Part shown: positions 1 to 33,217 of the stretch, piece after piece
How the letters are laid out: every line of letters starts with the position of its first letter
Position numbering within the stretch: position 1 is the first letter of the stretch
Origin: Desulfobacteraceae bacterium
GTDB lineage: Bacteria; Desulfobacterota; Desulfobacteria; Desulfobacterales; Desulfosalsimonadaceae
Assembly: GCA_027353395.1 (NCBI GenBank)
Contig: DAIEHU010000001.1
Coordinates: 1 to 33,217 of the forward strand
Reading direction: 5' to 3'
Length of the DNA stretch: 33,217 nucleotides
Program-made: the position numbers and the translations under genes
The notes under the pieces: generated by a model
The model's database searches: none
Told to the model about the DNA's origin: nothing
The model's input: the letters and a program-made list of their open reading frames with translations, nothing else

Positions 1-1636
1 GTTTTTTGCCGCCGGTGGGATATCGCAGGTCATTCAGGAAAGTCAGGGCGTCAATGGCGGCCTCGGTGTTTTTCGCATCTTTGGCGTGCGCGGTAATGGC
101 GCGGCATCCGGCCTGAATTTCGTCAAATCCCCAGCCCGGAACATGCTCCCGGACGAAATCAAATACGTTCCCTCCGCCGCCGGCATCAAAACCGCGCTTT
201 AAATCCGCCGCTATATCCGGCTCCAGGTCCGGCGCAATGGTTTTGGTGAAATCACAGGCTTCCGGGGTCATTGGCAGTTCCACCGGTTTCCCGAATTTAT
301 CCGTACAGGTCATTTCGAATCGCCCCGCAGCATCCGGCGTGAGGTTGAAAATAAACGCGCCGCCGTCGGTGTGACTGCCGCCCCTGGCGTTCCAGTACCG
401 GTCCGCCACCGGGCAGATGCGGGGGTCTTCCTGGGCTAGGCTTTCCAGGGTCGCGTCAATGGCCTGTTTTTCCGATGCGATCAGCCCCACCTGGACATCG
501 CCATCGAAAAACGCAAATACTTGGGGCCGCAGCATGGAGGTGTCCGTGATGCCGAGAAGCTGAAACGTATTCTGCTCCACAATATTGCGGGCGATGATGA
601 AAAACCAGGGGCCGTCCGGCGAGCCGTGGATGTGGGTGGCCTGGATGGCCCGGTAGATCCCCTGTTTTTCTTTGGAAAGATGATCAAAATCCAGCTCCGT
701 GGTGGGCGCCAGGGCCTCGATGATATATTCCAGGGGATAATGATAGGTCCGGTTGAGCAGGTCGAACATCAGGGCCGACACTTCGGTGTCCGTGATAAAC
801 TGCGGATAGATATGGCGCTGGAGAAGGTGTTCGGTGACGGAATGGTAGTTGGCGAAATCGCCGTTATGGACCAGCGCCATGTTGATTCCGGCAAACGGAT
901 GCGCGCCGCCGGGATGCCATACCCGGCCTTTGGTGGGAAACCGCTGGTGGGCGATCCAGGCGTGAGCGGCGAGTTCTTCAATTTTATAATATTTGACAAT
1001 CGCCTCCGCATATCCCACGACTTTCAAAATCATGATGTTTCTGCCGTGGGACAGGACAAAGGCTTTCTGATCCTTCAGGGATGCGTAATATTCCTGATTC
1101 AGCTTGAAACTGTTTTGATTGATAAATTCGTCTTCCGCTTCGCGCAAATCCAGATTTTGGAACTGATTTTCCTGAATAAAGACGGCCAGCGCCTCGGGTT
1201 TGACGCGGACAAAATAGCGCCACACATCCGGGGGCTTCACTTCATGACCCGGCACCGTGGTCCAGTCATCCACTGTATCAAGTCTGGCTGTTGATGCGAT
1301 ATCGAAAAAAGGGGAAATGTATTTTTCTTCAAGCTCTCCGCGGACAGCGGGATCCAGATACGCCACATGGATCATGTAGCATTCATCCAGGGTTTGCCTG
1401 TCGACTCCCAATTGTCCGGGAACCAGCCCCACCGCCGCGATGCCGCCGCCCTTGCCGTTGCCGCGGTTGTGCATCAGGCGGGACGGCTCGTATATGTGGC
1501 GGCCGGGAACCGGTTTCGTGCAGCAGAAGCCCACCACGCCGCAGCCGCCTTCTTCCGATGCTTTGGTGATGTCAGGATAGGGAAGCCCCGCCACAAGCCG
1601 CTGTCTGGATGCCAAAAGTTGCCGTATTCTATCCAT
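1..1636 (-). CDS. Class-II (Ntn-type) glutamine amidotransferase domain protein, similar to glutamate synthase large-subunit domain 1. The 3' end runs off the window.
   Basis: This gene is absent from the ORF track because it is open at the window edge. My minus-strand translation from ATG 1636 is uninterrupted down to nt 2: MDRIRQLLASRQRLVAGLPYPDITKASEEGGCGVVGFCC...AHQRFPTKGRVWHPGGAHPF...ALVHNGDFANY...ITDTEV...AIDALTFLNDLRYPTGGKK. The CG[VI]xG nucleophile block, the RFPT block and HNG[DE]xxN are Gn_AT_II hallmarks. The + ORF 521..1294 is its antisense shadow. Confidence 0.75.
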   Translation of the reverse strand, partial: MDRIRQLLASRQRLVAGLPYPDITKASEEGGCGVVGFCCTKPVPGRHIYEPSRLMHNRGNGKGGGIAAVGLVPGQLGVDRQTLDECYMIHVAYLDPAVRGELEEKYISPFFDIASTARLDTVDDWTTVPGHEVKPPDVWRYFVRVKPEALAVFIQENQFQNLDLREAEDEFINQNSFKLNQEYYASLKDQKAFVLSHGRNIMILKVVGYAEAIVKYYKIEELAAHAWIAHQRFPTKGRVWHPGGAHPFAGINMALVHNGDFANYHSVTEHLLQRHIYPQFITDTEVSALMFDLLNRTYHYPLEYIIEALAPTTELDFDHLSKEKQGIYRAIQATHIHGSPDGPWFFIIARNIVEQNTFQLLGITDTSMLRPQVFAFFDGDVQVGLIASEKQAIDATLESLAQEDPRICPVADRYWNARGGSHTDGGAFIFNLTPDAAGRFEMTCTDKFGKPVELPMTPEACDFTKTIAPDLEPDIAADLKRGFDAGGGGNVFDFVREHVPGWGFDEIQAGCRAITAHAKDAKNTEAAIDALTFLNDLRYPTGGKK

Positions 1637-1807
1637 TTGTTGTCTGCTCCACACAAATTGCGATAAAACCCTCATGCAATCGATCCGCATGATGCCGCCA
1701 CAAAAAAAACGCCTGTCCGTATAACACCGGAATAAGACGTTTTTGTCCGTACCTGAAATTATCCCAACACGCCGTTGTGTTCGGATTTGCTTTAATTAAG
1801 GGAGTTA

Positions 1808-1836
1808 TTTATAATTGTTCTTGTTTTACTTGTCAA
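1808..1836 (-). promoter_or_regulatory. Candidate sigma-70 promoter for the amidotransferase gene
   Basis: On the minus strand, TTGACA (1836..1831) is followed by a 17-nt spacer and TATAAA (1813..1808). The site lies in AT-rich intergenic DNA about 170 nt upstream of ATG 1636. Confidence 0.45.
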
Positions 1837-2013
1837 GAAATTCATTAAAAAATCAAATAGTTAGTTTGACTTAACCAAAATCTGGCAAAGTAATTCAGGC
1901 TAACTTTGACGATGGTGTCAGGCGGTGAGCGGGACTGTTAAAAAGAGTGGTTTCAGACAAACAGTCCTGACGGACTGTCTTTAAAATCGGCCGGGAAATA
2001 CCGTTTCCCGGCG

Positions 2014-2064
2014 CAGACAACAAAAGGCCGCCTCTTTTATAAAAAGGCGGCCTTTTGTTGTCTG
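2014..2064. terminator. Bidirectional intrinsic terminator hairpin
   Basis: A perfect 19-nt inverted repeat, CAGACAACAAAAGGCCGCC (2014-2032) / GGCGGCCTTTTGTTGTCTG (2046-2064). The GC core GGCCGCC/GGCGGCC is followed by TTTTGTTG on either strand. It lies 57 nt past the stop of 2121..3773. A second hairpin, CCGGGAAA-TACCG-TTTCCCGG, sits at 1991-2011. Confidence 0.6.
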
Positions 2065-2120
2065 TAAAAAATTATCCGTAGAACCGAATCGCGGCGACGC
2101 AGTCGCCGGGAACGAAATGA

Positions 2121-3773
2121 TTACCCGTTCAGTATTTTTTTCGCGCTTTCGTCATTGGCGTCCGCCATATGAACAATGCCGGTTTCCCGAGCGGTTTCGC
2201 GGTTTCCGGCGAACAGATCGGTGCGGGAAATTTGGGAAAGATTGAACTTTCTGGCACCGGCCATAAGCTGCTGAAGGCCGCAGGTCAGCTTGTCCGCCAT
2301 GGTGCAGAAAGCAATGGCGCCATAGGGAATGTTTTTCATTTCCTTTTTGCCGACTTTCTTCTGCACGTCAAAATAAGATGCGAAAATCTCTTCCGCGCTG
2401 TTGCCGAATTCGCTGACGGTTTTGGGCAGGCTGTCCCAGTTGCCGCAAACCTTTTCGCGTCTTTCCGGATGCAGGGCGCCTTCAATGTTGGAGCCCAGGA
2501 AGCCCGGAATCATGATGGCCCGGCCCATGCACACCAGTTTGGTATAGGGCGCGCCCAGGGCGATGGCTTTGAAAATATTGTCTTCCAGCGCAATGCCGCC
2601 GGCAAATGACATATCCACGACTCTTTCGCCCTTGGCCGCCAGAATGCTGGCGTATTCATGGGCTTTGGAGTGCAGCGTGATGGAAGGAACGCCCCAGCTC
2701 TGCATCATGTTCCAGGGGCTCATGCCTGTTCCGCCGCCGGCGCCGTCGATGGTGAGCAGGTCCATTTTCGCGTCCGTGGCGAATTTAATGGCCATGGCCA
2801 GTTCTTCCATGCCGTAGCATCCGGTTTTCAGGGTGATGCGTTTGAACCCGATTTTGCGCAGGTAATCCACGCTGTTCATGAAGTCTTCCCGCACCTGGGC
2901 GACCGTTGACAGATTGGTGTTGCCCAGACGGCTGTGACGGGCGAAAGACCGGATGGCGCCTTGCTTGAAGGCTTCCTGCACTTCCGGCAGTTCGGGGTTC
3001 GGATCCACCACATAGCCCCGGTTTTTCAAAAACTGCGCGTAATCCAGGCTGGTCACCTGAATTTCGCCGCCGATACCTTTTGCGCCCTGGCCCCATTTGA
3101 GTTCGATGATGCATTTGTCGCCGTATTTGTCCACCACGAATTCCGCAACCCCGTTTCGCGTGTCTTCCACATTGAGCTGAACGATGATGGCGCCGTAGCC
3201 ATCAAAATAGCGCAAATAGCCGTCGATGCGGCGTTCGAGTTCCGGCGCGCTTTTGATTTTGCCTTTTTTGGTTTTGCCCGCGCCGATTTTGGATTCCCGG
3301 TCAACACCCACCACGTTTTCGCCGATAACCACCGGAATGCCGCACAATGCGCCGCCGATGGCGAATGAATCCCAGTATTTGGCCGCGATAAAGGTGGATC
3401 CCAGCGCGCCGGTCATGAGCGGGATGCGGGATTTGGTTTTGACTTCCGTTCCGAATTCGGTTTCAAGGCTGACGTTGGGAAAAATGCAGTCGTCCGCTTC
3501 AGAGGTCAACCCCTGGGGTAACCCGTGAACGCCATATGCATAGCCCTGAATTCTTAAGGAATTATAGGAAACCCCCACATGGGTGGTGTTGTTGCCGCCA
3601 GCGGTTACAGTGCCGAAATCTCTGGGATAGAGCAGTTTGCGGCCCACGATGCTGGACATCCATGCTTCGCATTTGCCCATGCAATCGGACCGGCACAAGG
3701 TGCAAAGTCCGGATTCGGCGGCGTTGCCACGGTTTGTTGTTCCCAAGACATCATTGCTTTTTTGAAATCTCAT
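2121..3773 (-). CDS. Glutamate synthase-related FMN-binding protein (GltB domain-2 type) with an N-terminal Cys cluster
   Basis: The 550-aa ORF has a TIM-barrel Glu_synthase-type pattern (PLMTGALGS, IELKWGQGAKGIGGEI, IDGAGGGTGMSPW, GGIALEDNIFKAIALGA). It also has an N-terminal CTLCRSDCMGKC motif. Confidence 0.85.
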   Translation of the reverse strand: MRFQKSNDVLGTTNRGNAAESGLCTLCRSDCMGKCEAWMSSIVGRKLLYPRDFGTVTAGGNNTTHVGVSYNSLRIQGYAYGVHGLPQGLTSEADDCIFPNVSLETEFGTEVKTKSRIPLMTGALGSTFIAAKYWDSFAIGGALCGIPVVIGENVVGVDRESKIGAGKTKKGKIKSAPELERRIDGYLRYFDGYGAIIVQLNVEDTRNGVAEFVVDKYGDKCIIELKWGQGAKGIGGEIQVTSLDYAQFLKNRGYVVDPNPELPEVQEAFKQGAIRSFARHSRLGNTNLSTVAQVREDFMNSVDYLRKIGFKRITLKTGCYGMEELAMAIKFATDAKMDLLTIDGAGGGTGMSPWNMMQSWGVPSITLHSKAHEYASILAAKGERVVDMSFAGGIALEDNIFKAIALGAPYTKLVCMGRAIMIPGFLGSNIEGALHPERREKVCGNWDSLPKTVSEFGNSAEEIFASYFDVQKKVGKKEMKNIPYGAIAFCTMADKLTCGLQQLMAGARKFNLSQISRTDLFAGNRETARETGIVHMADANDESAKKILNG

Positions 3774-3879
3774 GCTGGTTTTCTCCTCAGTTTATTGTTG
3801 AATTATTTTGAACACATCATTGTATCCATAAGAAATTGTTTGAAAATTCCGTATAAGACCTGACATTTCAAACCGCCTC

Positions 3880-3931
3880 TAAAAAATAAAAAAGACGTCT
3901 TTCCGGTATGGTTTCCGGAAAAGACGTCTTT
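3880..3931 (-). terminator. Intrinsic terminator downstream of the YkgJ gene pair
   Basis: AAAGACGTCTTTCCGG (3891-3906) pairs with CCGGAAAAGACGTCTTT (3915-3931), giving about 16 bp with one bulge. On the minus strand the hairpin is followed by TTTATTTTTT (3890-3881). Confidence 0.55.
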
Positions 3932-4215
3932 GTCATTTTGGTGATCACGTCAGGTATTTATACGCCATTGTACAAACACCTTAACTTTTTTCCAATAAAA
4001 TTAGTTTCAATAATTTTTTTTGTCAAGGTAATTTGTTTAAAAAAAATACCTTGGATTTGACAGCGCGCACGGAAACGGATCGATGGATGACGTAGAAAAA
4101 CAAATGAATCGCCCGCGCTAATTGAGCGGGGAACTGACGGTGATCACGGAAGACCGCAAAACACTGCTTTATTCAAGAATTGCAGATAGATGGATTTAAA
4201 GGAGCCGCCAGAAAA

Positions 4216-5001
4216 TTACCTTTTGGGTTTGATTTCCGGTGTTTTGACCCCGAACAAAAACATTTTGATCCAGGCCATGCCCAGTTTGAACACGGCCACA
4301 TCGTCTGTTTTGATGCGTATGCGCAAGTTCGCCTCGATTTTATAGCGCTGCAAAAATGTGCTGTTCAGCACAAAATTCCTGAACGCATCCCCATTGTAAG
4401 CCGCCATAAACGCCATCCGGCCTTTCTTTCCCTCCGGGCCTTCCCCTCCGAACGGGTCCGCCTGGAACAGCCGCATCACGTTCGCCCAGGCTGTGGTCAT
4501 CTGGTTATAAAACGCCGCCTCCTGGTCCGCCTCCCAGGTTTTTAAGGTCCAGACCGCAGTTTCATGACGGCCCTCGCAAAACTCCGGGGGGCGGAAAAAA
4601 TGCACCAGTTGCGTGGTATTTTTTCCCGCATCAAAATAGAGACCATGCTCCACGGGAAATGCCCGGCAGGTATGGGGCCGGTCAGCATATACCCGGCAGC
4701 CGCTGTCCGTTAAAAAAGGACAGGTTTTTTCCGGGTCATCATTCATGCGCAGCAGGACATCCGGAAAATAATGGCCGGGCCGCAGGACGATATCCGTGTA
4801 ATGATCAATAAATGTATCGGACGGGATATTTAAATGCTGCTTTAACCTAATGATATCATATGGGTTTAAAAAAAAATTCAGGTTGCGGCAGCACTGGTTG
4901 AAACAAGCGGCTCCGGGATGGCACCGGAATGCAAAGGTGTCTCCATCCGGTATCAATTGGCCCCGGATTTCAGACAGGTTGTCGGTTTCGACACGTTTCA
5001 T
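4216..5001 (-). CDS. YkgJ-family (UPF0153) cysteine-cluster protein
   Basis: FRCHPGAACFNQCC ... CPFLTDSGCRVYADRPHTCRAFP matches the YkgJ-type Zn/Fe-chelating pattern. The ORF-track start at 5034 is a TTG. ATG 5001 (MKRVETDN) has AGGA about 10 nt upstream, so I use 5001. Confidence 0.75.
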   Translation of the reverse strand: MKRVETDNLSEIRGQLIPDGDTFAFRCHPGAACFNQCCRNLNFFLNPYDIIRLKQHLNIPSDTFIDHYTDIVLRPGHYFPDVLLRMNDDPEKTCPFLTDSGCRVYADRPHTCRAFPVEHGLYFDAGKNTTQLVHFFRPPEFCEGRHETAVWTLKTWEADQEAAFYNQMTTAWANVMRLFQADPFGGEGPEGKKGRMAFMAAYNGDAFRNFVLNSTFLQRYKIEANLRIRIKTDDVAVFKLGMAWIKMFLFGVKTPEIKPKR

Positions 5002-5611
5002 GACGATTTTTCCTGTTTTTTCCAGCAGCCGCAATCATTTGCGCCACCGTCATCTTCAATTTTTCCCGGATGCCGGCCTTTTCACGAACCCGGCCTTCCA
5101 GCGTCACCATGTCCTTGTAAAATGGGGTGCGGTCCAATACCATGCCGCCCGCCGCGGGCCCATGCTGAGATTCAAACGCAGCGCACCCCGGCCCTGAAAT
5201 CATCCTGCCGGAAGGATGCCGGAATTGATGGGGGACGCCGTGAAGCCGGCAGATCATGGGCCGGTAATTATAAAGGACGCACAGACCATCCATATTCAGC
5301 GGGCACATCACCCGCGAAATCTTTTCCGCCACAACTGCCTGATCAACCATTTCGTTGACGCGAGCCGCATGGACGGTGATTTGATCCTGTAATATTGTGG
5401 AAAGATTATAAAATCCTTTTATCAGGTACAAGTATTCCACCAGGGTGTGATGGAAAAACCGAGTCAGGCAGCAGTTCTCATCACACCCGGAACAGTGAAA
5501 CCCATGCGCATCCGCGATCCGCGAGTATGCCGCGTCCATTTGCGCATAGATTGACGGCGCTTCCGTCAGCTCATCCTTGCAATTTTCAAATAAATCAGGG
5601 AAGTGAAACAA
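4970..5611 (-). CDS. YkgJ-family (UPF0153) cysteine-cluster protein, paralogue of the downstream gene
   Basis: FHCSGCDENCC ... CPLNMDGLCVLYNYRPMICRLHG. Its 3' end overlaps the start of the next gene by 32 nt (65 nt if the TTG at 5034 is the start). Confidence 0.75.
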   Translation of the reverse strand: MFHFPDLFENCKDELTEAPSIYAQMDAAYSRIADAHGFHCSGCDENCCLTRFFHHTLVEYLYLIKGFYNLSTILQDQITVHAARVNEMVDQAVVAEKISRVMCPLNMDGLCVLYNYRPMICRLHGVPHQFRHPSGRMISGPGCAAFESQHGPAAGGMVLDRTPFYKDMVTLEGRVREKAGIREKLKMTVAQMIAAAGKNRKNRHETCRNRQPV

Positions 5612-5625
5612 AAAAGCGGGCTCCT

Positions 5626-6756
5626 TCAGACCAGAGAGGCGGGCACAAATAGTTCGTGGTAGAGGTTTAAAATATAGCGGTCCGTGACGCTGGCGATAAA
5701 ATCGCAGATAATCCGTTCAACCGGTGTTCCCGGCGCGTAAAGGACATCGATTTCCATGCTCTTCAAGCGGTTGCCCAAATCCTCAGGATGATTCAGAAAA
5801 TAAGTATAAATCTCAGAAATCATTTTTTTTGCTTTGATGAATTCATCATGGACCCGTTTCGACCGGTACACATGCTCATAAAGGAATTCTCTTAAAGCGC
5901 TCATGGCCGCAAACACCGGTTCGCTCAATTGAAGATCCATTGAATTTTCTGTCGCCATACTGGAAAAAACCACGTCCCGGATCATGGTGGTGGCGCGCTG
6001 GGAATGGGTGTCGCCCAAGATTCCGGAACAGGATCTGGGAATCTGGTCCCGGGTGATCACCTTGCTGCGGATGGCGTCATCCAGATCATGGTTGAGGTAG
6101 GCGATCAGATCGGCGATGCGGACGACCCGGCCTTCAAGGGTGCAGGCCTTCTCCTTGGCGTCCGTGGGCAGAATGGGACCGAACCCCTTGGAGTGCTTGA
6201 TGATGCCGTCGCGGACCTCATGGGTCAGATTCAGTCCCTTCCCATTTCGTTCTAAAATGTCCACGACTCGCAAGCTCTGGATATTATGTGAAAAATCCGG
6301 AGAAAAAATTTCCTTGAGCGCTGTTTCCCCGCTATGGCCAAACGGCGTATGTCCCAGATCATGACCCAGAGCGATGGCCTCGGTCAGATCCTCATTTAAC
6401 CGCATGGCCCGGCTGATGGTGCGGGCCACCTCCGCCACTTCCAGGGTATGGGTCAGGCGCGTGCGGTAATGATCTCCCAGGGGCGATAAAAATACCTGGG
6501 TTTTGTGTTTTAACCGTCTGAAAGCGTTTGAGTAGACAATCCGGTCCCTGTCCTGCTGATACACGGTCCGAATGGGGCAGGGCTCTTCTTTAATCGCCCG
6601 GCCTCTGGAATTGGCGGACAGCATGCCGCAGGGAGAGATAAATGAGGCTTCCCGCCGTTCAAACTCTTCCCGGACTGAAACCGCGGCTGCCTGTCCGATG
6701 GAAGAACGTTCCTGATCGATATTTTTCCGTTGGTGCATATATAGTGAAAATCCCAT
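5626..6756 (-). CDS. dgt: dGTP triphosphohydrolase-like HD-domain protein
   Basis: The 376-aa ORF has HTLEVAEVAR, LGHDLGHTPFGHSGE and DLDD motifs. Size and layout are typical of dGTPase-like HD hydrolases. Confidence 0.85.
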   Translation of the reverse strand: MGFSLYMHQRKNIDQERSSIGQAAAVSVREEFERREASFISPCGMLSANSRGRAIKEEPCPIRTVYQQDRDRIVYSNAFRRLKHKTQVFLSPLGDHYRTRLTHTLEVAEVARTISRAMRLNEDLTEAIALGHDLGHTPFGHSGETALKEIFSPDFSHNIQSLRVVDILERNGKGLNLTHEVRDGIIKHSKGFGPILPTDAKEKACTLEGRVVRIADLIAYLNHDLDDAIRSKVITRDQIPRSCSGILGDTHSQRATTMIRDVVFSSMATENSMDLQLSEPVFAAMSALREFLYEHVYRSKRVHDEFIKAKKMISEIYTYFLNHPEDLGNRLKSMEIDVLYAPGTPVERIICDFIASVTDRYILNLYHELFVPASLV

Positions 6757-6843
6757 CTGGGGGTTGCCGGAATTAAAACCCCAAAGCTATTGCAAAAATA
6801 TATCCACAGGAAACCGGAAATGTAAAGCATAAACTCCGCAGGC

Positions 6844-7938
6844 TCACCGGAACAGGTTCAGGTTGGGCCGGGCCAGAGGTTCCGGCGATGCATTAAAGAA
6901 CATGTTGATTTCATGGGCTATTTCCACAAAGTCGGCCGCCCGGAACATCCGGTTGAAAAACGCATGGCCGAACTGGAACAGGGCGGCAGGGTAAAGCGCC
7001 AGCTTTTTAAATTTCCGGATGTCCGTGGGGGGGGCAAAATGATCCGAGAGCAAATCCATCATCTGAAGAAGGCTTTCTCTGTGGGTATTCAGGTCAGGCT
7101 CCAATTTACCGCTCCAGTGGGCGAAAACCCAGGGTTTCGCTACAGCGATGCGGCCTAAAGAAATCCCGTCGCAGCCGGTGATCTCAAGCATTTTTTCACA
7201 ATCATCCATTGTAAAGACCTCGCCGTTGCCGAATACCGGAATGGACACCGCCTGTTTTATATGATGGATATATTCCCGTTTCGGGGGCCGGGAACGCCGG
7301 TCCGGGGCCACCCTGGGATGAAAGGTGAGGGCGTCCGCGCCCGCGTCCTCAAACCGCCTGGCCAGGTCTACCGCAGGCCCGATCCGGTCCTCCCATCCGG
7401 TACGGAATTTCACCGTTACGGGAATGGACACCGCTCTCCGGATTTCCCGGACAATGGACACGGCCAGGTCCGGCGTTTTGAGCAAGGCGGCCCCGCAATT
7501 TTTTTTGCAGATGGGGGCCACGGAACACCCGAAATTGAGATCCACGCCGAAAAAACCCTCGGCTTCCACCCGCCGGGCCGCCGGAACCATGGTTTCCGGG
7601 TCAGACCCGAAAATCTGACAGCACAATCGGGGCAATTCCGCATCCCGCCATTTGAACACATTGGACACATGGCGGTTTTCAACAGGCAGGGCCTTTGCGC
7701 TGCACATTTCGGTCGCAAGCAGGCCGCATCCGCCATACCGGTCCACCAGTTCCCGGAACGCCACATGGGTCAGTCCGCTCATGGGTGCCAGAATGAGCCG
7801 GGTGGGGATTTCGCGATTGCCGATGGCAAGGGGCGTATTGATGAATTGTCGGGTGGTTTCTTTCATGATGGGCTTATATTCGATTTTTGACGCAACCGCA
7901 AGCTCCGGAATCCAGCGCGGAACAGGAACATTTTTCAT
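6844..7938 (-). CDS. tRNA-dihydrouridine synthase (Dus family)
   Basis: LAPMSGLTHVAFRELV, DLNFGCSVAPICKKNCGAALL (catalytic Cys block) and VTVKFRTGW. The start is uncertain: an internal Met (MKETTRQF) at about 7866 is also possible. Confidence 0.85.
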   Translation of the reverse strand: MKNVPVPRWIPELAVASKIEYKPIMKETTRQFINTPLAIGNREIPTRLILAPMSGLTHVAFRELVDRYGGCGLLATEMCSAKALPVENRHVSNVFKWRDAELPRLCCQIFGSDPETMVPAARRVEAEGFFGVDLNFGCSVAPICKKNCGAALLKTPDLAVSIVREIRRAVSIPVTVKFRTGWEDRIGPAVDLARRFEDAGADALTFHPRVAPDRRSRPPKREYIHHIKQAVSIPVFGNGEVFTMDDCEKMLEITGCDGISLGRIAVAKPWVFAHWSGKLEPDLNTHRESLLQMMDLLSDHFAPPTDIRKFKKLALYPAALFQFGHAFFNRMFRAADFVEIAHEINMFFNASPEPLARPNLNLFR

Positions 7939-8039
7939 CCTTTATTTTCCTGTTGAATGATGATATTTAATTGTTTTTAGTTCTTTTTAGTATGAACCGA
8001 TACTCATCGCCAAGCCTTCGGGCTTGCAAGGAGACCATC

Positions 8040-8861
8040 ATGAGCGAATACCAATTTTACATTGTTGAAAAAAAACCACCCGTCGCCTGGGTGTATTTAA
8101 ACCGTCCGGAGAAAAAAAACGCCATGAATCCGCCTGCCTGGAAGGAAATCGTCCCCATTTTTAAAGACCTGGACCAGGATCCGGATATCCGGGCGGTCAT
8201 TATCAGCGGCAAGGGTAATTGTTTCACCGCCGGTATTGACTTGATGGAAATGGCCATGGAACTTCCGGAATTGATGAATCCAGAGCAAAAAGGCGGCATC
8301 AAGTGGCGGCTTTTGAACAAGATATACCCGCTACAGGACACCATGAGCTGTATCGAATGGTGCCGGAAACCAGTGATCGCGGCTATTCATGGCCATTGCA
8401 TCGGCGCGGGACTGGACATGGCCACGGCCTGCGACATCCGGCTGTGCTCGGCGGATGCCGAATTCTCGTTAAAGGAAGCGGCGGTGGGCTTTGTGGCGGA
8501 TGTGGGCGTACTCCAGCGCATTCCCCATATTGTGGGCCAGGGTATTGCCCGGGAACTGGCGTATACGGCTAAACTGTTTGGCGCACAGCGGGCAAAGGAA
8601 ATACTCCTGGTCAACGAGGTGTTTGACGACCATGCAGCATTAATGAAAGGCGCTCATGATCTGGCCATGGGCATTGCGGAAAATCCGCCCCTTGCCGTGC
8701 AGGCTTCCAAGGATGTGCTGAAATTCGGCATTGGCAAATCCATTGACGAGGGATTAAAATATGTGGCATCCATCAGCACCAATATTATTCCGTCCAAAGA
8801 CCTGATGGAAGCTATTACCGCATTCAGCGAAAAACGCAAACCGGAATTTACCGGGGAGTAA
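8040..8861 (+). CDS. Enoyl-CoA hydratase/isomerase (crotonase) family protein, similar to delta3,5-delta2,4-dienoyl-CoA isomerase
   Basis: GKGNCFTAGIDL, GHCIGAGLDMATACDIRLCSADAEFSLKEAAVGFVADVGVLQRIP. ATG 8040 is preceded by AAGGAG (8028-8033). The ORF-track start at 7971 is an upstream alternative that I consider unlikely. Confidence 0.85.
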   Translation: MSEYQFYIVEKKPPVAWVYLNRPEKKNAMNPPAWKEIVPIFKDLDQDPDIRAVIISGKGNCFTAGIDLMEMAMELPELMNPEQKGGIKWRLLNKIYPLQDTMSCIEWCRKPVIAAIHGHCIGAGLDMATACDIRLCSADAEFSLKEAAVGFVADVGVLQRIPHIVGQGIARELAYTAKLFGAQRAKEILLVNEVFDDHAALMKGAHDLAMGIAENPPLAVQASKDVLKFGIGKSIDEGLKYVASISTNIIPSKDLMEAITAFSEKRKPEFTGE

Positions 8862-8923
8862 CCGTCATCAACCATTCCCCATCAACCATATATCTCAGTT
8901 CCCTTGGTTGCGCCCGCAATCTG

Positions 8924-10210
8924 GTGGACAGCGAAATCATGCTGGGACAGATTGCGGAAGACGGTTTTCCAGTCACCGGCGATCCGTCCCAGGCGGATGT
9001 CATTATTGTCAATACCTGCGGTTTTATCGAGTCCGCAGCCCAGGAATCCGTGGATGAAATACTTTCTCTGGCGGAATTTAAAAAATCCGGGCACTGCCGG
9101 CGGCTGATCGTGACCGGATGTCTGCCTGAACGCTACCGGGAAGCTCTCGCCGGTTCCCTGCCGGAGGTTGACATGTTTCTGGGGACCGGTGCTTACCAAC
9201 AAATCGCGGAGGCATTGCACCGGCCGAATTCAAATACCCGATGTCTGCTGCCATCGCCGGACGGCTTGCCGCTTCAACATTGCGGGACCGGAAGAACACT
9301 GACCACGGCATCCTTTGCATATCTGAAAGTCAGCGAAGGGTGCGACCGGCATTGCACCTATTGCATTATTCCCAAATTGCGGGGGAAACTCCGGAGCCGG
9401 ACGCCGGAAGATGTGGCCATGGAAGCCCGAAAACTGATCTCCATGAATTTTAAGGAAATCGTCATTATCGGCCAGGACACCGGGGCCTATGGCAGGGATT
9501 TGCGCCCGCCGGTTCCCCTCAGCCGTCTGCTGGCGGATGTTGCGGATATATCAAAGGATATCCGGGTCCGGTTTTTGTATGGATCGCCGGATACGACCGA
9601 TGAAACCCTTATTCGCACCGTCGCGGATCATGACAATATCTGCGTTTATTTTGATATTCCCATGCAGCACGCGGCCCCCCTCGTGTTAAAACGCATGGGC
9701 CGGAATTATAACGCCGGGGATTTGCTGCGTTTGGTGGAGCACATCCGGTCCGTTATTCCGGATGCGGCCCTCAGAACCACGATGATGGTGGGTTTTCCTG
9801 GAGAAACGGATAAGGATTTTAATGAGTTGATGAAATTTGCGGAAACCGTCCGGTTTGATCACCTGGGCGCGTTCATCTATTCGGATGCCGATGACCTTCC
9901 GTCCCACCGGTTGTCAAACCATGTGCCGAAAAAAATCGCAAAGGAGAGGCATCACGCCCTGATGAGCGCCCAGGCCGGGTGGTCGGAAGGGAAAAACCAG
10001 AAATACATTGGCCGCACATTTCGTGTACTGGTGGAAGAACAAGTGGAAGAAGGACTCTATGCGGGCCGGACCTGGTTTCAGGCCCCGGAAGTGGACGGCA
10101 TTGTGTATATTGACGCGCAGGACCGTAAAAACGCCTTTCGGGTGAGCGAATTCGCGGATATCCGCATCACGGATGCACTGGAATATGATCTCAGAGGAGT
10201 AACGGCATGA
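8924..10210 (+). CDS. rimO: Ribosomal protein S12 methylthiotransferase RimO (radical SAM MTTase). The true start is probably upstream of 8924.
   Basis: LVDSEIMLG, NTCGFIE, VTGCL, the radical-SAM motif CDRHCTYCIIP, and a C-terminal TRAM-like end. GTG 8924 is the first canonical start, but the conserved SLGCARNLVDSE block begins upstream of it (see finding). Confidence 0.85.
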   Translation: MDSEIMLGQIAEDGFPVTGDPSQADVIIVNTCGFIESAAQESVDEILSLAEFKKSGHCRRLIVTGCLPERYREALAGSLPEVDMFLGTGAYQQIAEALHRPNSNTRCLLPSPDGLPLQHCGTGRTLTTASFAYLKVSEGCDRHCTYCIIPKLRGKLRSRTPEDVAMEARKLISMNFKEIVIIGQDTGAYGRDLRPPVPLSRLLADVADISKDIRVRFLYGSPDTTDETLIRTVADHDNICVYFDIPMQHAAPLVLKRMGRNYNAGDLLRLVEHIRSVIPDAALRTTMMVGFPGETDKDFNELMKFAETVRFDHLGAFIYSDADDLPSHRLSNHVPKKIAKERHHALMSAQAGWSEGKNQKYIGRTFRVLVEEQVEEGLYAGRTWFQAPEVDGIVYIDAQDRKNAFRVSEFADIRITDALEYDLRGVTA

Positions 10211-11187
10211 GCGGGTTAAAGCAGCAATTGTCGCTGCGTGTGGAAAATGATTTAAACGATATTGAAGCGGCATTGCATGAGAATTTAAACCCGCATGTGG
10301 AACTGGTCCGGGATGTGGCCGGCCATCTGATTTTCAGCGGCGGCAAGCGCATCCGGCCCCTGCTCAATTTGCTTTGTGCCCGGCTATGCGGCTATACAGA
10401 TGATTTTATTAAAAAATTTTCAACCATTATTGAATTTTTGCATACCGCGACCCTGTTGCACGATGATGTGGTGGACGAGGCTGCTCTCCGGCGCGGCAAA
10501 CCGGTGGCCCACAGCATCTGGGGCGCGCCGGTCACGGTGCTGGTAGGGGATTTTCTCCTGGCCCGTGCCTTAAATATTGCGGCGGAAACCGGAAATCCGA
10601 GAATCATACAGATCATATCAGAGATCACCGAAAGCATGTGCCAGGGGGAGATTCTTCAGTTGATCAAAAAAGGGGATGTCAATCTTTCCGAAGCCGACTA
10701 CATGGATGTAATCCGCCGCAAAACCGGATTTTTAATTCAGGGGGCCTGTCAGACCGGGGCCATTCTGGCAGGCGCGCCGGAGGATGTCGAGGCCCGGCTG
10801 GCCCGCTATGGGCATCATATTGGGATGGTGTTTCAGATCGCAGATGACCTGTTAGATTATACGGCCGACACCCGGACCTTGGGCAAAACCATCGGCGCGG
10901 ATTTAAAAGAAGGCAAATTGACCCTGCCGGTGATTCATACCCTGGAAAAAGCGGGGACCTGGGACCGGTCATGGCTGGCGGAGTTGATTGCCCGAAAGGA
11001 ATTTTCAGCCGATGAATTTGGCGCAGTACTCCGCCTTATGCATGAGGCCGGCGCTATTGATTACTGCCGGGGCATCGCGGAAAATCACGTCCGGGAAGCC
11101 AAGAAAATTATTGCATCGTTCCCGCCAAGTCAAACAACCGAAACCCTGGCCCTGATTGCGGATTATACTTTGAACCGAAAGGCCTGA
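10207..11187 (+). CDS. Polyprenyl diphosphate synthase (trans-IPPS, octa/heptaprenyl type). Chain length cannot be determined from the sequence.
   Basis: First DDxxD motif in LLHDDVVDEAALRRGK; second in FQIADDLLDY. The ATGA start/stop overlap with rimO places the start at 10207. Confidence 0.85.
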   Translation: MSGLKQQLSLRVENDLNDIEAALHENLNPHVELVRDVAGHLIFSGGKRIRPLLNLLCARLCGYTDDFIKKFSTIIEFLHTATLLHDDVVDEAALRRGKPVAHSIWGAPVTVLVGDFLLARALNIAAETGNPRIIQIISEITESMCQGEILQLIKKGDVNLSEADYMDVIRRKTGFLIQGACQTGAILAGAPEDVEARLARYGHHIGMVFQIADDLLDYTADTRTLGKTIGADLKEGKLTLPVIHTLEKAGTWDRSWLAELIARKEFSADEFGAVLRLMHEAGAIDYCRGIAENHVREAKKIIASFPPSQTTETLALIADYTLNRKA

Positions 11188-11222
11188 GAGCCTGCAACCC
11201 CGTCATATTTGGAGAAACGCTC

Positions 11223-12431
11223 ATGCGTATTTTTAAGAATCCTCCGGGTTTCCTGTTTTTAAAAATCATTTTTTCTGTTCTCATCATCGCCCTGTTTCTG
11301 GTTCTGCCATGTCTTGCGGAGCCGGCTGGAGAGACCGATATTGTCATCGCCATGGGCGCGAGCCCTGTCAAAACGGATGCGCCGTCGGCCAGGGAGGCGG
11401 CTGTGGCTCAGGGCCTGATGATGGCTGTGGAAAAAGCCGCACTGCAAATTCTGCCGGTTGAACGCGTCACTGAAAAATTTGATACGCTCGGTGTGCTTTT
11501 GGCGGATCACCATGATGAATTTATTCAGGATTACAAAGTGTTAAAGGAGTTAAACGATGGAAAAACCTACCGGGTGCTGGTGCAGGCCACGGTTCTCAGC
11601 GGCAAACTAAAGCAGGATTTAGGGGGCGGCGGCGAAACAGCGCAAGGGGACAATCCTCCCGCTGTTTTATTCATGATAGCCGAGCAACCGGCGGGTGCGT
11701 CGTCCATCCACTACTGGTGGCAGGGGGGTAAGCCCATCTTTCAGCCGGATATAGCGACGGAGGCCATGAAGCGGGTATTTGCGGACAGCGGATTCTCAGT
11801 GATCAACGAAAAAAACATCCCCGCTGGCCAGATCGAAGACCTGCAATTAACCGGGGCGGTTACCGATTCCCAGGCCATTGCGATCGGAAAGCGCGTGAAA
11901 GCGGACCTGATTATGGCAGGAAATGCGGTGGCGGTTGAAGCACCCAGCCGAACGGGAGAGACGCTGTTGACATTCAAAGGCACCGTAACGGTCCGGCCGG
12001 TTTTTGTGGGAACCGGCGAAGCCCTTCCTGCAATCGTGAACAGCCAGACAGCGCTACATCAGGACAAAACCGCGGGCAGCCGGAAGGCGCTGTCCGATGC
12101 CGGAAAGCAGGCGGGCCTCGCCGCCGTTCCGCAAATTCTTGCAAAATGGAAAGCGCACGGAGAAACCGGCGGGGACATCCTCATCAACCTCACCGGACCC
12201 GATATCCTCACCCATCTGGCGGAATTCCGGACCGCATTGAAACACATTAAAGGCGTTTCCAGTCATCAAATGCTGGAAATAGGGGCTGATAAAGCGATGC
12301 TCAAAGTTACGTTTGAAGGCACGCCCCAGGCCCTATCGGATGCGCTCGTTCTGGAATCCTTTGATTCTTTCGCCATCAATGTTTCTGAAATCACCGGCAA
12401 TCAGATACATATCCAGTTAACGGCCCAATAA
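11223..12431 (+). CDS. Secreted protein of unknown function with an N-terminal signal peptide
   Basis: The 402-aa ORF starts with MRIFKNPPGFLFLKIIFSVLIIALFLVLPCLA/EPAGE, a hydrophobic h-region followed by an AxA-like cleavage site. I recognise no family. Confidence 0.6.
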   Translation: MRIFKNPPGFLFLKIIFSVLIIALFLVLPCLAEPAGETDIVIAMGASPVKTDAPSAREAAVAQGLMMAVEKAALQILPVERVTEKFDTLGVLLADHHDEFIQDYKVLKELNDGKTYRVLVQATVLSGKLKQDLGGGGETAQGDNPPAVLFMIAEQPAGASSIHYWWQGGKPIFQPDIATEAMKRVFADSGFSVINEKNIPAGQIEDLQLTGAVTDSQAIAIGKRVKADLIMAGNAVAVEAPSRTGETLLTFKGTVTVRPVFVGTGEALPAIVNSQTALHQDKTAGSRKALSDAGKQAGLAAVPQILAKWKAHGETGGDILINLTGPDILTHLAEFRTALKHIKGVSSHQMLEIGADKAMLKVTFEGTPQALSDALVLESFDSFAINVSEITGNQIHIQLTAQ

Positions 12432-12457
12432 ACCGGGATTATTGCTTCTGGCGCGAC

Positions 12458-12494
12458 ACAAAAAAAGGGTTTGCGAATTTTTTCGCAAACCCTT
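12458..12494. terminator. Intrinsic terminator shared by tRNA-Val (minus) and the secreted-protein gene (plus)
   Basis: A perfect 13-bp stem, AAGGGTTTGCGAA (12465-12477) / TTCGCAAACCCTT (12482-12494), with a TTTT loop. On the minus strand it is followed by a T7 tract (12464-12458), directly 3' of the tRNA. Confidence 0.65.
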
Positions 12495-12502
12495 GAATTT
12501 CC

Positions 12503-12578
12503 TGGTAGGCGCGATTGGACTTGAACCAACGACTTCTACCGTGTCGAGGTAGCGCTCTGCCAACTGAGCTACGCGCCT
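12503..12578 (-). tRNA. tRNA-Val, anticodon GAC, with encoded CCA
   Basis: The reverse complement is AGGCGCG TA GCTC AGTTGGCA GAGC G CTACC TCGACAC GGTAG AAGTC GTTGG TTCAAGT CCAAT CGCGCCT A CCA. This folds as a 76-nt cloverleaf with GTTC..A T-loop and GG D-loop hallmarks. Positions 34-36 read GAC. Confidence 0.85.
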
Positions 12579-12594
12579 GTAAAAAGTTACGGGT

Positions 12595-12624
12595 TTGTTA
12601 CCACCAATCCCGTTTTAGTGTCAA
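12595..12624 (-). promoter_or_regulatory. Possible sigma-70 promoter for tRNA-Val
   Basis: On the minus strand, a perfect TTGACA (12624..12619) is followed by an 18-nt spacer and TAACAA (12600..12595), about 16 nt before the mature 5' end. The -10 element is weak. Confidence 0.3.
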
Positions 12625-12675
12625 GAAAAATAAAGATGCATTTTTTGACGGCATCGTCACAAGCCGCTTGAATTC

Positions 12676-13164
12676 ATGACGGATAACCGGTATACAGTTC
12701 CCATGATCAGAAAAGCCACTATCGAAGATGTCAAATCCATTCATGCGATCCTGAAATATTACGGGGACCGGGATGAACTCCTGTCCCGGCCCCTTAGCAA
12801 GCTCTACGATCATCTCCGGGATTTTTCCGTTTATACCCATCTCCATGACGGCAAAGCCATCGTAGGCTGTTGCGCCCTGCAATTCTGCTGGGAAGATTTG
12901 GCGGAAATCCGTTCCCTGGCGGTTGTCCGGGAGGCGATGGGGAAATCCATCGGCCGCCAACTGGTGGAAAACGCCTTTGTGGAGGCCAGGCAATATAAAA
13001 TCAAATCGCTGTTCACCCTTACCTATAAACCCGCGTTTTTTGAAAAATTTGGTTTCGTGAAAATCGACAAAGCCGATCTGCCCATCAAAATCTGGTCAGA
13101 CTGCATCCAGTGCGTCAAATTCCCTGACTGCGATGAAACCGCCATGATCCGGTCCTTGGAATAA
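12676..13164 (+). CDS. GNAT-family N-acetyltransferase (short, similar to amino-acid N-acetyltransferases)
   Basis: LAVVREAMGKSIGRQLVENA matches GNAT motif A (R/QxxGxG/A). Size is 153-162 aa. The start is either 12676 or the Met at 12703 (MIRKATIEDV). Confidence 0.8.
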   Translation: MTDNRYTVPMIRKATIEDVKSIHAILKYYGDRDELLSRPLSKLYDHLRDFSVYTHLHDGKAIVGCCALQFCWEDLAEIRSLAVVREAMGKSIGRQLVENAFVEARQYKIKSLFTLTYKPAFFEKFGFVKIDKADLPIKIWSDCIQCVKFPDCDETAMIRSLE

Positions 13165-13216
13165 ACGAAAAATCCGCGCCGCTCAGCCGGGCCGCGAATC
13201 CGCACGCGCCTATCGT

Positions 13217-13507
13217 TTAACCAACATGGAGCACGTTGTTTCGGGTGCCGAAGCTGTTGATGCAGAAATTATCGTTTTGCGGATCATTTTCCCATCGTTC
13301 GTCCACTTTAAAACGGTATTCATAGGTTCCCATCGGCAGCAGCATCGTTTTTCGCCATATGTTCTGAGCATCCCGCTGCATGGTATGTTTTTTTTCGTCC
13401 CATCCGTTAAAATCACCCACAACACAGACGGTCTCAGCATCCTCATCATAGAACGCAAATTGAATTCTTTTACGTTTTTGAGCTGATTTAGATGTTTTTT
13501 CAGCCAT
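13217..13507 (-). CDS. Stand-alone glycogen/starch-binding domain protein (CBM48 / AMPK-beta GBD-like)
   Basis: The 96-aa ORF contains VCVVGDFNGWD...W...LPMGTYEYRFKVDERWENDP. The SD GGAG in AAAAAAGGAGATAATAA precedes the ATG. Confidence 0.75.
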   Translation of the reverse strand: MAEKTSKSAQKRKRIQFAFYDEDAETVCVVGDFNGWDEKKHTMQRDAQNIWRKTMLLPMGTYEYRFKVDERWENDPQNDNFCINSFGTRNNVLHVG

Positions 13508-13586
13508 TTATTATCTCCTTTTTTCATAATCCATTACCAGTCACCCCATCAAGCAGGGGCGTAAAAAAGCATCACGCCATAAAACA

Positions 13587-13602
13587 TGCAAAAATGCTGC
13601 CA
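13587..13602 (-). promoter_or_regulatory. Sigma-54 (-24/-12) promoter candidate
   Basis: The minus strand reads TGGCAG-CATTT-TTGCA, against a consensus of TGGCAC-N5-TTGCA. The site is intergenic and lies 80 nt upstream of ATG 13507. Confidence 0.5.
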
Positions 13603-13885
13603 ACATAAGGTTCCGAATCTATCTGGCCGGGGGCGGATGACATGTCCATATTGCCGCATCTTAATGCTTTCATGAAAGAAAGTAGTTGGCTCTTATTCAA
13701 TCCTTTATTTTACAACGTGTAAAAAATTCTTTTTTCAACAAATGGATGGATTTCTATTTACCATTGTTAAAAAAAAAATTAAAATAAAACCTGATATTGA
13801 ATTGCTCTGACTTTTATTTTTCTTATTTTTATAGATAGTTGCACACTTTAAAAAACAGATTACCACACATTCAAAGAACTAAAAA

Positions 13886-14233
13886 ATGATCCGGATGCTT
13901 GAACTCGATTTTGGCGATTTTATTTTGGAGGCAGAACTGTTTGACACTCTTATTGCCGGAAAATTCGCGGCCCATCTTCCGTATACGATTCATCTTGAGC
14001 AATGGGGACAGGAGCTTTACGGGCCCATCGGCAGAAATTTCGGCGAGGAAAATCCGGTTGACGACATTCCGCCAGGCGGCATTGCCTACACCCGCAAAGG
14101 GAAATATCTCTGCATTTTTTTCGGGCAGAAACCGGCTTGGCCGGTTGAACACATCGGCCGCATCCTCGATGGCCAATGGGAAAGGCTCGCGGCCCACCCG
14201 GAGCAGGACATGGTGTTTATTACGTTAAAATAG
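13886..14233 (+). CDS. Cyclophilin-like-fold protein (TM1367-like family)
   Basis: The 115-aa ORF has the pattern WGQELYGPI...GGIAYTRKGKYLCIFFGQKP, which matches my recollection of the cyclophilin-like TM1367 family (WGEEIYF...[20 protein letters not shown]). Confidence 0.55.
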   Translation: MIRMLELDFGDFILEAELFDTLIAGKFAAHLPYTIHLEQWGQELYGPIGRNFGEENPVDDIPPGGIAYTRKGKYLCIFFGQKPAWPVEHIGRILDGQWERLAAHPEQDMVFITLK

Positions 14234-14258
14234 CAAATGGCCGCTGGTGCCGCGTGTG

Positions 14259-15299
14259 TTAAAGAAACATCGATTTATCAATGGCTTTTTCATAAGCCGC
14301 TTCCTTCGTGATGGTATTCTCTTTAATCAGTTGAAATAAATGACTGTCCATACTCTGCATGCCTGCGGCGGTTCCGGTCTGGAGAATGGACCCGATCTGG
14401 GAAATCTTTCCCTCCCGGATCATGCTGGCAAGGGCTGTTGAGCCGATGAGGATCTCATTGGCGGCGCATCGGCCGCCGTTTTGGGTCTTGATGAGTTGCT
14501 GAGCGATAACGGCCCGGAGGGATTCGGAAAGCATGGTGCGGGTCTGGGCCTGCTGGTCCGCCGGGAAAGCGTTGATGATGCGATCAATGGTTTTCGCGGC
14601 TGAATTGGTATGCAGTGTCCCGAATACAAGAATGCCCAGCTCTGCGCAGGTCAGCGCAAGGGCAATCGTTTCCAGATCCCGCATTTCACCCACAAGAATG
14701 ATATCCGGATTTTCACGACTGGCGACTTTTAACGCCTCGCCGAAACTCTTTGCATGATTGCCGATCTCCCGATGGGTGATAAGACATTTTTTATTCTGGT
14801 GGACGAATTCCAGCGGGTCTTCAATGGTGATAATATGCCCGTCACGAGTATCATTAATATGATTAATGATGGCTGCCAGCGTGGTGGATTTTCCGCTGCC
14901 GGTAGGCCCCGTCACCAGGACTAAACCTCTTGTGTATTCAGCGATGGATTTGAGAACTTCCGGGAGATGCAGCTGTTCCAGAGTCAGAATCTCCGTGGGA
15001 ATCAGACGGAACACTGCGCCGATGCCCCGATGCTGATACAGATAATTGCACCGGAATCTGCCGACATTTTCCAGTTCATAGGCCATGTCAAAATCATGGG
15101 TTTTTTCAACGCTGTCCTGTTGTTCCGGGTTCAAAATTTCAAAAAGAATCTGTTTATTTGAGTCGGCTGTAAGGACAGGATGGTCAAGAGCGGTCAACTC
15201 GCCGCTTTTACGTATCAACGGCGGGAAACCGACGACCATGTGCAGATCGCTGGCGCCCCGCTCCTTCATTTCTTTGAAATATGCATCCAGCAGTTTCAT
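14259..15299 (-). CDS. pilT: Type IV pilus retraction ATPase PilT
   Basis: The 346-aa ORF has Walker A GPTGSGKST, ITIEDPLEF, ILVGEMRDLETI, GTLHTNSAAKTIDRI and MIREGK. Confidence 0.9.
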   Translation of the reverse strand: MKLLDAYFKEMKERGASDLHMVVGFPPLIRKSGELTALDHPVLTADSNKQILFEILNPEQQDSVEKTHDFDMAYELENVGRFRCNYLYQHRGIGAVFRLIPTEILTLEQLHLPEVLKSIAEYTRGLVLVTGPTGSGKSTTLAAIINHINDTRDGHIITIEDPLEFVHQNKKCLITHREIGNHAKSFGEALKVASRENPDIILVGEMRDLETIALALTCAELGILVFGTLHTNSAAKTIDRIINAFPADQQAQTRTMLSESLRAVIAQQLIKTQNGGRCAANEILIGSTALASMIREGKISQIGSILQTGTAAGMQSMDSHLFQLIKENTITKEAAYEKAIDKSMFL

Positions 15300-15322
15300 G
15301 TCTTCTTTGCTTTCAATGCGTC

Positions 15323-16387
15323 TCAGGCGGTTTTATTTAAAAACGGTTTAAACGTGTCTGGTTTGCTGGCATTGGCGGCTGCATCCGCCGCCGTTATGCG
15401 GCCGGCTTTCAGGAGCGTCATCAGGGATTCATCCATGAGCTGCATGCCGGCTTTTTTGCCGGTCTGCATCATGGATGGAATCTGAAATGTTTTGGCGTCC
15501 CGGATCAGGTTGGCCATCGGCAGTGTGCCGATTAAAATTTCAAGGGCCAGGACCATTTGTGAGCTGTCCGCCGCCGGAACCAGTCTTTGGGTAATCACGG
15601 CTTTTATGGCTTCGCTGAGCATGGTGCGTATCTGATTCTGTTCTTTGGGCGGAAAAGAGTCGATAATCCGCTCTACGGTTTTGGGTGCGCTGGAGGTAGA
15701 CAAGGTGCCGATCACAAGATGTCCGGTTTCGGCTGCTGTGATAGCCAGGGACATGGTTTCCAGATCCCGCAACTCTCCGATCATGATCACATCCGGGTCT
15801 TGTCGAAGAGCGCCTCTTAATGCATTGGCATAGGTCAACGTATCCAACCCGATCTGTCGCTGGTTTACCACGCCGCGCTTGAACGGATGCACAAATTCAA
15901 TGGGATCCTCCACCGTCAGGATATGATGTGACCGGTTGGTGTTTATATAGTCGACCATGGCGGCAAGCGTGGTGGATTTGCCATGCCCGGTTGCGCCTGT
16001 AACCAGTATCAGCCCCTGATGGTTGTCCAGCACCCGTTTGATGATATCCGGCATTCCCAGATCATCCAGCGCCGGGATTTTTGGCGGGATCACGCGAAAA
16101 ACAGCGCTTAATCCTCGTTGATGCTCCATGGCGCTTCCGCGGAATCGCCCGATCTCGGGAAGTTCGTAGCTGAAATCCAGTTGAAGGGTGTTTTCAAGAA
16201 TTTTCTTTTGCGGTTCGCTTAATATTTCAAGGATCAATTCCTGGCACTGACTCAGGCTGAGAGGGGCGTTTTTTAATTTTTTCAGTCTCCCCAGATGCCG
16301 GATGGTGATGGGTTCGTTCGGAACGATATGAACATCCGACGCCTTTAAGTCAACCGCCGCCTTGAATACTTTATCTAATTTCGCCAT
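15323..16387 (-). CDS. PilT/PilU-family ATPase (second paralogue)
   Basis: The 354-aa ORF has Walker A GATGHGKST (His where Ser is usual), LTVEDPIEF, IMIGELRDLETM, GTLSTSSAPKTVERI and NLIRDAK. Confidence 0.85.
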   Translation of the reverse strand: MAKLDKVFKAAVDLKASDVHIVPNEPITIRHLGRLKKLKNAPLSLSQCQELILEILSEPQKKILENTLQLDFSYELPEIGRFRGSAMEHQRGLSAVFRVIPPKIPALDDLGMPDIIKRVLDNHQGLILVTGATGHGKSTTLAAMVDYINTNRSHHILTVEDPIEFVHPFKRGVVNQRQIGLDTLTYANALRGALRQDPDVIMIGELRDLETMSLAITAAETGHLVIGTLSTSSAPKTVERIIDSFPPKEQNQIRTMLSEAIKAVITQRLVPAADSSQMVLALEILIGTLPMANLIRDAKTFQIPSMMQTGKKAGMQLMDESLMTLLKAGRITAADAAANASKPDTFKPFLNKTA

Positions 16388-16411
16388 CGCATTTCCCGTT
16401 TAAGAATCATC

Positions 16412-16672
16412 CTATAATGCCTTTTCTCGGATCGCAGCTTCTGGAACAATGACTTCAATCTCATCTTTGCGGACATTTAAAAATGTCGTTTTCATGACTG
16501 TTGCGCCATTATATGGGTGAGGTCTCACTTCGGCATCCGTCACCGATATAAATGCGTTTGACTCATTCATGTAATCCGTCAGCCGGACCCCCTGATAAAT
16601 ATTTATATAGCCTTTGATTTCAAAGCGATGTGTAAAAATAAGAAATTTTTGTTTTCCGGCGTCATCATTCAT
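16412..16672 (-). CDS. Small hypothetical protein, first gene of the pilT pair operon
   Basis: The 86-aa ORF has the SD GGAG (in AGGAGACCGCC) before the ATG and ends 24 nt before the next start. I recognise no family. Confidence 0.5.
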   Translation of the reverse strand: MNDDAGKQKFLIFTHRFEIKGYINIYQGVRLTDYMNESNAFISVTDAEVRPHPYNGATVMKTTFLNVRKDEIEVIVPEAAIREKAL

Positions 16673-16862
16673 GGCGGTCTCCTGAAATGGTTCAATTTAT
16701 GCCGAAAAGTCATGGCATCGGTTTTTACTTTACACTATGCGGATCAACACTTCAATCGTTAATCCAACCTTCAGGCGGGTCAGATATGAATTTTGATGCA
16801 TTTCTGTCCGGCGGATTTTTATAACAAAAGGCTTTCCATCTCCCGATATATTAAAAAATCGC

Positions 16863-16891
16863 TTGACAATGATTAAACTCAATTTTAAAGT
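16863..16891 (+). promoter_or_regulatory. Candidate sigma-70 promoter for the acyl-CoA catabolic locus
   Basis: TTGACA (16863-16868), a 17-nt spacer, then TAAAGT (16886-16891). The site sits in a 363-bp AT-rich gap about 145 nt upstream of ATG 17036. Confidence 0.35.
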
Positions 16892-17035
16892 TGAACATAA
16901 TTTTTTTTATGAATTTAATTAAAAATTAGAAGTTCATATTTCGTCTAACTGATCAATAAAATTTAAAAAAATTCCTTTTATGAACGGTAATCGTGCTGGT
17001 TTAGATATAAATTATTTATTTCACAGGAGATAATC

Positions 17036-18178
17036 ATGGATTTCGCATTCACCAAAGAACAATTGATGTTCAAAAAAGAGATTATCCGGTTCGCCAAAAA
17101 AGAGATTGTCCCTCGTATTCAGGAACATGATTTAAAAAAGCAGTTTGATTTTGAATCGTTTAAAAAGCTTGGAGAGTTCGGCATCCTTGGTTTGCATTTT
17201 CCCGAAGAATATGGCGGGAGCGGGGCGGATGTCATCACCACCGTAATGGCCGGCGAGGCATTGGGAGAAGCGGGTGTTGACGGGGGTCTGACGTTGGCCT
17301 ACGGCGCTCACACCTTCCTGTGTGCGGACACCATTTTTTCTCATGGCACCGAGGCCCAGCGGAAAAAATACATCCCCAAGCTGGCCAGCGGCGAATGGAT
17401 CGGATGCATGGGCCTGACCGAACCGAATGCCGGCTCGGATGTCGCCTCCATGACTACCACCGCTGAAAAAAAAGACGGCAAATACGTCTTAAACGGCAGC
17501 AAAATATTTATCACCAACGGACCCATCGCCGATGTCGCCGTGATTTACGCAAAAACCGATCCGTCGCAAAAACATACCGGAATTTCAGCCTTTATCGTTG
17601 AAAAAGGGACTCCTGGATTCGCATCCGGCCCCAACCTGATTAAAATGGGCGTCAGCACTTCCCAGACGTCCGAACTCTTTCTGAACAACTGTGAAATTCC
17701 GGCGGAAAATATGCTTGGCCGTGAAGGCGAAGGATTTAACATGTCTCTTCAAACTGTGGAATGGGATCGAAGCGCCCTGCTCGCTCCTTTTGTGGGCGCG
17801 TCCACCTACATGCTGAACCGGTGCGTGGAATACGCCAGCAGCCGGGAACAGTTCGGCAGGAAAATCGGCCAGTTCCAGGCCATCAAACAAAAAATCGCCA
17901 ATATCCGCATTTTCGGCGAGGCGGCCCGCAACCTCGTCTACCGGATCGCATGGTGCAAGAATCAGGGACGGCCCATGAATCACCTGGAAGCTGCTGTAGC
18001 CAAACTTTTTGTCGGCGACTGGAGTCTGGCCCCGGCCAATGACGCGGTTGTTCTTTTCGGCGGCTACGGCTACTGCCACGAGTATGATATGGAGCGGATT
18101 TTCAGAGACAGTCGGCTGGCCCCCATTGGCGGCGGCACATCCGATATTCAGAAAATGATTATCTCCAAACTGATGTAA
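17036..18178 (+). CDS. Acyl-CoA dehydrogenase
   Basis: The 380-aa ORF has the ACAD signature GLTEPNAGSDVAS, FITNGPIADV, FGGYGYCHEYDMERIFRD and IGGGTSDIQ. AGGAG (17025-17029) precedes the ATG. Confidence 0.9.
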   Translation: MDFAFTKEQLMFKKEIIRFAKKEIVPRIQEHDLKKQFDFESFKKLGEFGILGLHFPEEYGGSGADVITTVMAGEALGEAGVDGGLTLAYGAHTFLCADTIFSHGTEAQRKKYIPKLASGEWIGCMGLTEPNAGSDVASMTTTAEKKDGKYVLNGSKIFITNGPIADVAVIYAKTDPSQKHTGISAFIVEKGTPGFASGPNLIKMGVSTSQTSELFLNNCEIPAENMLGREGEGFNMSLQTVEWDRSALLAPFVGASTYMLNRCVEYASSREQFGRKIGQFQAIKQKIANIRIFGEAARNLVYRIAWCKNQGRPMNHLEAAVAKLFVGDWSLAPANDAVVLFGGYGYCHEYDMERIFRDSRLAPIGGGTSDIQKMIISKLM

Positions 18179-18222
18179 AGAACCTACGGACATTCCAGAG
18201 CGAAAAAAAGAGGAGAACACAA

Positions 18223-19359
18223 ATGAATTATGACTTCAGCGATAAAGAATTTAATCTTTTTGTGGAAATACATACGTTGATGGGGACATTCGCGAAAGAG
18301 AACGATTTGGAGACCAAGGATGCGGAAAAATCGGAGAAAAACACCCGACGGGCCCTGGCGCTCCTTTCCAGAACCCCTTATTTAACATTGGGTATCGAAA
18401 AAGCAGATAATTATAATGGTCTGCTCACGCTCATGGGCGGCATGGAAACTATCGCTGCGGCTTCGCCGTCTCTGTTTTTATCCATCGAAACCAGCACCCG
18501 GATTTTTGGACGGATTTTAAGCGCCTGGGGCAGCGCCTCCCAAAAGGAAAAACTGCTGCCGGCCCTGTTGAACGGTCAGATCATCGGTGCGGTTGGCTTA
18601 TCGGAAGACGCCATGAACGTGGACAATGATCCCCTGATGACCACGGCGGTGATGGACGGGGACAGCGCAATCATTTCCGGACACAAACAGTATGTGGTGA
18701 ACGGCCCCGTTGCGGACTGGTTAGCTGTCGCGGGAAGGCTGGACGGGAAAAACGCCATTTTTCTGGTTGAAAAAGGGACGCAAGGGCTCTCCATTGGTGG
18801 AAAAGCCGCTACCTTGGGCTATGAAGGCGTTGCCATTTCCAATCTGATGTTCGAAAACTGCGCTATTGCATCAAGCCAGGTGATCTTTCCCGAAAATGAC
18901 AAAACGATGTTAACCACGCTAAAGCTATGGGAAAACCAGATTCTTATCGGAGCGAGCCTGGGGCTCATGAAAAGGGCATTTGAGTCGGCAAAAGTATATG
19001 CCAAAAAACACAAAACCGGAGGAAAGCCGATCATCGCCTATCAGGAAGTCGGGTTCAAATTGGCTCAAATGCTGACCCTGTTTCAGGCTTCTCAATTATT
19101 TGCTTACAAGGTCGCGTGGGCGGCGGATGCCGAACCGAAGGACATTGAATCATTAACTCTTTGCGCCAAGGTGTTCTGTACGGAAGCCGCCGAGCAGGTG
19201 GCCGGCGACGCCATGAAAATTCTCGGCGGTTCGGGATTTTTATCCGGAAACCCTGTGGAAGAAGCATTCCGCTGCGCCAAGTATGGGCAGATCGCTGGAA
19301 CTTCCACTGAAATTTCGCGGGTCAAAATCGGCGACAGCGCCTTGGGTTTGATGAAATAG
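18223..19359 (+). CDS. Acyl-CoA dehydrogenase-fold protein with degenerate signature motifs; possible non-FAD partner subunit
   Basis: At 378 aa it has ACAD length and layout (VVNGPVADW, ILGGSGF, IAGTSTEI). The signature-1 block reads GLSEDAMNVDNDP instead of [ST]E..[GA]G[ST]D, and signature 2 is also off consensus. Confidence 0.8.
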   Translation: MNYDFSDKEFNLFVEIHTLMGTFAKENDLETKDAEKSEKNTRRALALLSRTPYLTLGIEKADNYNGLLTLMGGMETIAAASPSLFLSIETSTRIFGRILSAWGSASQKEKLLPALLNGQIIGAVGLSEDAMNVDNDPLMTTAVMDGDSAIISGHKQYVVNGPVADWLAVAGRLDGKNAIFLVEKGTQGLSIGGKAATLGYEGVAISNLMFENCAIASSQVIFPENDKTMLTTLKLWENQILIGASLGLMKRAFESAKVYAKKHKTGGKPIIAYQEVGFKLAQMLTLFQASQLFAYKVAWAADAEPKDIESLTLCAKVFCTEAAEQVAGDAMKILGGSGFLSGNPVEEAFRCAKYGQIAGTSTEISRVKIGDSALGLMK

Positions 19360-19377
19360 AAAAGAGAAAGACGAACC

Positions 19378-20052
19378 ATGCCTGCAAAAAAATTAATAAA
19401 AGAAGAAAATTTATCCAAATCCGCCCAGCGGCGGCAGCGGGAACGGGAGCATCGCTATCAGACCATTCTGACAGCGGCTGAAAAACTTTTCGCCACGGAA
19501 GGCTACCACAAATCCAGCATGGAGCAGATCGCCAATGCCTCTGAAGTGTCGGTGGGCGCAGTTTATTTTTATTTTAAAAACAAAGAGGATCTTATCATTC
19601 AGCTCTTGGATGAAATCGGATATGTACTTCGAAGCACGCTGGGCAATGCGTTTAAAAAACATGGTCCCACCATGGAAGGCTTCAAGCAGGCGGGGTATGC
19701 TTTTTTTGAAGACTTCTGCGTAAACTACCCGGAAAAATGCGCCATTATCTTCCGGGAATCGGTCGGCAACAGTCCCGAACTGGAGGGGCGCCGGAAAAAG
19801 CTCTTTGAAAAATGCACCGGCGACGTGCGCTCCGCCTTACTGTCGGTTTGCGAGAATCAAGGGCTGAAGTTTAAGGGGCAATATTCGGCTGAAGTGATCG
19901 CCGTCAGCATTATGGGGATTTACGAACGCGTTGCCTATCAATATTTGTTCTGGCAGGACGCCTCCAACGATATCCGTCTCATCGGCCGCGACGCTGTGGG
20001 TTTTATCACCGGCGGCGTCAACTATCTGCTCAATGAAATCTCATGCACTTAA
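19378..20052 (+). CDS. TetR/AcrR-family transcriptional regulator
   Basis: N-terminal HTH region: ILTAAEKLFATEGYHKSSMEQIANASEVSVGAVYFYFKNKEDL. Length is 224 aa. Confidence 0.9.
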   Translation: MPAKKLIKEENLSKSAQRRQREREHRYQTILTAAEKLFATEGYHKSSMEQIANASEVSVGAVYFYFKNKEDLIIQLLDEIGYVLRSTLGNAFKKHGPTMEGFKQAGYAFFEDFCVNYPEKCAIIFRESVGNSPELEGRRKKLFEKCTGDVRSALLSVCENQGLKFKGQYSAEVIAVSIMGIYERVAYQYLFWQDASNDIRLIGRDAVGFITGGVNYLLNEISCT

Positions 20053-20615
20053 AAGGCGCTTTGCATACCCATACGACCTGTTCCGACGGTGAACTGACCA
20101 TCGAAGAAGCCGTTCGGATATACACCGGACTGGGATTTGATTTTATCGCCCTCACGGACCATGACTACCTCATGCGGCCGGACTGCTACAGGTCGGTCGC
20201 AGCCCTGAAGACCGCTCTGATCATTTTTACCGGCGTGGAAATGACCGTTTTTGAAAAGGGGTACGTGCATGTCAACCGGATTGATGGGGACAAGGATGTT
20301 CTCCATGTTTTCAATCATCCCTCAGAACTCGATCTCCCCATGGAAAAAGCAATTGAAAGGATTTGCGCTGTCTCGGAAAAGTTTCCGCTGGATGCGGTGG
20401 AAGTGACTTCCAAGGGATTCCGTGCCCCCGAATTTGAAATTCCGCGAATCCCGTTGCCGAAAGTCGCCACGGATGATTCCCATACCCGGATCGGATGCGG
20501 AAGGGCATGGATTGAGATGGATTGCATGAGGGATAAAGACAAAATCATCCGGGCTATCCGGCACGGGGATTTTTGGAACTGTTACACGGAAACCCGTTAT
20601 TTGTTTATAAAATAA
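20043..20615 (+). CDS. Minimal PHP-domain metal-dependent phosphoesterase
   Basis: The 190-aa ORF has HTHTTCSDG, ALTDHD, GVEM, FNHP and TDDSH, which is the full PHP metal-ligand series. Its start overlaps the TetR stop by 10 nt. Confidence 0.7.
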   Translation: MHLKGALHTHTTCSDGELTIEEAVRIYTGLGFDFIALTDHDYLMRPDCYRSVAALKTALIIFTGVEMTVFEKGYVHVNRIDGDKDVLHVFNHPSELDLPMEKAIERICAVSEKFPLDAVEVTSKGFRAPEFEIPRIPLPKVATDDSHTRIGCGRAWIEMDCMRDKDKIIRAIRHGDFWNCYTETRYLFIK

Positions 20616-20652
20616 AAATATATAGCCCATTCAAATGAAGGAGGGACATGCA

Positions 20653-21813
20653 ATGGCGAAAAGAGTTGGTATTTGTGCGGTTGCGCAGACAACATATGAG
20701 CGCGACAAAAAAGACATCCGGTTTCAGGGCATGGCCCTGGAAGTTCTGGAAGCGCTCCGGAAACAGGTGGATGTCACATTTTCACGGCATGTGAAGGGCG
20801 CTAAAGGCGTCGATATGTCCATCAGCGTATCCGACGATATATTTGACGCCCGGACCATCTCGGACAATGCAATGACGGATGTCCTCGGCGCGCATTTCGG
20901 ATGCGAGGAAAAGGTCGCTCAGGAAGGGATTCAGGCATTGTATTACGCTTTGGCCGCAATCCAGTCCGGACACAACAATATGGTGCTGGTGATGGGCCAC
21001 TGCAAGGAGTCCCAGGCGCAAAGCCGGAACATGGTGACCCACATGGCCTTTGATCCCTTTTTTACCCGTCCCGTGGGAATTGATTTCTGCGCAGCGGCTG
21101 GTCTGCAGGCCCAGGCATACAGCGCCAAATCGCAAATCACGGATGAACATCTGGCGAAGATCGTCGTCCGCGCAAGGGAAAACGCATCCAAAAACCCATG
21201 TACGCAGGAAATCGGCAAAGTGTCCGCGGAAGAGGTCATGGCATCTCCGATGCTGGTCGATCCCATTCGCGAACTGCACGCCTATCCGGTTTCGGACGGG
21301 GCTGTGGGCATGATTCTCGCCACGGAAGATACCGCCAAAAAAATATGCAAAAATCCGGTCTGGATTACCGGCGTCGGCAACTGCATGGACAGTTTCTTTT
21401 TGGGCGACCGCGATTTGACTTCCAATTTCGCCCTGAAAAAGGCCGTGCAATATGCGTATAAACGAGCCGGTATCACAGATCCCCGGTCCGCCTTTGACGT
21501 CATTGAATTGTCCGACCAGTACGCCTATCAGCTTCCCATGTGGGCGGAAGGCATCGGTCTCTGCGATGCCGGGAAAGGCGCGAAATGGCTGGACGGCGGC
21601 GGGCCGGTTAAACAGAACGTCAATACGTCAGGCGGTATGCTGGCCGGCAACCCGCTGATCTTGGGCGGACTTGTCCGTGCGGCGGAGGCGGCCATTCAAC
21701 TGCGCGGCGAGGCCGGGGACCGTCAGATCAACAATGCAAAAACAGCCATCGCTCATGGCGTTATGGGGCCGGCAGGTCAATTTCATTCAGTCATCACATT
21801 GGCAAGGGCTTAG
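20653..21813 (+). CDS. Thiolase-fold protein A (SCP-x/Ltp-like) lacking the canonical catalytic residues
   Basis: Thiolase-fold blocks are present: YPVSDGAVGMILA, NTSGGMLAGNPLILGG and QLRGEAGDRQ. Ala occupies the nucleophile position (KVAQEG). ATG 20653 follows AAGGAGGG (20638-20645); the ORF-track start at 20635 is an alternative. Confidence 0.85.
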   Translation: MAKRVGICAVAQTTYERDKKDIRFQGMALEVLEALRKQVDVTFSRHVKGAKGVDMSISVSDDIFDARTISDNAMTDVLGAHFGCEEKVAQEGIQALYYALAAIQSGHNNMVLVMGHCKESQAQSRNMVTHMAFDPFFTRPVGIDFCAAAGLQAQAYSAKSQITDEHLAKIVVRARENASKNPCTQEIGKVSAEEVMASPMLVDPIRELHAYPVSDGAVGMILATEDTAKKICKNPVWITGVGNCMDSFFLGDRDLTSNFALKKAVQYAYKRAGITDPRSAFDVIELSDQYAYQLPMWAEGIGLCDAGKGAKWLDGGGPVKQNVNTSGGMLAGNPLILGGLVRAAEAAIQLRGEAGDRQINNAKTAIAHGVMGPAGQFHSVITLARA

Positions 21814-21823
21814 GAGGCGAACA

Positions 21824-23002
21824 ATGAAAAAAAATAGAAATGTCGGCATTATCGGAGTAGGCCAATCCGTTTTTTCAAGCCATCGGGAAGAGGTGAACCA
21901 GCCGGAAATGATTCATGAAGCGGTTCTCGAGGCATTACAACATGCGGGAATGACCATTGGGGATGTGGACTGCATCGTTCATGGTAATATGGAACTCTTT
22001 GAAATGATTCATCAGCCTGATCTTTGGCATACCCTGGGCACCGGCGCTTATGGCAAGGAAACCCTGCGGGTCACCACCGGCGGCACCACCGGGGCCACCC
22101 TATGCTGCACGGCGGATTATCTGGTCTCATCCGGGCTTCACGACGTGGTGCTGGCTATCGGTTTTGAAAAGCTCCAGGAAGGGCATACCACCGGCGGCAT
22201 CACCAACATGGCCGATGCGCTCTGGGCCAGACAGCTTCAGACCGGCGCCTTAACCGGTATGACAGCCGCCCAGGTCATCGAAGAATTTGGCGAAGAACGG
22301 GCGAAAAAAGCCGCCATGAAATACAGAATTATCATGGACAAACATGCCATGAAAAATAAAAAAGCCCACCGCCGTCTGGGCCTTGAATTTGACCAGGCGG
22401 ATGACCTGATGGTCAATTCTCCGGCCCTGGTGGGTGAACTTCGCATGATTCATATGTGTTCCCAGTCTGATGGCGCCTGCGCCATGATTTTCGCCTCCGA
22501 GGAAAAAGCCAAACAGTTCTGCAAGCAGCCTGCATGGATCAAGGACCATATTACAGTCCACCGGGAAGAAAGCTTCTGCCTTTTCGGCGACGCGCCCGTT
22601 GTCTATTCTCACCGGTATGCTGCTGAAAAATTGTTTGAACGCAACGGTATCAAGAATCCGCGCAAAGAAATCGATATGTTTGAAATGTATGACCCGTCTT
22701 CCTGGTGGGGGCTTGACTGGCTCCGGCAGTTTCTGCTGTTTGAAGGGGATGAACATCTCAAAATGGTGGAAAATGACGATATCACCATTGACGGCAGCTT
22801 TCCGGTGAATCCATCCGGCGGCGTCACGGCATCGAATCCCATCGGGGCCACGGCCATGGTAAGGGTGGCGGAAGCGGCTCTTCAAATTATGGGGGACGCG
22901 GGCGATCATCAGGTCAAAAAGACCGTTAACCAAGCCTTGGCATCGGGATTCGGCGGGACCATGTGGACGGTTCTGTTCCTGCTGACCCGGAACGTCCCAT
23001 AG
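21824..23002 (+). CDS. Thiolase-fold protein B (SCP-x/Ltp-like) lacking the canonical catalytic residues
   Basis: AIGFEKLQEG, CSQSDGACAMIFASEE and NPSGGVTASNPIGATAMV are present, with Gly at the nucleophile position (TTGGTTGA). ATG 21824 follows AGGAGG (21812-21817). The ORF-track start at 21671 overlaps gene A and is rejected. Confidence 0.85.
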   Translation: MKKNRNVGIIGVGQSVFSSHREEVNQPEMIHEAVLEALQHAGMTIGDVDCIVHGNMELFEMIHQPDLWHTLGTGAYGKETLRVTTGGTTGATLCCTADYLVSSGLHDVVLAIGFEKLQEGHTTGGITNMADALWARQLQTGALTGMTAAQVIEEFGEERAKKAAMKYRIIMDKHAMKNKKAHRRLGLEFDQADDLMVNSPALVGELRMIHMCSQSDGACAMIFASEEKAKQFCKQPAWIKDHITVHREESFCLFGDAPVVYSHRYAAEKLFERNGIKNPRKEIDMFEMYDPSSWWGLDWLRQFLLFEGDEHLKMVENDDITIDGSFPVNPSGGVTASNPIGATAMVRVAEAALQIMGDAGDHQVKKTVNQALASGFGGTMWTVLFLLTRNVP

Positions 23003-23043
23003 TAGGTGGGGATTCTTTCCCGACAAACTGAAAAATACCCATT

Positions 23044-23062
23044 GCCGGGTAAGAAACCCGGC
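23044..23062 (+). terminator. Weak intra-operon hairpin (attenuator or processing site?)
   Basis: GCCGGGT-AAGAA-ACCCGGC gives a 7-bp stem followed by CTGTTTTA, in the 109-nt gap between gene B and the ligase fusion. Confidence 0.25.
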
Positions 23063-23111
23063 CTGTTTTAAAGATTAAACATATCAAAAAGCCATCTTTG
23101 AGGAGGCAGAA

Positions 23112-25457
23112 ATGAACTTAGGCAAATACATCGATGATGCCGTCAAAAAATACAGGGATCTTCCATATATGCAGTTTTATGACCGCACCATTACATACGG
23201 CGATTTTAGCAAAAAAATTAACGCCCTGGCCAATGCACTGAAAAAACAAGGATTTAAAAAAGGTGATTTTATCCACGTATGGGTGCAGAACAGCCCGGAA
23301 ACCCTGATCGCCTATTATGCCATTATCAAAATCGGCGCTGTGGCCGGCCCCATCAACGGGTGGTGGAAAGCGCCGGAAGTGGAATACCTGTTAAACGATT
23401 CCAAAGGCTGTGGTCTTATTGTTGAAGATCAATACCTTTCCATTTACAACGAGATTAAGGATAAATGCCCGAACTTAAAAAAAATCATCGAGGTCAGCGA
23501 AAAACCGGCCGACGGGCATATTTCTTTTGCCGCACTGCTGGCGGAAGGGGACAACACACCCTTTGAGAGCGACGCGGACCCCGAAGATATTGCCTTTATC
23601 TTCTATACGTCCGGCACCACGGGAAACCCCAAGGGCGTTTTGCTTTCCAATAAGAATGTGGTGGCCGACGCCAACGGGATCAATGCGGCCCTGAATACGG
23701 ATGAAAATCGGAATTTCCTCTGCTTTCTGCCCCTGTTTCACGTCAACGCAATGCTCACCTGCACATCCGCCCTGGAAAAAGGCCATCAGATTATTCTGCG
23801 GAAACAGTTTTCCGCCAGCGAATTCTGGGAAGTGGTGGAAAAATATAAAGTGAATTTTTGGTCCGCGGTTCCGGCAGTCTATCAGATTCTGCTCTCCGAC
23901 CCTACCCGCCAGAAATTTGATTTGAGCTCCCTTGAATTCGGCATCTGCGGTGCCGCCCCCCTGACCCAGGAAACCATGACCAACTTCCAGGACACATTTG
24001 GCATTCCCATCGTCGAAGGATATGGCCTTACGGAAGGCACTTGTGTCAGCACCATCAATCCGATGAATGGTGTCCGCAAGATCGGTTCCATCGGCCTGGC
24101 CCTGCCCGGCCAGGAAGTTCTGATTGTTGATGAACACGGAAATGAGGTTCCCACTGGGGAACGCGGTGAGATCGTCATCAAGGGCGATAATGTCATGAAG
24201 GGATATTACAACAAGCCCGAGGAAACCGCCAAAACCATTATAGGTGGCTACCTGCATACCGGAGACGTGGGCGTCAAGGACGCGGACGGCTATATTTTCA
24301 TTGTGGACCGGATGAAGGACATGATCATCCGGGGCGGGGAAAATATCTATCCCAAGGAAATCGACAATCTCCTGGCAGGCCACCCCAAAATTAGCGAGGC
24401 CGCAACCGTAGGCGTTCCGGACAAGACCATGGGGGAAGAAGTCAAAGTATTTGTGGTGGCGGAAGACGATTCCCTGACCGAAGAAGAAGTCATTGAATAC
24501 TGCAAACAAAACCTCGCCTCATTTAAAGTCCCGAAATATGTTGAAATCCTTAGCGAGGATTTTCCTCGAAGCCCCATCGGCAAAGTACTGAAAAAGACAC
24601 TTCGGGAGTGGGGGCTGAAAGGCTCGCCCACCAAGCCCAAGGGGCCGGAAGTCACGGTGAATGATATTTTCGGCACCATGGAATCGCGGGTCAATCCGGA
24701 TGGCGTTAAAGGCATAACCGCCAACTACGGGTATATTATTACCGGCACGGGCGGCGGCGAGTATACCGTGTGCGTGTCTGACGGCAGGGTCCAGGTCAAG
24801 GAAGGCATCCACAGCCCCAACGTCACCACCACCTGCTCGGCCAAGGACTGGATCGCCATCACTCTGGGCAAGCTTGATGGCATGACCGCCTTTACCTCCG
24901 GAAAACTGAAAGTCGAGGGCGATATGGGTCTGCTGGGTAAAGCCACCAAATTCTTTAAAAAATACACGCCCCCTGCCGGCGGTGACCCGGTGGAAAAAGG
25001 CGAAGAGCTTATCGTCAAAAAACAGATTCTATCCATCCCCCAAAAATTTTCCACCGGTCCGGTCATGGGCAAATTCTTAAATGCGTTTAAAGATAAAAAA
25101 ATACTGGCGAACCGGTGCCCGAAATGCGGCCGTCTCCAGCTCCCCCCGAGAGAAGTATGCGCCGAATGCGTGGTCCGTGCTGCCGACTGGGTGGAAGTCG
25201 GCCCGGATGGCGTGATCTCCATCATGGATGTCACCTTCTATGCCAGTCCGGATCCACTGACCGGAGAGAGCCGGGAAACGCCTTATGTTTCCGCCCACTT
25301 CCTGCTGGATGGGTGCAAAGGCCATGAAACCCTCTGGCATGAATTAAAGCCCGAGGACAGGGATCGCGCAAAAAAAGGAGACCGGGTCAGGCCGGTATGG
25401 AATGAAAACCGAATCGGCGCCATCACGGATATTTTATACTTTGAACTCATCGATTGA
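23112..25457 (+). CDS. Tri-domain fusion of an AMP-forming acyl-CoA synthetase, an SCP2 lipid-binding domain and a DUF35 Zn-ribbon/OB-fold domain
   Basis: Residues 1 to about 500 have YTSGTTGNPKGV (nt 23604-23639), GYGLTEG and GDVGVKDADGYIFIVDRMKDMIIRGGENIYPKEID. Residues about 512-618 have WIAITLGKLDGMTAFTSGKLKVEGDMGLLGKATKFF, an SCP2 pattern. Residues about 640-781 have CPKCGRLQLPPREVCAEC plus an OB-fold tail. Confidence 0.85.
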   Translation: MNLGKYIDDAVKKYRDLPYMQFYDRTITYGDFSKKINALANALKKQGFKKGDFIHVWVQNSPETLIAYYAIIKIGAVAGPINGWWKAPEVEYLLNDSKGCGLIVEDQYLSIYNEIKDKCPNLKKIIEVSEKPADGHISFAALLAEGDNTPFESDADPEDIAFIFYTSGTTGNPKGVLLSNKNVVADANGINAALNTDENRNFLCFLPLFHVNAMLTCTSALEKGHQIILRKQFSASEFWEVVEKYKVNFWSAVPAVYQILLSDPTRQKFDLSSLEFGICGAAPLTQETMTNFQDTFGIPIVEGYGLTEGTCVSTINPMNGVRKIGSIGLALPGQEVLIVDEHGNEVPTGERGEIVIKGDNVMKGYYNKPEETAKTIIGGYLHTGDVGVKDADGYIFIVDRMKDMIIRGGENIYPKEIDNLLAGHPKISEAATVGVPDKTMGEEVKVFVVAEDDSLTEEEVIEYCKQNLASFKVPKYVEILSEDFPRSPIGKVLKKTLREWGLKGSPTKPKGPEVTVNDIFGTMESRVNPDGVKGITANYGYIITGTGGGEYTVCVSDGRVQVKEGIHSPNVTTTCSAKDWIAITLGKLDGMTAFTSGKLKVEGDMGLLGKATKFFKKYTPPAGGDPVEKGEELIVKKQILSIPQKFSTGPVMGKFLNAFKDKKILANRCPKCGRLQLPPREVCAECVVRAADWVEVGPDGVISIMDVTFYASPDPLTGESRETPYVSAHFLLDGCKGHETLWHELKPEDRDRAKKGDRVRPVWNENRIGAITDILYFELID

Positions 25458-25478
25458 TGATCCTATAGGAGACAAATT

Positions 25479-26378
25479 ATGAGCACAGCAACAAATGATT
25501 GTTTTATCGTCAATGGGAAGCTGGCCCTTCCCTATCAATACTTTGCCGGCCGAGCCGGAAGCCGGTTTATCATCAGCCTGCGGGATGAAAAAAAAATCAG
25601 GGGCTTAAAATGTCAGAAGTGCGGCAAAGTGTTTGTTCCGCCACGGGCTACCTGTGAAACCTGCTTTGAAGACATATGCGAGAACTGGGTGGATGTGAAA
25701 AATACGGGCGTTGTCACCTGTTTTACCATCATCCGCTATAAAGAGCCCCATCAGCCGGTTGACCCGCCCTATATTCTGGGGCTTGTCAAACTGGACGGCG
25801 CGGACACCCCGCTCGCCCACATCGTCAAAGGCGTACCTTTGAGCAAGATGAAAACCGGCCTCAAGGTCAAGGCGGTGTTCGCCAAAAAAACCACCGGCGG
25901 CATTATGGATATTGATCATTTCCAGGTAGTTGATGACAAACCTAAATTTGAAATGGGCTATTCCTATGATGAACTGGAGATCGGCATGTCCGCATCGTTT
26001 ACCAAAACGATTTCAGAGACCGATGTCTACCTGTTCGCGGGGATTTCCGGGGATTTCAACCCCATGCATATGAACGAAGAATTCGCCAAGATGACGCCTT
26101 TCGGCACCCGTATCGCTCATGGGGCTCTGCCCCAAAGTCTTATAGCGCCGGTTCTCGGCATGAAACTTCCGGGCCTGGGCACGGTCATTCCGGAAATCAC
26201 CGTCCGGTTCAAACGGCCCACCTATTTTGGCGACACCATCACCGCCATCGGCGAGGTCGTCGAAAAAATAGAAAAAAAACGATGGGTCCGCATGGAGCTC
26301 CGCTGGACCAATCAAAAAGATGAACTGGTGGCGGAGGGGTCTTGCCTGGCCATACCGCCGATGCCATTCAATAAATAA
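25479..26378 (+). CDS. DUF35 (Zn-ribbon/OB-fold) fused to a MaoC-like (R)-specific enoyl-CoA hydratase
   Basis: Residues 1 to about 150 have KCQKCGKVFVPPRATCETC plus an OB-fold. Residues about 160-299 carry the hot-dog hydratase-2 motif FAGISGDFNPMHMNEEFA (nt 26034-26087) and IAHGAL. Confidence 0.85.
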   Translation: MSTATNDCFIVNGKLALPYQYFAGRAGSRFIISLRDEKKIRGLKCQKCGKVFVPPRATCETCFEDICENWVDVKNTGVVTCFTIIRYKEPHQPVDPPYILGLVKLDGADTPLAHIVKGVPLSKMKTGLKVKAVFAKKTTGGIMDIDHFQVVDDKPKFEMGYSYDELEIGMSASFTKTISETDVYLFAGISGDFNPMHMNEEFAKMTPFGTRIAHGALPQSLIAPVLGMKLPGLGTVIPEITVRFKRPTYFGDTITAIGEVVEKIEKKRWVRMELRWTNQKDELVAEGSCLAIPPMPFNK

Positions 26379-26390
26379 GGATAAAATTGC

Positions 26391-27554
26391 ATGACATACG
26401 AATTCAAAACCGAATCCACCTATCAGGAATATTTCACCAAATCCCATGATCTGGTCAGAAAATCCGTCCGGGAATTTATTAAAAAAGAAGTGCTGCCGTT
26501 TATCAACGAATGGGAGGAAGCCGGGGAGTTCCCGAAAGAAATATACAAAAAAGCCGGGGATGTGGGAATCTTAGGTATTGGGTTTCCCGAAAAATTTGGT
26601 GGCACGCCGGGAGATATCTTTTTTGGGGTGGCGGCCAGCGAGGAACTCATGCGGTCCACTTCTGGCGGTTTTTGCGCAGGGCTGGGCTCCTTAAATATCG
26701 CGTTGCCCCCGATTTTAAACCTGGGTTCAGAGGAACTGAAACAAAAATTCATCCCGCCCGTGCTGGCCGGAGATAAAATCGCGGCCCTGGCCATCACTGA
26801 ACCCGGCGGGGGATCGGATGTGGCGAATATCAAAACAACGGCAGTGAAAGACGGCGGCCATTATATTATCAACGGCAGCAAGACGTTTATCACCAGCGGC
26901 TGCCGGGCCGACCAGGTCACCTGTGCGGTCCGCACCGGCGGGGAAGGCGCAAAGGGCATCAGCATGATCGTTGTGGAAAAAGGAACGCCGGGCTTTTCCG
27001 TCTCCAAAAAACTGAAAAAAACCGGCTGGTGGGCATCCGACACGGCCGAGCTCTTTTTCGACAATTGCCGCGTGCCGGCGGCAAACCTGATCGGCGAGGA
27101 AAACCAGGGATTCTACGCCATCGTGATCAATTTCCAGCAGGAACGGCTGGCGCTGGCGGTTATGGCCAACATGACGGCCCGCATGGCCCTTGAAGAAGCC
27201 ATCAAATATGCGAAGCAACGGGAAGCCTTCGGCAAACCCCTGACCGGTTTTCAGGTGACCCGGCACAAGCTGGCGGACATGGCGACACTGGTGGAGGCCA
27301 GTACGGAATTCACCTACCGGGTGGCGGCCAAAATCGGCGCGGGCGTCGACCAGATCAAGGAAGTGTCCATGGCCAAGAATTTTGCCTGTTCTGTCAGCGA
27401 CAAGGTCACTTTTGACGCGGTCCAGATTTTCGGCGGGTATGGCTATATGCGGGAATACGTGGTGGAGCGCCTGTACCGGGACAACCGGATCCTTTCCATC
27501 GGCGGCGGAACAACGGAAATCATGAAAGAAATCATATCCAAAATGATGATGTGA
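26391..27554 (+). CDS. Acyl-CoA dehydrogenase
   Basis: The 387-aa ORF has AITEPGGGSDVAN, FITSG, QIFGGYGYMREYVVERLYRD and IGGGTTEI. Confidence 0.9.
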   Translation: MTYEFKTESTYQEYFTKSHDLVRKSVREFIKKEVLPFINEWEEAGEFPKEIYKKAGDVGILGIGFPEKFGGTPGDIFFGVAASEELMRSTSGGFCAGLGSLNIALPPILNLGSEELKQKFIPPVLAGDKIAALAITEPGGGSDVANIKTTAVKDGGHYIINGSKTFITSGCRADQVTCAVRTGGEGAKGISMIVVEKGTPGFSVSKKLKKTGWWASDTAELFFDNCRVPAANLIGEENQGFYAIVINFQQERLALAVMANMTARMALEEAIKYAKQREAFGKPLTGFQVTRHKLADMATLVEASTEFTYRVAAKIGAGVDQIKEVSMAKNFACSVSDKVTFDAVQIFGGYGYMREYVVERLYRDNRILSIGGGTTEIMKEIISKMMM

Positions 27555-27655
27555 AAGACAGGGGGGACGGATAACACCGGATACAGGCCAATCGTTTACT
27601 CGTTTTTCTCATAGCGGGAAGTTCTGGCGACACTTACACCATTGCACAAGGAGAC

Positions 27656-29458
27656 ATGATGGAAAAAACAATCACTGAAGTTTTCAAAAATCGCTCCCAA
27701 AAATATAAGAACCGGCTGGCCGCCGAGAAGAAAAAAAGCGGCAAATGGGAAAAGATGACCTGGAGCGAATATTATGATCGCGCCCGATTTCTCGGCATCG
27801 GTCTCTATTCTCTGGGAATCAAAAAAGGGGACATGGTTGCCATCCTGTCTGAAAACTGTCTGGAATGGATTGTCACCGACATGGGGGCTCTGGGTATTGG
27901 CGCCGTGGTGGTGCCGGTTTATACGACGCTGGTCGCCGAAGAAGTCAAATATATTGTTGAAAATTCAGAATCCAAGGTCATTTTTGTTGAAAATAAAATG
28001 CAGCTCGACAAGATCCTCTCTTTTGTTGATGAAGTGAAGTCTCTGGAAAAAATCGTGGTTTTCAATAACAGGGACGCCAAAAACAGCCATCCGGAAGTCA
28101 TCAGCTTTGAGGAACTCCTTGCCTCCGGAAAAGACGGCATTGAAAAACCGGCCTTGTTTGAGACCCTTGCCGCTGAAGTCGCCCCGGAAGACCTGGCCAC
28201 CATTGTTTACACTTCCGGCACCACCGGCGTTCCCAAAGGGGCCATGATCACCCATAAAAACATCATGGCGGTCATCCGTTCGCTGGACAGCATCATCCCC
28301 AAATTCGCCTATGATACGGACCAGACCGTGCCGCTGCTGCCGCTCAGCCATGTATTCGAGCGCGTGGCCGGCCATTTTTACGGCATGTACGTGGGGCTCA
28401 CGGCTTCCTACGCCGAAAGCATCGACACCTTTGTGGTGGATGTCAAGGAAAAGCGCCCGACGGTGGTTCTGGCGGTTCCCAGGGTTTGTGAAAAAGTCTA
28501 CCAACGGATTCTCGGCCAGGTGGAGGAACAGCCCGAGTGGAAGCAAAAAATGTTCCACTGGGGATACAATGTGGGCCTTGAGATCAGCGCGTTGCGGGAA
28601 AAGAAAAAGCCGATTCCGCTGTTCCTTGGGCTTCAATACAAGCTGGCCTATAATCTGATCTTTAAAAAACTGGCGGATGCATTGGGGGGAAGGGTCCGGT
28701 GGATGACTGCATCCGGCGCGCCCACGTCCCGGGATATCATCCTGTTTTTCAATGCCTCCGGCATCACCGTCATTGAAGGATACGGCATGACGGAATCCTG
28801 CGCCCCGGCCACCATGAGCAGTCTTTCGGATTATAAAATAGGGACGGTCGGGAAACCGCTGCCAGGTGTTGATATCAAAATCGCCGAAGATGGCGAAATT
28901 CTGGTCAAGGGCGATAATGTATTCGCCGGATACTGGAAAATGGAAAAAGAAACGAAAAACGCCTTCACGGATGACGGGTATTTGATGAGCGGGGATATCG
29001 GGAAATTCGACGAAGATGGATTTCTGCTGATCACGGACCGGAAAAAAGATCTGATCATTACTTCCGGCGGGAAAAATGTCGCACCCCAGAAAATTGAGGG
29101 AATTTTCAAATTCGATCCCCTGTTCGCCCAGTTTATTGTGGTGGGGGAACGGAAAAAATTCTTGAGCGCGCTGATCAATATTAACCTGGAACAGGCCCAG
29201 CGGCTTGCCGCACAGCAGGGCGTCGCATTCGATAAACCACAGGACTTGCTGGACAACAAGGCGTTTCTGAAAATCGTGGATGAGCATGTTGCGGAGAAAA
29301 ATCAAAAACTGGCCCGGTATGAAACCATCAAAAAATACCGGATTATTCGCGATGAATTTTCTCAGGAAGGCGGAGAATTGACCCCGTCGCTGAAGATGAA
29401 GCGCAATGTGATTTATAAAAAATACGACGGCCTCATTGATACGATGTATGAGGGTTGA
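27656..29458 (+). CDS. Long-chain-type AMP-forming acyl-CoA synthetase (FACL/FadD-like, 600 aa)
   Basis: IVYTSGTTGVPKGAMITHKN, EGYGMTE, GDIGKFDEDGFLLITDRKKDLIITSGGKNVAPQKIE, and a C-terminal LTPSLKMKR. Confidence 0.9.
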   Translation: MMEKTITEVFKNRSQKYKNRLAAEKKKSGKWEKMTWSEYYDRARFLGIGLYSLGIKKGDMVAILSENCLEWIVTDMGALGIGAVVVPVYTTLVAEEVKYIVENSESKVIFVENKMQLDKILSFVDEVKSLEKIVVFNNRDAKNSHPEVISFEELLASGKDGIEKPALFETLAAEVAPEDLATIVYTSGTTGVPKGAMITHKNIMAVIRSLDSIIPKFAYDTDQTVPLLPLSHVFERVAGHFYGMYVGLTASYAESIDTFVVDVKEKRPTVVLAVPRVCEKVYQRILGQVEEQPEWKQKMFHWGYNVGLEISALREKKKPIPLFLGLQYKLAYNLIFKKLADALGGRVRWMTASGAPTSRDIILFFNASGITVIEGYGMTESCAPATMSSLSDYKIGTVGKPLPGVDIKIAEDGEILVKGDNVFAGYWKMEKETKNAFTDDGYLMSGDIGKFDEDGFLLITDRKKDLIITSGGKNVAPQKIEGIFKFDPLFAQFIVVGERKKFLSALININLEQAQRLAAQQGVAFDKPQDLLDNKAFLKIVDEHVAEKNQKLARYETIKKYRIIRDEFSQEGGELTPSLKMKRNVIYKKYDGLIDTMYEG

Positions 29459-29475
29459 AAAGAGGAGGGAGAAAT

Positions 29476-30630
29476 ATGAGCGGTAGAGTCGCCGTCTGCG
29501 CCGTGGCGCAGATCAAGAACGAACCGGATATCTGGTATCAGAGATTCCAGGGGATGCTCTTTGAGTGTTTTGAATCCATCATCAAGCAAACCGGGGTGAC
29601 CTTCGACATGGAAAAGGGCATCCGGAACATCATCACCTGCTCCGATGACGTGTTTGACGCCCGCACCATTTCCGACAACGGCGTGACGGACGCGGTGGGC
29701 GCGCATTTCCGGGGCGAGGAAAAGGCCGCCCAGGATGGCATCAACGGCTTGGGATATGCCATGGCATCCATTCTGTCCGGTCACGATGATCTGGTGCTCT
29801 TGATGGGGCACTGCAAGGAATCCCAGTCGGAAAGCCGGAATATGTGCAGCAATCTGGCATTCGATCCGTTTTTCTGCCGGCCCCTGGGACTGGATTTCTT
29901 AAATGCCGCCGCTTTTCAGGCCCGGGCCTATATGAATAAATCCGGAGTCACGGATGCGCATCTGGCAAAAATTGTCTCCCGTTCCCGCAAGCTTGCGGCT
30001 AAAAATCCATATGCCAGAGAAAACGATCCCATCACGGAACAGAATGTTTTAGAATCACCGCTCCTGGCCGATCCCATCCGGCAACTGCACCAGTACCCGG
30101 TCACTGACTGGGCGGTGGGAATGCTCCTGTGCTGCGAGGATCGCGCCCGTGAGTTTACGGACAACCCGGTATTTCTCACCGGATTCGGAAGCTGCATGGA
30201 CAGTTATTTTCTGGGGGACAGAGACCTGGCGTCCAATTTCGCCCTAAAAAAAGCCGCGCAACGGGCTTACCGCATGGCCGGAATTTCAGATCCCAAAAAA
30301 GAGTTTGATATTGCGGAATTAAATGACGCCATTGCCTATCAATTGCCCATGTGGGCGGAAGGTCTGGGACTTGCCGATGAAAATCAGGGGGGCGAATGGG
30401 TTGCATCCGGAGCGTTGGATGCCCAGCACGTCAACCTTTCCGGGGGCATGCTAAACGGCAATCCGATTATGCTGGGGGGGCTTGCCCGGGCAACGGAAGC
30501 CATTTTACAGCTCAGGGGCGAAGCCGGCGACCGGCAGGCGGAAGGTGCTGCAAAAGCCGTGGCCCACGGAACCACAGGCCCGGCCGGGCAGCACCATGCG
30601 GTGATTATTCTTGAGAGGCAGGGGGTATGA
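29476..30630 (+). CDS. Thiolase-fold protein A', paralogue of 20653..21813
   Basis: It shares DDVFDARTISDN, GAHFRGEEKAAQDGI, MGHCKESQ, AYQLPMWAEGLGL, SGGMLNGNPIMLGG and QLRGEAGDRQ with A. ATG 29476 follows AGGAGGG. The ORF-track start at 29455 is a TTG that overlaps the ligase stop. Confidence 0.85.
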   Translation: MSGRVAVCAVAQIKNEPDIWYQRFQGMLFECFESIIKQTGVTFDMEKGIRNIITCSDDVFDARTISDNGVTDAVGAHFRGEEKAAQDGINGLGYAMASILSGHDDLVLLMGHCKESQSESRNMCSNLAFDPFFCRPLGLDFLNAAAFQARAYMNKSGVTDAHLAKIVSRSRKLAAKNPYARENDPITEQNVLESPLLADPIRQLHQYPVTDWAVGMLLCCEDRAREFTDNPVFLTGFGSCMDSYFLGDRDLASNFALKKAAQRAYRMAGISDPKKEFDIAELNDAIAYQLPMWAEGLGLADENQGGEWVASGALDAQHVNLSGGMLNGNPIMLGGLARATEAILQLRGEAGDRQAEGAAKAVAHGTTGPAGQHHAVIILERQGV

Positions 30631-31829
30631 ACAAAATGGGATATAAAAAGAAAAACAGAAATGTCGGCATCGTCGGCATCGGCGAAACCAAATTTTCCAG
30701 CCACCGGGAAGACGTGAACCAGCCGGAAATGATTCATGAAGCCGTCCGCCAGGCGCTGGATGATGCGGGGCTCAAAATCGATGATATCGACTGCGTGGTC
30801 CACGGCAACATGGAACTGTTTGAAATGATTCACCAGCCGGACCTCTGGCATGTGCTGGGAACCGGCGCGCATGGAAAGGATTCTTACCGTCTCACCACCG
30901 GCGGCACCACCGGCGGGACGCTGGTCTGCGCCGCGGATAACCTGGTCGCCTCCGGCATGTACGATGTGGTCATGGCCATCGGGTTTGAAAAACTTCAGGA
31001 AGGCCATACCACCGGCGGCATCACCAATATGGCGGACCCGCTATGGGCAAGGAAGCTTCAGTCCGGGGCGTTGACGGCCCAGGCGGCCGTAAAGCTCATC
31101 GATGAATTCGGAGCGGACCGGGCCCGGAAAGCGGCCATGACCTACCGCATCATCATGGACAAGCACGCCTGTAAAAATCCCAACTCCCACCGGGCGTTCG
31201 GTCTGGATTGGGACCAGATGGACGATCTCATTAAAAATTCCCCGCCGCTCATTGGCGATCTGCGGCTCATCCACATGTGCTCCCAGTCGGACGGGGCCTG
31301 CGCCATGATTTTTGCATCCGAGGAAAGGGCCAGGCAGATCGCAAAGACCCCGGTATGGATCCGGGACCATATCACCGTGCACCGGGAAGAGACCCTGGAT
31401 ATGCACAATAATTTTTATCCCAATAGAACAACCCACCGGTTTGCCGCGGAAACCCTTTTTAAACGCAACGGCATCACAAATCCCCTGGAATATTTTGACG
31501 TGTTTGAAATGTATGACCCGTCCGCATGGTGGGGACTTGACTGGCTACGGGAATTTTTTTTGCTCAAAGGCGACGAGCATCTAAAGCTGGTGGAAAACCA
31601 CGAAATTATGATTGACGGCAAAATGCCCGTCAATCCATCCGGAGGCGTCATCTCCGCCAATCCCATTGGCGCCACCGCCATGGTCCGGACGGCCGAGGCC
31701 GCCAAGCAGGTCCGGGGCAATGCAGGTCCGCACCAGATACCAAGGCCCGTCAACCATGCCTTGGCATCCTCTTTCGGCGGGACCATGTGGACAGTGTTAA
31801 CCATGCTTGAAAAAGAATTGAACTGGTAG
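30627..31829 (+). CDS. Thiolase-fold protein B', paralogue of 21824..23002
   Basis: It shares NQPEMIHEAV, HGNMELFEMIHQPDLWH, TTGGTTGG, AIGFEKLQEGHTTGGITNMAD, CSQSDGACAMIFASEE, FEMYDPSAWWGLDWL, NPSGGVISANPIGATAMV and FGGTMWTVL with B. It has an ATGA overlap with A'. Confidence 0.85.
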   Translation: MNKMGYKKKNRNVGIVGIGETKFSSHREDVNQPEMIHEAVRQALDDAGLKIDDIDCVVHGNMELFEMIHQPDLWHVLGTGAHGKDSYRLTTGGTTGGTLVCAADNLVASGMYDVVMAIGFEKLQEGHTTGGITNMADPLWARKLQSGALTAQAAVKLIDEFGADRARKAAMTYRIIMDKHACKNPNSHRAFGLDWDQMDDLIKNSPPLIGDLRLIHMCSQSDGACAMIFASEERARQIAKTPVWIRDHITVHREETLDMHNNFYPNRTTHRFAAETLFKRNGITNPLEYFDVFEMYDPSAWWGLDWLREFFLLKGDEHLKLVENHEIMIDGKMPVNPSGGVISANPIGATAMVRTAEAAKQVRGNAGPHQIPRPVNHALASSFGGTMWTVLTMLEKELNW

Positions 31830-31838
31830 GGGGAATCC

Positions 31839-32687
31839 ATGACTGAATTTTACGGAATCAAAATTGAAGACATATTCAATTCCATGAAGGGCCGCTTCCG
31901 TCCCGAAGGCGCTTCCGGCGTCACAAACACCTTCGGTTACGCCATCAAGGATGCCGGCAAATGGAAACTGACCATTGCAAACGCTGCAATGGCGATTGAA
32001 AAAACCGATGACCTGTCCGGATGCGATGTGGTTTTAGACACGGACGCTGAAACATTCGTGGGCTTAAACATTGGGAAAGTGGACGCCATGTCCGCCCTGA
32101 CCTCCCGGAAGCTGAAAGTGAGGGGGGATTTCAATACCTTCGGCCTGACCAGCCGGATGTTTCAAAAATACGTGACGCCGGGACAGGAAACAAGGCAGGC
32201 GCAGGAGCTGATCGCCCTTAAAAAAACCATTTCGGTGAATCAGCGCTTTGCTACGGGCCCTGTTTTCGGCAAATTTTTGAAAGGATTAAAAGACAAAAAA
32301 ATACTGGCCATCAAATGCCCGGTGTGCGGGCGGCTTCAATCTCCTCCCAGGGAAACCTGCGCCATTTGCAGGGCCAGAAATAATGAATGGGTGGAAATCG
32401 GACCCAAGGGAGAACTTCGGATGATGGAATACTGCTATTACGCCAGCCCGGACCCCCTGACCGGCGAGACCCGCGAAACCCCTTATGGAGCCGTCGGCAT
32501 TCTTCTGGACGGGTGCAAAGACGAAGAAGTATTCTGGCATCTGCTCCGCCCGGACCAGCTGGACCAGGCCAAAATGGGAAATGTGTTTTACGGCAAGGTG
32601 ACCCACGGCACCCGGCTGCGGCCGGTCTGGAATGAAAAAAGAACCGGCACCATAGAAGACATTAAATATTTTGAAATCGACGAATGA
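31839..32687 (+). CDS. SCP2-DUF35 didomain protein, paralogue of the C-terminal 270 aa of 23112..25457
   Basis: The N-terminal SCP2 pattern is VDAMSALTSRKLKVRGDFNTFGLTSRMF. It is followed by FATGPVFGKFL, KCPVCGRLQSPPRETCAIC, YASPDPLTGETRETPY and RPVWNEKRTG. Confidence 0.85.
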   Translation: MTEFYGIKIEDIFNSMKGRFRPEGASGVTNTFGYAIKDAGKWKLTIANAAMAIEKTDDLSGCDVVLDTDAETFVGLNIGKVDAMSALTSRKLKVRGDFNTFGLTSRMFQKYVTPGQETRQAQELIALKKTISVNQRFATGPVFGKFLKGLKDKKILAIKCPVCGRLQSPPRETCAICRARNNEWVEIGPKGELRMMEYCYYASPDPLTGETRETPYGAVGILLDGCKDEEVFWHLLRPDQLDQAKMGNVFYGKVTHGTRLRPVWNEKRTGTIEDIKYFEIDE

Positions 32688-32698
32688 GGAGTCCGGTC

Positions 32699-33160
32699 AT
32701 GGATAAAAATTTCGATACAACAGATTGTTATATGATTGAAGGAAAACTGGCCCTGCCCTATACGTATTTCGCCGGGCGGGTGGGGAGCACATTTATTACG
32801 ACCATCCGCGACAGGCACAAAATCATGGGCGTGAAATGCAACGCCTGCAATAAGGTATTTGTGCCCCCCCGCCAGACATGCGAACGGTGCCTGGAAGATA
32901 TCCGTGACAACTGGGTGGAACTGGGCAATACCGGGGAGGTCGTCAATTTCACGGTCGTCCGCTACGATGACAAGCACCTGCCGAGAAAAGCCCCATTTGT
33001 AATGGCTATGATTCAACTTGATGGCGCGGACACGCCTATGGTGCATATTCTGGAAGGAATTGATCCTGAAAGAATCACCATCGGCCTGAAAGTCCAGGCG
33101 GTGTTTGCGGCAAAAACCACCAACACCATTTTAGACATCGATCATTTTGAACCGGTATAA
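32699..33160 (+). CDS. Stand-alone DUF35 (Zn-ribbon/OB-fold) protein, paralogue of the N-terminal half of 25479..26378
   Basis: GKLALPYTYFAGRVGSTFI, KCNACNKVFVPPRQTCERC, LDGADTP, LDIDHF. ATG 32699 follows GAGGAG (32687-32692). The ORF-track start at 32684 (ATGA overlap) is an alternative. Confidence 0.8.
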   Translation: MDKNFDTTDCYMIEGKLALPYTYFAGRVGSTFITTIRDRHKIMGVKCNACNKVFVPPRQTCERCLEDIRDNWVELGNTGEVVNFTVVRYDDKHLPRKAPFVMAMIQLDGADTPMVHILEGIDPERITIGLKVQAVFAAKTTNTILDIDHFEPV

Positions 33161-33175
33161 AAAAGGAACCCCATC

Positions 33176-33217
33176 ATGGCGCTCATCTATGAAAAAAAAG
33201 GCCGAATTGCTTATATT
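33176..33217 (+). CDS. 5' end of a further gene with a crotonase-like N-terminus (truncated by the window)
   Basis: ATG 33176 begins MALIYEKKGRIAYI, which resembles the usual enoyl-CoA hydratase start (..E..G.IA.ItLNRP). Only 14 codons are visible. Confidence 0.3.
   Translation, partial: MALIYEKKGRIAYI

Follow-up and report, generated by a model that had tools for sequence, protein, structure and literature searches.

The proteobacterial bile-acid hydratase Shy has a DUF35-MaoC domain order (PMC11321319), and in the actinobacterial Ltp3-Ltp4 arrangement two distinct thiolase-fold subunits are encoded beside a DUF35 gene (PMC6678751). The bile-acid system of Pseudomonas and Comamonas comprises two cycles, with two ligases, Shy/Sal, the aldehyde dehydrogenase Sad, and Sal2; in the Pseudomonas scheme, the aldehyde product needs oxidation and re-activation (PMC8399759). 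DUF35 is known to serve Ltp2 and Sal as an adaptor. It also connects ketothiolase, reductase and MaoC dehydratase in the fatty-acid synthase complex of archaea (bioRxiv 10.1101/2024.07.05.601840), and two thiolase-superfamily enzymes in the thiolase/HMG-CoA synthase complex.

Here we analyzed a locus of a Desulfobacteraceae bacterium (assembly GCA_027353395.1, contig DAIEHU010000001.1) within a stretch of 33,217 nucleotides, hereafter the window. A previous sequence-only reading had likened it to the last cycle of actinobacterial cholesterol side-chain removal, from which its paired thiolase-fold subunits and its DUF35-MaoC order were thought to set it apart. Both features have precedents: g8 has the same domain order as Shy, and the thiolase-fold subunits A and B with DUF35 resemble the Ltp3-Ltp4 arrangement; among annotated relatives, the best matches to A and B are such triads. 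A hydratase followed by a retro-aldolase is still the best reading of the locus. Its nearest functional counterpart is the two-cycle bile-acid system of Pseudomonas and Comamonas, a better fit than the final actinobacterial cycle by itself. The two ligases and two putative aldolase modules of the locus mirror the Pseudomonas scheme.

Gene content and layout of the locus

The locus (positions 17036 to 33217) comprises 15 genes, all 15 on the + strand, with intergenic gaps of -10 to +109 bp (Table 1), which confirms the co-directional array with short gaps described earlier. Domain assignments with Pfam and NCBIfam also agreed with the earlier parts list of acyl-CoA dehydrogenases (ACADs), TetR regulator, ligases, DUF35-MaoC protein, Cys-free thiolase folds and SCP2 domains, except that the conserved PHP gene g4 had been overlooked. 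The true start of g6 is an ATG with an AGGAGG site, and the ORF start at 21671 was rejected. The hairpin between g6 and g7 may represent an internal attenuator or a transcription-unit boundary. The locus, from a sulfate-reducing member of the Desulfobacterales, probably forms one catabolic operon or else two or three transcription units in a row.

TABLE 1 Genes and sequence signals of the locus, numbered by position in the window
Feature	Position	Strand	Assignment	Evidence or remark
Promoter	16863-16891	+	sigma-70-like, best match 5' of g1	TTGACA-17-TAAAGT; consensus match only
g1	17036-18178	+	ACAD	all three ACAD domains (Pfam)
g2	18223-19359	+	ACAD-like, degenerate N-domain	N-domain match 25.6 bits, weak
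g3	19378-20052	+	TetR-family regulator	PF00440, E = 3e-16
g4	20043-20615	+	small PHP-domain metal phosphoesterase-like protein	PF02811
g5	20635-21813	+	thiolase-fold A1	Thiolase_C_1
g6	21824-23002	+	thiolase-fold B1	
Hairpin	23044-23062	+	terminator-like, GC-rich, with T-run, in g6-g7 gap	7-bp stem, 6 GC pairs
g7	23112-25457	+	acyl-CoA ligase + SCP2 + DUF35	AMP-binding, AMP-binding_C, SCP2, zf-ChsH2
g8	25479-26378	+	DUF35 (Zn ribbon + OB fold), then (R)-specific MaoC enoyl-CoA hydratase	Pfam
g9	26391-27554	+	ACAD, LCAD/IVD type	
g10	27656-29458	+	second acyl-CoA ligase, FadD11-like	AMP-binding, AMP-binding_C_3
g11	29455-30630	+	thiolase-fold A2	A1 paralogue
g12	30627-31829	+	thiolase-fold B2	B1 paralogue
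g13	31839-32687	+	SCP2 fused to complete DUF35	SCP2, zf-ChsH2 (Pfam)
g14	32684-33160	+	free-standing DUF35	zf-ChsH2, OB_ChsH2_C (Pfam)
g15	33176-33217	+	crotonase-family enoyl-CoA hydratase	first 14 codons; window end cuts gene

Thiolase-fold proteins A and B

A1, A2, B1 and B2 all have Gly at the position of the thiolase nucleophilic Cys, and the Cys of HDCF and the His of GHP are lost as well, in keeping with the Cys-free folds reported earlier. Gly occupies the nucleophile position in 67 of 76 family representatives. HDCF and GHP are replaced by SDQY and GNP in A1, which lacks the catalytic Tyr, by NDAI and GNP in A2, and by YDPS and SNP in B1; in B2, NNCSTGS has become TTGGTTG, HDCF is YDPS, and GHP is ANP. 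The Tyr of B corresponds to the residue that Ltp2 (YDHF) and Sal (YDCY) require as a base, and it is present in 31 of the 76 representatives, chiefly the top-scoring ones. The second catalytic residue of Sal, the Cys of YDCY, is Pro in B, and a counterpart of Ltp2 Tyr344 could not be placed in B by alignment.

A1 is 30% identical to a PRK07937-type (Ltp4-like) protein of Streptomyces clavuligerus, and B1 is 35% identical to a PRK08313-type (Ltp3-like) protein. A and B score below the cut-off of every Ltp-type NCBIfam family, do not match Sal at all, and resemble true thiolases of the SCP2 and archaeal types more closely than they resemble Ltp2 (E = 5e-12 and 6e-7). The SCP2-type and archaeal thiolases are their best PDB and NCBIfam relatives, as might be expected of an ordinary or archaeal-type thiolase-DUF35 system, be it a beta-oxidation thiolase, a reverse-beta-oxidation or fatty-acid-synthase-like complex (ketothiolase-DUF35-MaoC, Sulfolobus), or an HMG-CoA-synthase/thiolase/DUF35 or PhlACB-type acyltransferase. 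The bridging by DUF35 in archaeal fatty-acid synthase (bioRxiv 10.1101/2024.07.05.601840) and thiolase/HMG-CoA synthase complexes fits such a system too. However, each of these systems would need an acyl-enzyme on the nucleophilic Cys, which is Gly here, and the acid/base Cys and His are missing too. Moreover, the locus has no ketoacyl-CoA reductase, and a 3-hydroxyacyl-CoA dehydrogenase domain is absent from all of its 14 complete genes. We consider a thiolase system the least probable of the readings, and the motifs support the view that A/B cannot be ordinary thiolases.

A and B might instead be non-catalytic scaffolds that bind lipids or acyl-CoA in the manner of TLPs and SLPs and organize ligase, SCP2 and hydratase, with the cleavage enzymes encoded elsewhere. 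Thiolase-like proteins without known activity (M. smegmatis TLP1, Trypanosoma SLPs) are indeed among the PDB matches, and A does not have even the Tyr. This is nevertheless highly unlikely given the strong conservation of B, with the best 120 matches of B1 all at least 81% identical and many invariant polar residues, including Tyr289, His121, His242, His246 and Glu248/249. A also retains the polar motifs SDDxFDARTIS and HCKESQ, and the locus contains no C-C-cleaving enzyme other than A/B. B1 is a candidate for the catalytic aldolase subunit.

Two paralogous modules and their partner enzymes

The whole-module duplication noticed previously is borne out by the identities between A1 and A2 (59%), B1 and B2 (70%), the C-terminal 281 residues of g7 and g13 (45%), and residues 5 to 151 of g8 and g14 (56%). 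Per module there are two full DUF35 domains that differ from each other, one of them fused to SCP2; residues 137 to 280 of g13 are 31% identical to g14.

With 492 bits against a cut-off of 476, the g7 protein qualifies for the long-chain ligase family PRK06187 of NCBIfam, and the best NCBIfam match of g10 is FadD11, under its cut-off. In g8, the CxxC...CxxC cysteines and the Asp/His hydratase motif GDFNPxH are invariant across 16 homologues, and PhaJ-type hydratases are the nearest relatives of the MaoC domain. The start of g15, MALIYEKKGRIAYI, matches that of a 273-aa ECH_1 protein encoded 3' of g14 in the closest relative (L003), whose best NCBIfam match is EchA19 (287 bits versus a cut-off of 400). 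In another relative (L016), a FadL/TodX hydrophobic-substrate channel is encoded directly 3' of the terminal crotonase. The likeness of MaoC to short-chain PhaJ hydratases suits small substrates, 3-methylcrotonyl-CoA for example, better than bulky lipids; SCP2, FadL and the long-chain-type ligases suggest bulky lipids.

At the position of Glu376 of MCAD, g1 has IGGGT, and it carries an Asp at the helix-G site used by isovaleryl-CoA dehydrogenase (IVD) and LCAD. Both known base positions are non-acidic in g2 (Asn on helix G, IAGTS at the C-terminus), which is far less conserved across related loci than g1 (30 to 79% versus 71 to 94% identity). Thus, g1 and g2 probably pair, with g1 as catalytic alpha subunit and g2 as non-catalytic beta subunit. 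In g9, helix G carries QQERLAL and the C-terminus IGGGT, and its best PDB matches are mycobacterial ACADs and human LCAD. The IVD/LCAD base placement common to g1 and g9 leaves space for acyl groups that are branched or bulky, as seen in the structures of IVD and LCAD.

The N-terminal 80 residues of g4 resemble TrpH/YciV-type PHP enzymes. The gene lies directly 5' of that for A in every retrieved locus of the window type that extends so far, and the model proposed below assigns the protein no part.

Distribution and exchange with a carboxylase cassette

Searching for the distribution of the module, as the sequence-only reading had suggested, revealed an identical gene order in many Desulfobacterales genomes, with protein identities of 57 to 94% in the closest loci (lower for g2 in more distant ones). 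This arrangement is not due to chance. The cultured Desulfosarcina alkanivorans PL12 is one of the carriers. The nearest homologues come almost all from Desulfobacterales and related assemblies, i.e., strict anaerobes, and the flanking genes code for a glutamate-synthase-like protein, a YkgJ/CxxCxxCC protein and PilT-type ATPases, so that the anaerobe-like host inferred before stands. No NCBIfam equivalog passes its cut-off for the locus proteins, the PDB relatives are about 25 to 30% identical, and a literature search aimed at this system found no close characterized homologue, in agreement with the earlier statement that no characterized system of this composition was known.

What is chiefly new here is an exchange of cassettes. 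The thiolase-fold cassette is found in 32 loci. ACAD-alpha, ACAD-beta, MaoC and ACAD9 recur at 65 to 80% identity (lower for g2) in 29 sister loci, which have, in the slot of the aldolase module, a carboxyltransferase, a biotin carboxylase, a BCCP and a crotonase, mostly also BKACE or AtuA. None of these loci has both cassettes. TetR, present in some of the sister loci, keeps its position with either cassette type. The sister carboxyltransferase scores 672 bits against the beta subunit of Pseudomonas methylcrotonyl-CoA carboxylase, 461 bits against that of geranyl-CoA carboxylase, and about 230 to 250 against propionyl-CoA carboxylases. The swap, which demonstrates equivalence of position but not of function, points to methyl-branched, isoprenoid-type acyl-CoAs as substrates rather than steroid side chains. 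Among the substrates first put forward, isoprenoid or branched acids are thereby favored and a steroid side chain disfavored.

If the locus cleaved side chains of steroids, bile acids or hopanoids, in line with the earlier analogy, module 1 would release acetyl-CoA from a side chain of the C5 type in the manner of Shy/Sal, the aldehyde would be oxidized and re-activated, and module 2 would release propionyl-CoA from a side chain of the C3 type in the manner of Ltp2/Sal2, to yield a ring ketone. The two ligases, heteromeric ACAD, DUF35-MaoC, two putative aldolases and aldehyde oxidation closely match the two-cycle Pseudomonas/Comamonas system in this respect. The SCP2 domains, the Ltp4/Ltp3-like relatives of A and B, and the below-cut-off match of the terminal crotonase to EchA19, a cholesterol side-chain hydratase, point the same way, and the side chain of C32 hopanoic acid is isostructural with that of bile acids. 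We still regard such a role as unlikely, as the sister clusters are Liu/Atu-like and not steroid-like, the PhaJ-like MaoC has no Shy-named chain among its PDB matches, A/B are under all Ltp-type cut-offs and only remote kin of Ltp2, and the window holds no ring-degradation or side-chain-hydroxylation gene. The locus is also widespread in Desulfobacterales, which are not known as steroid degraders.

Downstream genes and direction of the reaction

An aldehyde:ferredoxin oxidoreductase (AOR) gene lies directly 3' of the terminal crotonase gene in L003, L009 and L010, only 3 of about 10 loci with a visible downstream region, and BKACE genes adjoin the window-type loci L001, L009, L010, L024 and L042. 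As aldol reactions run both ways, A/B could also condense acetyl-CoA with a methyl ketone or with an aldehyde, which reverse AOR might supply from an acid. The resulting 3-hydroxyacyl-CoA would be dehydrated by MaoC and then reduced by an ACAD or degraded further, for ketone or aldehyde assimilation or chain elongation. The AOR and BKACE (beta-keto acid handling) neighbors are compatible with this, and enoyl-CoA-reducing Bcd/AcrC-type enzymes are among the best NCBIfam matches of g1 and g9, although under their cut-offs. Some Desulfobacterales degrade acetone and higher ketones. On the other hand, the presence of two acyl-CoA ligases, one of which is joined to the complex by fusion, speaks for carboxylic acids as substrates, the sister cassette represents the catabolic methylcrotonyl-CoA carboxylase route, and the locus has no electron-transfer flavoprotein or reductase partner. 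Condensation is thus quite unlikely.

Proposed pathway

The C-C lyase interpretation made from the sequence is partly supported, by sequence and gene context. We give about even chances to a locus that would shorten hydrophobic acyl chains, probably methyl-branched or isoprenoid-like, by an aldolytic variant of beta-oxidation. Ligase g7 or g10 would make the acyl-CoA, and an IVD/LCAD-type ACAD, either the g1/g2 heteromer or g9, the 2-enoyl-CoA. Hydration would fall to the g8 MaoC domain in module 1 and probably to the crotonase g15 in module 2. The Cys-less A1/B1 or A2/B2 heteromer, with the Tyr of B as the base, would then cleave the 3-hydroxyacyl-CoA by retro-aldol reaction to acetyl- or propionyl-CoA and a ketone, if the beta-carbon is methylated, or an aldehyde. 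The AOR encoded 3' of the locus in close relatives could oxidize the aldehyde to the acid, which the second ligase would re-activate to allow another cycle. The two DUF35 domains of each module are predicted to staple the A/B heterodimer from both sides, one tethering SCP2 (plus the ligase in g7) and the other the hydratase, in a complex of the type ligase-SCP2-DUF35:A:B:DUF35-MaoC.

A ketone derived from a beta-methyl substrate would be unusable by AOR or ligase, so the second module and AOR are not explained by the beta-methyl idea alone. For such substrates, the aldolase module would replace the methylcrotonyl/geranyl-CoA-carboxylase route and thereby constitute a bypass of the beta-methyl block. 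If this is true, Desulfobacterales with this locus would pass the block independently of biotin and ATP.

Organization and distribution of the locus

From position 17036 to the end of the window, Pfam and NCBIfam assignment of the gene products confirmed the locus described in the sequence-only reading: 15 co-directional genes on the + strand, g1 to g15, separated by intergenic gaps of -10 to +109 bp (see the table). The thiolase-fold proteins are denoted A1 and B1 in module 1 (g5 to g8) and A2 and B2 in module 2 (g11 to g14, followed by g15). An AGGAGG site precedes the true g6 start codon, an ATG at 21824. A domain search of the 14 complete genes revealed no 3-hydroxyacyl-CoA dehydrogenase or SDR domain.

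Genes of the locus and their predicted products (ACAD, acyl-CoA dehydrogenase)
Gene	Position	Strand	Product
g1		+	ACAD
g2		+	ACAD-like, degenerate N-domain
g3		+	TetR
g4	20043-20615	+	Small PHP-domain protein, 190 aa; overlooked in the sequence-only reading
g5		+	Thiolase-fold A1
g6		+	Thiolase-fold B1
g7	23112-25457	+	Acyl-CoA ligase-SCP2-DUF35 fusion, 781 aa, single SCP2 domain
g8		+	DUF35-MaoC
g9		+	ACAD
g10		+	Second ligase
g11		+	Thiolase-fold A2
g12		+	Thiolase-fold B2
g13		+	SCP2-DUF35
g14		+	DUF35
g15		+	Crotonase, first 14 codons only, at window end

The best promoter-like match is located upstream of g1 (16863-16891); no inverted-repeat TetR operator was found in a search of the region upstream of that gene. 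A terminator-like hairpin is present in the g6-g7 gap (23044-23062), suggesting that the locus may comprise more than one transcription unit. Divergent from the locus, on the - strand, are two tandem genes for PilT/T2SSE-type ATPases and a small DUF6812 gene (14259-16672), and the related locus L002 has the same neighbors. Farther away, a 402-aa ORF without a Pfam match (11223-12431) adjoins a polyprenyl synthase gene (10207-11187).

Homologues of g8 (577 matches, the best 120 of which are 68-93% identical) and of B1 (2273 matches, the best 120 at least 81% identical) came nearly all from Desulfobacterales, Desulfatibacillaceae, and related assemblies, which bears out the earlier guess of a strict-anaerobe host. 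An exact search of public assemblies with the g8 sequence gave no match, and the window appears to be a complete contig of 33,217 bp. When one genome was scanned for each GTDB species, loci were obtained from Desulfosarcina alkanivorans PL12 (a cultured carrier, at about 5.37-5.39 Mb of NZ_AP021874.1), from a Desulfosudis oleivorans assembly, and from Desulfatitalea, Desulfonema, Desulfatirhabdium, and Desulfobacterium assemblies. The order g1 to g14 followed by a crotonase is retained in many of the scanned loci, and this gene arrangement is under selection.

An inserted DDE transposase splits the g10-type ligase of Desulfobacter sp. CP054838.1 into fragments (L001:12473-15607). IS66-family elements flank this locus and L002, and toxin-antitoxin or restriction-modification genes terminate several others. 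Such genes suggest a recombination hot spot at the cluster's downstream end.

The thiolase-fold proteins lack the catalytic residues of thiolases

Alignment of B2 with an SCP2-type thiolase showed that NNCSTGS is changed to TTGGTTG, with Gly in place of the nucleophilic Cys, HDCF to YDPS, and GHP to ANP; B1 is changed likewise. The nucleophile is likewise replaced by Gly in A1 and A2, which read SDQY (A1) or NDAI (A2) for HDCF and GNP for GHP. Thus, all three members of the thiolase triad, i.e., the nucleophilic Cys, the acid/base Cys of HDCF or CxG, and the His of GHP, are absent from the four proteins, which the sequence-only reading had described as Cys-free. Without a catalytic Cys, none of them can form the acyl-enzyme needed for thiolysis or Claisen condensation, and readings of the pair as ordinary thiolases or as fatty-acid-synthase-like, HMG-CoA-synthase-like, or PhlACB-like enzymes were rejected for the same reason. 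Gly occupies the nucleophile position in 67 of 76 full-length representatives of the wider family, chosen from 50%-identity clusters, and Tyr at the motif position together with Asn replacing His prevails among the best scoring of the 76.

In steroid aldolases the essential base is a Tyr, Tyr294 of Ltp2 (YDHF) and Tyr302 of Sal (YDCY) (PMC12329534). At this position, the first of Y-D-x-[FY], B1 and B2 have a Tyr (Tyr289 in B1) that corresponds to those residues; A1 and A2 have none there. The second catalytic residue of Sal, Cys304 in YDCY, is Pro in B. In Ltp2 the second residue is Tyr344; a PDB search with the C-terminal 135 residues of B did not list Ltp2 among its matches. Across loci B is 69-92% identical and A 61-87%, which argues that B is likelier than A to be the catalytic subunit. 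A keeps polar motifs of its own.

The closest solved relatives of A and B are true thiolases, at approximately 25-30% identity in the PDB. Ltp2 (6ok1) was matched more weakly than these by B2 (E = 5e-12) and B1 (E = 6e-7) and was not matched by A1, and neither A nor B matched a Sal chain in the PDB search. On sequence, A and B are placed outside the Ltp2 and Sal clades. Their best annotated relatives are found in actinobacterial triads made up of an OB-fold/DUF35 gene and two thiolase-like genes, whose 354-aa and 388-aa products pass NCBIfam PRK07937 and PRK08313, respectively. We take these models to be Ltp4- and Ltp3-type from the gene lengths and order and the Rv3521-ltp4-ltp3 layout of Mycobacterium tuberculosis. 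The window proteins remain below both cutoffs (B1 and B2 score 273 and 265 against 514 for PRK08313; A1 and A2 score 165 and 163 against 419 for PRK07937), whereas the proteins of the Streptomyces clavuligerus triad score 713 and 550. Identity to these S. clavuligerus proteins is 30% for A (with the PRK07937 type) and 35% for B (with the PRK08313 type).

A literature search found no characterized homologue in sulfate reducers or other anaerobes; mentions of DUF35 in Price et al. and in a Desulfotomaculum acetone paper had no relevance. A cluster on Rhodococcus qingshengii plasmid pLP1 (L083:4670-12729) looks like a further hydratase-aldolase module that is uncharacterized. Its genes encode, in order, two ACADs, MaoC_N, MaoC_C, a 304-aa hypothetical protein whose thiolase-like match to A1 is faint, a thiolase-like protein, DUF35, a CaiB-type CoA-transferase, an SDR, and a ligase.

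Each module encodes two different DUF35 domains

Residues 137-280 of g13 form a complete DUF35 that is 31% identical to g14. The g7 C terminus is 45% identical to g13 and the g8 N terminus 56% identical to g14, and therefore each module is ordered A, B, SCP2-DUF35, DUF35, with two different DUF35 domains. A predicted association of A/B with DUF35 draws on gene context, at two DUF35 domains per module. From this gene content, an A/B heterodimer would be flanked by two unlike DUF35 staples, one bearing SCP2 (plus the ligase in g7). The other would carry the MaoC hydratase in module 1 and would be free-standing, followed by the crotonase, in module 2. The predicted stoichiometry is 1:1:1:1, or a dimer of such a complex, with the two DUF35 domains bound to different thiolase-fold subunits. 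In contrast, Ltp2 and Sal are homodimers flanked by two identical DUF35 domains. In close relatives (L002:6965-9982, L003, and L010), the ligase-SCP2-DUF35 fusion contains two SCP2 domains and is 900-1010 aa long; SCP2-DUF35 has a gene of its own, without the ligase, in Desulfobacter sp. CP054838.1 and Desulfobacterium MAG9.

Pfam analysis placed DUF35 at the N terminus of g8 and one MaoC domain, which has an Asp/His dyad, at its C terminus. GDFNPxH and the four Zn-ribbon Cys residues are invariant among its homologues. The DUF35-MaoC order had been considered unusual, which did not hold, as it is exactly that of Shy, the bile-acid system protein with an N-terminal DUF35 and a C-terminal MaoC (PMC11321319). 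The best PDB relatives of the g8 MaoC domain are PhaJ-type short-chain hydratases (5cpg and 1iq6) and HTD2, and no chain named Shy was among the matches. AlphaFold2 models of g8 (mean pLDDT 66, very low for MaoC residues 181-235) and B1 (mean pLDDT 51) were unfit for fold comparison, the alignments being shallow and their sequences too similar.

Predicted properties of the acyl-CoA dehydrogenases

Where MCAD has its base, Glu376, Gly is found in both g1 and g9. Both carry an acidic residue in helix G, at the position that serves IVD (isovaleryl-CoA dehydrogenase) and LCAD. The IVD/LCAD base layout accommodates branched or bulky acyl groups. The g2 protein has Asn or Gly at both known base positions, a degenerate N-domain, and poor conservation. 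Adjacent ACAD genes of which one is base-less, as g1 and g2 are, characterize ChsE/Scd-type heteromeric alpha2-beta2 enzymes. The lack of a base at either position and the poor conservation fit g2 being a putative non-catalytic partner, as in ChsE/Scd heteromers.

A carboxylase cassette occupies the same slot in sister loci

Counterparts of g1, g2, and g9 and a standalone MaoC gene, with g3 in some cases, recur at 65-80% identity (g2 lower) in 29 fetched loci of Syntrophales, Desulfomonile, Desulfatiglandaceae, and Desulfobacterales, all without a thiolase-fold module. In these sister loci, the slot between ACAD-beta/TetR and MaoC harbors carboxyltransferase, biotin carboxylase, BCCP, and crotonase genes, with BKACE or AtuA in most. 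The PHP-A-B-SCP2-DUF35-DUF35 cassette was found in 32 loci, and no locus had both cassettes within the fetched 20 kb. BKACE genes occur with both cassette types. L044 (Desulfobacteraceae UBA4064) has neither: its ACAD, TetR, and PHP genes are directly followed by MaoC and ACAD, and it may represent a deletion intermediate or an assembly artefact.

NCBIfam gave only a subthreshold mmdA match for the sister-locus carboxyltransferase. In a PDB search, that of sister locus L047 was methylcrotonyl-CoA-carboxylase-like, matching the beta subunit of the Pseudomonas enzyme at 672 bits, human MCCB at 665 bits, geranyl-CoA carboxylase beta at 461 bits, and propionyl-CoA carboxylases at about 230-250 bits. 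These scores indicate that the sister clusters are of the Liu/Atu type, for 3-methyl-2-enoyl-CoAs. The Liu/Atu pathway deals with such compounds, in which the beta-methyl group obstructs normal beta-oxidation (PMC4097962). A domain search of the window found no carboxylase, AtuA, or HMG-CoA-lyase-type enzyme. The simplest reading, which takes functional equivalence from positional equivalence, is that the aldolase cassette represents an alternative answer to the beta-methyl obstacle.

The sister order is ACAD-alpha, ACAD-beta, methylcrotonyl-CoA-carboxylase-type carboxyltransferase, biotin carboxylase, BCCP, crotonase, BKACE or AtuA, MaoC, and ACAD (L051:4583-9972, L047:2549-9959, and about 27 more). 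An ORF scan of L047 and L051 revealed no HMG-CoA-lyase-type gene, and BKACE chemistry passes via an HMG-CoA-like adduct. BKACE might therefore replace the lyase in sister clusters, keeping the thioester on the long fragment, possibly as a new anaerobic Liu/Atu variant.

Genes associated with the locus in related genomes

On the prediction that an aldehyde-forming aldolase needs aldehyde oxidation, we analyzed the genes beyond the terminal crotonase in relatives. An aldehyde:ferredoxin oxidoreductase (AOR) gene is present there in L003, the closest relative (about 90% identical), L009, and L010. Directly after the locus, L016 has a FadL/TodX outer-membrane channel (L016:19142-20524) and L012 a neutral/alkaline ceramidase (L012:18575-20569), a hint of lipid substrates. 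The other loci are followed by mobile elements or unrelated genes.

Wherever a fetched locus with the aldolase cassette extends far enough, thiolase-fold A is preceded by the PHP protein, also in L042 and L049, the rearranged Syntrophaceae versions; the second module has no PHP gene. This conserved protein has no place in the model proposed here.

Proposed pathway

A 3-methyl-2-enoyl-CoA would be hydrated to a tertiary 3-hydroxy-3-methylacyl-CoA, retro-aldol cleavage of which would yield a methyl ketone and acetyl-CoA; cleavage of a tertiary alcohol is formally like the action of Ltp2 at the tertiary C17 alcohol. Neither AOR nor a ligase accepts a ketone. The presence of AOR together with a second ligase and a second module implies at least one aldehyde-forming cycle, which could proceed via an unbranched or 2-methyl beta-position, or else an AOR serving upstream, in alcohol or aldehyde oxidation.

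Regarding substrate size, the PhaJ-like MaoC suggests small compounds, e.g., 3-methylcrotonyl-CoA, which would give acetone. This is at odds with the SCP2 domains, FadL, and long-chain-type ligases, which suggest large hydrophobic substrates. The sequence-only reading had proposed a C-C-lyase pathway by analogy with steroid side-chain cleavage. Sequence and gene context support the lyase, and the analogy is useful for the mechanism, while steroids are probably the wrong substrate class.

We give the overall model of a DUF35-stapled hydratase-aldolase an even chance. A broader proposal is more speculative and, in our view, rather doubtful as a whole: that Desulfobacterales and some other anaerobes share a widespread carboxylase-independent route for beta-methyl (isoprenoid) acyl-CoAs. 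There, a megacomplex of ligase-SCP2-DUF35, A/B, and DUF35-MaoC would hydrate 3-methyl-2-enoyl-CoA and release a methyl ketone and acetyl-CoA by retro-aldol cleavage, the second module and AOR serving aldehyde-forming cycles. Such a route would be the enzymatic source of isoprenoid ketones, e.g., 6,10,14-trimethylpentadecan-2-one, in anoxic sediments and an evolutionary alternative to Atu/Liu, exchanged as a cassette.

Comparison with characterized systems

Two-cycle degradation of bile-acid side chains has been described in Pseudomonas stutzeri Chol1 and Comamonas testosteroni (PMC11321319, PMC12329534, PMC8399759). The Pseudomonas scheme involves two ligases, Shy1/Sal1, the aldehyde dehydrogenase Sad, and a second ligase step before Sal2 (PMC8399759), and is, in function, the closest model for the window locus with its two ligases and its pair of aldolase modules. 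The domain order and Asp/His dyad of g8 are those of Shy. As in Sal, a thiolase fold has Gly at the nucleophile position and a catalytic-type Tyr in a Y-D-x-x motif, and DUF35, the docking domain of the Shy-Sal system, recurs in the window modules. Judging from its genes, the locus would also share with the bile-acid system two CoA ligases, heteromeric ACADs, an aldehyde-oxidizing enzyme, and a second aldolytic cycle. However, the window aldolase would consist of two distinct subunits with Pro where the homodimeric Sal has its essential Cys, A and B have no detectable Sal match in the PDB search, and the MaoC domain is PhaJ-like. The bile-acid system has no counterpart of the second DUF35 fused to SCP2 (plus the ligase in g7). 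Other differences are the PHP gene, AOR in place of an NAD-dependent aldehyde dehydrogenase, the strictly anaerobic host, and the Liu/Atu-like sister clusters.

In actinobacteria, Ltp3-Ltp4 has been proposed to act on C24-branched sterol side chains as a heteromeric aldol-lyase (Wilbrink 2012, as cited in PMC6678751) and has been characterized by genetics only. Like Ltp3-Ltp4, the window has two different Cys-less thiolase-fold genes adjoining a DUF35/OB-fold gene, and the content of g5-g6-g7C/g8N and of g11-g12-g13-g14 equals that of the S. clavuligerus triad, an adjacent thiolase-fold pair plus DUF35. Y-x-P and x-N-P motifs are common to A/B and Ltp3-Ltp4-type triads, and alkyl-branch removal is the proposed role of Ltp3-Ltp4. 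Unlike the window, the actinobacterial triads lack SCP2-DUF35, the DUF35-MaoC fusion, and PHP.

In the last cycle of cholesterol side-chain degradation, ChsH1-ChsH2(DUF35)-Ltp2 and ChsE1-ChsE2 of M. tuberculosis and Thermomonospora curvata similarly couple a MaoC hydratase via DUF35 to a thiolase-fold retro-aldolase. From its genes, the window would share this coupling, as well as the heteromeric ACAD and TetR-type control of the ChsE1-ChsE2 cluster. In contrast, Ltp2, a remote relative only (E = 5e-12 to 6e-7), forms a homodimer and has a Tyr294/Tyr344 pair, and the ChsH1-ChsH2 hydratase is heteromeric, with one inert MaoC domain and a C-terminal DUF35.

The Atu/Liu pathways serve the use of acyclic terpenes and of leucine/isovalerate in Pseudomonas and in denitrifying Thauera and Castellaniella (PMC4097962, PMC4847356). 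The sister loci share with them a methylcrotonyl/geranyl-CoA-carboxylase-type enzyme, crotonase, and sometimes AtuA, and share with the window the flanking ACADs, TetR, MaoC, and ligase. The beta-methyl branch is the likely common target of the window locus and Atu/Liu. Whereas Atu/Liu carboxylates, the window system would use direct hydration and retro-aldol cleavage instead.

Implications

As predicted from sequence, the locus belongs to a known kind, the DUF35-stapled thiolase-fold hydratase-aldolases; what would be new is the heteromeric core, the dual adaptors, one with SCP2 and ligase, the anaerobic host, and the cassette relation to Atu/Liu. An A/B core served by two different DUF35 adaptors would, if true, represent a new substrate hand-over architecture in acyl-CoA metabolism. 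The two alternative cassettes in one conserved slot constitute a natural experiment, through which the function can be tested directly. If the model holds, DUF35-stapled thiolase-fold aldolases, so far represented by Ltp2, Sal, and the proposed Ltp3-Ltp4, are not peculiar to aerobic steroid degraders and would be a general device of strict anaerobes for passing alkyl-branched lipid positions. The locus would then offer a candidate pathway for anaerobic isoprenoid/branched-lipid turnover in sulfate-reducing sediments, explaining this turnover without the ATP- and biotin-dependent carboxylation of Atu/Liu.

Follow-up and report, generated by a model that had tools for sequence, protein, structure and literature searches.

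Two adjacent thiolase-fold proteins, A and B, encoded in a Desulfobacteraceae genome have all four thiolase catalytic residues (the nucleophilic Cys, both His and the second Cys) replaced, and both are under strong purifying selection. The pair is related to the Ltp3/Ltp4 type, a known but uncharacterised kind of protein pair of which this is a new variant, and we give a probability of about 0.5 to the reading that A and B are the heteromeric retro-aldolase core of an aldolytic variant of beta-oxidation. The two proteins do not appear equivalent, in that B looks catalytic and A looks degenerate when judged from their alignments, and A is probably a non-catalytic partner. Public databases name such proteins acetyl-CoA acetyltransferase or propanoyl-CoA acyltransferase; these labels are almost certainly mistaken, and they distort the reconstruction of metabolism. 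The original prediction of selected, Cys-free thiolase-fold proteins with DUF35 partners is supported by the analysis presented here.

The genes are found in the window, which is the whole stretch of 33,217 nucleotides that was analysed, and belong to a conserved operon made up as follows.

17036..18178, + strand: acyl-CoA dehydrogenase 1 (ACAD1), first gene of the conserved operon; PDB matches to Bcd-/IVD-type ACADs at 4e-99
18223..19359, + strand: acyl-CoA dehydrogenase-like 2; Pfam Acyl-CoA_dh_1/M/N
19378..20052, + strand: TetR-family regulator; NCBIfam shows weak similarity to FasR and Bacillus FadR
20043..20615, + strand: PHP-domain protein (Pfam PF02811), directly upstream of the operon's first A-type gene
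20653..21813, + strand: protein A, thiolase-fold with a degenerate-looking active site, Ltp4-like family; Thiolase_C_1 at 1e-22; AAGGAGG ribosome-binding site in front
21824..23002, + strand: protein B, thiolase-fold, Ltp3-like family; best NCBIfam match PRK08313, 274 bits; GGAGG in front
23112..25457, + strand: acyl-CoA ligase (AMP-forming)-SCP2-DUF35 fusion; Pfam AMP-binding, AMP-binding_C, SCP2 and zf-ChsH2
25479..26378, + strand: DUF35-MaoC fusion by Pfam, with DUF35 at the N-terminal end and the MaoC (R)-specific enoyl-CoA hydratase at the C-terminal end
26391..27554, + strand: acyl-CoA dehydrogenase 3; NCBIfam ACAD matches; position conserved
27656..29458, + strand: second acyl-CoA ligase, FadD11-like; NCBIfam 385 bits, under the cut-off
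29476..30630, + strand: A', paralogue of A (59 % identity)
30627..31829, + strand: B', paralogue of B (70 % identity)
31839..32687, + strand: SCP2-DUF35 protein of module 2; Pfam SCP2 and zf-ChsH2
32684..33160, + strand: stand-alone DUF35 protein of module 2; Pfam zf-ChsH2 and OB_ChsH2_C

The start of B' overlaps the stop of A' (ATGA), and the same ATGA overlap joins the two module-2 DUF35 genes. The mechanical open reading frame start of B, at 21671, is too early.

Each A/B pair is accompanied by two DUF35 proteins, one of which carries SCP2 with or without a ligase, while the other carries MaoC or nothing. The ligase-SCP2-DUF35 fusion matches PRK06187 (long-chain-fatty-acid--CoA ligase) at 492 bits, over the cut-off, with OB_ChsH2_C found in its C-terminal fragment, and the module-2 SCP2-DUF35 protein shares 45 % identity with its C-terminal part. 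The DUF35-MaoC fusion is conserved and encoded 2.5 kb beyond the A/B pair; its MaoC part resembles PhaJ (5cpg at 1.6e-26) and keeps the GDFNPMH motif intact, and between its DUF35 part and the stand-alone DUF35 protein of module 2 the identity is 56 %. The second ligase is kept between the two A/B modules. ACAD1 is 72-93 % identical across loci and has Gly at the position of the MCAD catalytic Glu, whereas acyl-CoA dehydrogenase-like 2 is weakly conserved (37-78 %), perhaps serving ACAD1 as a partner subunit. The TetR regulator has the same position in most Desulfobacterales loci, and in 62 cases, Spirochaetota included, an A-type gene has a PHP-domain gene upstream. Neither a 3-hydroxyacyl-CoA dehydrogenase nor a true thiolase occurs among the operon's other open reading frames of at least 150 amino acids, and an aldehyde dehydrogenase is absent from the operon.

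This gene order is kept in more than 60 loci of Desulfobacterales and Spirochaetota. An A-type gene lies directly upstream of 98 of 106 B-type genes, and at least two DUF35-containing open reading frames follow the B-type gene in 58 of 61 cases. At E <= 1e-30, A-type proteins alone fall into 189 representative clusters when grouped at 50 % identity. In Spirochaetota, a beta-keto-acid cleavage enzyme (BKACE) takes the place of the hydratase as fusion partner of the second DUF35, with CoA-transferase genes alongside. Among catabolic clusters of the Desulfobacterales, complete-oxidising sulfate reducers of marine sediments, the operon ranks with the better conserved, B sharing 80-95 % identity between genera. 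It is also present in Desulfosarcina alkanivorans PL12 and D. widdelii PP31, both in culture, and so is open to testing.

Residue equivalences were taken from HMMER alignments to solved thiolases and from MAFFT alignments. Neither method places a Cys at the nucleophile column of A or B, and the codons that the original prediction had assigned to this column, for Ala in A and for Gly87 in B, are correct. The positions discussed below are encoded as follows.

20917..20919, + strand: Ala89 of A (GCT), opposite the thiolase nucleophile in the HMMER alignment
20998..21003, + strand: His116-Cys117 of A, in the GHCKES loop that corresponds to GFEK(M/L) of thiolases and B
22082..22084, + strand: Gly87 of B (GGC), in the nucleophile column
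22688..22696, + strand: Tyr289-Asp290-Pro291 of B, a YDP motif occupying the HDC columns
22835..22837, + strand: Asn338 of B, in the GHP-His column

In SCP2/SCPx thiolases the nucleophilic Cys lies where helix N-alpha3 begins (NNNCSTG), followed by an HDCF loop and a GHP His. In B, NNNCSTG lies opposite TTGGTTG, so that Cys becomes Gly87, HDCF lies opposite Y289-D-P291-S and GHP opposite S-N338-P. In A, aligned by HMMER to 6esq, AACASG lies opposite KVAQEG, so that Cys becomes Ala89, HDCF lies opposite S287-D-Q-Y and GHA opposite G-N333-P. The replacement of the HDCF motif and of the GHP His by Asn in both proteins had been predicted and is borne out, as is the repetition of the pattern in the paralogues, with Ala, N-D-A and GNP in A' and Gly, YDPS and ANP in B'. 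The gap-free anchoring on which the nucleophile positions had been based proved right in that no Cys is placed there; for A, MAFFT alignment with 108 family representatives gives a 3-residue gap instead of Ala89. Cys84 of A, near the nucleophile position, is Gly in A'.

The fold itself is retained, as had been noticed from the intact hallmarks SDGA, N-x-SGG and QLRGEAGDRQ. Both proteins belong to the SCP2 or DUF35-partnered thiolase fold (Pfam Thiolase_C_1), for A by sequence only (4yzo at 1e-28). An AF2 model of B (pTM 0.84, with low confidence near the putative site in loops 118-140, 200-213 and 334-337) gives Foldseek TM-scores of 0.74-0.83 to 6HSP, 6ESQ, 7PXP, 5M3K and 6OK1, the matches being SCP2-type thiolases, archaeal and Bbs thiolases, PhlC, Ltp2 and Sal.

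The two families differ in how they treat the old active site. In B, G87, Y289, P291 and N338 do not vary over 103 sequences, which include the paralogues and actinobacterial Ltp3-type (PRK08313) proteins of 35-41 % identity, so the Tyr at the HDCF-His position is as invariant (103/103) as was first proposed; Cys212 and Cys219 are also invariant in the B family. In the A family, which takes in Ltp4-type proteins, 94 of 108 representatives lack 3 residues at the nucleophile loop, and the residues in the remaining catalytic columns are variable. The Cys of MGHCKESQ, which had been put forward as a new invariant feature of A, turned out to mark a clade: Cys117 is present in 84 of 97 close relatives versus 15 of 108 wider-family representatives, and His116 in 94 of 97 and 34 of 108.

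The catalytic-base Tyr of TcLtp2 (Y294DHF) and CtSal (Y302DCY) sits in the HDCF-His column, and CtSal has a Gly (Gly89) at the nucleophile position (PMC12329534). Of the two proteins only B has a Tyr at this first position of (H/Y)D(C/H)(F/Y), namely Tyr289, the proposed base; A and A' have Ser and Asn there. The analogy with Ltp2-like aldolases that had been drawn for both proteins thus holds well for B, but A looks degenerate. The known general acids, the Ltp2-type Tyr344 and the Cys of Sal-type YDC, are replaced in B by Asn338 and Pro291. The column of Asn338 is that of CtSal Gln352, and, going by its +50 spacing, TcLtp2 Tyr344 would fall in the same column.

The residue changes, how they are conserved, the synteny and the domain architectures are shown, and on them we build an inferred scheme that covers heteromer formation, aldolase chemistry, residue roles and substrate class. 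In it, A and B are most likely the two thiolase-fold paralogues of a heterodimer that would act as a retro-aldolase rather than a thiolase. The heterodimer is suggested by gene order, namely the adjacency of A- and B-type genes, the ATGA overlap and the presence of DUF35 and thiolase-like genes at 2:2. B would be the catalytic subunit, with Tyr289 taking the proton from the 3-hydroxyl of a 3-hydroxyacyl-CoA, and the backbone NH of Gly87, at the old nucleophile position, holding the hydroxyl in the way put forward for CtSal Gly89. Breakage of the C2-C3 bond would follow, with the thioester enolate stabilised by Asn338 and the Gly377-Gly378 backbone, and an acid would protonate C2 to release an aldehyde or ketone together with acetyl-CoA (or propionyl-CoA). 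A, because its nucleophile loop is deleted and its 'catalytic' positions are variable, is better seen as a structural partner, probably shaping the acyl pocket at the dimer interface. One DUF35 domain may be bound per protomer, the first bringing the SCP2 lipid-binding domain, plus the CoA ligase in module 1, and the other bringing the PhaJ-like (R)-hydratase in module 1. The operon would thus lead from a carboxylic acid through acyl-CoA, 2-enoyl-CoA and (3R)-hydroxyacyl-CoA to a carbonyl compound and acetyl-CoA, and the dehydrogenase and thiolysis steps would be skipped. If an aldehyde is the product, its oxidation would take place elsewhere, with the second ligase re-activating it for the A'/B' module; the presence of two ligases for two A/B modules fits the re-esterification needed after aldolytic cleavage. 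Likely substrates would be lipophilic acids whose beta-carbon is barred from forming a 3-oxo intermediate, for example beta-branched ones.

A bolder extension of this scheme, which we regard as doubtful, is that strict anaerobes use such an aldolytic beta-oxidation variant, so far undescribed, to degrade beta-blocked lipids without oxygen or carboxylation, by means of a heterodimeric aldolase with a new active site composed of Tyr289 and Asn338 of B, to which the His116-Cys117 loop of A might contribute the proton donor in trans. Candidate lipids would then be 3-methyl-branched isoprenoid acids (e.g. phytol-derived) and sterol- or hopanoid-like side chains.

Among the alternatives to a retro-aldolase, the one that survives best, although we consider it unlikely, is a catalytically dead scaffold, in which the heterodimer would bind acyl-CoA without transforming it and gather DUF35-tagged enzymes (ligase-SCP2, MaoC hydratase, BKACE) in a metabolon. 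Every canonical residue is missing from both subunits, no proton donor is identifiable in B, and the joining of DUF35 to three enzyme types in different lineages fits a docking hub. A pure scaffold, however, needs no active site, so it is counted against by the old active-site columns of B, which are invariant down to 35 % identity and match the aldolase base Tyr; moreover, the thiolase-fold core is treated as the catalyst in each DUF35 complex covered by the literature consulted (thiolase/HMGCS, Ltp2, Sal, BbsAB and PhlABC), and the operon would be left without any enzyme that cleaves a C-C bond.

More doubtful still is another reaction on CoA esters, be it aldol synthesis from acetyl-CoA and an aldehyde or ketone, decarboxylation, or a Claisen-type reaction with BKACE and CoA transferase. 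Aldolases are reversible, TbSLP (YDCF) has weak malonyl-CoA decarboxylase activity, and the DUF35-BKACE fusion of the spirochaetal clusters, with its neighbouring CoA-transferase genes, is left unexplained by the simple hydratase-aldolase scheme. Decarboxylating members of the thiolase superfamily nevertheless depend on a His pair, both residues of which are missing from B, and the make-up of the Desulfobacterales operon is catabolic, with ligases, ACADs, hydratases and a TetR regulator resembling FadR/FasR.

That A or B is still a thiolase using another Cys as nucleophile is very improbable. Cys212 and Cys219 of B are candidates by their invariance, and Cys117 of A by its retention in close orthologues, but Cys212 lies opposite a Cys that zebrafish SCP2-thiolase has besides the one in its nucleophile column, Cys117 is rare in the wider A family, and both His and the acid/base Cys for thiolysis are missing. 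Finally, decay of thiolase duplicates into pseudogenes or neutral relics, which the loss of all catalytic residues might suggest, is refuted by intact reading frames with ribosome-binding sites, by the 80-95 % identity of B across over 100 species representatives and database clusters together with the conserved gene order, and by dN/dS values against eight orthologues of 0.05-0.13 for A and 0.04-0.07 for B (pN 0.05-0.20; pS 0.52-0.74, near saturation), because of which the residue losses cannot be put down to chance or decay, in agreement with the earlier view of these proteins as selected variants.

Several known systems resemble the retro-aldolase reading of A and B in part. The ketosynthase/chain-length-factor of type II polyketide synthases is a heterodimer of an active thiolase-fold subunit and a Cys-free paralogue that shapes the substrate tunnel, but belongs to another superfamily branch, uses ACP substrates and performs condensation chemistry. 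PhlA, a FabH-like protein, is not an SCP2-thiolase paralogue. It is described as a thiolase-superfamily protein that is inactive, and the PhlABC and MucABC acyltransferases (5M3K, 9VBO) combine two different thiolase-superfamily subunits, one of them described as inactive, with DUF35; unlike A and B, PhlC retains its catalytic Cys (9SKM is the C88S variant), and the chemistry is acyl transfer rather than aldol cleavage. The archaeal thiolase (6ESQ) and BbsB, among the best sequence and fold matches of A and B, also have DUF35 docked on a thiolase-fold dimer, but BbsB is a characterised thiolase and 6ESQ retains Cys, His, Cys and His in the alignments. ST0096 of Sulfolobus tokodaii (4YZO, 'thiolase-like protein') and TbSLP (5AB4) are solved SCP2-thiolase-like proteins without the nucleophilic Cys (ST0096 has Ser at that position, and TbSLP has YDCF), crystallised alone and without established function; unlike A and B, ST0096 retains both His and TbSLP the second Cys.

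The steroid side-chain aldolases TcLtp2-ChsH2(DUF35) (6OK1) and CtSal-Shy(DUF35) (9MYR) share with B the SCP2-thiolase fold (Foldseek TM 0.74-0.76), the lack of a Cys nucleophile (Gly in CtSal), the Tyr in the HDCF-His column and a DUF35 partner. In Shy, an N-terminal DUF35 followed by MaoC (PMC11321319) gives the same domain order as the fusion here, and its DUF35 docks on the aldolase Sal. They differ in being homodimers, each flanked by two identical DUF35 domains, in their proton donors (TcLtp2 Tyr344 and CtSal Cys304, where B has Asn338 and Pro291) and in sequence, B resembling them weakly (6ok1 at 5.6e-7, 9myr at 2.3e-10), while the MaoC domain here is an ordinary PhaJ-like hydratase, unlike the steroid type. 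Since CtSal too has been characterised (PMC12329534), Ltp2 is not the only such Cys-free case, as the original prediction had supposed.

The closest relatives are Ltp3 and Ltp4 of actinobacterial sterol catabolism, which we take to be represented by PRK08313 and PRK07937, respectively, going by M. tuberculosis gene lengths and the NCBI name 'lipid-transfer protein'. B and B' reach 274 and 265 bits against PRK08313, whose cut-off is 514 and in which a genuine S. clavuligerus member scores 713; A and A' reach 165 and 163 bits against PRK07937 (cut-off 419, genuine member 550). Identity is only 27-35 %, and the scores lie well under the family cut-offs. B nonetheless has the signature of Ltp3-type proteins (Gly at the nucleophile, Y-x-P, (A/S)NP), by alignment and in paired metagenome loci, and A shares with Ltp4-type proteins the short nucleophile loop and the position directly upstream of an Ltp3-type gene, with DUF35 near. 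Like A and B, Ltp3 and Ltp4 are adjacent thiolase-fold paralogues beside DUF35, with two DUF35 domains per pair; in the actinobacterial pair these are in a tandem double-DUF35 protein encoded in front. The Ltp4-type protein retains both His (ELHAPF, AAHPL), in contrast to SDQY and GNP in A. Here the DUF35 partners carry fused ligase, SCP2 and MaoC domains, and the hosts are anaerobic Desulfobacterales without steroid gene context.

The idea that a two-subunit version was undescribed has to be given up, as a review names Ltp3-Ltp4 a 'heteromeric aldol-lyase', on genetics only; a search of the literature found no biochemical or structural study of the pair. According to papers citing Wilbrink 2012, both genes are essential for the degradation of C24-branched sterol side chains, and in M. 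tuberculosis they are strongly cholesterol-induced and termed putative SCP-2 aldolases. The Ltp3/Ltp4-type pair has been known from genetics since 2012; the window places it in a much larger family, in which the apparent division of labour between an invariant B signature and a degenerate A, with a fixed two DUF35 per pair, offers targets for mutagenesis and co-purification.

Two pairs of thiolase-fold genes lacking the canonical thiolase catalytic residues are found in the window, A with B and their paralogues A′ with B′:

20653-21813, + strand: A, 386 aa, with an AAGGAGG ribosome-binding site 8 nt upstream
21824-23002, + strand: B, 392 aa, with GGAGG upstream
29476-30630: A′, 59 % identical to A
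30627-31829: B′, 70 % identical to B

The start of B was taken as ATG 21824 because a ribosome-binding site precedes it and all orthologues start MKKNRNVG; the TTG at 21671 given in a mechanical ORF list is too early and was rejected. A′ and B′ overlap by ATGA, as do the two DUF35 genes that accompany them. Both A and B are thiolase-fold proteins according to the Pfam family Thiolase_C_1 (A 1e-22, B 3e-21), and their best NCBIfam matches are all described as 'thiolase domain-containing' or 'lipid-transfer protein', all far under the curated cut-offs. Cys-free orthologues of B are publicly named 'acetyl-CoA C-acetyltransferase', 'propanoyl-CoA acyltransferase' or 'thiolase family protein', and these names are probably wrong.

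The original prediction, that every thiolase catalytic residue is replaced in both proteins, was based on gap-free anchoring, which is reproduced by HMMER alignments to solved structures (B against zebrafish SCP2-thiolase 6HSJ and A against the archaeal thiolase 6ESQ).

Table. Residues of A and B at the thiolase catalytic positions
Nucleophile Cys of NNNCSTG: Gly87 in B (codon 22082-22084, GGC); Ala89 in A (codon 20917-20919)
HDCF columns: Y289-D-P291-S in B; S-D-Q-Y in A
His of GHP: Asn338 in B; Asn333 in A

A MAFFT alignment with 108 A-family representatives instead opens a gap of three residues at A's nucleophile position, between KVA and QEG, opposite AACASGS. No alignment, by HMMER or MAFFT, puts a Cys at the nucleophile position of A or B, and Cys84 of A, which lies near this site, is Gly in A′. 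The same replacements recur in A′ and B′ and the fold hallmarks SDGA, N-x-SGG and QLRGEAGDRQ are all found, both as previously stated. Compared with eight orthologues, pN is 0.05-0.20 and pS 0.52-0.74, so that dN/dS lies at 0.04-0.07 in B and 0.05-0.13 in A, showing that the genes are not decaying and upholding the earlier view of them as selected variants. We confirm that every thiolase catalytic residue has been replaced and that the replacements are selected; in a functional sense the A/B pair is outside the SCP2-thiolase family.

Conservation at the old active site is distributed unequally within the pair. In a B-type set of 103 sequences from 80 genome loci, which includes seven paralogues or actinobacterial proteins at only 35-41 % identity, Gly87, Tyr289, Pro291 and Asn338 are invariant, together with Glu60, Thr85, Glu119, Cys212, Cys219, Trp238 and Arg347. 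The wider A family, sampled with A as query against 1.8 billion cluster representatives (189 matches at E <= 1e-30), has a nucleophile loop three residues shorter in 94 of 108 full-length representatives. Among these 108, the remaining 'catalytic' columns are freely variable: the first His column is occupied by S (39), Y (15), D (10), C (8) and H (8), the second by N (48), D (15), Y (12) and H (10). Hence a new and invariant set of residues occupies the old site in B, while the site of A is degenerate; constraint on B is about twice that on A. The Cys of MGHCKESQ, originally described as invariant, is present in 84 of 97 close relatives but in just 15 of the 108 wider representatives. A decarboxylase role for Gln90 of A, like that of KS-CLF systems, was rejected, this residue not being conserved across the wider family. 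The best PDB sequence match of A is 4YZO (ST0096 from Sulfolobus tokodaii), solved as a 'thiolase-like protein', which has Ser in the nucleophile column (DNTSGSGG) but retains the two catalytic His. This protein, too, may be a Cys-free member of the branch with no assigned function.

The pair belongs to a conserved operon with the order ACAD1 - ACAD2 - TetR - PHP - A - B - (CoA ligase-SCP2-DUF35) - (DUF35-MaoC) - ACAD3, where ACAD1 to ACAD3 are acyl-CoA dehydrogenases. In many genomes this continues with a FadD11-like ligase - A′ - B′ - (SCP2-DUF35) - DUF35 - crotonase(s), and we refer to the two A/B-type pairs with their DUF35 proteins as modules 1 and 2. Among Desulfobacterales, B recurs at 80-95 % identity in more than 100 database clusters and species representatives, Desulfosarcina alkanivorans PL12, D. 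widdelii PP31 and a MAG of Desulfosudis oleivorans being among them; in MAGs of Leptospirales and other Spirochaetota the identity is ~70 %. An A-type gene ends at most 400 nt upstream of 98 of the 106 B-type genes (five more lie at contig ends), and at least two DUF35-containing ORFs follow in 58 of 61 B-type cases. The A-then-B-plus-DUF35 order is also seen on unrelated metagenome contigs, whose proteins are just 31-40 % identical to A. The MaoC part of the DUF35-MaoC protein is an ordinary PhaJ-like (R)-hydratase with its GDxNPxH motif intact. No ORF of 150 aa or more left unassigned in the operon qualifies as a 3-hydroxyacyl-CoA dehydrogenase or a true thiolase, and there is no aldehyde dehydrogenase; D. 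alkanivorans has a canonical thiolase outside the operon on the opposite strand. Our literature search found nothing on this operon in Desulfobacterales or on DUF35 in sulfate reducers, and a Desulfobacteraceae proteogenomics paper does not mention the operon.

Several other genes of the operon in the window deserve a description of their own:

17036-18178: ACAD1, with IGGGTSD at the MCAD-type catalytic-Glu site
18223-19359: ACAD2, with IAGTSTE at this site
20043-20615, + strand: PHP-domain protein, 190 aa, PF02811, no NCBIfam family
26391-27554: ACAD3, with IGGGTTE at this site

All three dehydrogenases thus have Gly or Ala in place of the catalytic Glu, and across loci ACAD2 is conserved at 37-78 % compared with 72-93 % for its neighbour ACAD1, an arrangement that recalls, by analogy, the heteromeric steroid acyl-CoA dehydrogenases with one degenerate subunit. 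In the PDB the PHP protein is matched best by PHP phosphoesterases and by proteins of the RNase AM type (1e-5), with the similarity confined to its first 80 residues. On the opposite strand, immediately before the operon, 14259-15299 and 15323-16387 (-) encode adjacent PilT-like ATPase paralogues, called from translations with the Walker A motifs GPTGSGKST and GATGHGKST. Translations likewise suggest adjacent Cys-rich proteins with CxxC-type motifs at 4216-5034 and 4970-5611 (-), adjoined by a 550-aa protein resembling the glutamate-synthase FMN domain at 2121-3773 (-). Further A/B/DUF35 triads, 35-41 % identical to the window pair, occur in the same Desulfobacterales genomes (L031 574-4133 (-), L052 14734-17704, L062 and L073); the A/B family has therefore radiated within genomes, as do catabolic families with different substrates.

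We propose, with a probability of about 0.5, that A and B form a heterodimer in which B is a retro-aldolase and A a non-catalytic partner, with the operon enzymes tethered through DUF35. Tyr289 of B would act as the base, the Gly87 amide would hold the substrate 3-hydroxyl, and Asn338 with Gly377/378 would stabilise the thioester enolate, with Glu119, Cys219 or Glu60 of B, or His116/Cys117 of A in trans, as candidate proton donors. A would shape the pocket, in a role comparable to that of the type II polyketide synthase chain-length factor or of the inactive ChsH1-ChsH2 subunits. With one DUF35 domain bound per protomer, both the SCP2 lipid-binding domain (joined in module 1 by the CoA ligase) and the hydratase would be tethered, and the operon route would run from activation through dehydrogenation and hydration to direct aldol cleavage, giving acetyl-CoA and an aldehyde or ketone. 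The presence of two ligases, as many as there are A/B modules, fits re-esterification after aldolytic cleavage, as in steroid pathways. AMP-forming ligation in each round is costly for a sulfate reducer, and substrates unable to pass the 3-oxo stage are therefore more plausible; we infer that beta-branched acids yielding a tertiary alcohol are likelier than ordinary fatty acids. A specifically steroid substrate was set aside in view of the PhaJ-like MaoC, the fatty-acid-type ligases and a neighbourhood free of steroid ring genes.

The absence from the operon of an aldehyde dehydrogenase, and from B of the known aldolase proton donors, fits this model poorly, and the hydratase-aldolase scheme leaves one arrangement unexplained. 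In Spirochaetota the second DUF35 is fused not to MaoC but to a beta-keto-acid cleavage enzyme (BKACE; PF05853, 321 bits), as in the following Spirochaetota/Leptospirales MAGs:

L072 12392-13816, 16608-18402 and 18320-21182: spirochaetal cluster
L076 and L081: likewise

In all three, the genes after DUF35-BKACE encode a crotonase, a FadD11-like ligase and both CoA-transferase subunits, and another DUF35-A-B triad lies at a distance. Since this arrangement falls outside the scheme it keeps two rivals alive: that A/B serves chiefly as a docking hub, which we consider unlikely, and that it performs other CoA-ester chemistry, which seems a little less likely again. A cryptic thiolase activity of A or B is effectively excluded, and their being pseudogenes even more firmly so by the dN/dS values.

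Among characterised enzymes, the retro-aldolase proposed here can be compared with the steroid aldolases TcLtp2 and CtSal, the latter a bile-acid aldolase described in 2025 (PMC12329534). Their catalytic bases, Tyr294 of Y294DHF and Tyr302 of Y302DCY respectively, lie in motifs corresponding to HDCF of SCP2-thiolases, and CtSal has a Gly at the nucleophile position whose backbone amide is proposed to bind the substrate hydroxyl (PMC12329534). B has Tyr289 in the base-Tyr column, Gly87 in the column of CtSal's Gly, and as Gly377-Gly378 the oxyanion-hole Gly-Gly near the C-terminus of CtSal (Gly391). However, the CtSal proton donor Cys304 becomes Pro291 in B, and the GHP-His column contains Gln352 in CtSal (Gln376 in PDB 9MYR numbering) and Asn338 in B; TcLtp2 Tyr344 is assigned to this column by its +50 spacing from Tyr294 and by the CtSal alignment rather than a residue-level 6OK1 alignment. 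Both known aldolase proton donors are absent from the corresponding columns of B. In its domain order the window DUF35-MaoC protein resembles Shy, a hydratase whose DUF35 docks on Sal. An AlphaFold2 model of B (pLDDT 77, pTM 0.84) is about equally close (Foldseek TM 0.74-0.83) to SCP2-type thiolases, an archaeal thiolase, BbsB, PhlC, Ltp2 and Sal, confirming the fold without separating aldolases from thiolases; this fold assigns B to the thiolase-superfamily branch that has DUF35 partners, with no finer discrimination. The A/B pair corresponds to only part of the definition of an Ltp2/Sal-type aldolase.

A closer parallel is an actinobacterial gene trio identified in Streptomyces clavuligerus by tblastn of plasmids:

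L002 5916-6935, plasmid pF1D10B: 339-aa OB-fold protein with two DUF35 OB domains in tandem
second gene: 354-aa thiolase-like protein, full member of PRK07937 'lipid-transfer protein' (550 bits)
third gene: 388-aa protein, full member of PRK08313 (713 bits)

We take PRK07937 to be the Ltp4 family and PRK08313 the Ltp3 family, both known from the cholesterol gene cluster. The PRK08313 protein has the signature of B, with Gly at the nucleophile, Y-V-P-F and S-A-N-P, and the PRK07937 protein has A's short nucleophile loop but retains both His, which A lacks; the tandem double-DUF35 protein upstream parallels the window, where every A/B pair comes with two DUF35 proteins of its own. According to papers that cite Wilbrink et al. 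2012 (PubMed 23059973), ltp3 and ltp4 are each essential for degrading C24-branched sterol side chains, and a review names their product 'heteromeric aldol-lyase (Ltp3-Ltp4)'. A two-subunit, Cys-free, DUF35-associated thiolase-fold aldolase, which the original prediction did not recognise as described, is thus an existing hypothesis and not a new one. We found no biochemical or structural study of Ltp3-Ltp4 in the literature searched; the A/B model is specific and testable and would also bear on their function. The family has many members, shows strong conservation in sulfate reducers of environmental importance and occurs in cultured strains. A/B is most suitably classed as a new, remote variant of the Ltp3/Ltp4-type heteromeric thiolase-fold aldolase, differing in its fusions (ligase-SCP2-DUF35 and DUF35-MaoC in the window operon, DUF35-BKACE in spirochaetes), in having a PHP-domain gene immediately before the first A-type gene (in loci of both Desulfobacterales and Spirochaetota), in an A subunit without the two His retained by Ltp4, and in its hosts, which are strict anaerobes.

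Follow-up and report, generated by a model that had tools for sequence, protein, structure and literature searches.

Within the window, the 33,217-nt stretch of Desulfobacteraceae DNA analyzed here, lies what appears to be a long operon for lipid/acyl-CoA degradation that holds two ancient copies of a four-gene module. Each copy encodes two different thiolase-fold subunits (A and B) and two classes of DUF35 protein (alpha and beta). In a reading that we hold at roughly even confidence, the modules form two paralogous DUF35-scaffolded complexes of retro-aldol type, acting on different intermediates or substrates of one lipid-degradation pathway.

Operon organization

The operon runs in the order ACD1-ACD2-TetR-PHP-A-B-[ligase-SCP2-DUF35a]-[DUF35b-MaoC]-ACD3-ligase-A'-B'-[SCP2-DUF35a']-DUF35b'-ECH:

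17036..18178, +, ACD1, acyl-CoA dehydrogenase, first operon gene (Pfam Acyl-CoA_dh_N/M/1)
18223..19359, +, ACD2, acyl-CoA-dehydrogenase-like partner (Pfam, alignment)
19378..20052, +, TetR-family regulator, position conserved among loci
20043..20615, +, PHP-family metal-phosphoesterase-like protein, 190 aa (Pfam PHP)
20653..21813, +, A, module 1 thiolase-fold subunit (Pfam, alignment)
21824..23002, +, B, module 1 thiolase-fold subunit (Pfam, alignment)
23112..25457, +, acyl-CoA ligase (residues 1-500), SCP2 (~527-615) and alpha-class DUF35 (Pfam)
25479..26378, +, beta-class DUF35 (residues 1-150) and MaoC (R)-hydratase (blastp, Pfam)
26391..27554, +, ACD3, acyl-CoA dehydrogenase, catalytic Glu kept
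27656..29458, +, FadD11-like acyl-CoA ligase, 600 aa, travels with module 2
29476..30630, +, A', paralog of A
30627..31829, +, B', paralog of B, Y296-D-P-S conserved
31839..32687, +, SCP2 and alpha-class DUF35 without ligase, paralog of the C-terminal third of 23112-25457
32684..33160, +, stand-alone beta-class DUF35, paralog of the N-terminal half of 25479-26378
33176..33217, +, crotonase-family enoyl-CoA hydratase, start only, cut by the window end

The translation of the last fragment, MALIYEKKGRIAYI, matches the start of the ECH_1 gene at the same position in locus L010. Module 2 genes are spaced by -4, +9 and -4 nt, in line with the ATGA overlaps and near-zero gaps described in a sequence-only reading of this DNA. 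That reading placed the final DUF35 gene at 32699..33160; the gene and its paralogy stand, and the ATGA overlap makes 32684 the more likely start.

ACD1, found at the operon head in ~50 loci, has the catalytic Glu and FAD motif and evolves slowly (omega ~0.035). ACD2 carries Gly for the catalytic Glu, lacks the TEPxxGSD motif and evolves about three times faster (omega ~0.12); from these substitutions it is likely a non-catalytic subunit of a heteromeric acyl-CoA dehydrogenase (ACAD). The best matches of the TetR-family regulator, all weak, are the fatty-acid regulators FasR and FadR. The PHP protein, whose PDB and NCBIfam matches are weak, is invariably encoded by the gene immediately before A (or A'), and the FadD11-like ligase accompanies module 2, in both cases with Spirochaetota loci included. 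The operon contains three ACADs, a MaoC hydratase, two ECH proteins and two ligases. No aldehyde dehydrogenase is encoded in it, and neither a hydroxyacyl-CoA dehydrogenase nor a canonical thiolase is ever part of the operon; both could come in trans. One locus (L032) has a canonical thiolase upstream, and in two others (L038 and L044) the operon ends in unrelated genes.

The modules are ancient paralogs under purifying selection

Paralogy runs gene by gene and in the same order, as the sequence-only reading had proposed. By blastp, A and A' share 58.7% identity (385 aa, E 2e-171) and B and B' 69.6% (391 aa), where that reading had estimated about half and about two-thirds by eye. Residues 514-779 of the ligase fusion align with the 31839-32687 product (44.9%, 276 aa, E 2e-86), and residues 5-151 of the DUF35-MaoC protein with the 32684-33160 product (56.5%, 147 aa, E 3e-66). 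Identities across classes are far lower (A versus B, 25-28%; SCP2-linked DUF35 versus the other DUF35 class, 26-30%), so the similarity is collinear and more than family-level. Nucleotide identity between the copies is 57-71%, and a repeat search recovers the matching blocks with their offset constant at 8811-8824 nt. A 29-mer singled out in the earlier reading has exactly two occurrences, 21893-21921 and 30714-30742 (chance expectation 0). As a mark of a special event it was rejected: in other genomes, too, the two versions of this segment differ at only 2-5 nt, which points to codon and residue constraint.

The duplication is old, as had been surmised. Synonymous sites are saturated between paralogs (pS 0.65-0.73; NG86 dS 1.5-2.7), and B has more than 120 orthologs at 81-95% identity across families versus 70% to B'. 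In a tree of 206 sequences, A+A' and B+B' are each recovered with 100% bootstrap, and A' and B' form clades (94% and 96%) that both include Spirochaetota members; trees were built by neighbor joining, and B served as the seed for surveying genomes. The modules also occur independently: 18 loci have module 1 alone locally, and 8 Spirochaetota-type loci have only the module-2 type. All eight genes, in both copies, are under strong purifying selection, with paralog dN/dS of at most 0.12-0.26 and omega versus orthologs of 0.04-0.13. Within module 1, B is conserved most strongly (omega ~0.045), and in each heteromeric pair one partner evolves 2-3 times faster (A versus B, ACD2 versus ACD1).

It is thus very improbable that the likeness is merely that of a family, that it stems from a recent duplication or gene conversion, or that one copy is decaying. 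The exact 29-nt match between B and B' would fit such an origin, and in a 99%-identical contig (L001) the module 1 ligase gene is called as two genes; these points are set against collinear four-gene paralogy with within-class identity well above cross-class, saturated synonymous sites, well-supported separate ortholog clades spanning several families and a second phylum, low omega in both copies and near-equal similarity of the 29-mer region elsewhere. The window is free of frameshifts and all its ORFs are intact, matching the earlier impression that neither copy is decaying.

Thiolase-fold subunits

Pfam detects Thiolase_C_1 in A, B, A' and B', and in all four the nucleophilic Cys is missing, as are the His and Cys of HDCF and the His of GHP, a loss checked across 64+28+73+28 orthologs. 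With these residues gone, none of the four can be a thiolase, a point that the sequence-only reading had missed. In B, TTGGTTG replaces the Cys nucleophile, Y289-D-P-S replaces HDCF and S-N-P replaces GHP. The YDPS Tyr, at the H position of HDCF, is present in 101/101 B/B' orthologs; this is the position of the catalytic bases Tyr294 of Ltp2 (YDHF) and Tyr302 of Sal (YDCY) (PMC12329534). The second catalytic residue of the two characterized aldolases is missing from B: Pro291 occupies the place of Sal Cys304 and Ltp2 His296, and Asn338 lies near the position of their Tyr344/Gln352. B keeps conserved CoA-loop-like motifs (NPSGGV..NPIGATA). A and A' have no Tyr at the aldolase position, where A reads SDQY, and carry a GHCKESQ motif in which the His (92/92) and the Cys (84/92) are conserved; this pair could mean that A is not inert. 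By fold, B falls in the DUF35-partnered/SCP2-thiolase group, and its top matches include true SCP2-thiolases, BbsB and an archaeal thiolase.

DUF35 adaptors and their cargo

All four DUF35 domains retain the CxxC-x10-CxxC zinc ribbon noted earlier; in the ligase fusion it lies at residues 669-686. Pfam agrees with the earlier domain calls in module 1 (AMP-binding+SCP2+zf-ChsH2; zf-ChsH2+OB_ChsH2_C+MaoC) and module 2 (SCP2+zf-ChsH2; zf+OB), except that in the two SCP2-linked DUF35 domains it finds the ribbon and no OB part; by blastp, these domains nevertheless align with the other class along the full DUF35 unit. The ligase part of 23112-25457 scores above the NCBIfam PRK06187 cutoff, and the MaoC domain of 25479..26378 has an intact hydratase-2 motif (FAGISGDFNPMH...). 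The cargo differs between the two DUF35 classes and, across loci, comprises a ligase (fusion in 43/56 loci), one to three SCP2 domains (copy number 1 to 3 or more), MaoC (fusion in 46/52 loci), BKACE, or nothing; in Spirochaetota the beta DUF35 is joined to BKACE, an enzyme that cleaves C-C bonds. The 31839-32687 product has 561 homologs, whose names are generic or absent and in no case functional.

Proposed function

Each module would probably build a pseudo-symmetric complex around an A.B thiolase-fold heterodimer, with one DUF35 zinc-ribbon/OB adaptor per thiolase-fold subunit. By analogy, a 1:1 hetero-oligomer is plausible, consistent with solved DUF35 complexes, which have one DUF35 per thiolase-fold subunit, and with actinobacterial A-like/B-like pairs, which adjoin a tandem double-DUF35 protein. 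The core is most likely a retro-aldol-type C-C lyase resembling Ltp2, Sal and the Ltp3/Ltp4 pair, in which the putative catalytic Tyr would come from B, with A as a presumed non-catalytic or auxiliary partner. The DUF35 classes may serve as docking adaptors that bring an SCP2 lipid-holder, with or without an activating ligase, and a hydratase to this core. Support for this overall reading comes from the fusion of a catalytically intact MaoC with DUF35, a link also seen in Shy and ChsH2, and from the lack of hydroxyacyl-CoA dehydrogenase and canonical thiolase in the operon. Both modules may have been kept because they handle distinct intermediates or substrates within one pathway, possibly in successive rounds of chain shortening that each use a separate ligase, type of hydratase and dehydrogenase.

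The A.B cores could instead be pseudoenzymes, dead scaffolds or lipid-holding hubs on which DUF35 assembles a channeling complex while other enzymes cleave the C-C bond. Missing canonical residues in all four proteins and the changeable DUF35 cargo fit this account, as does the presence of BKACE, itself a C-C cleaver, on the Spirochaetota beta DUF35; we nevertheless consider it unlikely, since the strong conservation of B, the operon's most conserved protein (81-95% identity across families), is more typical of an active site than of a scaffold, and its invariant Tyr falls exactly at the aldolase base position, together with CoA-loop-like motifs. Improbable, too, is thiolase or Claisen-type acyltransferase activity through a relocated nucleophile, either the A His-Cys pair or B Cys212/Cys219, which would carry out thiolytic beta-oxidation of bulky or 2-methyl-branched acyl-CoAs like SCPx. 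Replacement of the nucleophile, both HDCF residues and the GHP His speaks against it, the operon lacks a 3-hydroxyacyl-CoA dehydrogenase for making the 3-keto substrate, and the characterized Cys-less members of the fold group (Ltp2, Sal) are all aldolases; in its favor are the conservation of GHCKESQ, the SCP2 association that recalls peroxisomal SCPx, and the true thiolases among the top fold matches.

Comparison with known systems

For the favored retro-aldol complexes, the gene arrangement that comes closest is that of the actinobacterial Ltp4/Ltp3-type pair and its tandem-DUF35 protein. Among NCBIfam models, PRK08313, which we take to be Ltp3, and PRK07937, presumably Ltp4, match B and A best or nearly best. 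The ltp3/ltp4 products are reported as aldol-lyases needed for degradation of C24-branched sterol side chains. Both systems place two different thiolase-fold genes side by side with two DUF35 units, amid heteromeric ACADs, MaoC hydratases and ligases. PRK08313 members resemble B: a Tyr occupies the HDCF position, the Cys nucleophile is missing and ANP replaces GHP. They adjoin a PRK07937 member, A-like and without the Tyr, and the tandem-DUF35 protein. Identity is only ~31-35%, however, and B and A fall far below the NCBIfam subfamily cutoffs. In the present system the DUF35 units are separate proteins with intact zinc ribbons, fused to SCP2/ligase and MaoC; the module is duplicated, and it resides in Desulfobacterales, which are strict anaerobes.

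The steroid side-chain hydratase-aldolase complexes Ltp2-ChsH2(DUF35)-ChsH1 and Sal-Shy(DUF35) (PDB 6ok1, 9myr) share an SCP2-thiolase fold without nucleophilic Cys, a Y-D-x-x motif whose Tyr is their catalytic base, a DUF35 borne by a MaoC hydratase, which in those complexes docks on the aldolase, and an operon logic of ACAD, hydratase and aldolase without dehydrogenase or thiolase. They are homodimers with one DUF35 type (alpha-beta-beta-alpha), whereas an A.B heterodimer with two DUF35 classes is presumed here; B lacks their second catalytic residue (Tyr344 or Cys304), the DUF35-MaoC order is reversed, and SCP2 and ligase fusions are not described for them. DUF35-partnered systems that keep the active-site Cys belong to the same fold group (TM 0.75-0.84), and in them the zinc-ribbon/OB protein DUF35 is a stoichiometric partner; two different thiolase-superfamily proteins likewise come together in PhlABC and the HMGCS complex. 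Unlike these Cys-bearing systems, the modules described here have lost all thiolase residues. Peroxisomal SCPx similarly joins an SCP2-thiolase-type fold to an SCP2 domain and handles bulky or branched lipid acyl-CoAs, but there SCP2 is fused directly to an active thiolase, whereas here its link to a Cys-less core would be non-covalent, by way of a DUF35 adaptor.

Two collinear modules in one gene run

Same-strand genes run from 17036 to the window end and include two four-gene modules together with three acyl-CoA-dehydrogenase (ACAD)-type genes, the features being as follows (all on the same strand):

17036-18178, ACD1, ACAD-type gene
18223-19359, ACD2, ACAD-type gene
20653-21813, A, thiolase-fold protein, module 1
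21824-23002, B, thiolase-fold protein, module 1
23112-25457, ligase-SCP2-DUF35 fusion, module 1
25479-26378, DUF35-MaoC fusion, module 1
26391-27554, ACD3, ACAD-type gene
29476-30630, A', thiolase-fold protein, module 2
30627-31829, B', thiolase-fold protein, module 2
31839-32687, SCP2-DUF35 protein, module 2
32684-33160, stand-alone DUF35 protein, module 2

The sequence-only reading had described a four-gene module duplicated in the same order, and pairwise blastp revealed precisely such collinear, gene-by-gene paralogy. A and A' share 58.7% identity over 385 aa, B and B' 69.6% over 391 aa, the C-terminal part of the ligase fusion (residues 514-779) and the 31839-32687 product 44.9% over 276 aa, and the DUF35 half of 25479-26378 and the 32684-33160 product 56.5% over 147 aa, with a constant offset of 8811-8824 nt between paired blocks. 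Cross-class identity is far lower (25-28% for A versus B, 26-30% between the two DUF35 classes), placing the within-class similarity well above family level and indicating that A had separated from B, and one DUF35 class from the other, before the module was duplicated. Pfam confirmed every domain assignment made earlier, and a sequence check found the expected CxxC-x10-CxxC zinc ribbon in all four DUF35 domains. The near-zero or ATGA gaps reported for module 2 correspond to junctions of -4, +9 and -4 nt. A 29-mer noted as common to both modules is present exactly twice in the window. Gene conversion is ruled out as its source: the two copies of the corresponding 30-nt segment are just 1-5 nt apart in nine further loci, and this near-identity in other genomes shows that the match reflects codon and residue constraint.

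Age of the duplication and selection on both copies

Nucleotide identity between paralogous pairs is 57-71%, with synonymous sites saturated (pS 0.65-0.73), so that the paralogue dN/dS of 0.12-0.26 is an upper bound. More than 120 database orthologues of B, at 81-95% identity, are each closer to B than B' is. We retrieved 80 genomic loci surrounding B homologues and located every operon gene in them. In a neighbor-joining (NJ) tree of 206 A/B-family sequences, the A+A' and B+B' groupings each received 100% bootstrap support, the A' and B' clades 94% and 96%; monophyly of the A and B clades was only weakly supported (36-41%). The B' clade lies among the deepest B-type lineages, and a few deep-branching sequences (L061, L070, L072, L074 and L081) attach near the B/B' split. 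Saturation, orthologue identities and tree topology together give the duplication roughly the same age as the family sampled here, in agreement with the old copy proposed from the sequence.

The proposal that both copies are selected also held, with omega at 0.04-0.13 for all eight module genes against close orthologues (L002, L004, L006, L010 and L014) and A evolving faster than B. Decay of one copy is ruled out by this low omega and by the intact window ORFs. In a separate assembly, L001 (GCA_028068915.1, JAPTTG010000184.1) is a contig 99% identical to window 20618-33102 with two indels, where the ligase-SCP2-DUF35 gene (2495-4831) is called as two genes (328 and 446 aa), owing to an error in assembly or else to a frameshift at strain level. 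The duplication in itself is ordinary, well-behaved module paralogy; the identity of the module is of more interest.

Thiolase fold and active-site residues

Pfam Thiolase_C_1 is present in A, B, A' and B', and a structure model of B (pLDDT 78, pTM 0.86) matches 6hrv, 6esq, 7pxp and 7yvy at TM 0.77-0.84. All four proteins have the fold of SCP2-thiolases and DUF35 partners. Alignment to solved thiolases revealed that the thiolase catalytic set is missing across the orthologues (64 A, 28 A', 73 B and 28 B'). The nucleophilic Cys (nnC-s-G) is absent, B and B' reading TTGGTTG, where Gly occupies the Cys site in 101 of 101 sequences, while A and A' carry Ala/Gln-Glu-Gly without Cys. HDCF is replaced by YDPS in B and B', SDQY in A and NDAI in A', and the GHP His is lost, with SNP, ANP or GNP instead.

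Two main rivals to a lyase reading are that the A/B cores form a non-canonical thiolase or a pure scaffold. The fold does not tell aldolase from thiolase: a search with the B model returned Ltp2, Sal (Cys-less steroid side-chain aldolases), BbsB, PhlC and true SCP2-thiolases all at TM 0.75-0.84, aldolases and thiolases alike. Judged by their residues, lacking the nucleophilic Cys, the HDCF His and Cys, and the GHP His, A, A', B and B' are not thiolases. Across hundreds of Desulfobacterales genomes these genes are annotated "acetyl-CoA acetyltransferase" or "thiolase family protein", labels that must be wrong, given the loss of all thiolase catalytic residues.

Tyr289 of B (Tyr296 of B'), in Y-D-P-S, is invariant in the 73 and 28 orthologues and aligns with the His of HDCF; the first-position Tyr of YDxF/Y is the catalytic base in Ltp2 (Y294DHF) and Sal (Y302DCY) (PMC12329534). 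A and A' have Ser or Asn at this position, so the catalytic base is absent from them, and they carry an invariant G-H-C-K-E-S-Q. In B, Pro occupies the third position of the motif, that of Cys304/His296, and the second aldolase residue is lacking there; Asn338, about 49 residues downstream, lies near the Tyr344/Gln352 position, the Tyr344-Asn338 mapping being by spacing only. Without the second catalytic residue of either known aldolase, B cannot be filed as Ltp2 or Sal.

DUF35 classes and their cargo

The alpha-class DUF35 always comes with SCP2, whose copy number runs from one to at least three (ORFs of ~790, 900 and 1010 aa), and is fused to a ligase in 43 of 56 loci. Among orthologues of 23112-25457, the ligase is absent altogether in six loci. 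The SCP2 number between ligase and DUF35 ranges from one in the window to three in L010 (11246-14266), varying also in L032 (11300-13984), and ORFs reach 1354 aa in L081. Homologues of the SCP2-DUF35 protein (n = 561) have generic names or none.

In 46 of 52 module-1 loci, MaoC is the fusion partner of the beta-class DUF35; in module 2 this DUF35 is bare and followed by crotonases. In six Spirochaetota/Leptospirales loci it is fused instead to a beta-keto acid cleavage enzyme (BKACE, PF05853), which also occurs beside the operon as a separate gene:

L075:12752-14179, DUF35-BKACE fusion; also in L071, L073, L077, L078 and L080
L012, L013, L015, L030, L040, L044 and L055 (Desulfobacterales), stand-alone BKACE beside the operon

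The DUF35 of the fusion is ~70% identical to window 32699-33154 and has lost the fourth zinc-ribbon Cys. The stand-alone enzymes are 70-76% identical to the Spirochaetota BKACE in most listed loci and 52% in L030; the window contains no BKACE.

DUF35-SCP2 and DUF35-hot-dog dehydratase fusions and tandem DUF35 proteins were catalogued in 2010. A literature search found no description of DUF35-ligase or DUF35-BKACE fusions, nor of this operon; a DUF35 match in a fitness-screen preprint was a prefix artefact, actually DUF3584. Ligase, SCP2, MaoC and BKACE form a natural series of DUF35-mediated enzyme tethering, which could explain the general role of DUF35.

Operon gene content and distribution

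The operon encodes three ACADs, one MaoC hydratase, two crotonases and two ligases. In the DUF35 fusion (25479-26378), the MaoC domain retains an intact hydratase-2 motif. In ACD2, evolving ~3x faster than its neighbour ACD1, the catalytic Glu is replaced by Gly and the TEPxxGSD FAD motif is missing; the protein probably serves as the non-catalytic subunit of a heteromeric ACAD like those of steroid-degrading actinobacteria, and its faster evolution is paralleled by that of A relative to B. Neither a 3-hydroxyacyl-CoA dehydrogenase nor a canonical thiolase was found in the window or in orthologous loci running past the operon end, which in L038 and L044 gives way to unrelated genes. By analogy with igr/Shy-Sal, the gene logic is that of an aldolytic ACAD-hydratase-aldolase route, not ordinary beta-oxidation.

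A PHP-family phosphoesterase-like gene (20043-20615, 190 aa) overlaps the TetR gene by 10 nt and in every case immediately precedes A, or A' where module 2 is first or alone, Spirochaetota included; its best matches, of the 3',5'-nucleoside bisphosphate phosphatase and RNase RNM types, are weak. The 109-nt B-ligase gap holds the region's best terminator-like hairpin (23044-23062, GCCGGGT-AAGAA-ACCCGGC, then a T-rich tail), which may be an attenuator or mRNA stabiliser setting A/B levels apart from downstream genes.

The survey suggested for the A-B-SCP2/DUF35-DUF35 order revealed an arrangement conserved across Desulfobacterales, ACD1-ACD2-TetR-PHP-A-B-[ligase-SCP2-DUF35]-[DUF35-MaoC]-ACD3, including Desulfosarcina alkanivorans PL12, D. 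widdelii PP31 and a Desulfosudis oleivorans MAG. Seeded with B, it yielded 45 loci with both module types or sufficient flank to judge. Module 2 follows module 1 in 16 and lies upstream of it, directly after PHP, in three; it was not found within ~10 kb of module 1 in 18, a count covering the local neighbourhood only. The A'/B' type stands alone in eight, six of them titled Spirochaetota or Leptospirales. Each module can therefore work without the other.

A third, more distant module of an A-like protein, a B-like protein and a single DUF35, 33-45% identical to the window proteins, occurs in L030 (577-4200), L051 (14905-17700), L061 (14126-16900) and L071-L080 (~17-21 kb), indicating that heteromeric thiolase-like/DUF35 modules multiplied repeatedly. 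The Leptospirales cluster (L075:4113-7895 and 17008-18782) adds CoaE (dephospho-CoA kinase), a GMC oxidoreductase and two pairs of CoA-transferase subunits, hinting at chemistry on free acids and CoA recycling.

A putative lyase complex

By analogy with the steroid aldolases, the module, which adds two adaptor classes to a Cys-less thiolase-fold heterodimer, most likely forms a lyase complex of retro-aldol type, whose chemistry, stoichiometry and substrate we infer. It would serve an anaerobic lipid-degradation operon in two specialised copies. A bolder and rather doubtful extension is a dehydrogenase- and thiolase-free anaerobic route for shortening bulky or branched lipids, hosted by strictly anaerobic Desulfobacterales and, by transfer, some Spirochaetota. 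The two dedicated DUF35 classes would act as plug-in docks on the heterodimer for interchangeable cargo (an SCP2 lipid holder in one to three copies, an activating acyl-CoA ligase, and a MaoC hydratase or BKACE), and the paralogous modules would carry out one aldolytic round after another on a single substrate. Should the cores prove to be aldolases, aldolytic side-chain cleavage would extend beyond aerobic steroid degraders and would form a conserved element of lipid breakdown among anaerobic bacteria of sediments, the alkane and aromatic degraders Desulfosarcina alkanivorans, D. widdelii and Desulfosudis among them.

Comparison with known systems

B and B' share with Ltp2 and Sal the Tyr at the first YDxF/Y position, whereas A and A' do not, and the second catalytic residue (Ltp2 Tyr344, Sal Cys304) has no counterpart in B. 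Module 1 encodes alongside a putative DUF35-MaoC partner of the Ltp2/Sal type, in reverse domain order. With true thiolases (SCPx, BbsB, archaeal acetoacetyl-CoA thiolase) the fold is common, but the catalytic Cys/HDCF/GHP set is missing here.

The closest likeness in gene arrangement is to Ltp3/Ltp4-type pairs, in which, as in the window modules, A-like and B-like genes adjoin each other and two DUF35 units accompany them. We take the NCBIfam families PRK08313 and PRK07937 to be Ltp3 and Ltp4, respectively. Against PRK08313, B scores 273.6 and B' 264.6 (cutoff 514), and against PRK07937, A scores 165.1 and A' 163.1 (cutoff 419), while Streptomyces plasmid proteins pass with 713 and 550. Tblastn of plasmids found actinobacterial relatives: Streptomyces clavuligerus encodes, side by side, a protein with two DUF35-OB units, an A-like PRK07937 member and a B-like PRK08313 member, and on a Rhodococcus plasmid the pair is surrounded by two ACADs, a split MaoC hydratase, a ligase and a degenerate A-like protein. 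Like the B-type proteins, the PRK08313 B-like proteins have the Tyr and the ANP motif and lack the Cys. In the mycobacterial cholesterol region, ltp3 and ltp4 are adjacent, beside Rv3521, and have been described as aldol-lyases that act on C24-branched sterol side chains. The likeness of A and B to this pair is a resemblance of kind, not membership.

Follow-up and report, generated by a model that had tools for sequence, protein, structure and literature searches.

A ligase-SCP2-DUF35 fusion protein encoded beside a cysteine-less thiolase-fold pair in Desulfobacterales

In peroxisomes, SCPx joins a thiolase to SCP2 and MFE-2 joins a dehydrogenase and an (R)-hydratase to SCP2, with branched-chain and bile-acid compounds as substrates. 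DUF35 proteins, for their part, are emerging as general adaptors on thiolase-fold cores, namely in the steroid aldolases, in BbsAB, in archaeal mevalonate synthesis and in antibiotic acyltransferases; the only enzymes that we know to be carried by a DUF35 so far are hydratases and an HMGS-like domain. The sequence-only reading that preceded this analysis had invoked DUF35 as a docking partner of thiolase-fold enzymes, and published structures do show DUF35 proteins bound to such enzymes (PMC12329534, PMC12960953). In the ChsH/Ltp2 and Shy/Sal systems, the DUF35 borne by the hydratase docks on a thiolase-fold C-C lyase that lacks the Cys, and the Ltp2 and Sal pathways run from an ACAD through the hydratase to retro-aldol cleavage, with no dehydrogenase (PMC12329534). 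The SSO2064 paper of 2010 includes SCP2-DUF35 among the DUF35 architectures (PMC2954200).

The window analysed here, a stretch of 33,217 nucleotides from a Desulfobacteraceae bacterium, contains one ORF (Table 1) in which a ligase, an SCP2 domain and a DUF35 domain had been proposed to be joined. Pfam, BLASTP, phmmer and Foldseek together bore out this composition, and the proposed domain coordinates were right to within a few residues. The ORF starts at an ATG located 5 nt past a GAGGAGG ribosome-binding site and ends with TGA.

Table 1. Coordinates of the fusion gene, its parts and the surrounding genes (nucleotide positions in the window unless marked aa).
Feature	Position	Strand	Basis or remark
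ACAD1, acyl-CoA dehydrogenase	17036-18178	+	Pfam, synteny, PDB search
ACAD2, more divergent acyl-CoA dehydrogenase	18223-19359	+	Adjoins ACAD1; Pfam, synteny, PDB search
TetR regulator	19378-20052	+	Within conserved operon; Pfam, NCBIfam, synteny
Small PHP-domain protein	20043-20615	+	Within conserved operon; Pfam, NCBIfam, synteny
thlA1, thiolase-fold subunit A	20635..21813	+	Pfam Thiolase_C_1; PRK06066/PRK07937-like, below NCBIfam cut-offs
thlB1, thiolase-fold subunit B	21824..23002	+	Residue-level alignments to 6esq_A and 6hsj_A; alignment A4
Whole fusion gene	23112..25457	+	781 aa; ligase - linker - SCP2 - linker - DUF35
Ligase N-terminal domain, aa 8-366	23133..24209	+	Pfam AMP-binding PF00501, E 3.8e-94
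Ligase mobile C-terminal subdomain, aa 416-491	24357..24584	+	Pfam AMP-binding_C PF13193, E 1.3e-16
Linker 1, KKTLREWGLKGSPTKPKG	24585..24644	+	Pro/Lys-rich; variable in alignment A1
Single SCP2 lipid-carrier unit, aa 512-624	24645..24983	+	PEVTV...YTPPAGG; Pfam PF02036
Linker 2, ~aa 625-648	24984..25055	+	Predicted disordered; pLDDT<50, model residues 123-148
DUF35 module, zinc ribbon + OB fold	25056..25454	+	Pfam PF12172, BLASTP, phmmer, Foldseek
DUF35 N-terminal helix	aa 650-660	+	Secondary structure from model
C4 zinc ribbon, C669, C672, C683, C686	25089-25169	+	CX2CX10CX2C; Cys ligands invariant in orthologs
OB fold, five to six strands, aa 692-779	25185-25448	+	Secondary structure from model
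Conserved inserted loop, YASPDPLTGESRETPY	aa 710-725	+	Within DUF35 module
DUF35 (zf+OB, N-terminal)-MaoC (R)-specific enoyl-CoA hydratase	25479..26378	+	Pfam; PDB 5cpg (E 1.6e-26), 3irb
ACAD3, final gene of nine-gene unit	26391..27554	+	Pfam, synteny
Module 2, paralogous to module 1	27656..33160	+	Pfam, NCBIfam, pairwise comparisons, synteny
Module 2 FadD11-like ligase	27656-29458	+	NCBIfam; AMP-binding_C_3
Module 2 thlA2	29455-30630	+	Pfam, NCBIfam
Module 2 thlB2	30627-31829	+	Pfam, NCBIfam
Module 2 free SCP2-DUF35	31839-32687	+	45% identical end to end to SCP2-DUF35 of the fusion, E 9e-92
Module 2 free DUF35	32684-33160	+	56% identical to DUF35 of DUF35-MaoC

Within the ligase part, the residues of the motifs YTSGTTGNPKG (aa 165-175) and GYGLTE (aa 303-308) are invariant in alignment A1, as are R400, K402, D403, G408-N411, P488, G490 and K491 among the ligase orthologs. 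The hinge/A8 motif DRMKDMIIRGGENIYP, just upstream of the C-terminal subdomain, is invariant across orthologs, and K491, within PIGKVLKK, is the A10 Lys. Having the AMP-binding motifs of ANL superfamily acyl-CoA ligases and a C-terminal subdomain with both the A8 hinge and the A10 Lys, the ligase is, by its sequence, a complete ANL-type adenylate-forming enzyme in which every core motif is present. Its score against NCBIfam PRK06187 is 492.5 bits (cut-off 476). The database label of the fusion is just "long-chain-fatty-acid--CoA ligase", while JGI labels for some fusions name a ligase, an OB-fold protein and a sterol carrier protein.

The SCP2 unit matches Pfam PF02036 over aa 527-615 (E 1.4e-14; 54.7 bits versus a cut-off of 21.3), and phmmer matched it to SCP2/SCPx chains (1ikt, 8af2, 1c44, 2c0l and others) at E values of 1e-7 to 1e-5, including the SCP2-like domain of human MFE-2 (1ikt) at 1.3e-7; by this search, its closest solved relatives are the SCP2 domains of MFE-2 and SCPx. 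In the AlphaFold model the unit has a pLDDT of 74-88 and yields Foldseek SCP2 matches at TM 0.6-0.69, and both its fold and its sequence are those of SCP2. The modelled portion of linker 1 (from nt 24612, model residues 1-11) has a pLDDT<50. The number of tandem SCP2 copies in orthologs ranges from one to four, and the window as assembled has the one-copy, minority form.

A missed stop, a frameshift or a collapse of tandem SCP2 repeats during assembly might have made the 781-aa ORF, given that three SCP2 units, versus the single one in the window, are present in the closest long relative (94% identity) and that four MAG loci (L011, L029, L039 and L040) are broken within the SCP2 repeat region, which is thus assembly-prone. 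We nevertheless consider an artefact extremely improbable. In 27 of 32 independent genome loci, among them those of two isolates with complete genomes, Desulfosarcina widdelii (PP31) and D. alkanivorans (PL12), a single frame runs unbroken from the beginning of the ligase through to the end of DUF35, and P0010, a protein of a different assembly with 99% identity, has the same continuous frame; this continuity excludes the hidden stop or frameshift at the domain junctions that the sequence-only reading had raised as a risk. One-copy SCP2 forms recur across many independent assemblies, and the isolate Desulfatirhabdium butyrativorans has one as well. Since the repeat units of the three-copy relative are just 81-86% identical at the DNA level, they should be resolvable by an assembler; the SCP2 unit of the window copies no single one of them, and a search of the window for a tandem repeat remnant found none. 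The full fusion length is kept in relatives (alignment A1). Taken together, these data confirm that the fusion ORF is real and intact.

All of the best 120 database matches (63-99% identity) belong to the ligase-SCP2-DUF35 family, with P0105, P0112 and P0117 among them being partial or truncated sequences, and the fusion is carried by ~40 species-level genomes. The architecture is common in Desulfobacterales. Although the earlier suggestion that it is uncharacterised stands, in that our literature search found no paper characterising it, it is not rare. In a library of representatives clustered at 50% identity, fused proteins fall into a single cluster and the free SCP2(1-3)-DUF35 forms into several, so the fusion is probably the derived state. 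One representative (P0143) carries an HMGS-like domain fused to DUF35 and two SCP2 domains.

The four Cys residues of the DUF35 part fit exactly the spacing rule of DUF35 zinc ribbons, Cys-x2-Cys-x10-Cys-x2-Cys (PMC12329534), and zf-ChsH2 (PF12172) matches aa 660-686 (E 6.5e-7; 29.5 bits versus a cut-off of 23.2). Profile support for the C-terminal 270 aa was therefore obtained for SCP2 and zf-ChsH2 but not for PF01796, the OB half of DUF35, which gave no match to the fusion at E<=0.01 and was recognised by other routes. In BLASTP, aa 637-781 aligned over the full length with the canonical zf+OB DUF35 protein of the window (32684..33160; 30% identity, E 4e-18), which itself matches PF01796, as does P0124, a free homolog with 43% identity. 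DUF35 chains matched by phmmer were 3irb (E 1.5e-9), 6esq_E and 6ok1_B. The AlphaFold model of this part, which is of moderate confidence only (pLDDT 60-74), matched the whole DUF35 chain 3irb_B (TM 0.65 over 141 columns) and ChsH2-DUF35 6ok1_B (TM 0.66) in Foldseek, with further DUF35 matches to Shy-DUF35 (9myr_B), PhlB, BbsA, archaeal DUF35 and MucC. Alignments and model together indicate that an OB fold follows the zinc ribbon in the fusion despite the Pfam miss.

The fusion gene lies in a nine-gene unit with the nearly invariant order ACAD-ACAD-TetR-PHP-thlA-thlB-[ligase-SCP2n-DUF35]-[DUF35-MaoC hydratase]-ACAD. In essentially all loci whose flanks are long enough, the order from thlA to the last ACAD is invariant and ACAD-ACAD-TetR-PHP lies upstream. 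Throughout the synteny comparison the fusion gene adjoined the thlA/thlB pair. ACAD2 was not specifically steroid-ACAD-like in the PDB search. No HAD or SDR gene for a 3-hydroxyacyl-CoA dehydrogenase was found in the 33-kb window, in locus L001 or downstream in D. widdelii; the gene for such an enzyme could lie in another part of the genome.

Two DUF35 types occupy matching positions in modules 1 and 2, and in module 2 the putative anchors are unfused. The free SCP2-DUF35 paralog that had been noticed in module 2 is indeed related to the fusion end to end (45% identity, E 9e-92). The proposed fusion/fission pair holds for SCP2-DUF35, which occurs with and without a ligase, but not for the ligases themselves, which share 28% identity and fall into different subfamilies (PRK06187-type in the fusion versus FadD11-type with AMP-binding_C_3 in module 2). 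A second fusion/fission pair, overlooked at first, is the DUF35 with and without MaoC (56% identical).

These arrangements bear on what the DUF35 of the fusion does. Rather than an anchor, it could be a domain that binds and hands over acyl-CoA non-covalently, with the fusion self-contained and activating, binding and delivering its substrate in solution. Acyl-CoA delivery by DUF35 was proposed in the SSO2064 paper of 2010, which lists SCP2 fusions (PMC2954200), and the strongly conserved loop YASPDPLTGE(S/T)RETPY, specific to SCP2-linked DUF35s, could be a ligand site. However, the DUF35 complexes solved since then (6ok1, 9myr, 6esq, 7pxp, 5m3k and 9vbo) all show docking or scaffolding on thiolase-fold proteins, and both the strict adjacency to A/B and the presence of two DUF35s per A/B pair in both modules likewise make a free hand-over protein unlikely.

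The A/B pair itself departs from thiolases. Subunit A has a degenerate active site (AQEGIQA, SDQY and GNP, motifs kept in 52 orthologs) without Cys, Tyr or His, and is presumed to be a non-catalytic partner. Subunit B lacks the nucleophilic Cys (TTGGTTG) and has YDPS and SNP in place of HDCF and GHP; EMYDPS and TTGGTTG are kept in 55 of 56 B orthologs, with (S/A)NP at the GHP-equivalent position. The A/B complex of the earlier reading is not a thiolase; the nucleophilic Cys is missing from both subunits, as are HDCF and GHP, and the active-site substitutions are conserved over >100 orthologs.

A Tyr-Asp-x-x motif with Gly at the thiolase nucleophile position marks an aldolase (PMC12329534), and thlB has both this Gly and the base Tyr of Y-D-x-x. 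At the proton-donor position, however, thlB has Pro, in contrast with His in Ltp2 (YDHF), where a second Tyr is also a known donor, and Cys in Sal (YDCY); an Asn of thlB falls near the position of Ltp2 Tyr344 and Sal Gln352, an approximate equivalence reckoned from alignment. Because thlB lacks the known aldolase proton donors, its assignment as an aldolase is a partial analogy only. In phmmer, thlB matched SCP2-type and archaeal thiolases (6hsj, 6esq_A) at ~1e-25, versus 5.6e-7 for Ltp2 (6ok1_A) and 2.3e-10 for Sal (9myr_A), and it falls outside the clades of Ltp2 and Sal, being nearer in sequence to true thiolases. We regard thlB1 as a candidate for the catalytic, aldolase-like subunit and, by analogy with the solved complexes, as the presumed docking target of DUF35.

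The same data weigh on whether the operon serves ordinary long-chain fatty-acid beta-oxidation, with a FadD-type ligase carrying a solubilising SCP2 tail, A/B acting as a conventional SCP2-type thiolase and DUF35 being passive. Such a role would fit the database label, the PRK06187 score above cut-off, the ACAD-rich operon and a host clade of fatty-acid-oxidising sulfate reducers (PMC11887813), but the loss of the thiolase residues in >100 orthologs, the failure to find a 3-hydroxyacyl-CoA dehydrogenase within or beside the operon and the (R)-specific MaoC type of the hydratase render it improbable.

The condensing direction, in which A/B and DUF35 would form a C-C bond (aldol, Claisen or Friedel-Crafts-type) on acyl-CoA supplied by the ligase, recalls the pairing of heteromeric thiolase-fold subunits with DUF35 that is a hallmark of the PhlABC, MucABC and archaeal thiolase/HMGS complexes (PMC12960953); the Foldseek matches to PhlB and MucC and the domain fusion in P0143 also fit it. 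We nonetheless hold biosynthesis to be very unlikely, since the known complexes require the catalytic Cys of the ACAT/PhlC subunit (PMC12960953), which A/B lacks, the three ACADs, hydratase and TetR regulator are typical of catabolic operons, and no PKS, NRPS or lipid-synthesis genes are linked.

The interpretation that we favour, and regard as somewhat probable by analogy with described complexes, is that a Cys-less A/B core, cleaving a hydrophobic acyl-CoA, has both the ligase with SCP2 and the hydratase tethered to it by two DUF35 anchors. The fusion would be a single polypeptide with three working parts on flexible linkers, which are predicted to be disordered. Its ligase, as predicted from the core motifs, would activate a hydrophobic carboxylic acid; SCP2, in one copy here and one to four in orthologs, may hold or present the poorly soluble acid or acyl-CoA; and DUF35 would dock the whole protein on the A/B pair encoded immediately upstream, as in the solved complexes. 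Since DUF35-MaoC has a second, paralogous DUF35 type that would tether the (R)-enoyl-CoA hydratase, there would be two DUF35 anchors per A/B pair. Given that A/B lacks the thiolase nucleophile, that B has Tyr-Asp and that three ACADs and a hydratase, but no dehydrogenase, are encoded in the operon, the chemistry would most likely run from ligase to ACAD to (R)-hydratase to a non-thiolytic, retro-aldol-type C-C cleavage, on the scheme of the steroid ChsE/ChsH/Ltp2 and Shy/Sal systems, with a bulky or branched lipid acid as the putative substrate processed in anaerobic Desulfobacterales. Tethering and channelling by the fusion, as first suggested, are plausible by analogy, although the geometry of the Sal complex gives no support to direct channelling from Shy to Sal (PMC12329534), so that tethering need not mean channelling.

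A more far-reaching version is possible but doubtful. The nine-gene operon may encode an oxygen-independent, dehydrogenase-free aldolytic pathway by which sulfate-reducing Desulfobacterales degrade lipid acids with a beta-carbon that is branched or part of a ring, such as isoprenoid, hopanoid/steroid-like or naphthenic acids, run by a DUF35-scaffolded modular metabolon in which two dedicated DUF35 types would plug the ligase, one to four SCP2 carriers and the hydratase into a new heteromeric, Cys-less YDPS-type thiolase-fold lyase.

If true, the placing of a ligase and a lipid carrier on a DUF35 anchor would carry the adaptor principle over to the activation and delivery of the substrate. An A/B pair without Cys but with a Tyr suggests that anaerobes cleave C-C bonds non-thiolytically here, which could bear on the O2-free breakdown of recalcitrant branched or cyclic lipids; a large part of the carbon oxidised in marine sediments is attributed to the Desulfobacteraceae (PMC11887813). 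Two cultured, fully sequenced strains, D. widdelii PP31 and D. alkanivorans PL12, carry the operon and make the system open to direct tests.

Like this locus, ChsH1-ChsH2(DUF35)-Ltp2 of the actinobacterial cholesterol igr pathway and Shy(DUF35)-Sal of Comamonas bile-acid side-chain degradation have a DUF35-bearing MaoC hydratase. Here, however, a ligase and SCP2 are also joined to a DUF35, the DUF35 precedes MaoC rather than following it as in ChsH2 and Shy, the thiolase-fold A/B is a heteropair whereas Ltp2 and Sal are homodimers, B has YDPS in place of YDHF or YDCY and is the nearer to true thiolases, and the hosts are strict anaerobes. In the benzoylsuccinyl-CoA thiolase BbsAB, which serves a beta-oxidation-like pathway of anaerobic type in Deltaproteobacteria, a DUF35 (BbsA) is likewise bound to a thiolase-fold subunit of the SCP2 type, but BbsB is a true thiolase with HDxF (PMC12960953) and BbsA carries no ligase or SCP2; the proteins of this locus score far below the NCBIfam cut-offs for BbsA/BbsB.

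PhlABC, MucABC and the archaeal thiolase/HMGS complex also contain two different thiolase-fold subunits, united there by a DUF35 zinc-ribbon/OB scaffold. Those systems are biosynthetic and need the catalytic Cys, whereas no Cys nucleophile is present here, and their DUF35 is free-standing, without enzyme or SCP2, in contrast with the two DUF35 types per A/B in this locus. In SCPx and MFE-2, SCP2 is similarly joined covalently to a beta-oxidation enzyme, but directly to the thiolase or hydratase, whereas here it is joined to a ligase and a putative DUF35 anchor and is tandemly amplified in orthologs. Free SCP2-DUF35 proteins correspond to the C-terminal 280 aa of the fusion, to which the fusion adds a complete N-terminal ligase.

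The 781-aa ORF joins a ligase, an SCP2 domain and a DUF35 domain, as the sequence-only reading had proposed and at the coordinates it gave, and we regard this architecture as virtually certain. All four Pfam domains detected in the fusion exceeded their curated cut-offs (see table), and the ligase part scored over the cut-off of the NCBIfam model PRK06187 (long-chain-fatty-acid--CoA ligase). The core motifs YTSGTTGNPKG, GYGLTE, TGD and DRxKDxIIRGGENIYP and the PIGK lysine were all found and are invariant in our alignment of orthologs (A1); judged by its motifs, the ligase part is complete. The next gene begins 21 nt after the fusion's stop codon and has its own ribosome-binding site.

Features of the fusion, its operon and the paralogous module 2
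Feature	Window position	Fusion aa	Remarks
PilT/T2SSE-type ATPase genes (two)	14259-16387 (-)		absent from L001
ACAD2	18223-19359		
TetR and PHP genes	19378-20615		frames overlap by 10 nt
thlA1	20635-21813		no thiolase nucleophilic Cys
thlB1	21824-23002		no thiolase nucleophilic Cys
Fusion ORF	23112-25457 (+)	1-781	ATG 5 nt past GAGGAGG; stop TGA
AMP-binding		8-366	Pfam E 3.8e-94
AMP-binding_C		416-491	Pfam E 1.3e-16
SCP2 repeat unit (one)	24645-24983		
SCP2 domain		527-615	Pfam E 1.4e-14
zf-ChsH2 (DUF35 zinc ribbon)		660-686	Pfam E 6.5e-7
YASPDPLTGE(S/T)RETPY loop	25239-25286	710-725	paralog region 32400-32450
DUF35-MaoC hydratase	25479-26378		
thlA2	29455-30630		no thiolase nucleophilic Cys
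thlB2	30627-31829		no thiolase nucleophilic Cys
Free DUF35, module 2	32684-33160		canonical zinc ribbon and OB fold
Start/stop overlaps of 4 nt, module 2	29455-29458; 30627-30630; 32684-32687		ligase2/thlA2; thlA2/thlB2; SCP2-DUF35/DUF35

Although Pfam did not report the OB half of the fusion's DUF35 at E<=0.01, we consider this half to be real because pairwise alignment, phmmer, an AlphaFold model and Foldseek agree. Residues 637-781 aligned over their full length with the free DUF35 protein of module 2 (30% identity, E 4e-18), and phmmer matched the DUF35 structures 3irb (E 1.5e-9), 6esq_E and 6ok1_B. The AlphaFold model (residues 501-781, mean pLDDT 65) places a helix and five to six beta-strands after the zinc ribbon. 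Foldseek matched this model to whole DUF35 chains (3irb_B, ChsH2-DUF35 6ok1_B, Shy-DUF35 9myr_B, PhlB 5m3k_B, BbsA 7pxp and archaeal 6esq) and, separately, to SCP2 domains. C669, C672, C683 and C686, the zinc ligands, are spaced in the canonical CX2CX10CX2C pattern.

The pLDDT was 74-88 for SCP2, 60-74 for DUF35 and <50 for both linkers, which the model thus shows as flexible. In ANL ligases the C-terminal subdomain has to rotate during catalysis, and a disordered Pro/Lys-rich linker between this subdomain and SCP2 fits a loose tether. Fused and free SCP2-linked DUF35s alike have a strongly conserved insertion in the OB fold, the loop YASPDPLTGE(S/T)RETPY, which the second DUF35 type lacks; this poorly modelled loop (pLDDT<50) might serve as an interface specific to a partner or a ligand.

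The sequence-only reading had allowed that a sequencing error might hide a stop codon at a domain junction. No such stop was found, and we reject a junction error or frameshift because the frame runs unbroken from the ligase to the end of DUF35 in 27 of the 32 ligase-holding loci, two complete genomes included. The scan, of one genome per species, yielded 40 loci, among them those of Desulfosarcina widdelii PP31 and D. alkanivorans PL12, both on complete chromosomes. Nor is the architecture rare: the best 120 database matches (63-99% identity) are all members of this ligase-SCP2-DUF35 family, with P0105, P0112 and P0117 being partial or truncated sequences. Most of these 120 came from Desulfobacterales or Thermodesulfobacteriota, and their annotation went at most as far as "long-chain-fatty-acid--CoA ligase"; some JGI entries of the family already give all three COG functions. 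Our literature search, whose coverage was incomplete and which is therefore no proof of absence, found nothing on the fusion protein or its operon, two Desulfobacteraceae proteogenomics papers included, and no description of the ligase fusion or of tandem SCP2 amplification. SCP2-DUF35 and hot-dog-DUF35 fusions were already listed in 2010 (PMC2954200).

Clustering a protein library at 50% identity left the fused family with one representative (P0058), whereas free SCP2(1-3)-DUF35 proteins formed several clusters; the fusion therefore seems to have arisen once and fairly recently, in a restricted lineage, from the widespread SCP2-DUF35 unit. Further SCP2 combinations exist, namely ligase-SCP2x2 without DUF35, HMGS-like-DUF35-SCP2x2 and FMN-reductase-SCP2x3. 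One 2.7-kb contig (CAZQXW010000134.1, locus L036) carries the DUF35 end of the fusion with DUF35-MaoC and ACAD3 at 83-88% identity and was binned as 'Thermoplasmatales archaeon', a label that is almost certainly a binning error.

The main difference among orthologs of the fusion is the number of whole SCP2 units, each ~113 aa long and running from PEVTVxDIFGTMESRVNP to FFKKYxPP (A1). The window's protein, its 99%-identical relative P0010 and that of Desulfatirhabdium butyrativorans have one unit, the D. alkanivorans protein (~895 aa) has two, those of D. widdelii and the 94%-identical relative P0001 (~1006 aa) have three, and that of a CSSED10-310 MAG (1158 aa) has four; intact genome loci had one unit in four cases, two in 15 and three in eight. 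SCP2 is a tandemly amplifiable unit, with one to four near-identical copies among orthologs (P0001, P0007, P0011, P0018) even at 94% overall identity, and free SCP2-DUF35 proteins (P0121-P0124) likewise carry one to three copies.

It is unlikely that the window's single unit reflects assembly collapse of such a repeat, because, at DNA level, the units of the three-copy relative (locus L001, 11534-12541) share only 81-86% identity with one another and 80-85% with the window's unit, which neither duplicates one of them nor is chimeric, no repeat remnant was found in the window, and one-copy forms occur in independent assemblies. The repeat region is itself assembly-prone, since in four MAG loci (L011, L029, L039 and L040) the ligase ORF, of 579-598 aa, stops inside it; these breaks are probably frameshifts or misassemblies arising from the tandem repeats rather than true fission.

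The fusion is adjacent to the Cys-less pair thlA1/thlB1 (A/B), an adjacency that is conserved, and the next gene encodes a second DUF35-tethered enzyme. When thlB was aligned at residue level with an archaeal thiolase (6esq_A) and an SCP2-thiolase (6hsj_A), TTGGTTG stood at the nucleophilic Cys site, YDPS replaced HDCF, and SNP replaced GHP; thlA has AQEGIQA, SDQY and GNP at the same sites, with neither Tyr nor His. Because these substitutions are kept in more than 100 orthologs (55/56 for B and 52/52 for A), we reject A/B as a thiolase on its catalytic residues, despite the annotation. In the steroid aldolases Gly takes the place of the nucleophile, and the motif corresponding to thiolase HDCF is YDHF (Ltp2) or YDCY (Sal), whose Tyr is the catalytic base (PMC12329534). 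Like Ltp2 and Sal, thlB has this Gly and a Tyr in a YD motif, but it lacks their known proton donors, has Pro at the third motif position and resembles true thiolases more closely in sequence than it does either aldolase. Neither the 33-kb window nor the L001 locus (23 kb) encodes a 3-hydroxyacyl-CoA dehydrogenase, and none was found downstream in D. widdelii; the operon's hydratase belongs to the (R)-specific MaoC type. By analogy with the steroid enzymes, we tentatively suggest that A/B may carry out aldolase-type chemistry.

The order ACAD1-ACAD2-TetR-PHP-thlA1-thlB1-[ligase-SCP2n-DUF35]-[DUF35-MaoC]-ACAD3 (module 1; ACAD, acyl-CoA dehydrogenase) is nearly invariant across loci. Module 2, comprising a FadD11-like ligase, thlA2, thlB2, SCP2-DUF35 and DUF35, adjoins it in roughly half the loci, two of which have it upstream of module 1; thlA1 and thlA2 are 59% identical. 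The sequence-only reading had taken the two modules' forms as a fusion/fission pair, which holds for SCP2-DUF35 (45% identity) and extends to DUF35 with and without MaoC (56% identity between the DUF35 half of the hydratase and the free DUF35) but fails for the two ligases, which come from different subfamilies and share only 28% identity. Two DUF35 types occupy fixed positions after thlB in both modules, and both carry an enzyme in module 1 and none in module 2. On sequence comparison this is a double fusion/fission relation, which supports the notion that the parts act together better than the ligase pair originally cited. In L014, L028 and L033, only the DUF35 query and not DUF35-MaoC matched after the fusion, which a contig end or the coverage filter may partly explain. 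The overlaps of 4 nt in module 2 suggest translational coupling and hence stoichiometric co-production.

ACAD2 is far more divergent among orthologs than ACAD1 (38-78% versus 72-95% identity), and has weak Pfam scores for its N-terminal and middle domains; it might be the degenerate subunit of a heteromeric ACAD, but its PDB matches are generic. A specific relationship of ACAD1/ACAD2 to steroid ChsE heterotetramers was not supported, the best PDB matches being generic IVD- and SCAD-type ACADs. The conserved operon also includes the TetR and PHP genes; the small PHP protein (190 aa) is phosphoesterase-like, with weak matches to 3',5'-nucleoside bisphosphate phosphatases. Relative to the 94%-identical L001 (3273-3724), the window has two additional ATPase genes between a GNAT gene and ACAD1, and it lacks an FMN_red gene that L001 has between ACAD3 and ligase 2 (15251-16093); elsewhere, FMN_red also occurs fused as FMN_red-SCP2x3 (P0160).

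We think it fairly probable, by analogy with ChsH2-DUF35 on Ltp2 and Shy-DUF35 on Sal, that the fusion's DUF35 docks on A/B. The second DUF35 would dock the hydratase, and SCP2 would keep the hydrophobic substrate, as acid or acyl-CoA, close to both ligase and core, in a pathway that may lead from ligase to ACAD to (R)-hydratase to a non-thiolytic, retro-aldol-like cleavage. Tethering need not mean channelling, since the geometry of the Sal complex speaks against direct Shy-to-Sal channelling (PMC12329534). The fusion would gain in interest should the core formed by Cys-less A/B turn out to be a new C-C lyase of anaerobes.

The fusion is a real, widespread and uncharacterised form of the DUF35-adaptor theme. 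ChsH1-ChsH2-Ltp2 and Shy-Sal follow the same adaptor principle, and their active site is altered in a similar way, although DUF35-MaoC, with DUF35 first, reverses the domain order of ChsH2 and Shy. The archaeal thiolase/HMGS/DUF35 complex and PhlABC/MucABC combine a heteromeric thiolase-fold pair with DUF35, as here, BbsAB is also among the nearest known systems, and in peroxisomal SCPx and MFE-2 SCP2 is fused to beta-oxidation enzymes.
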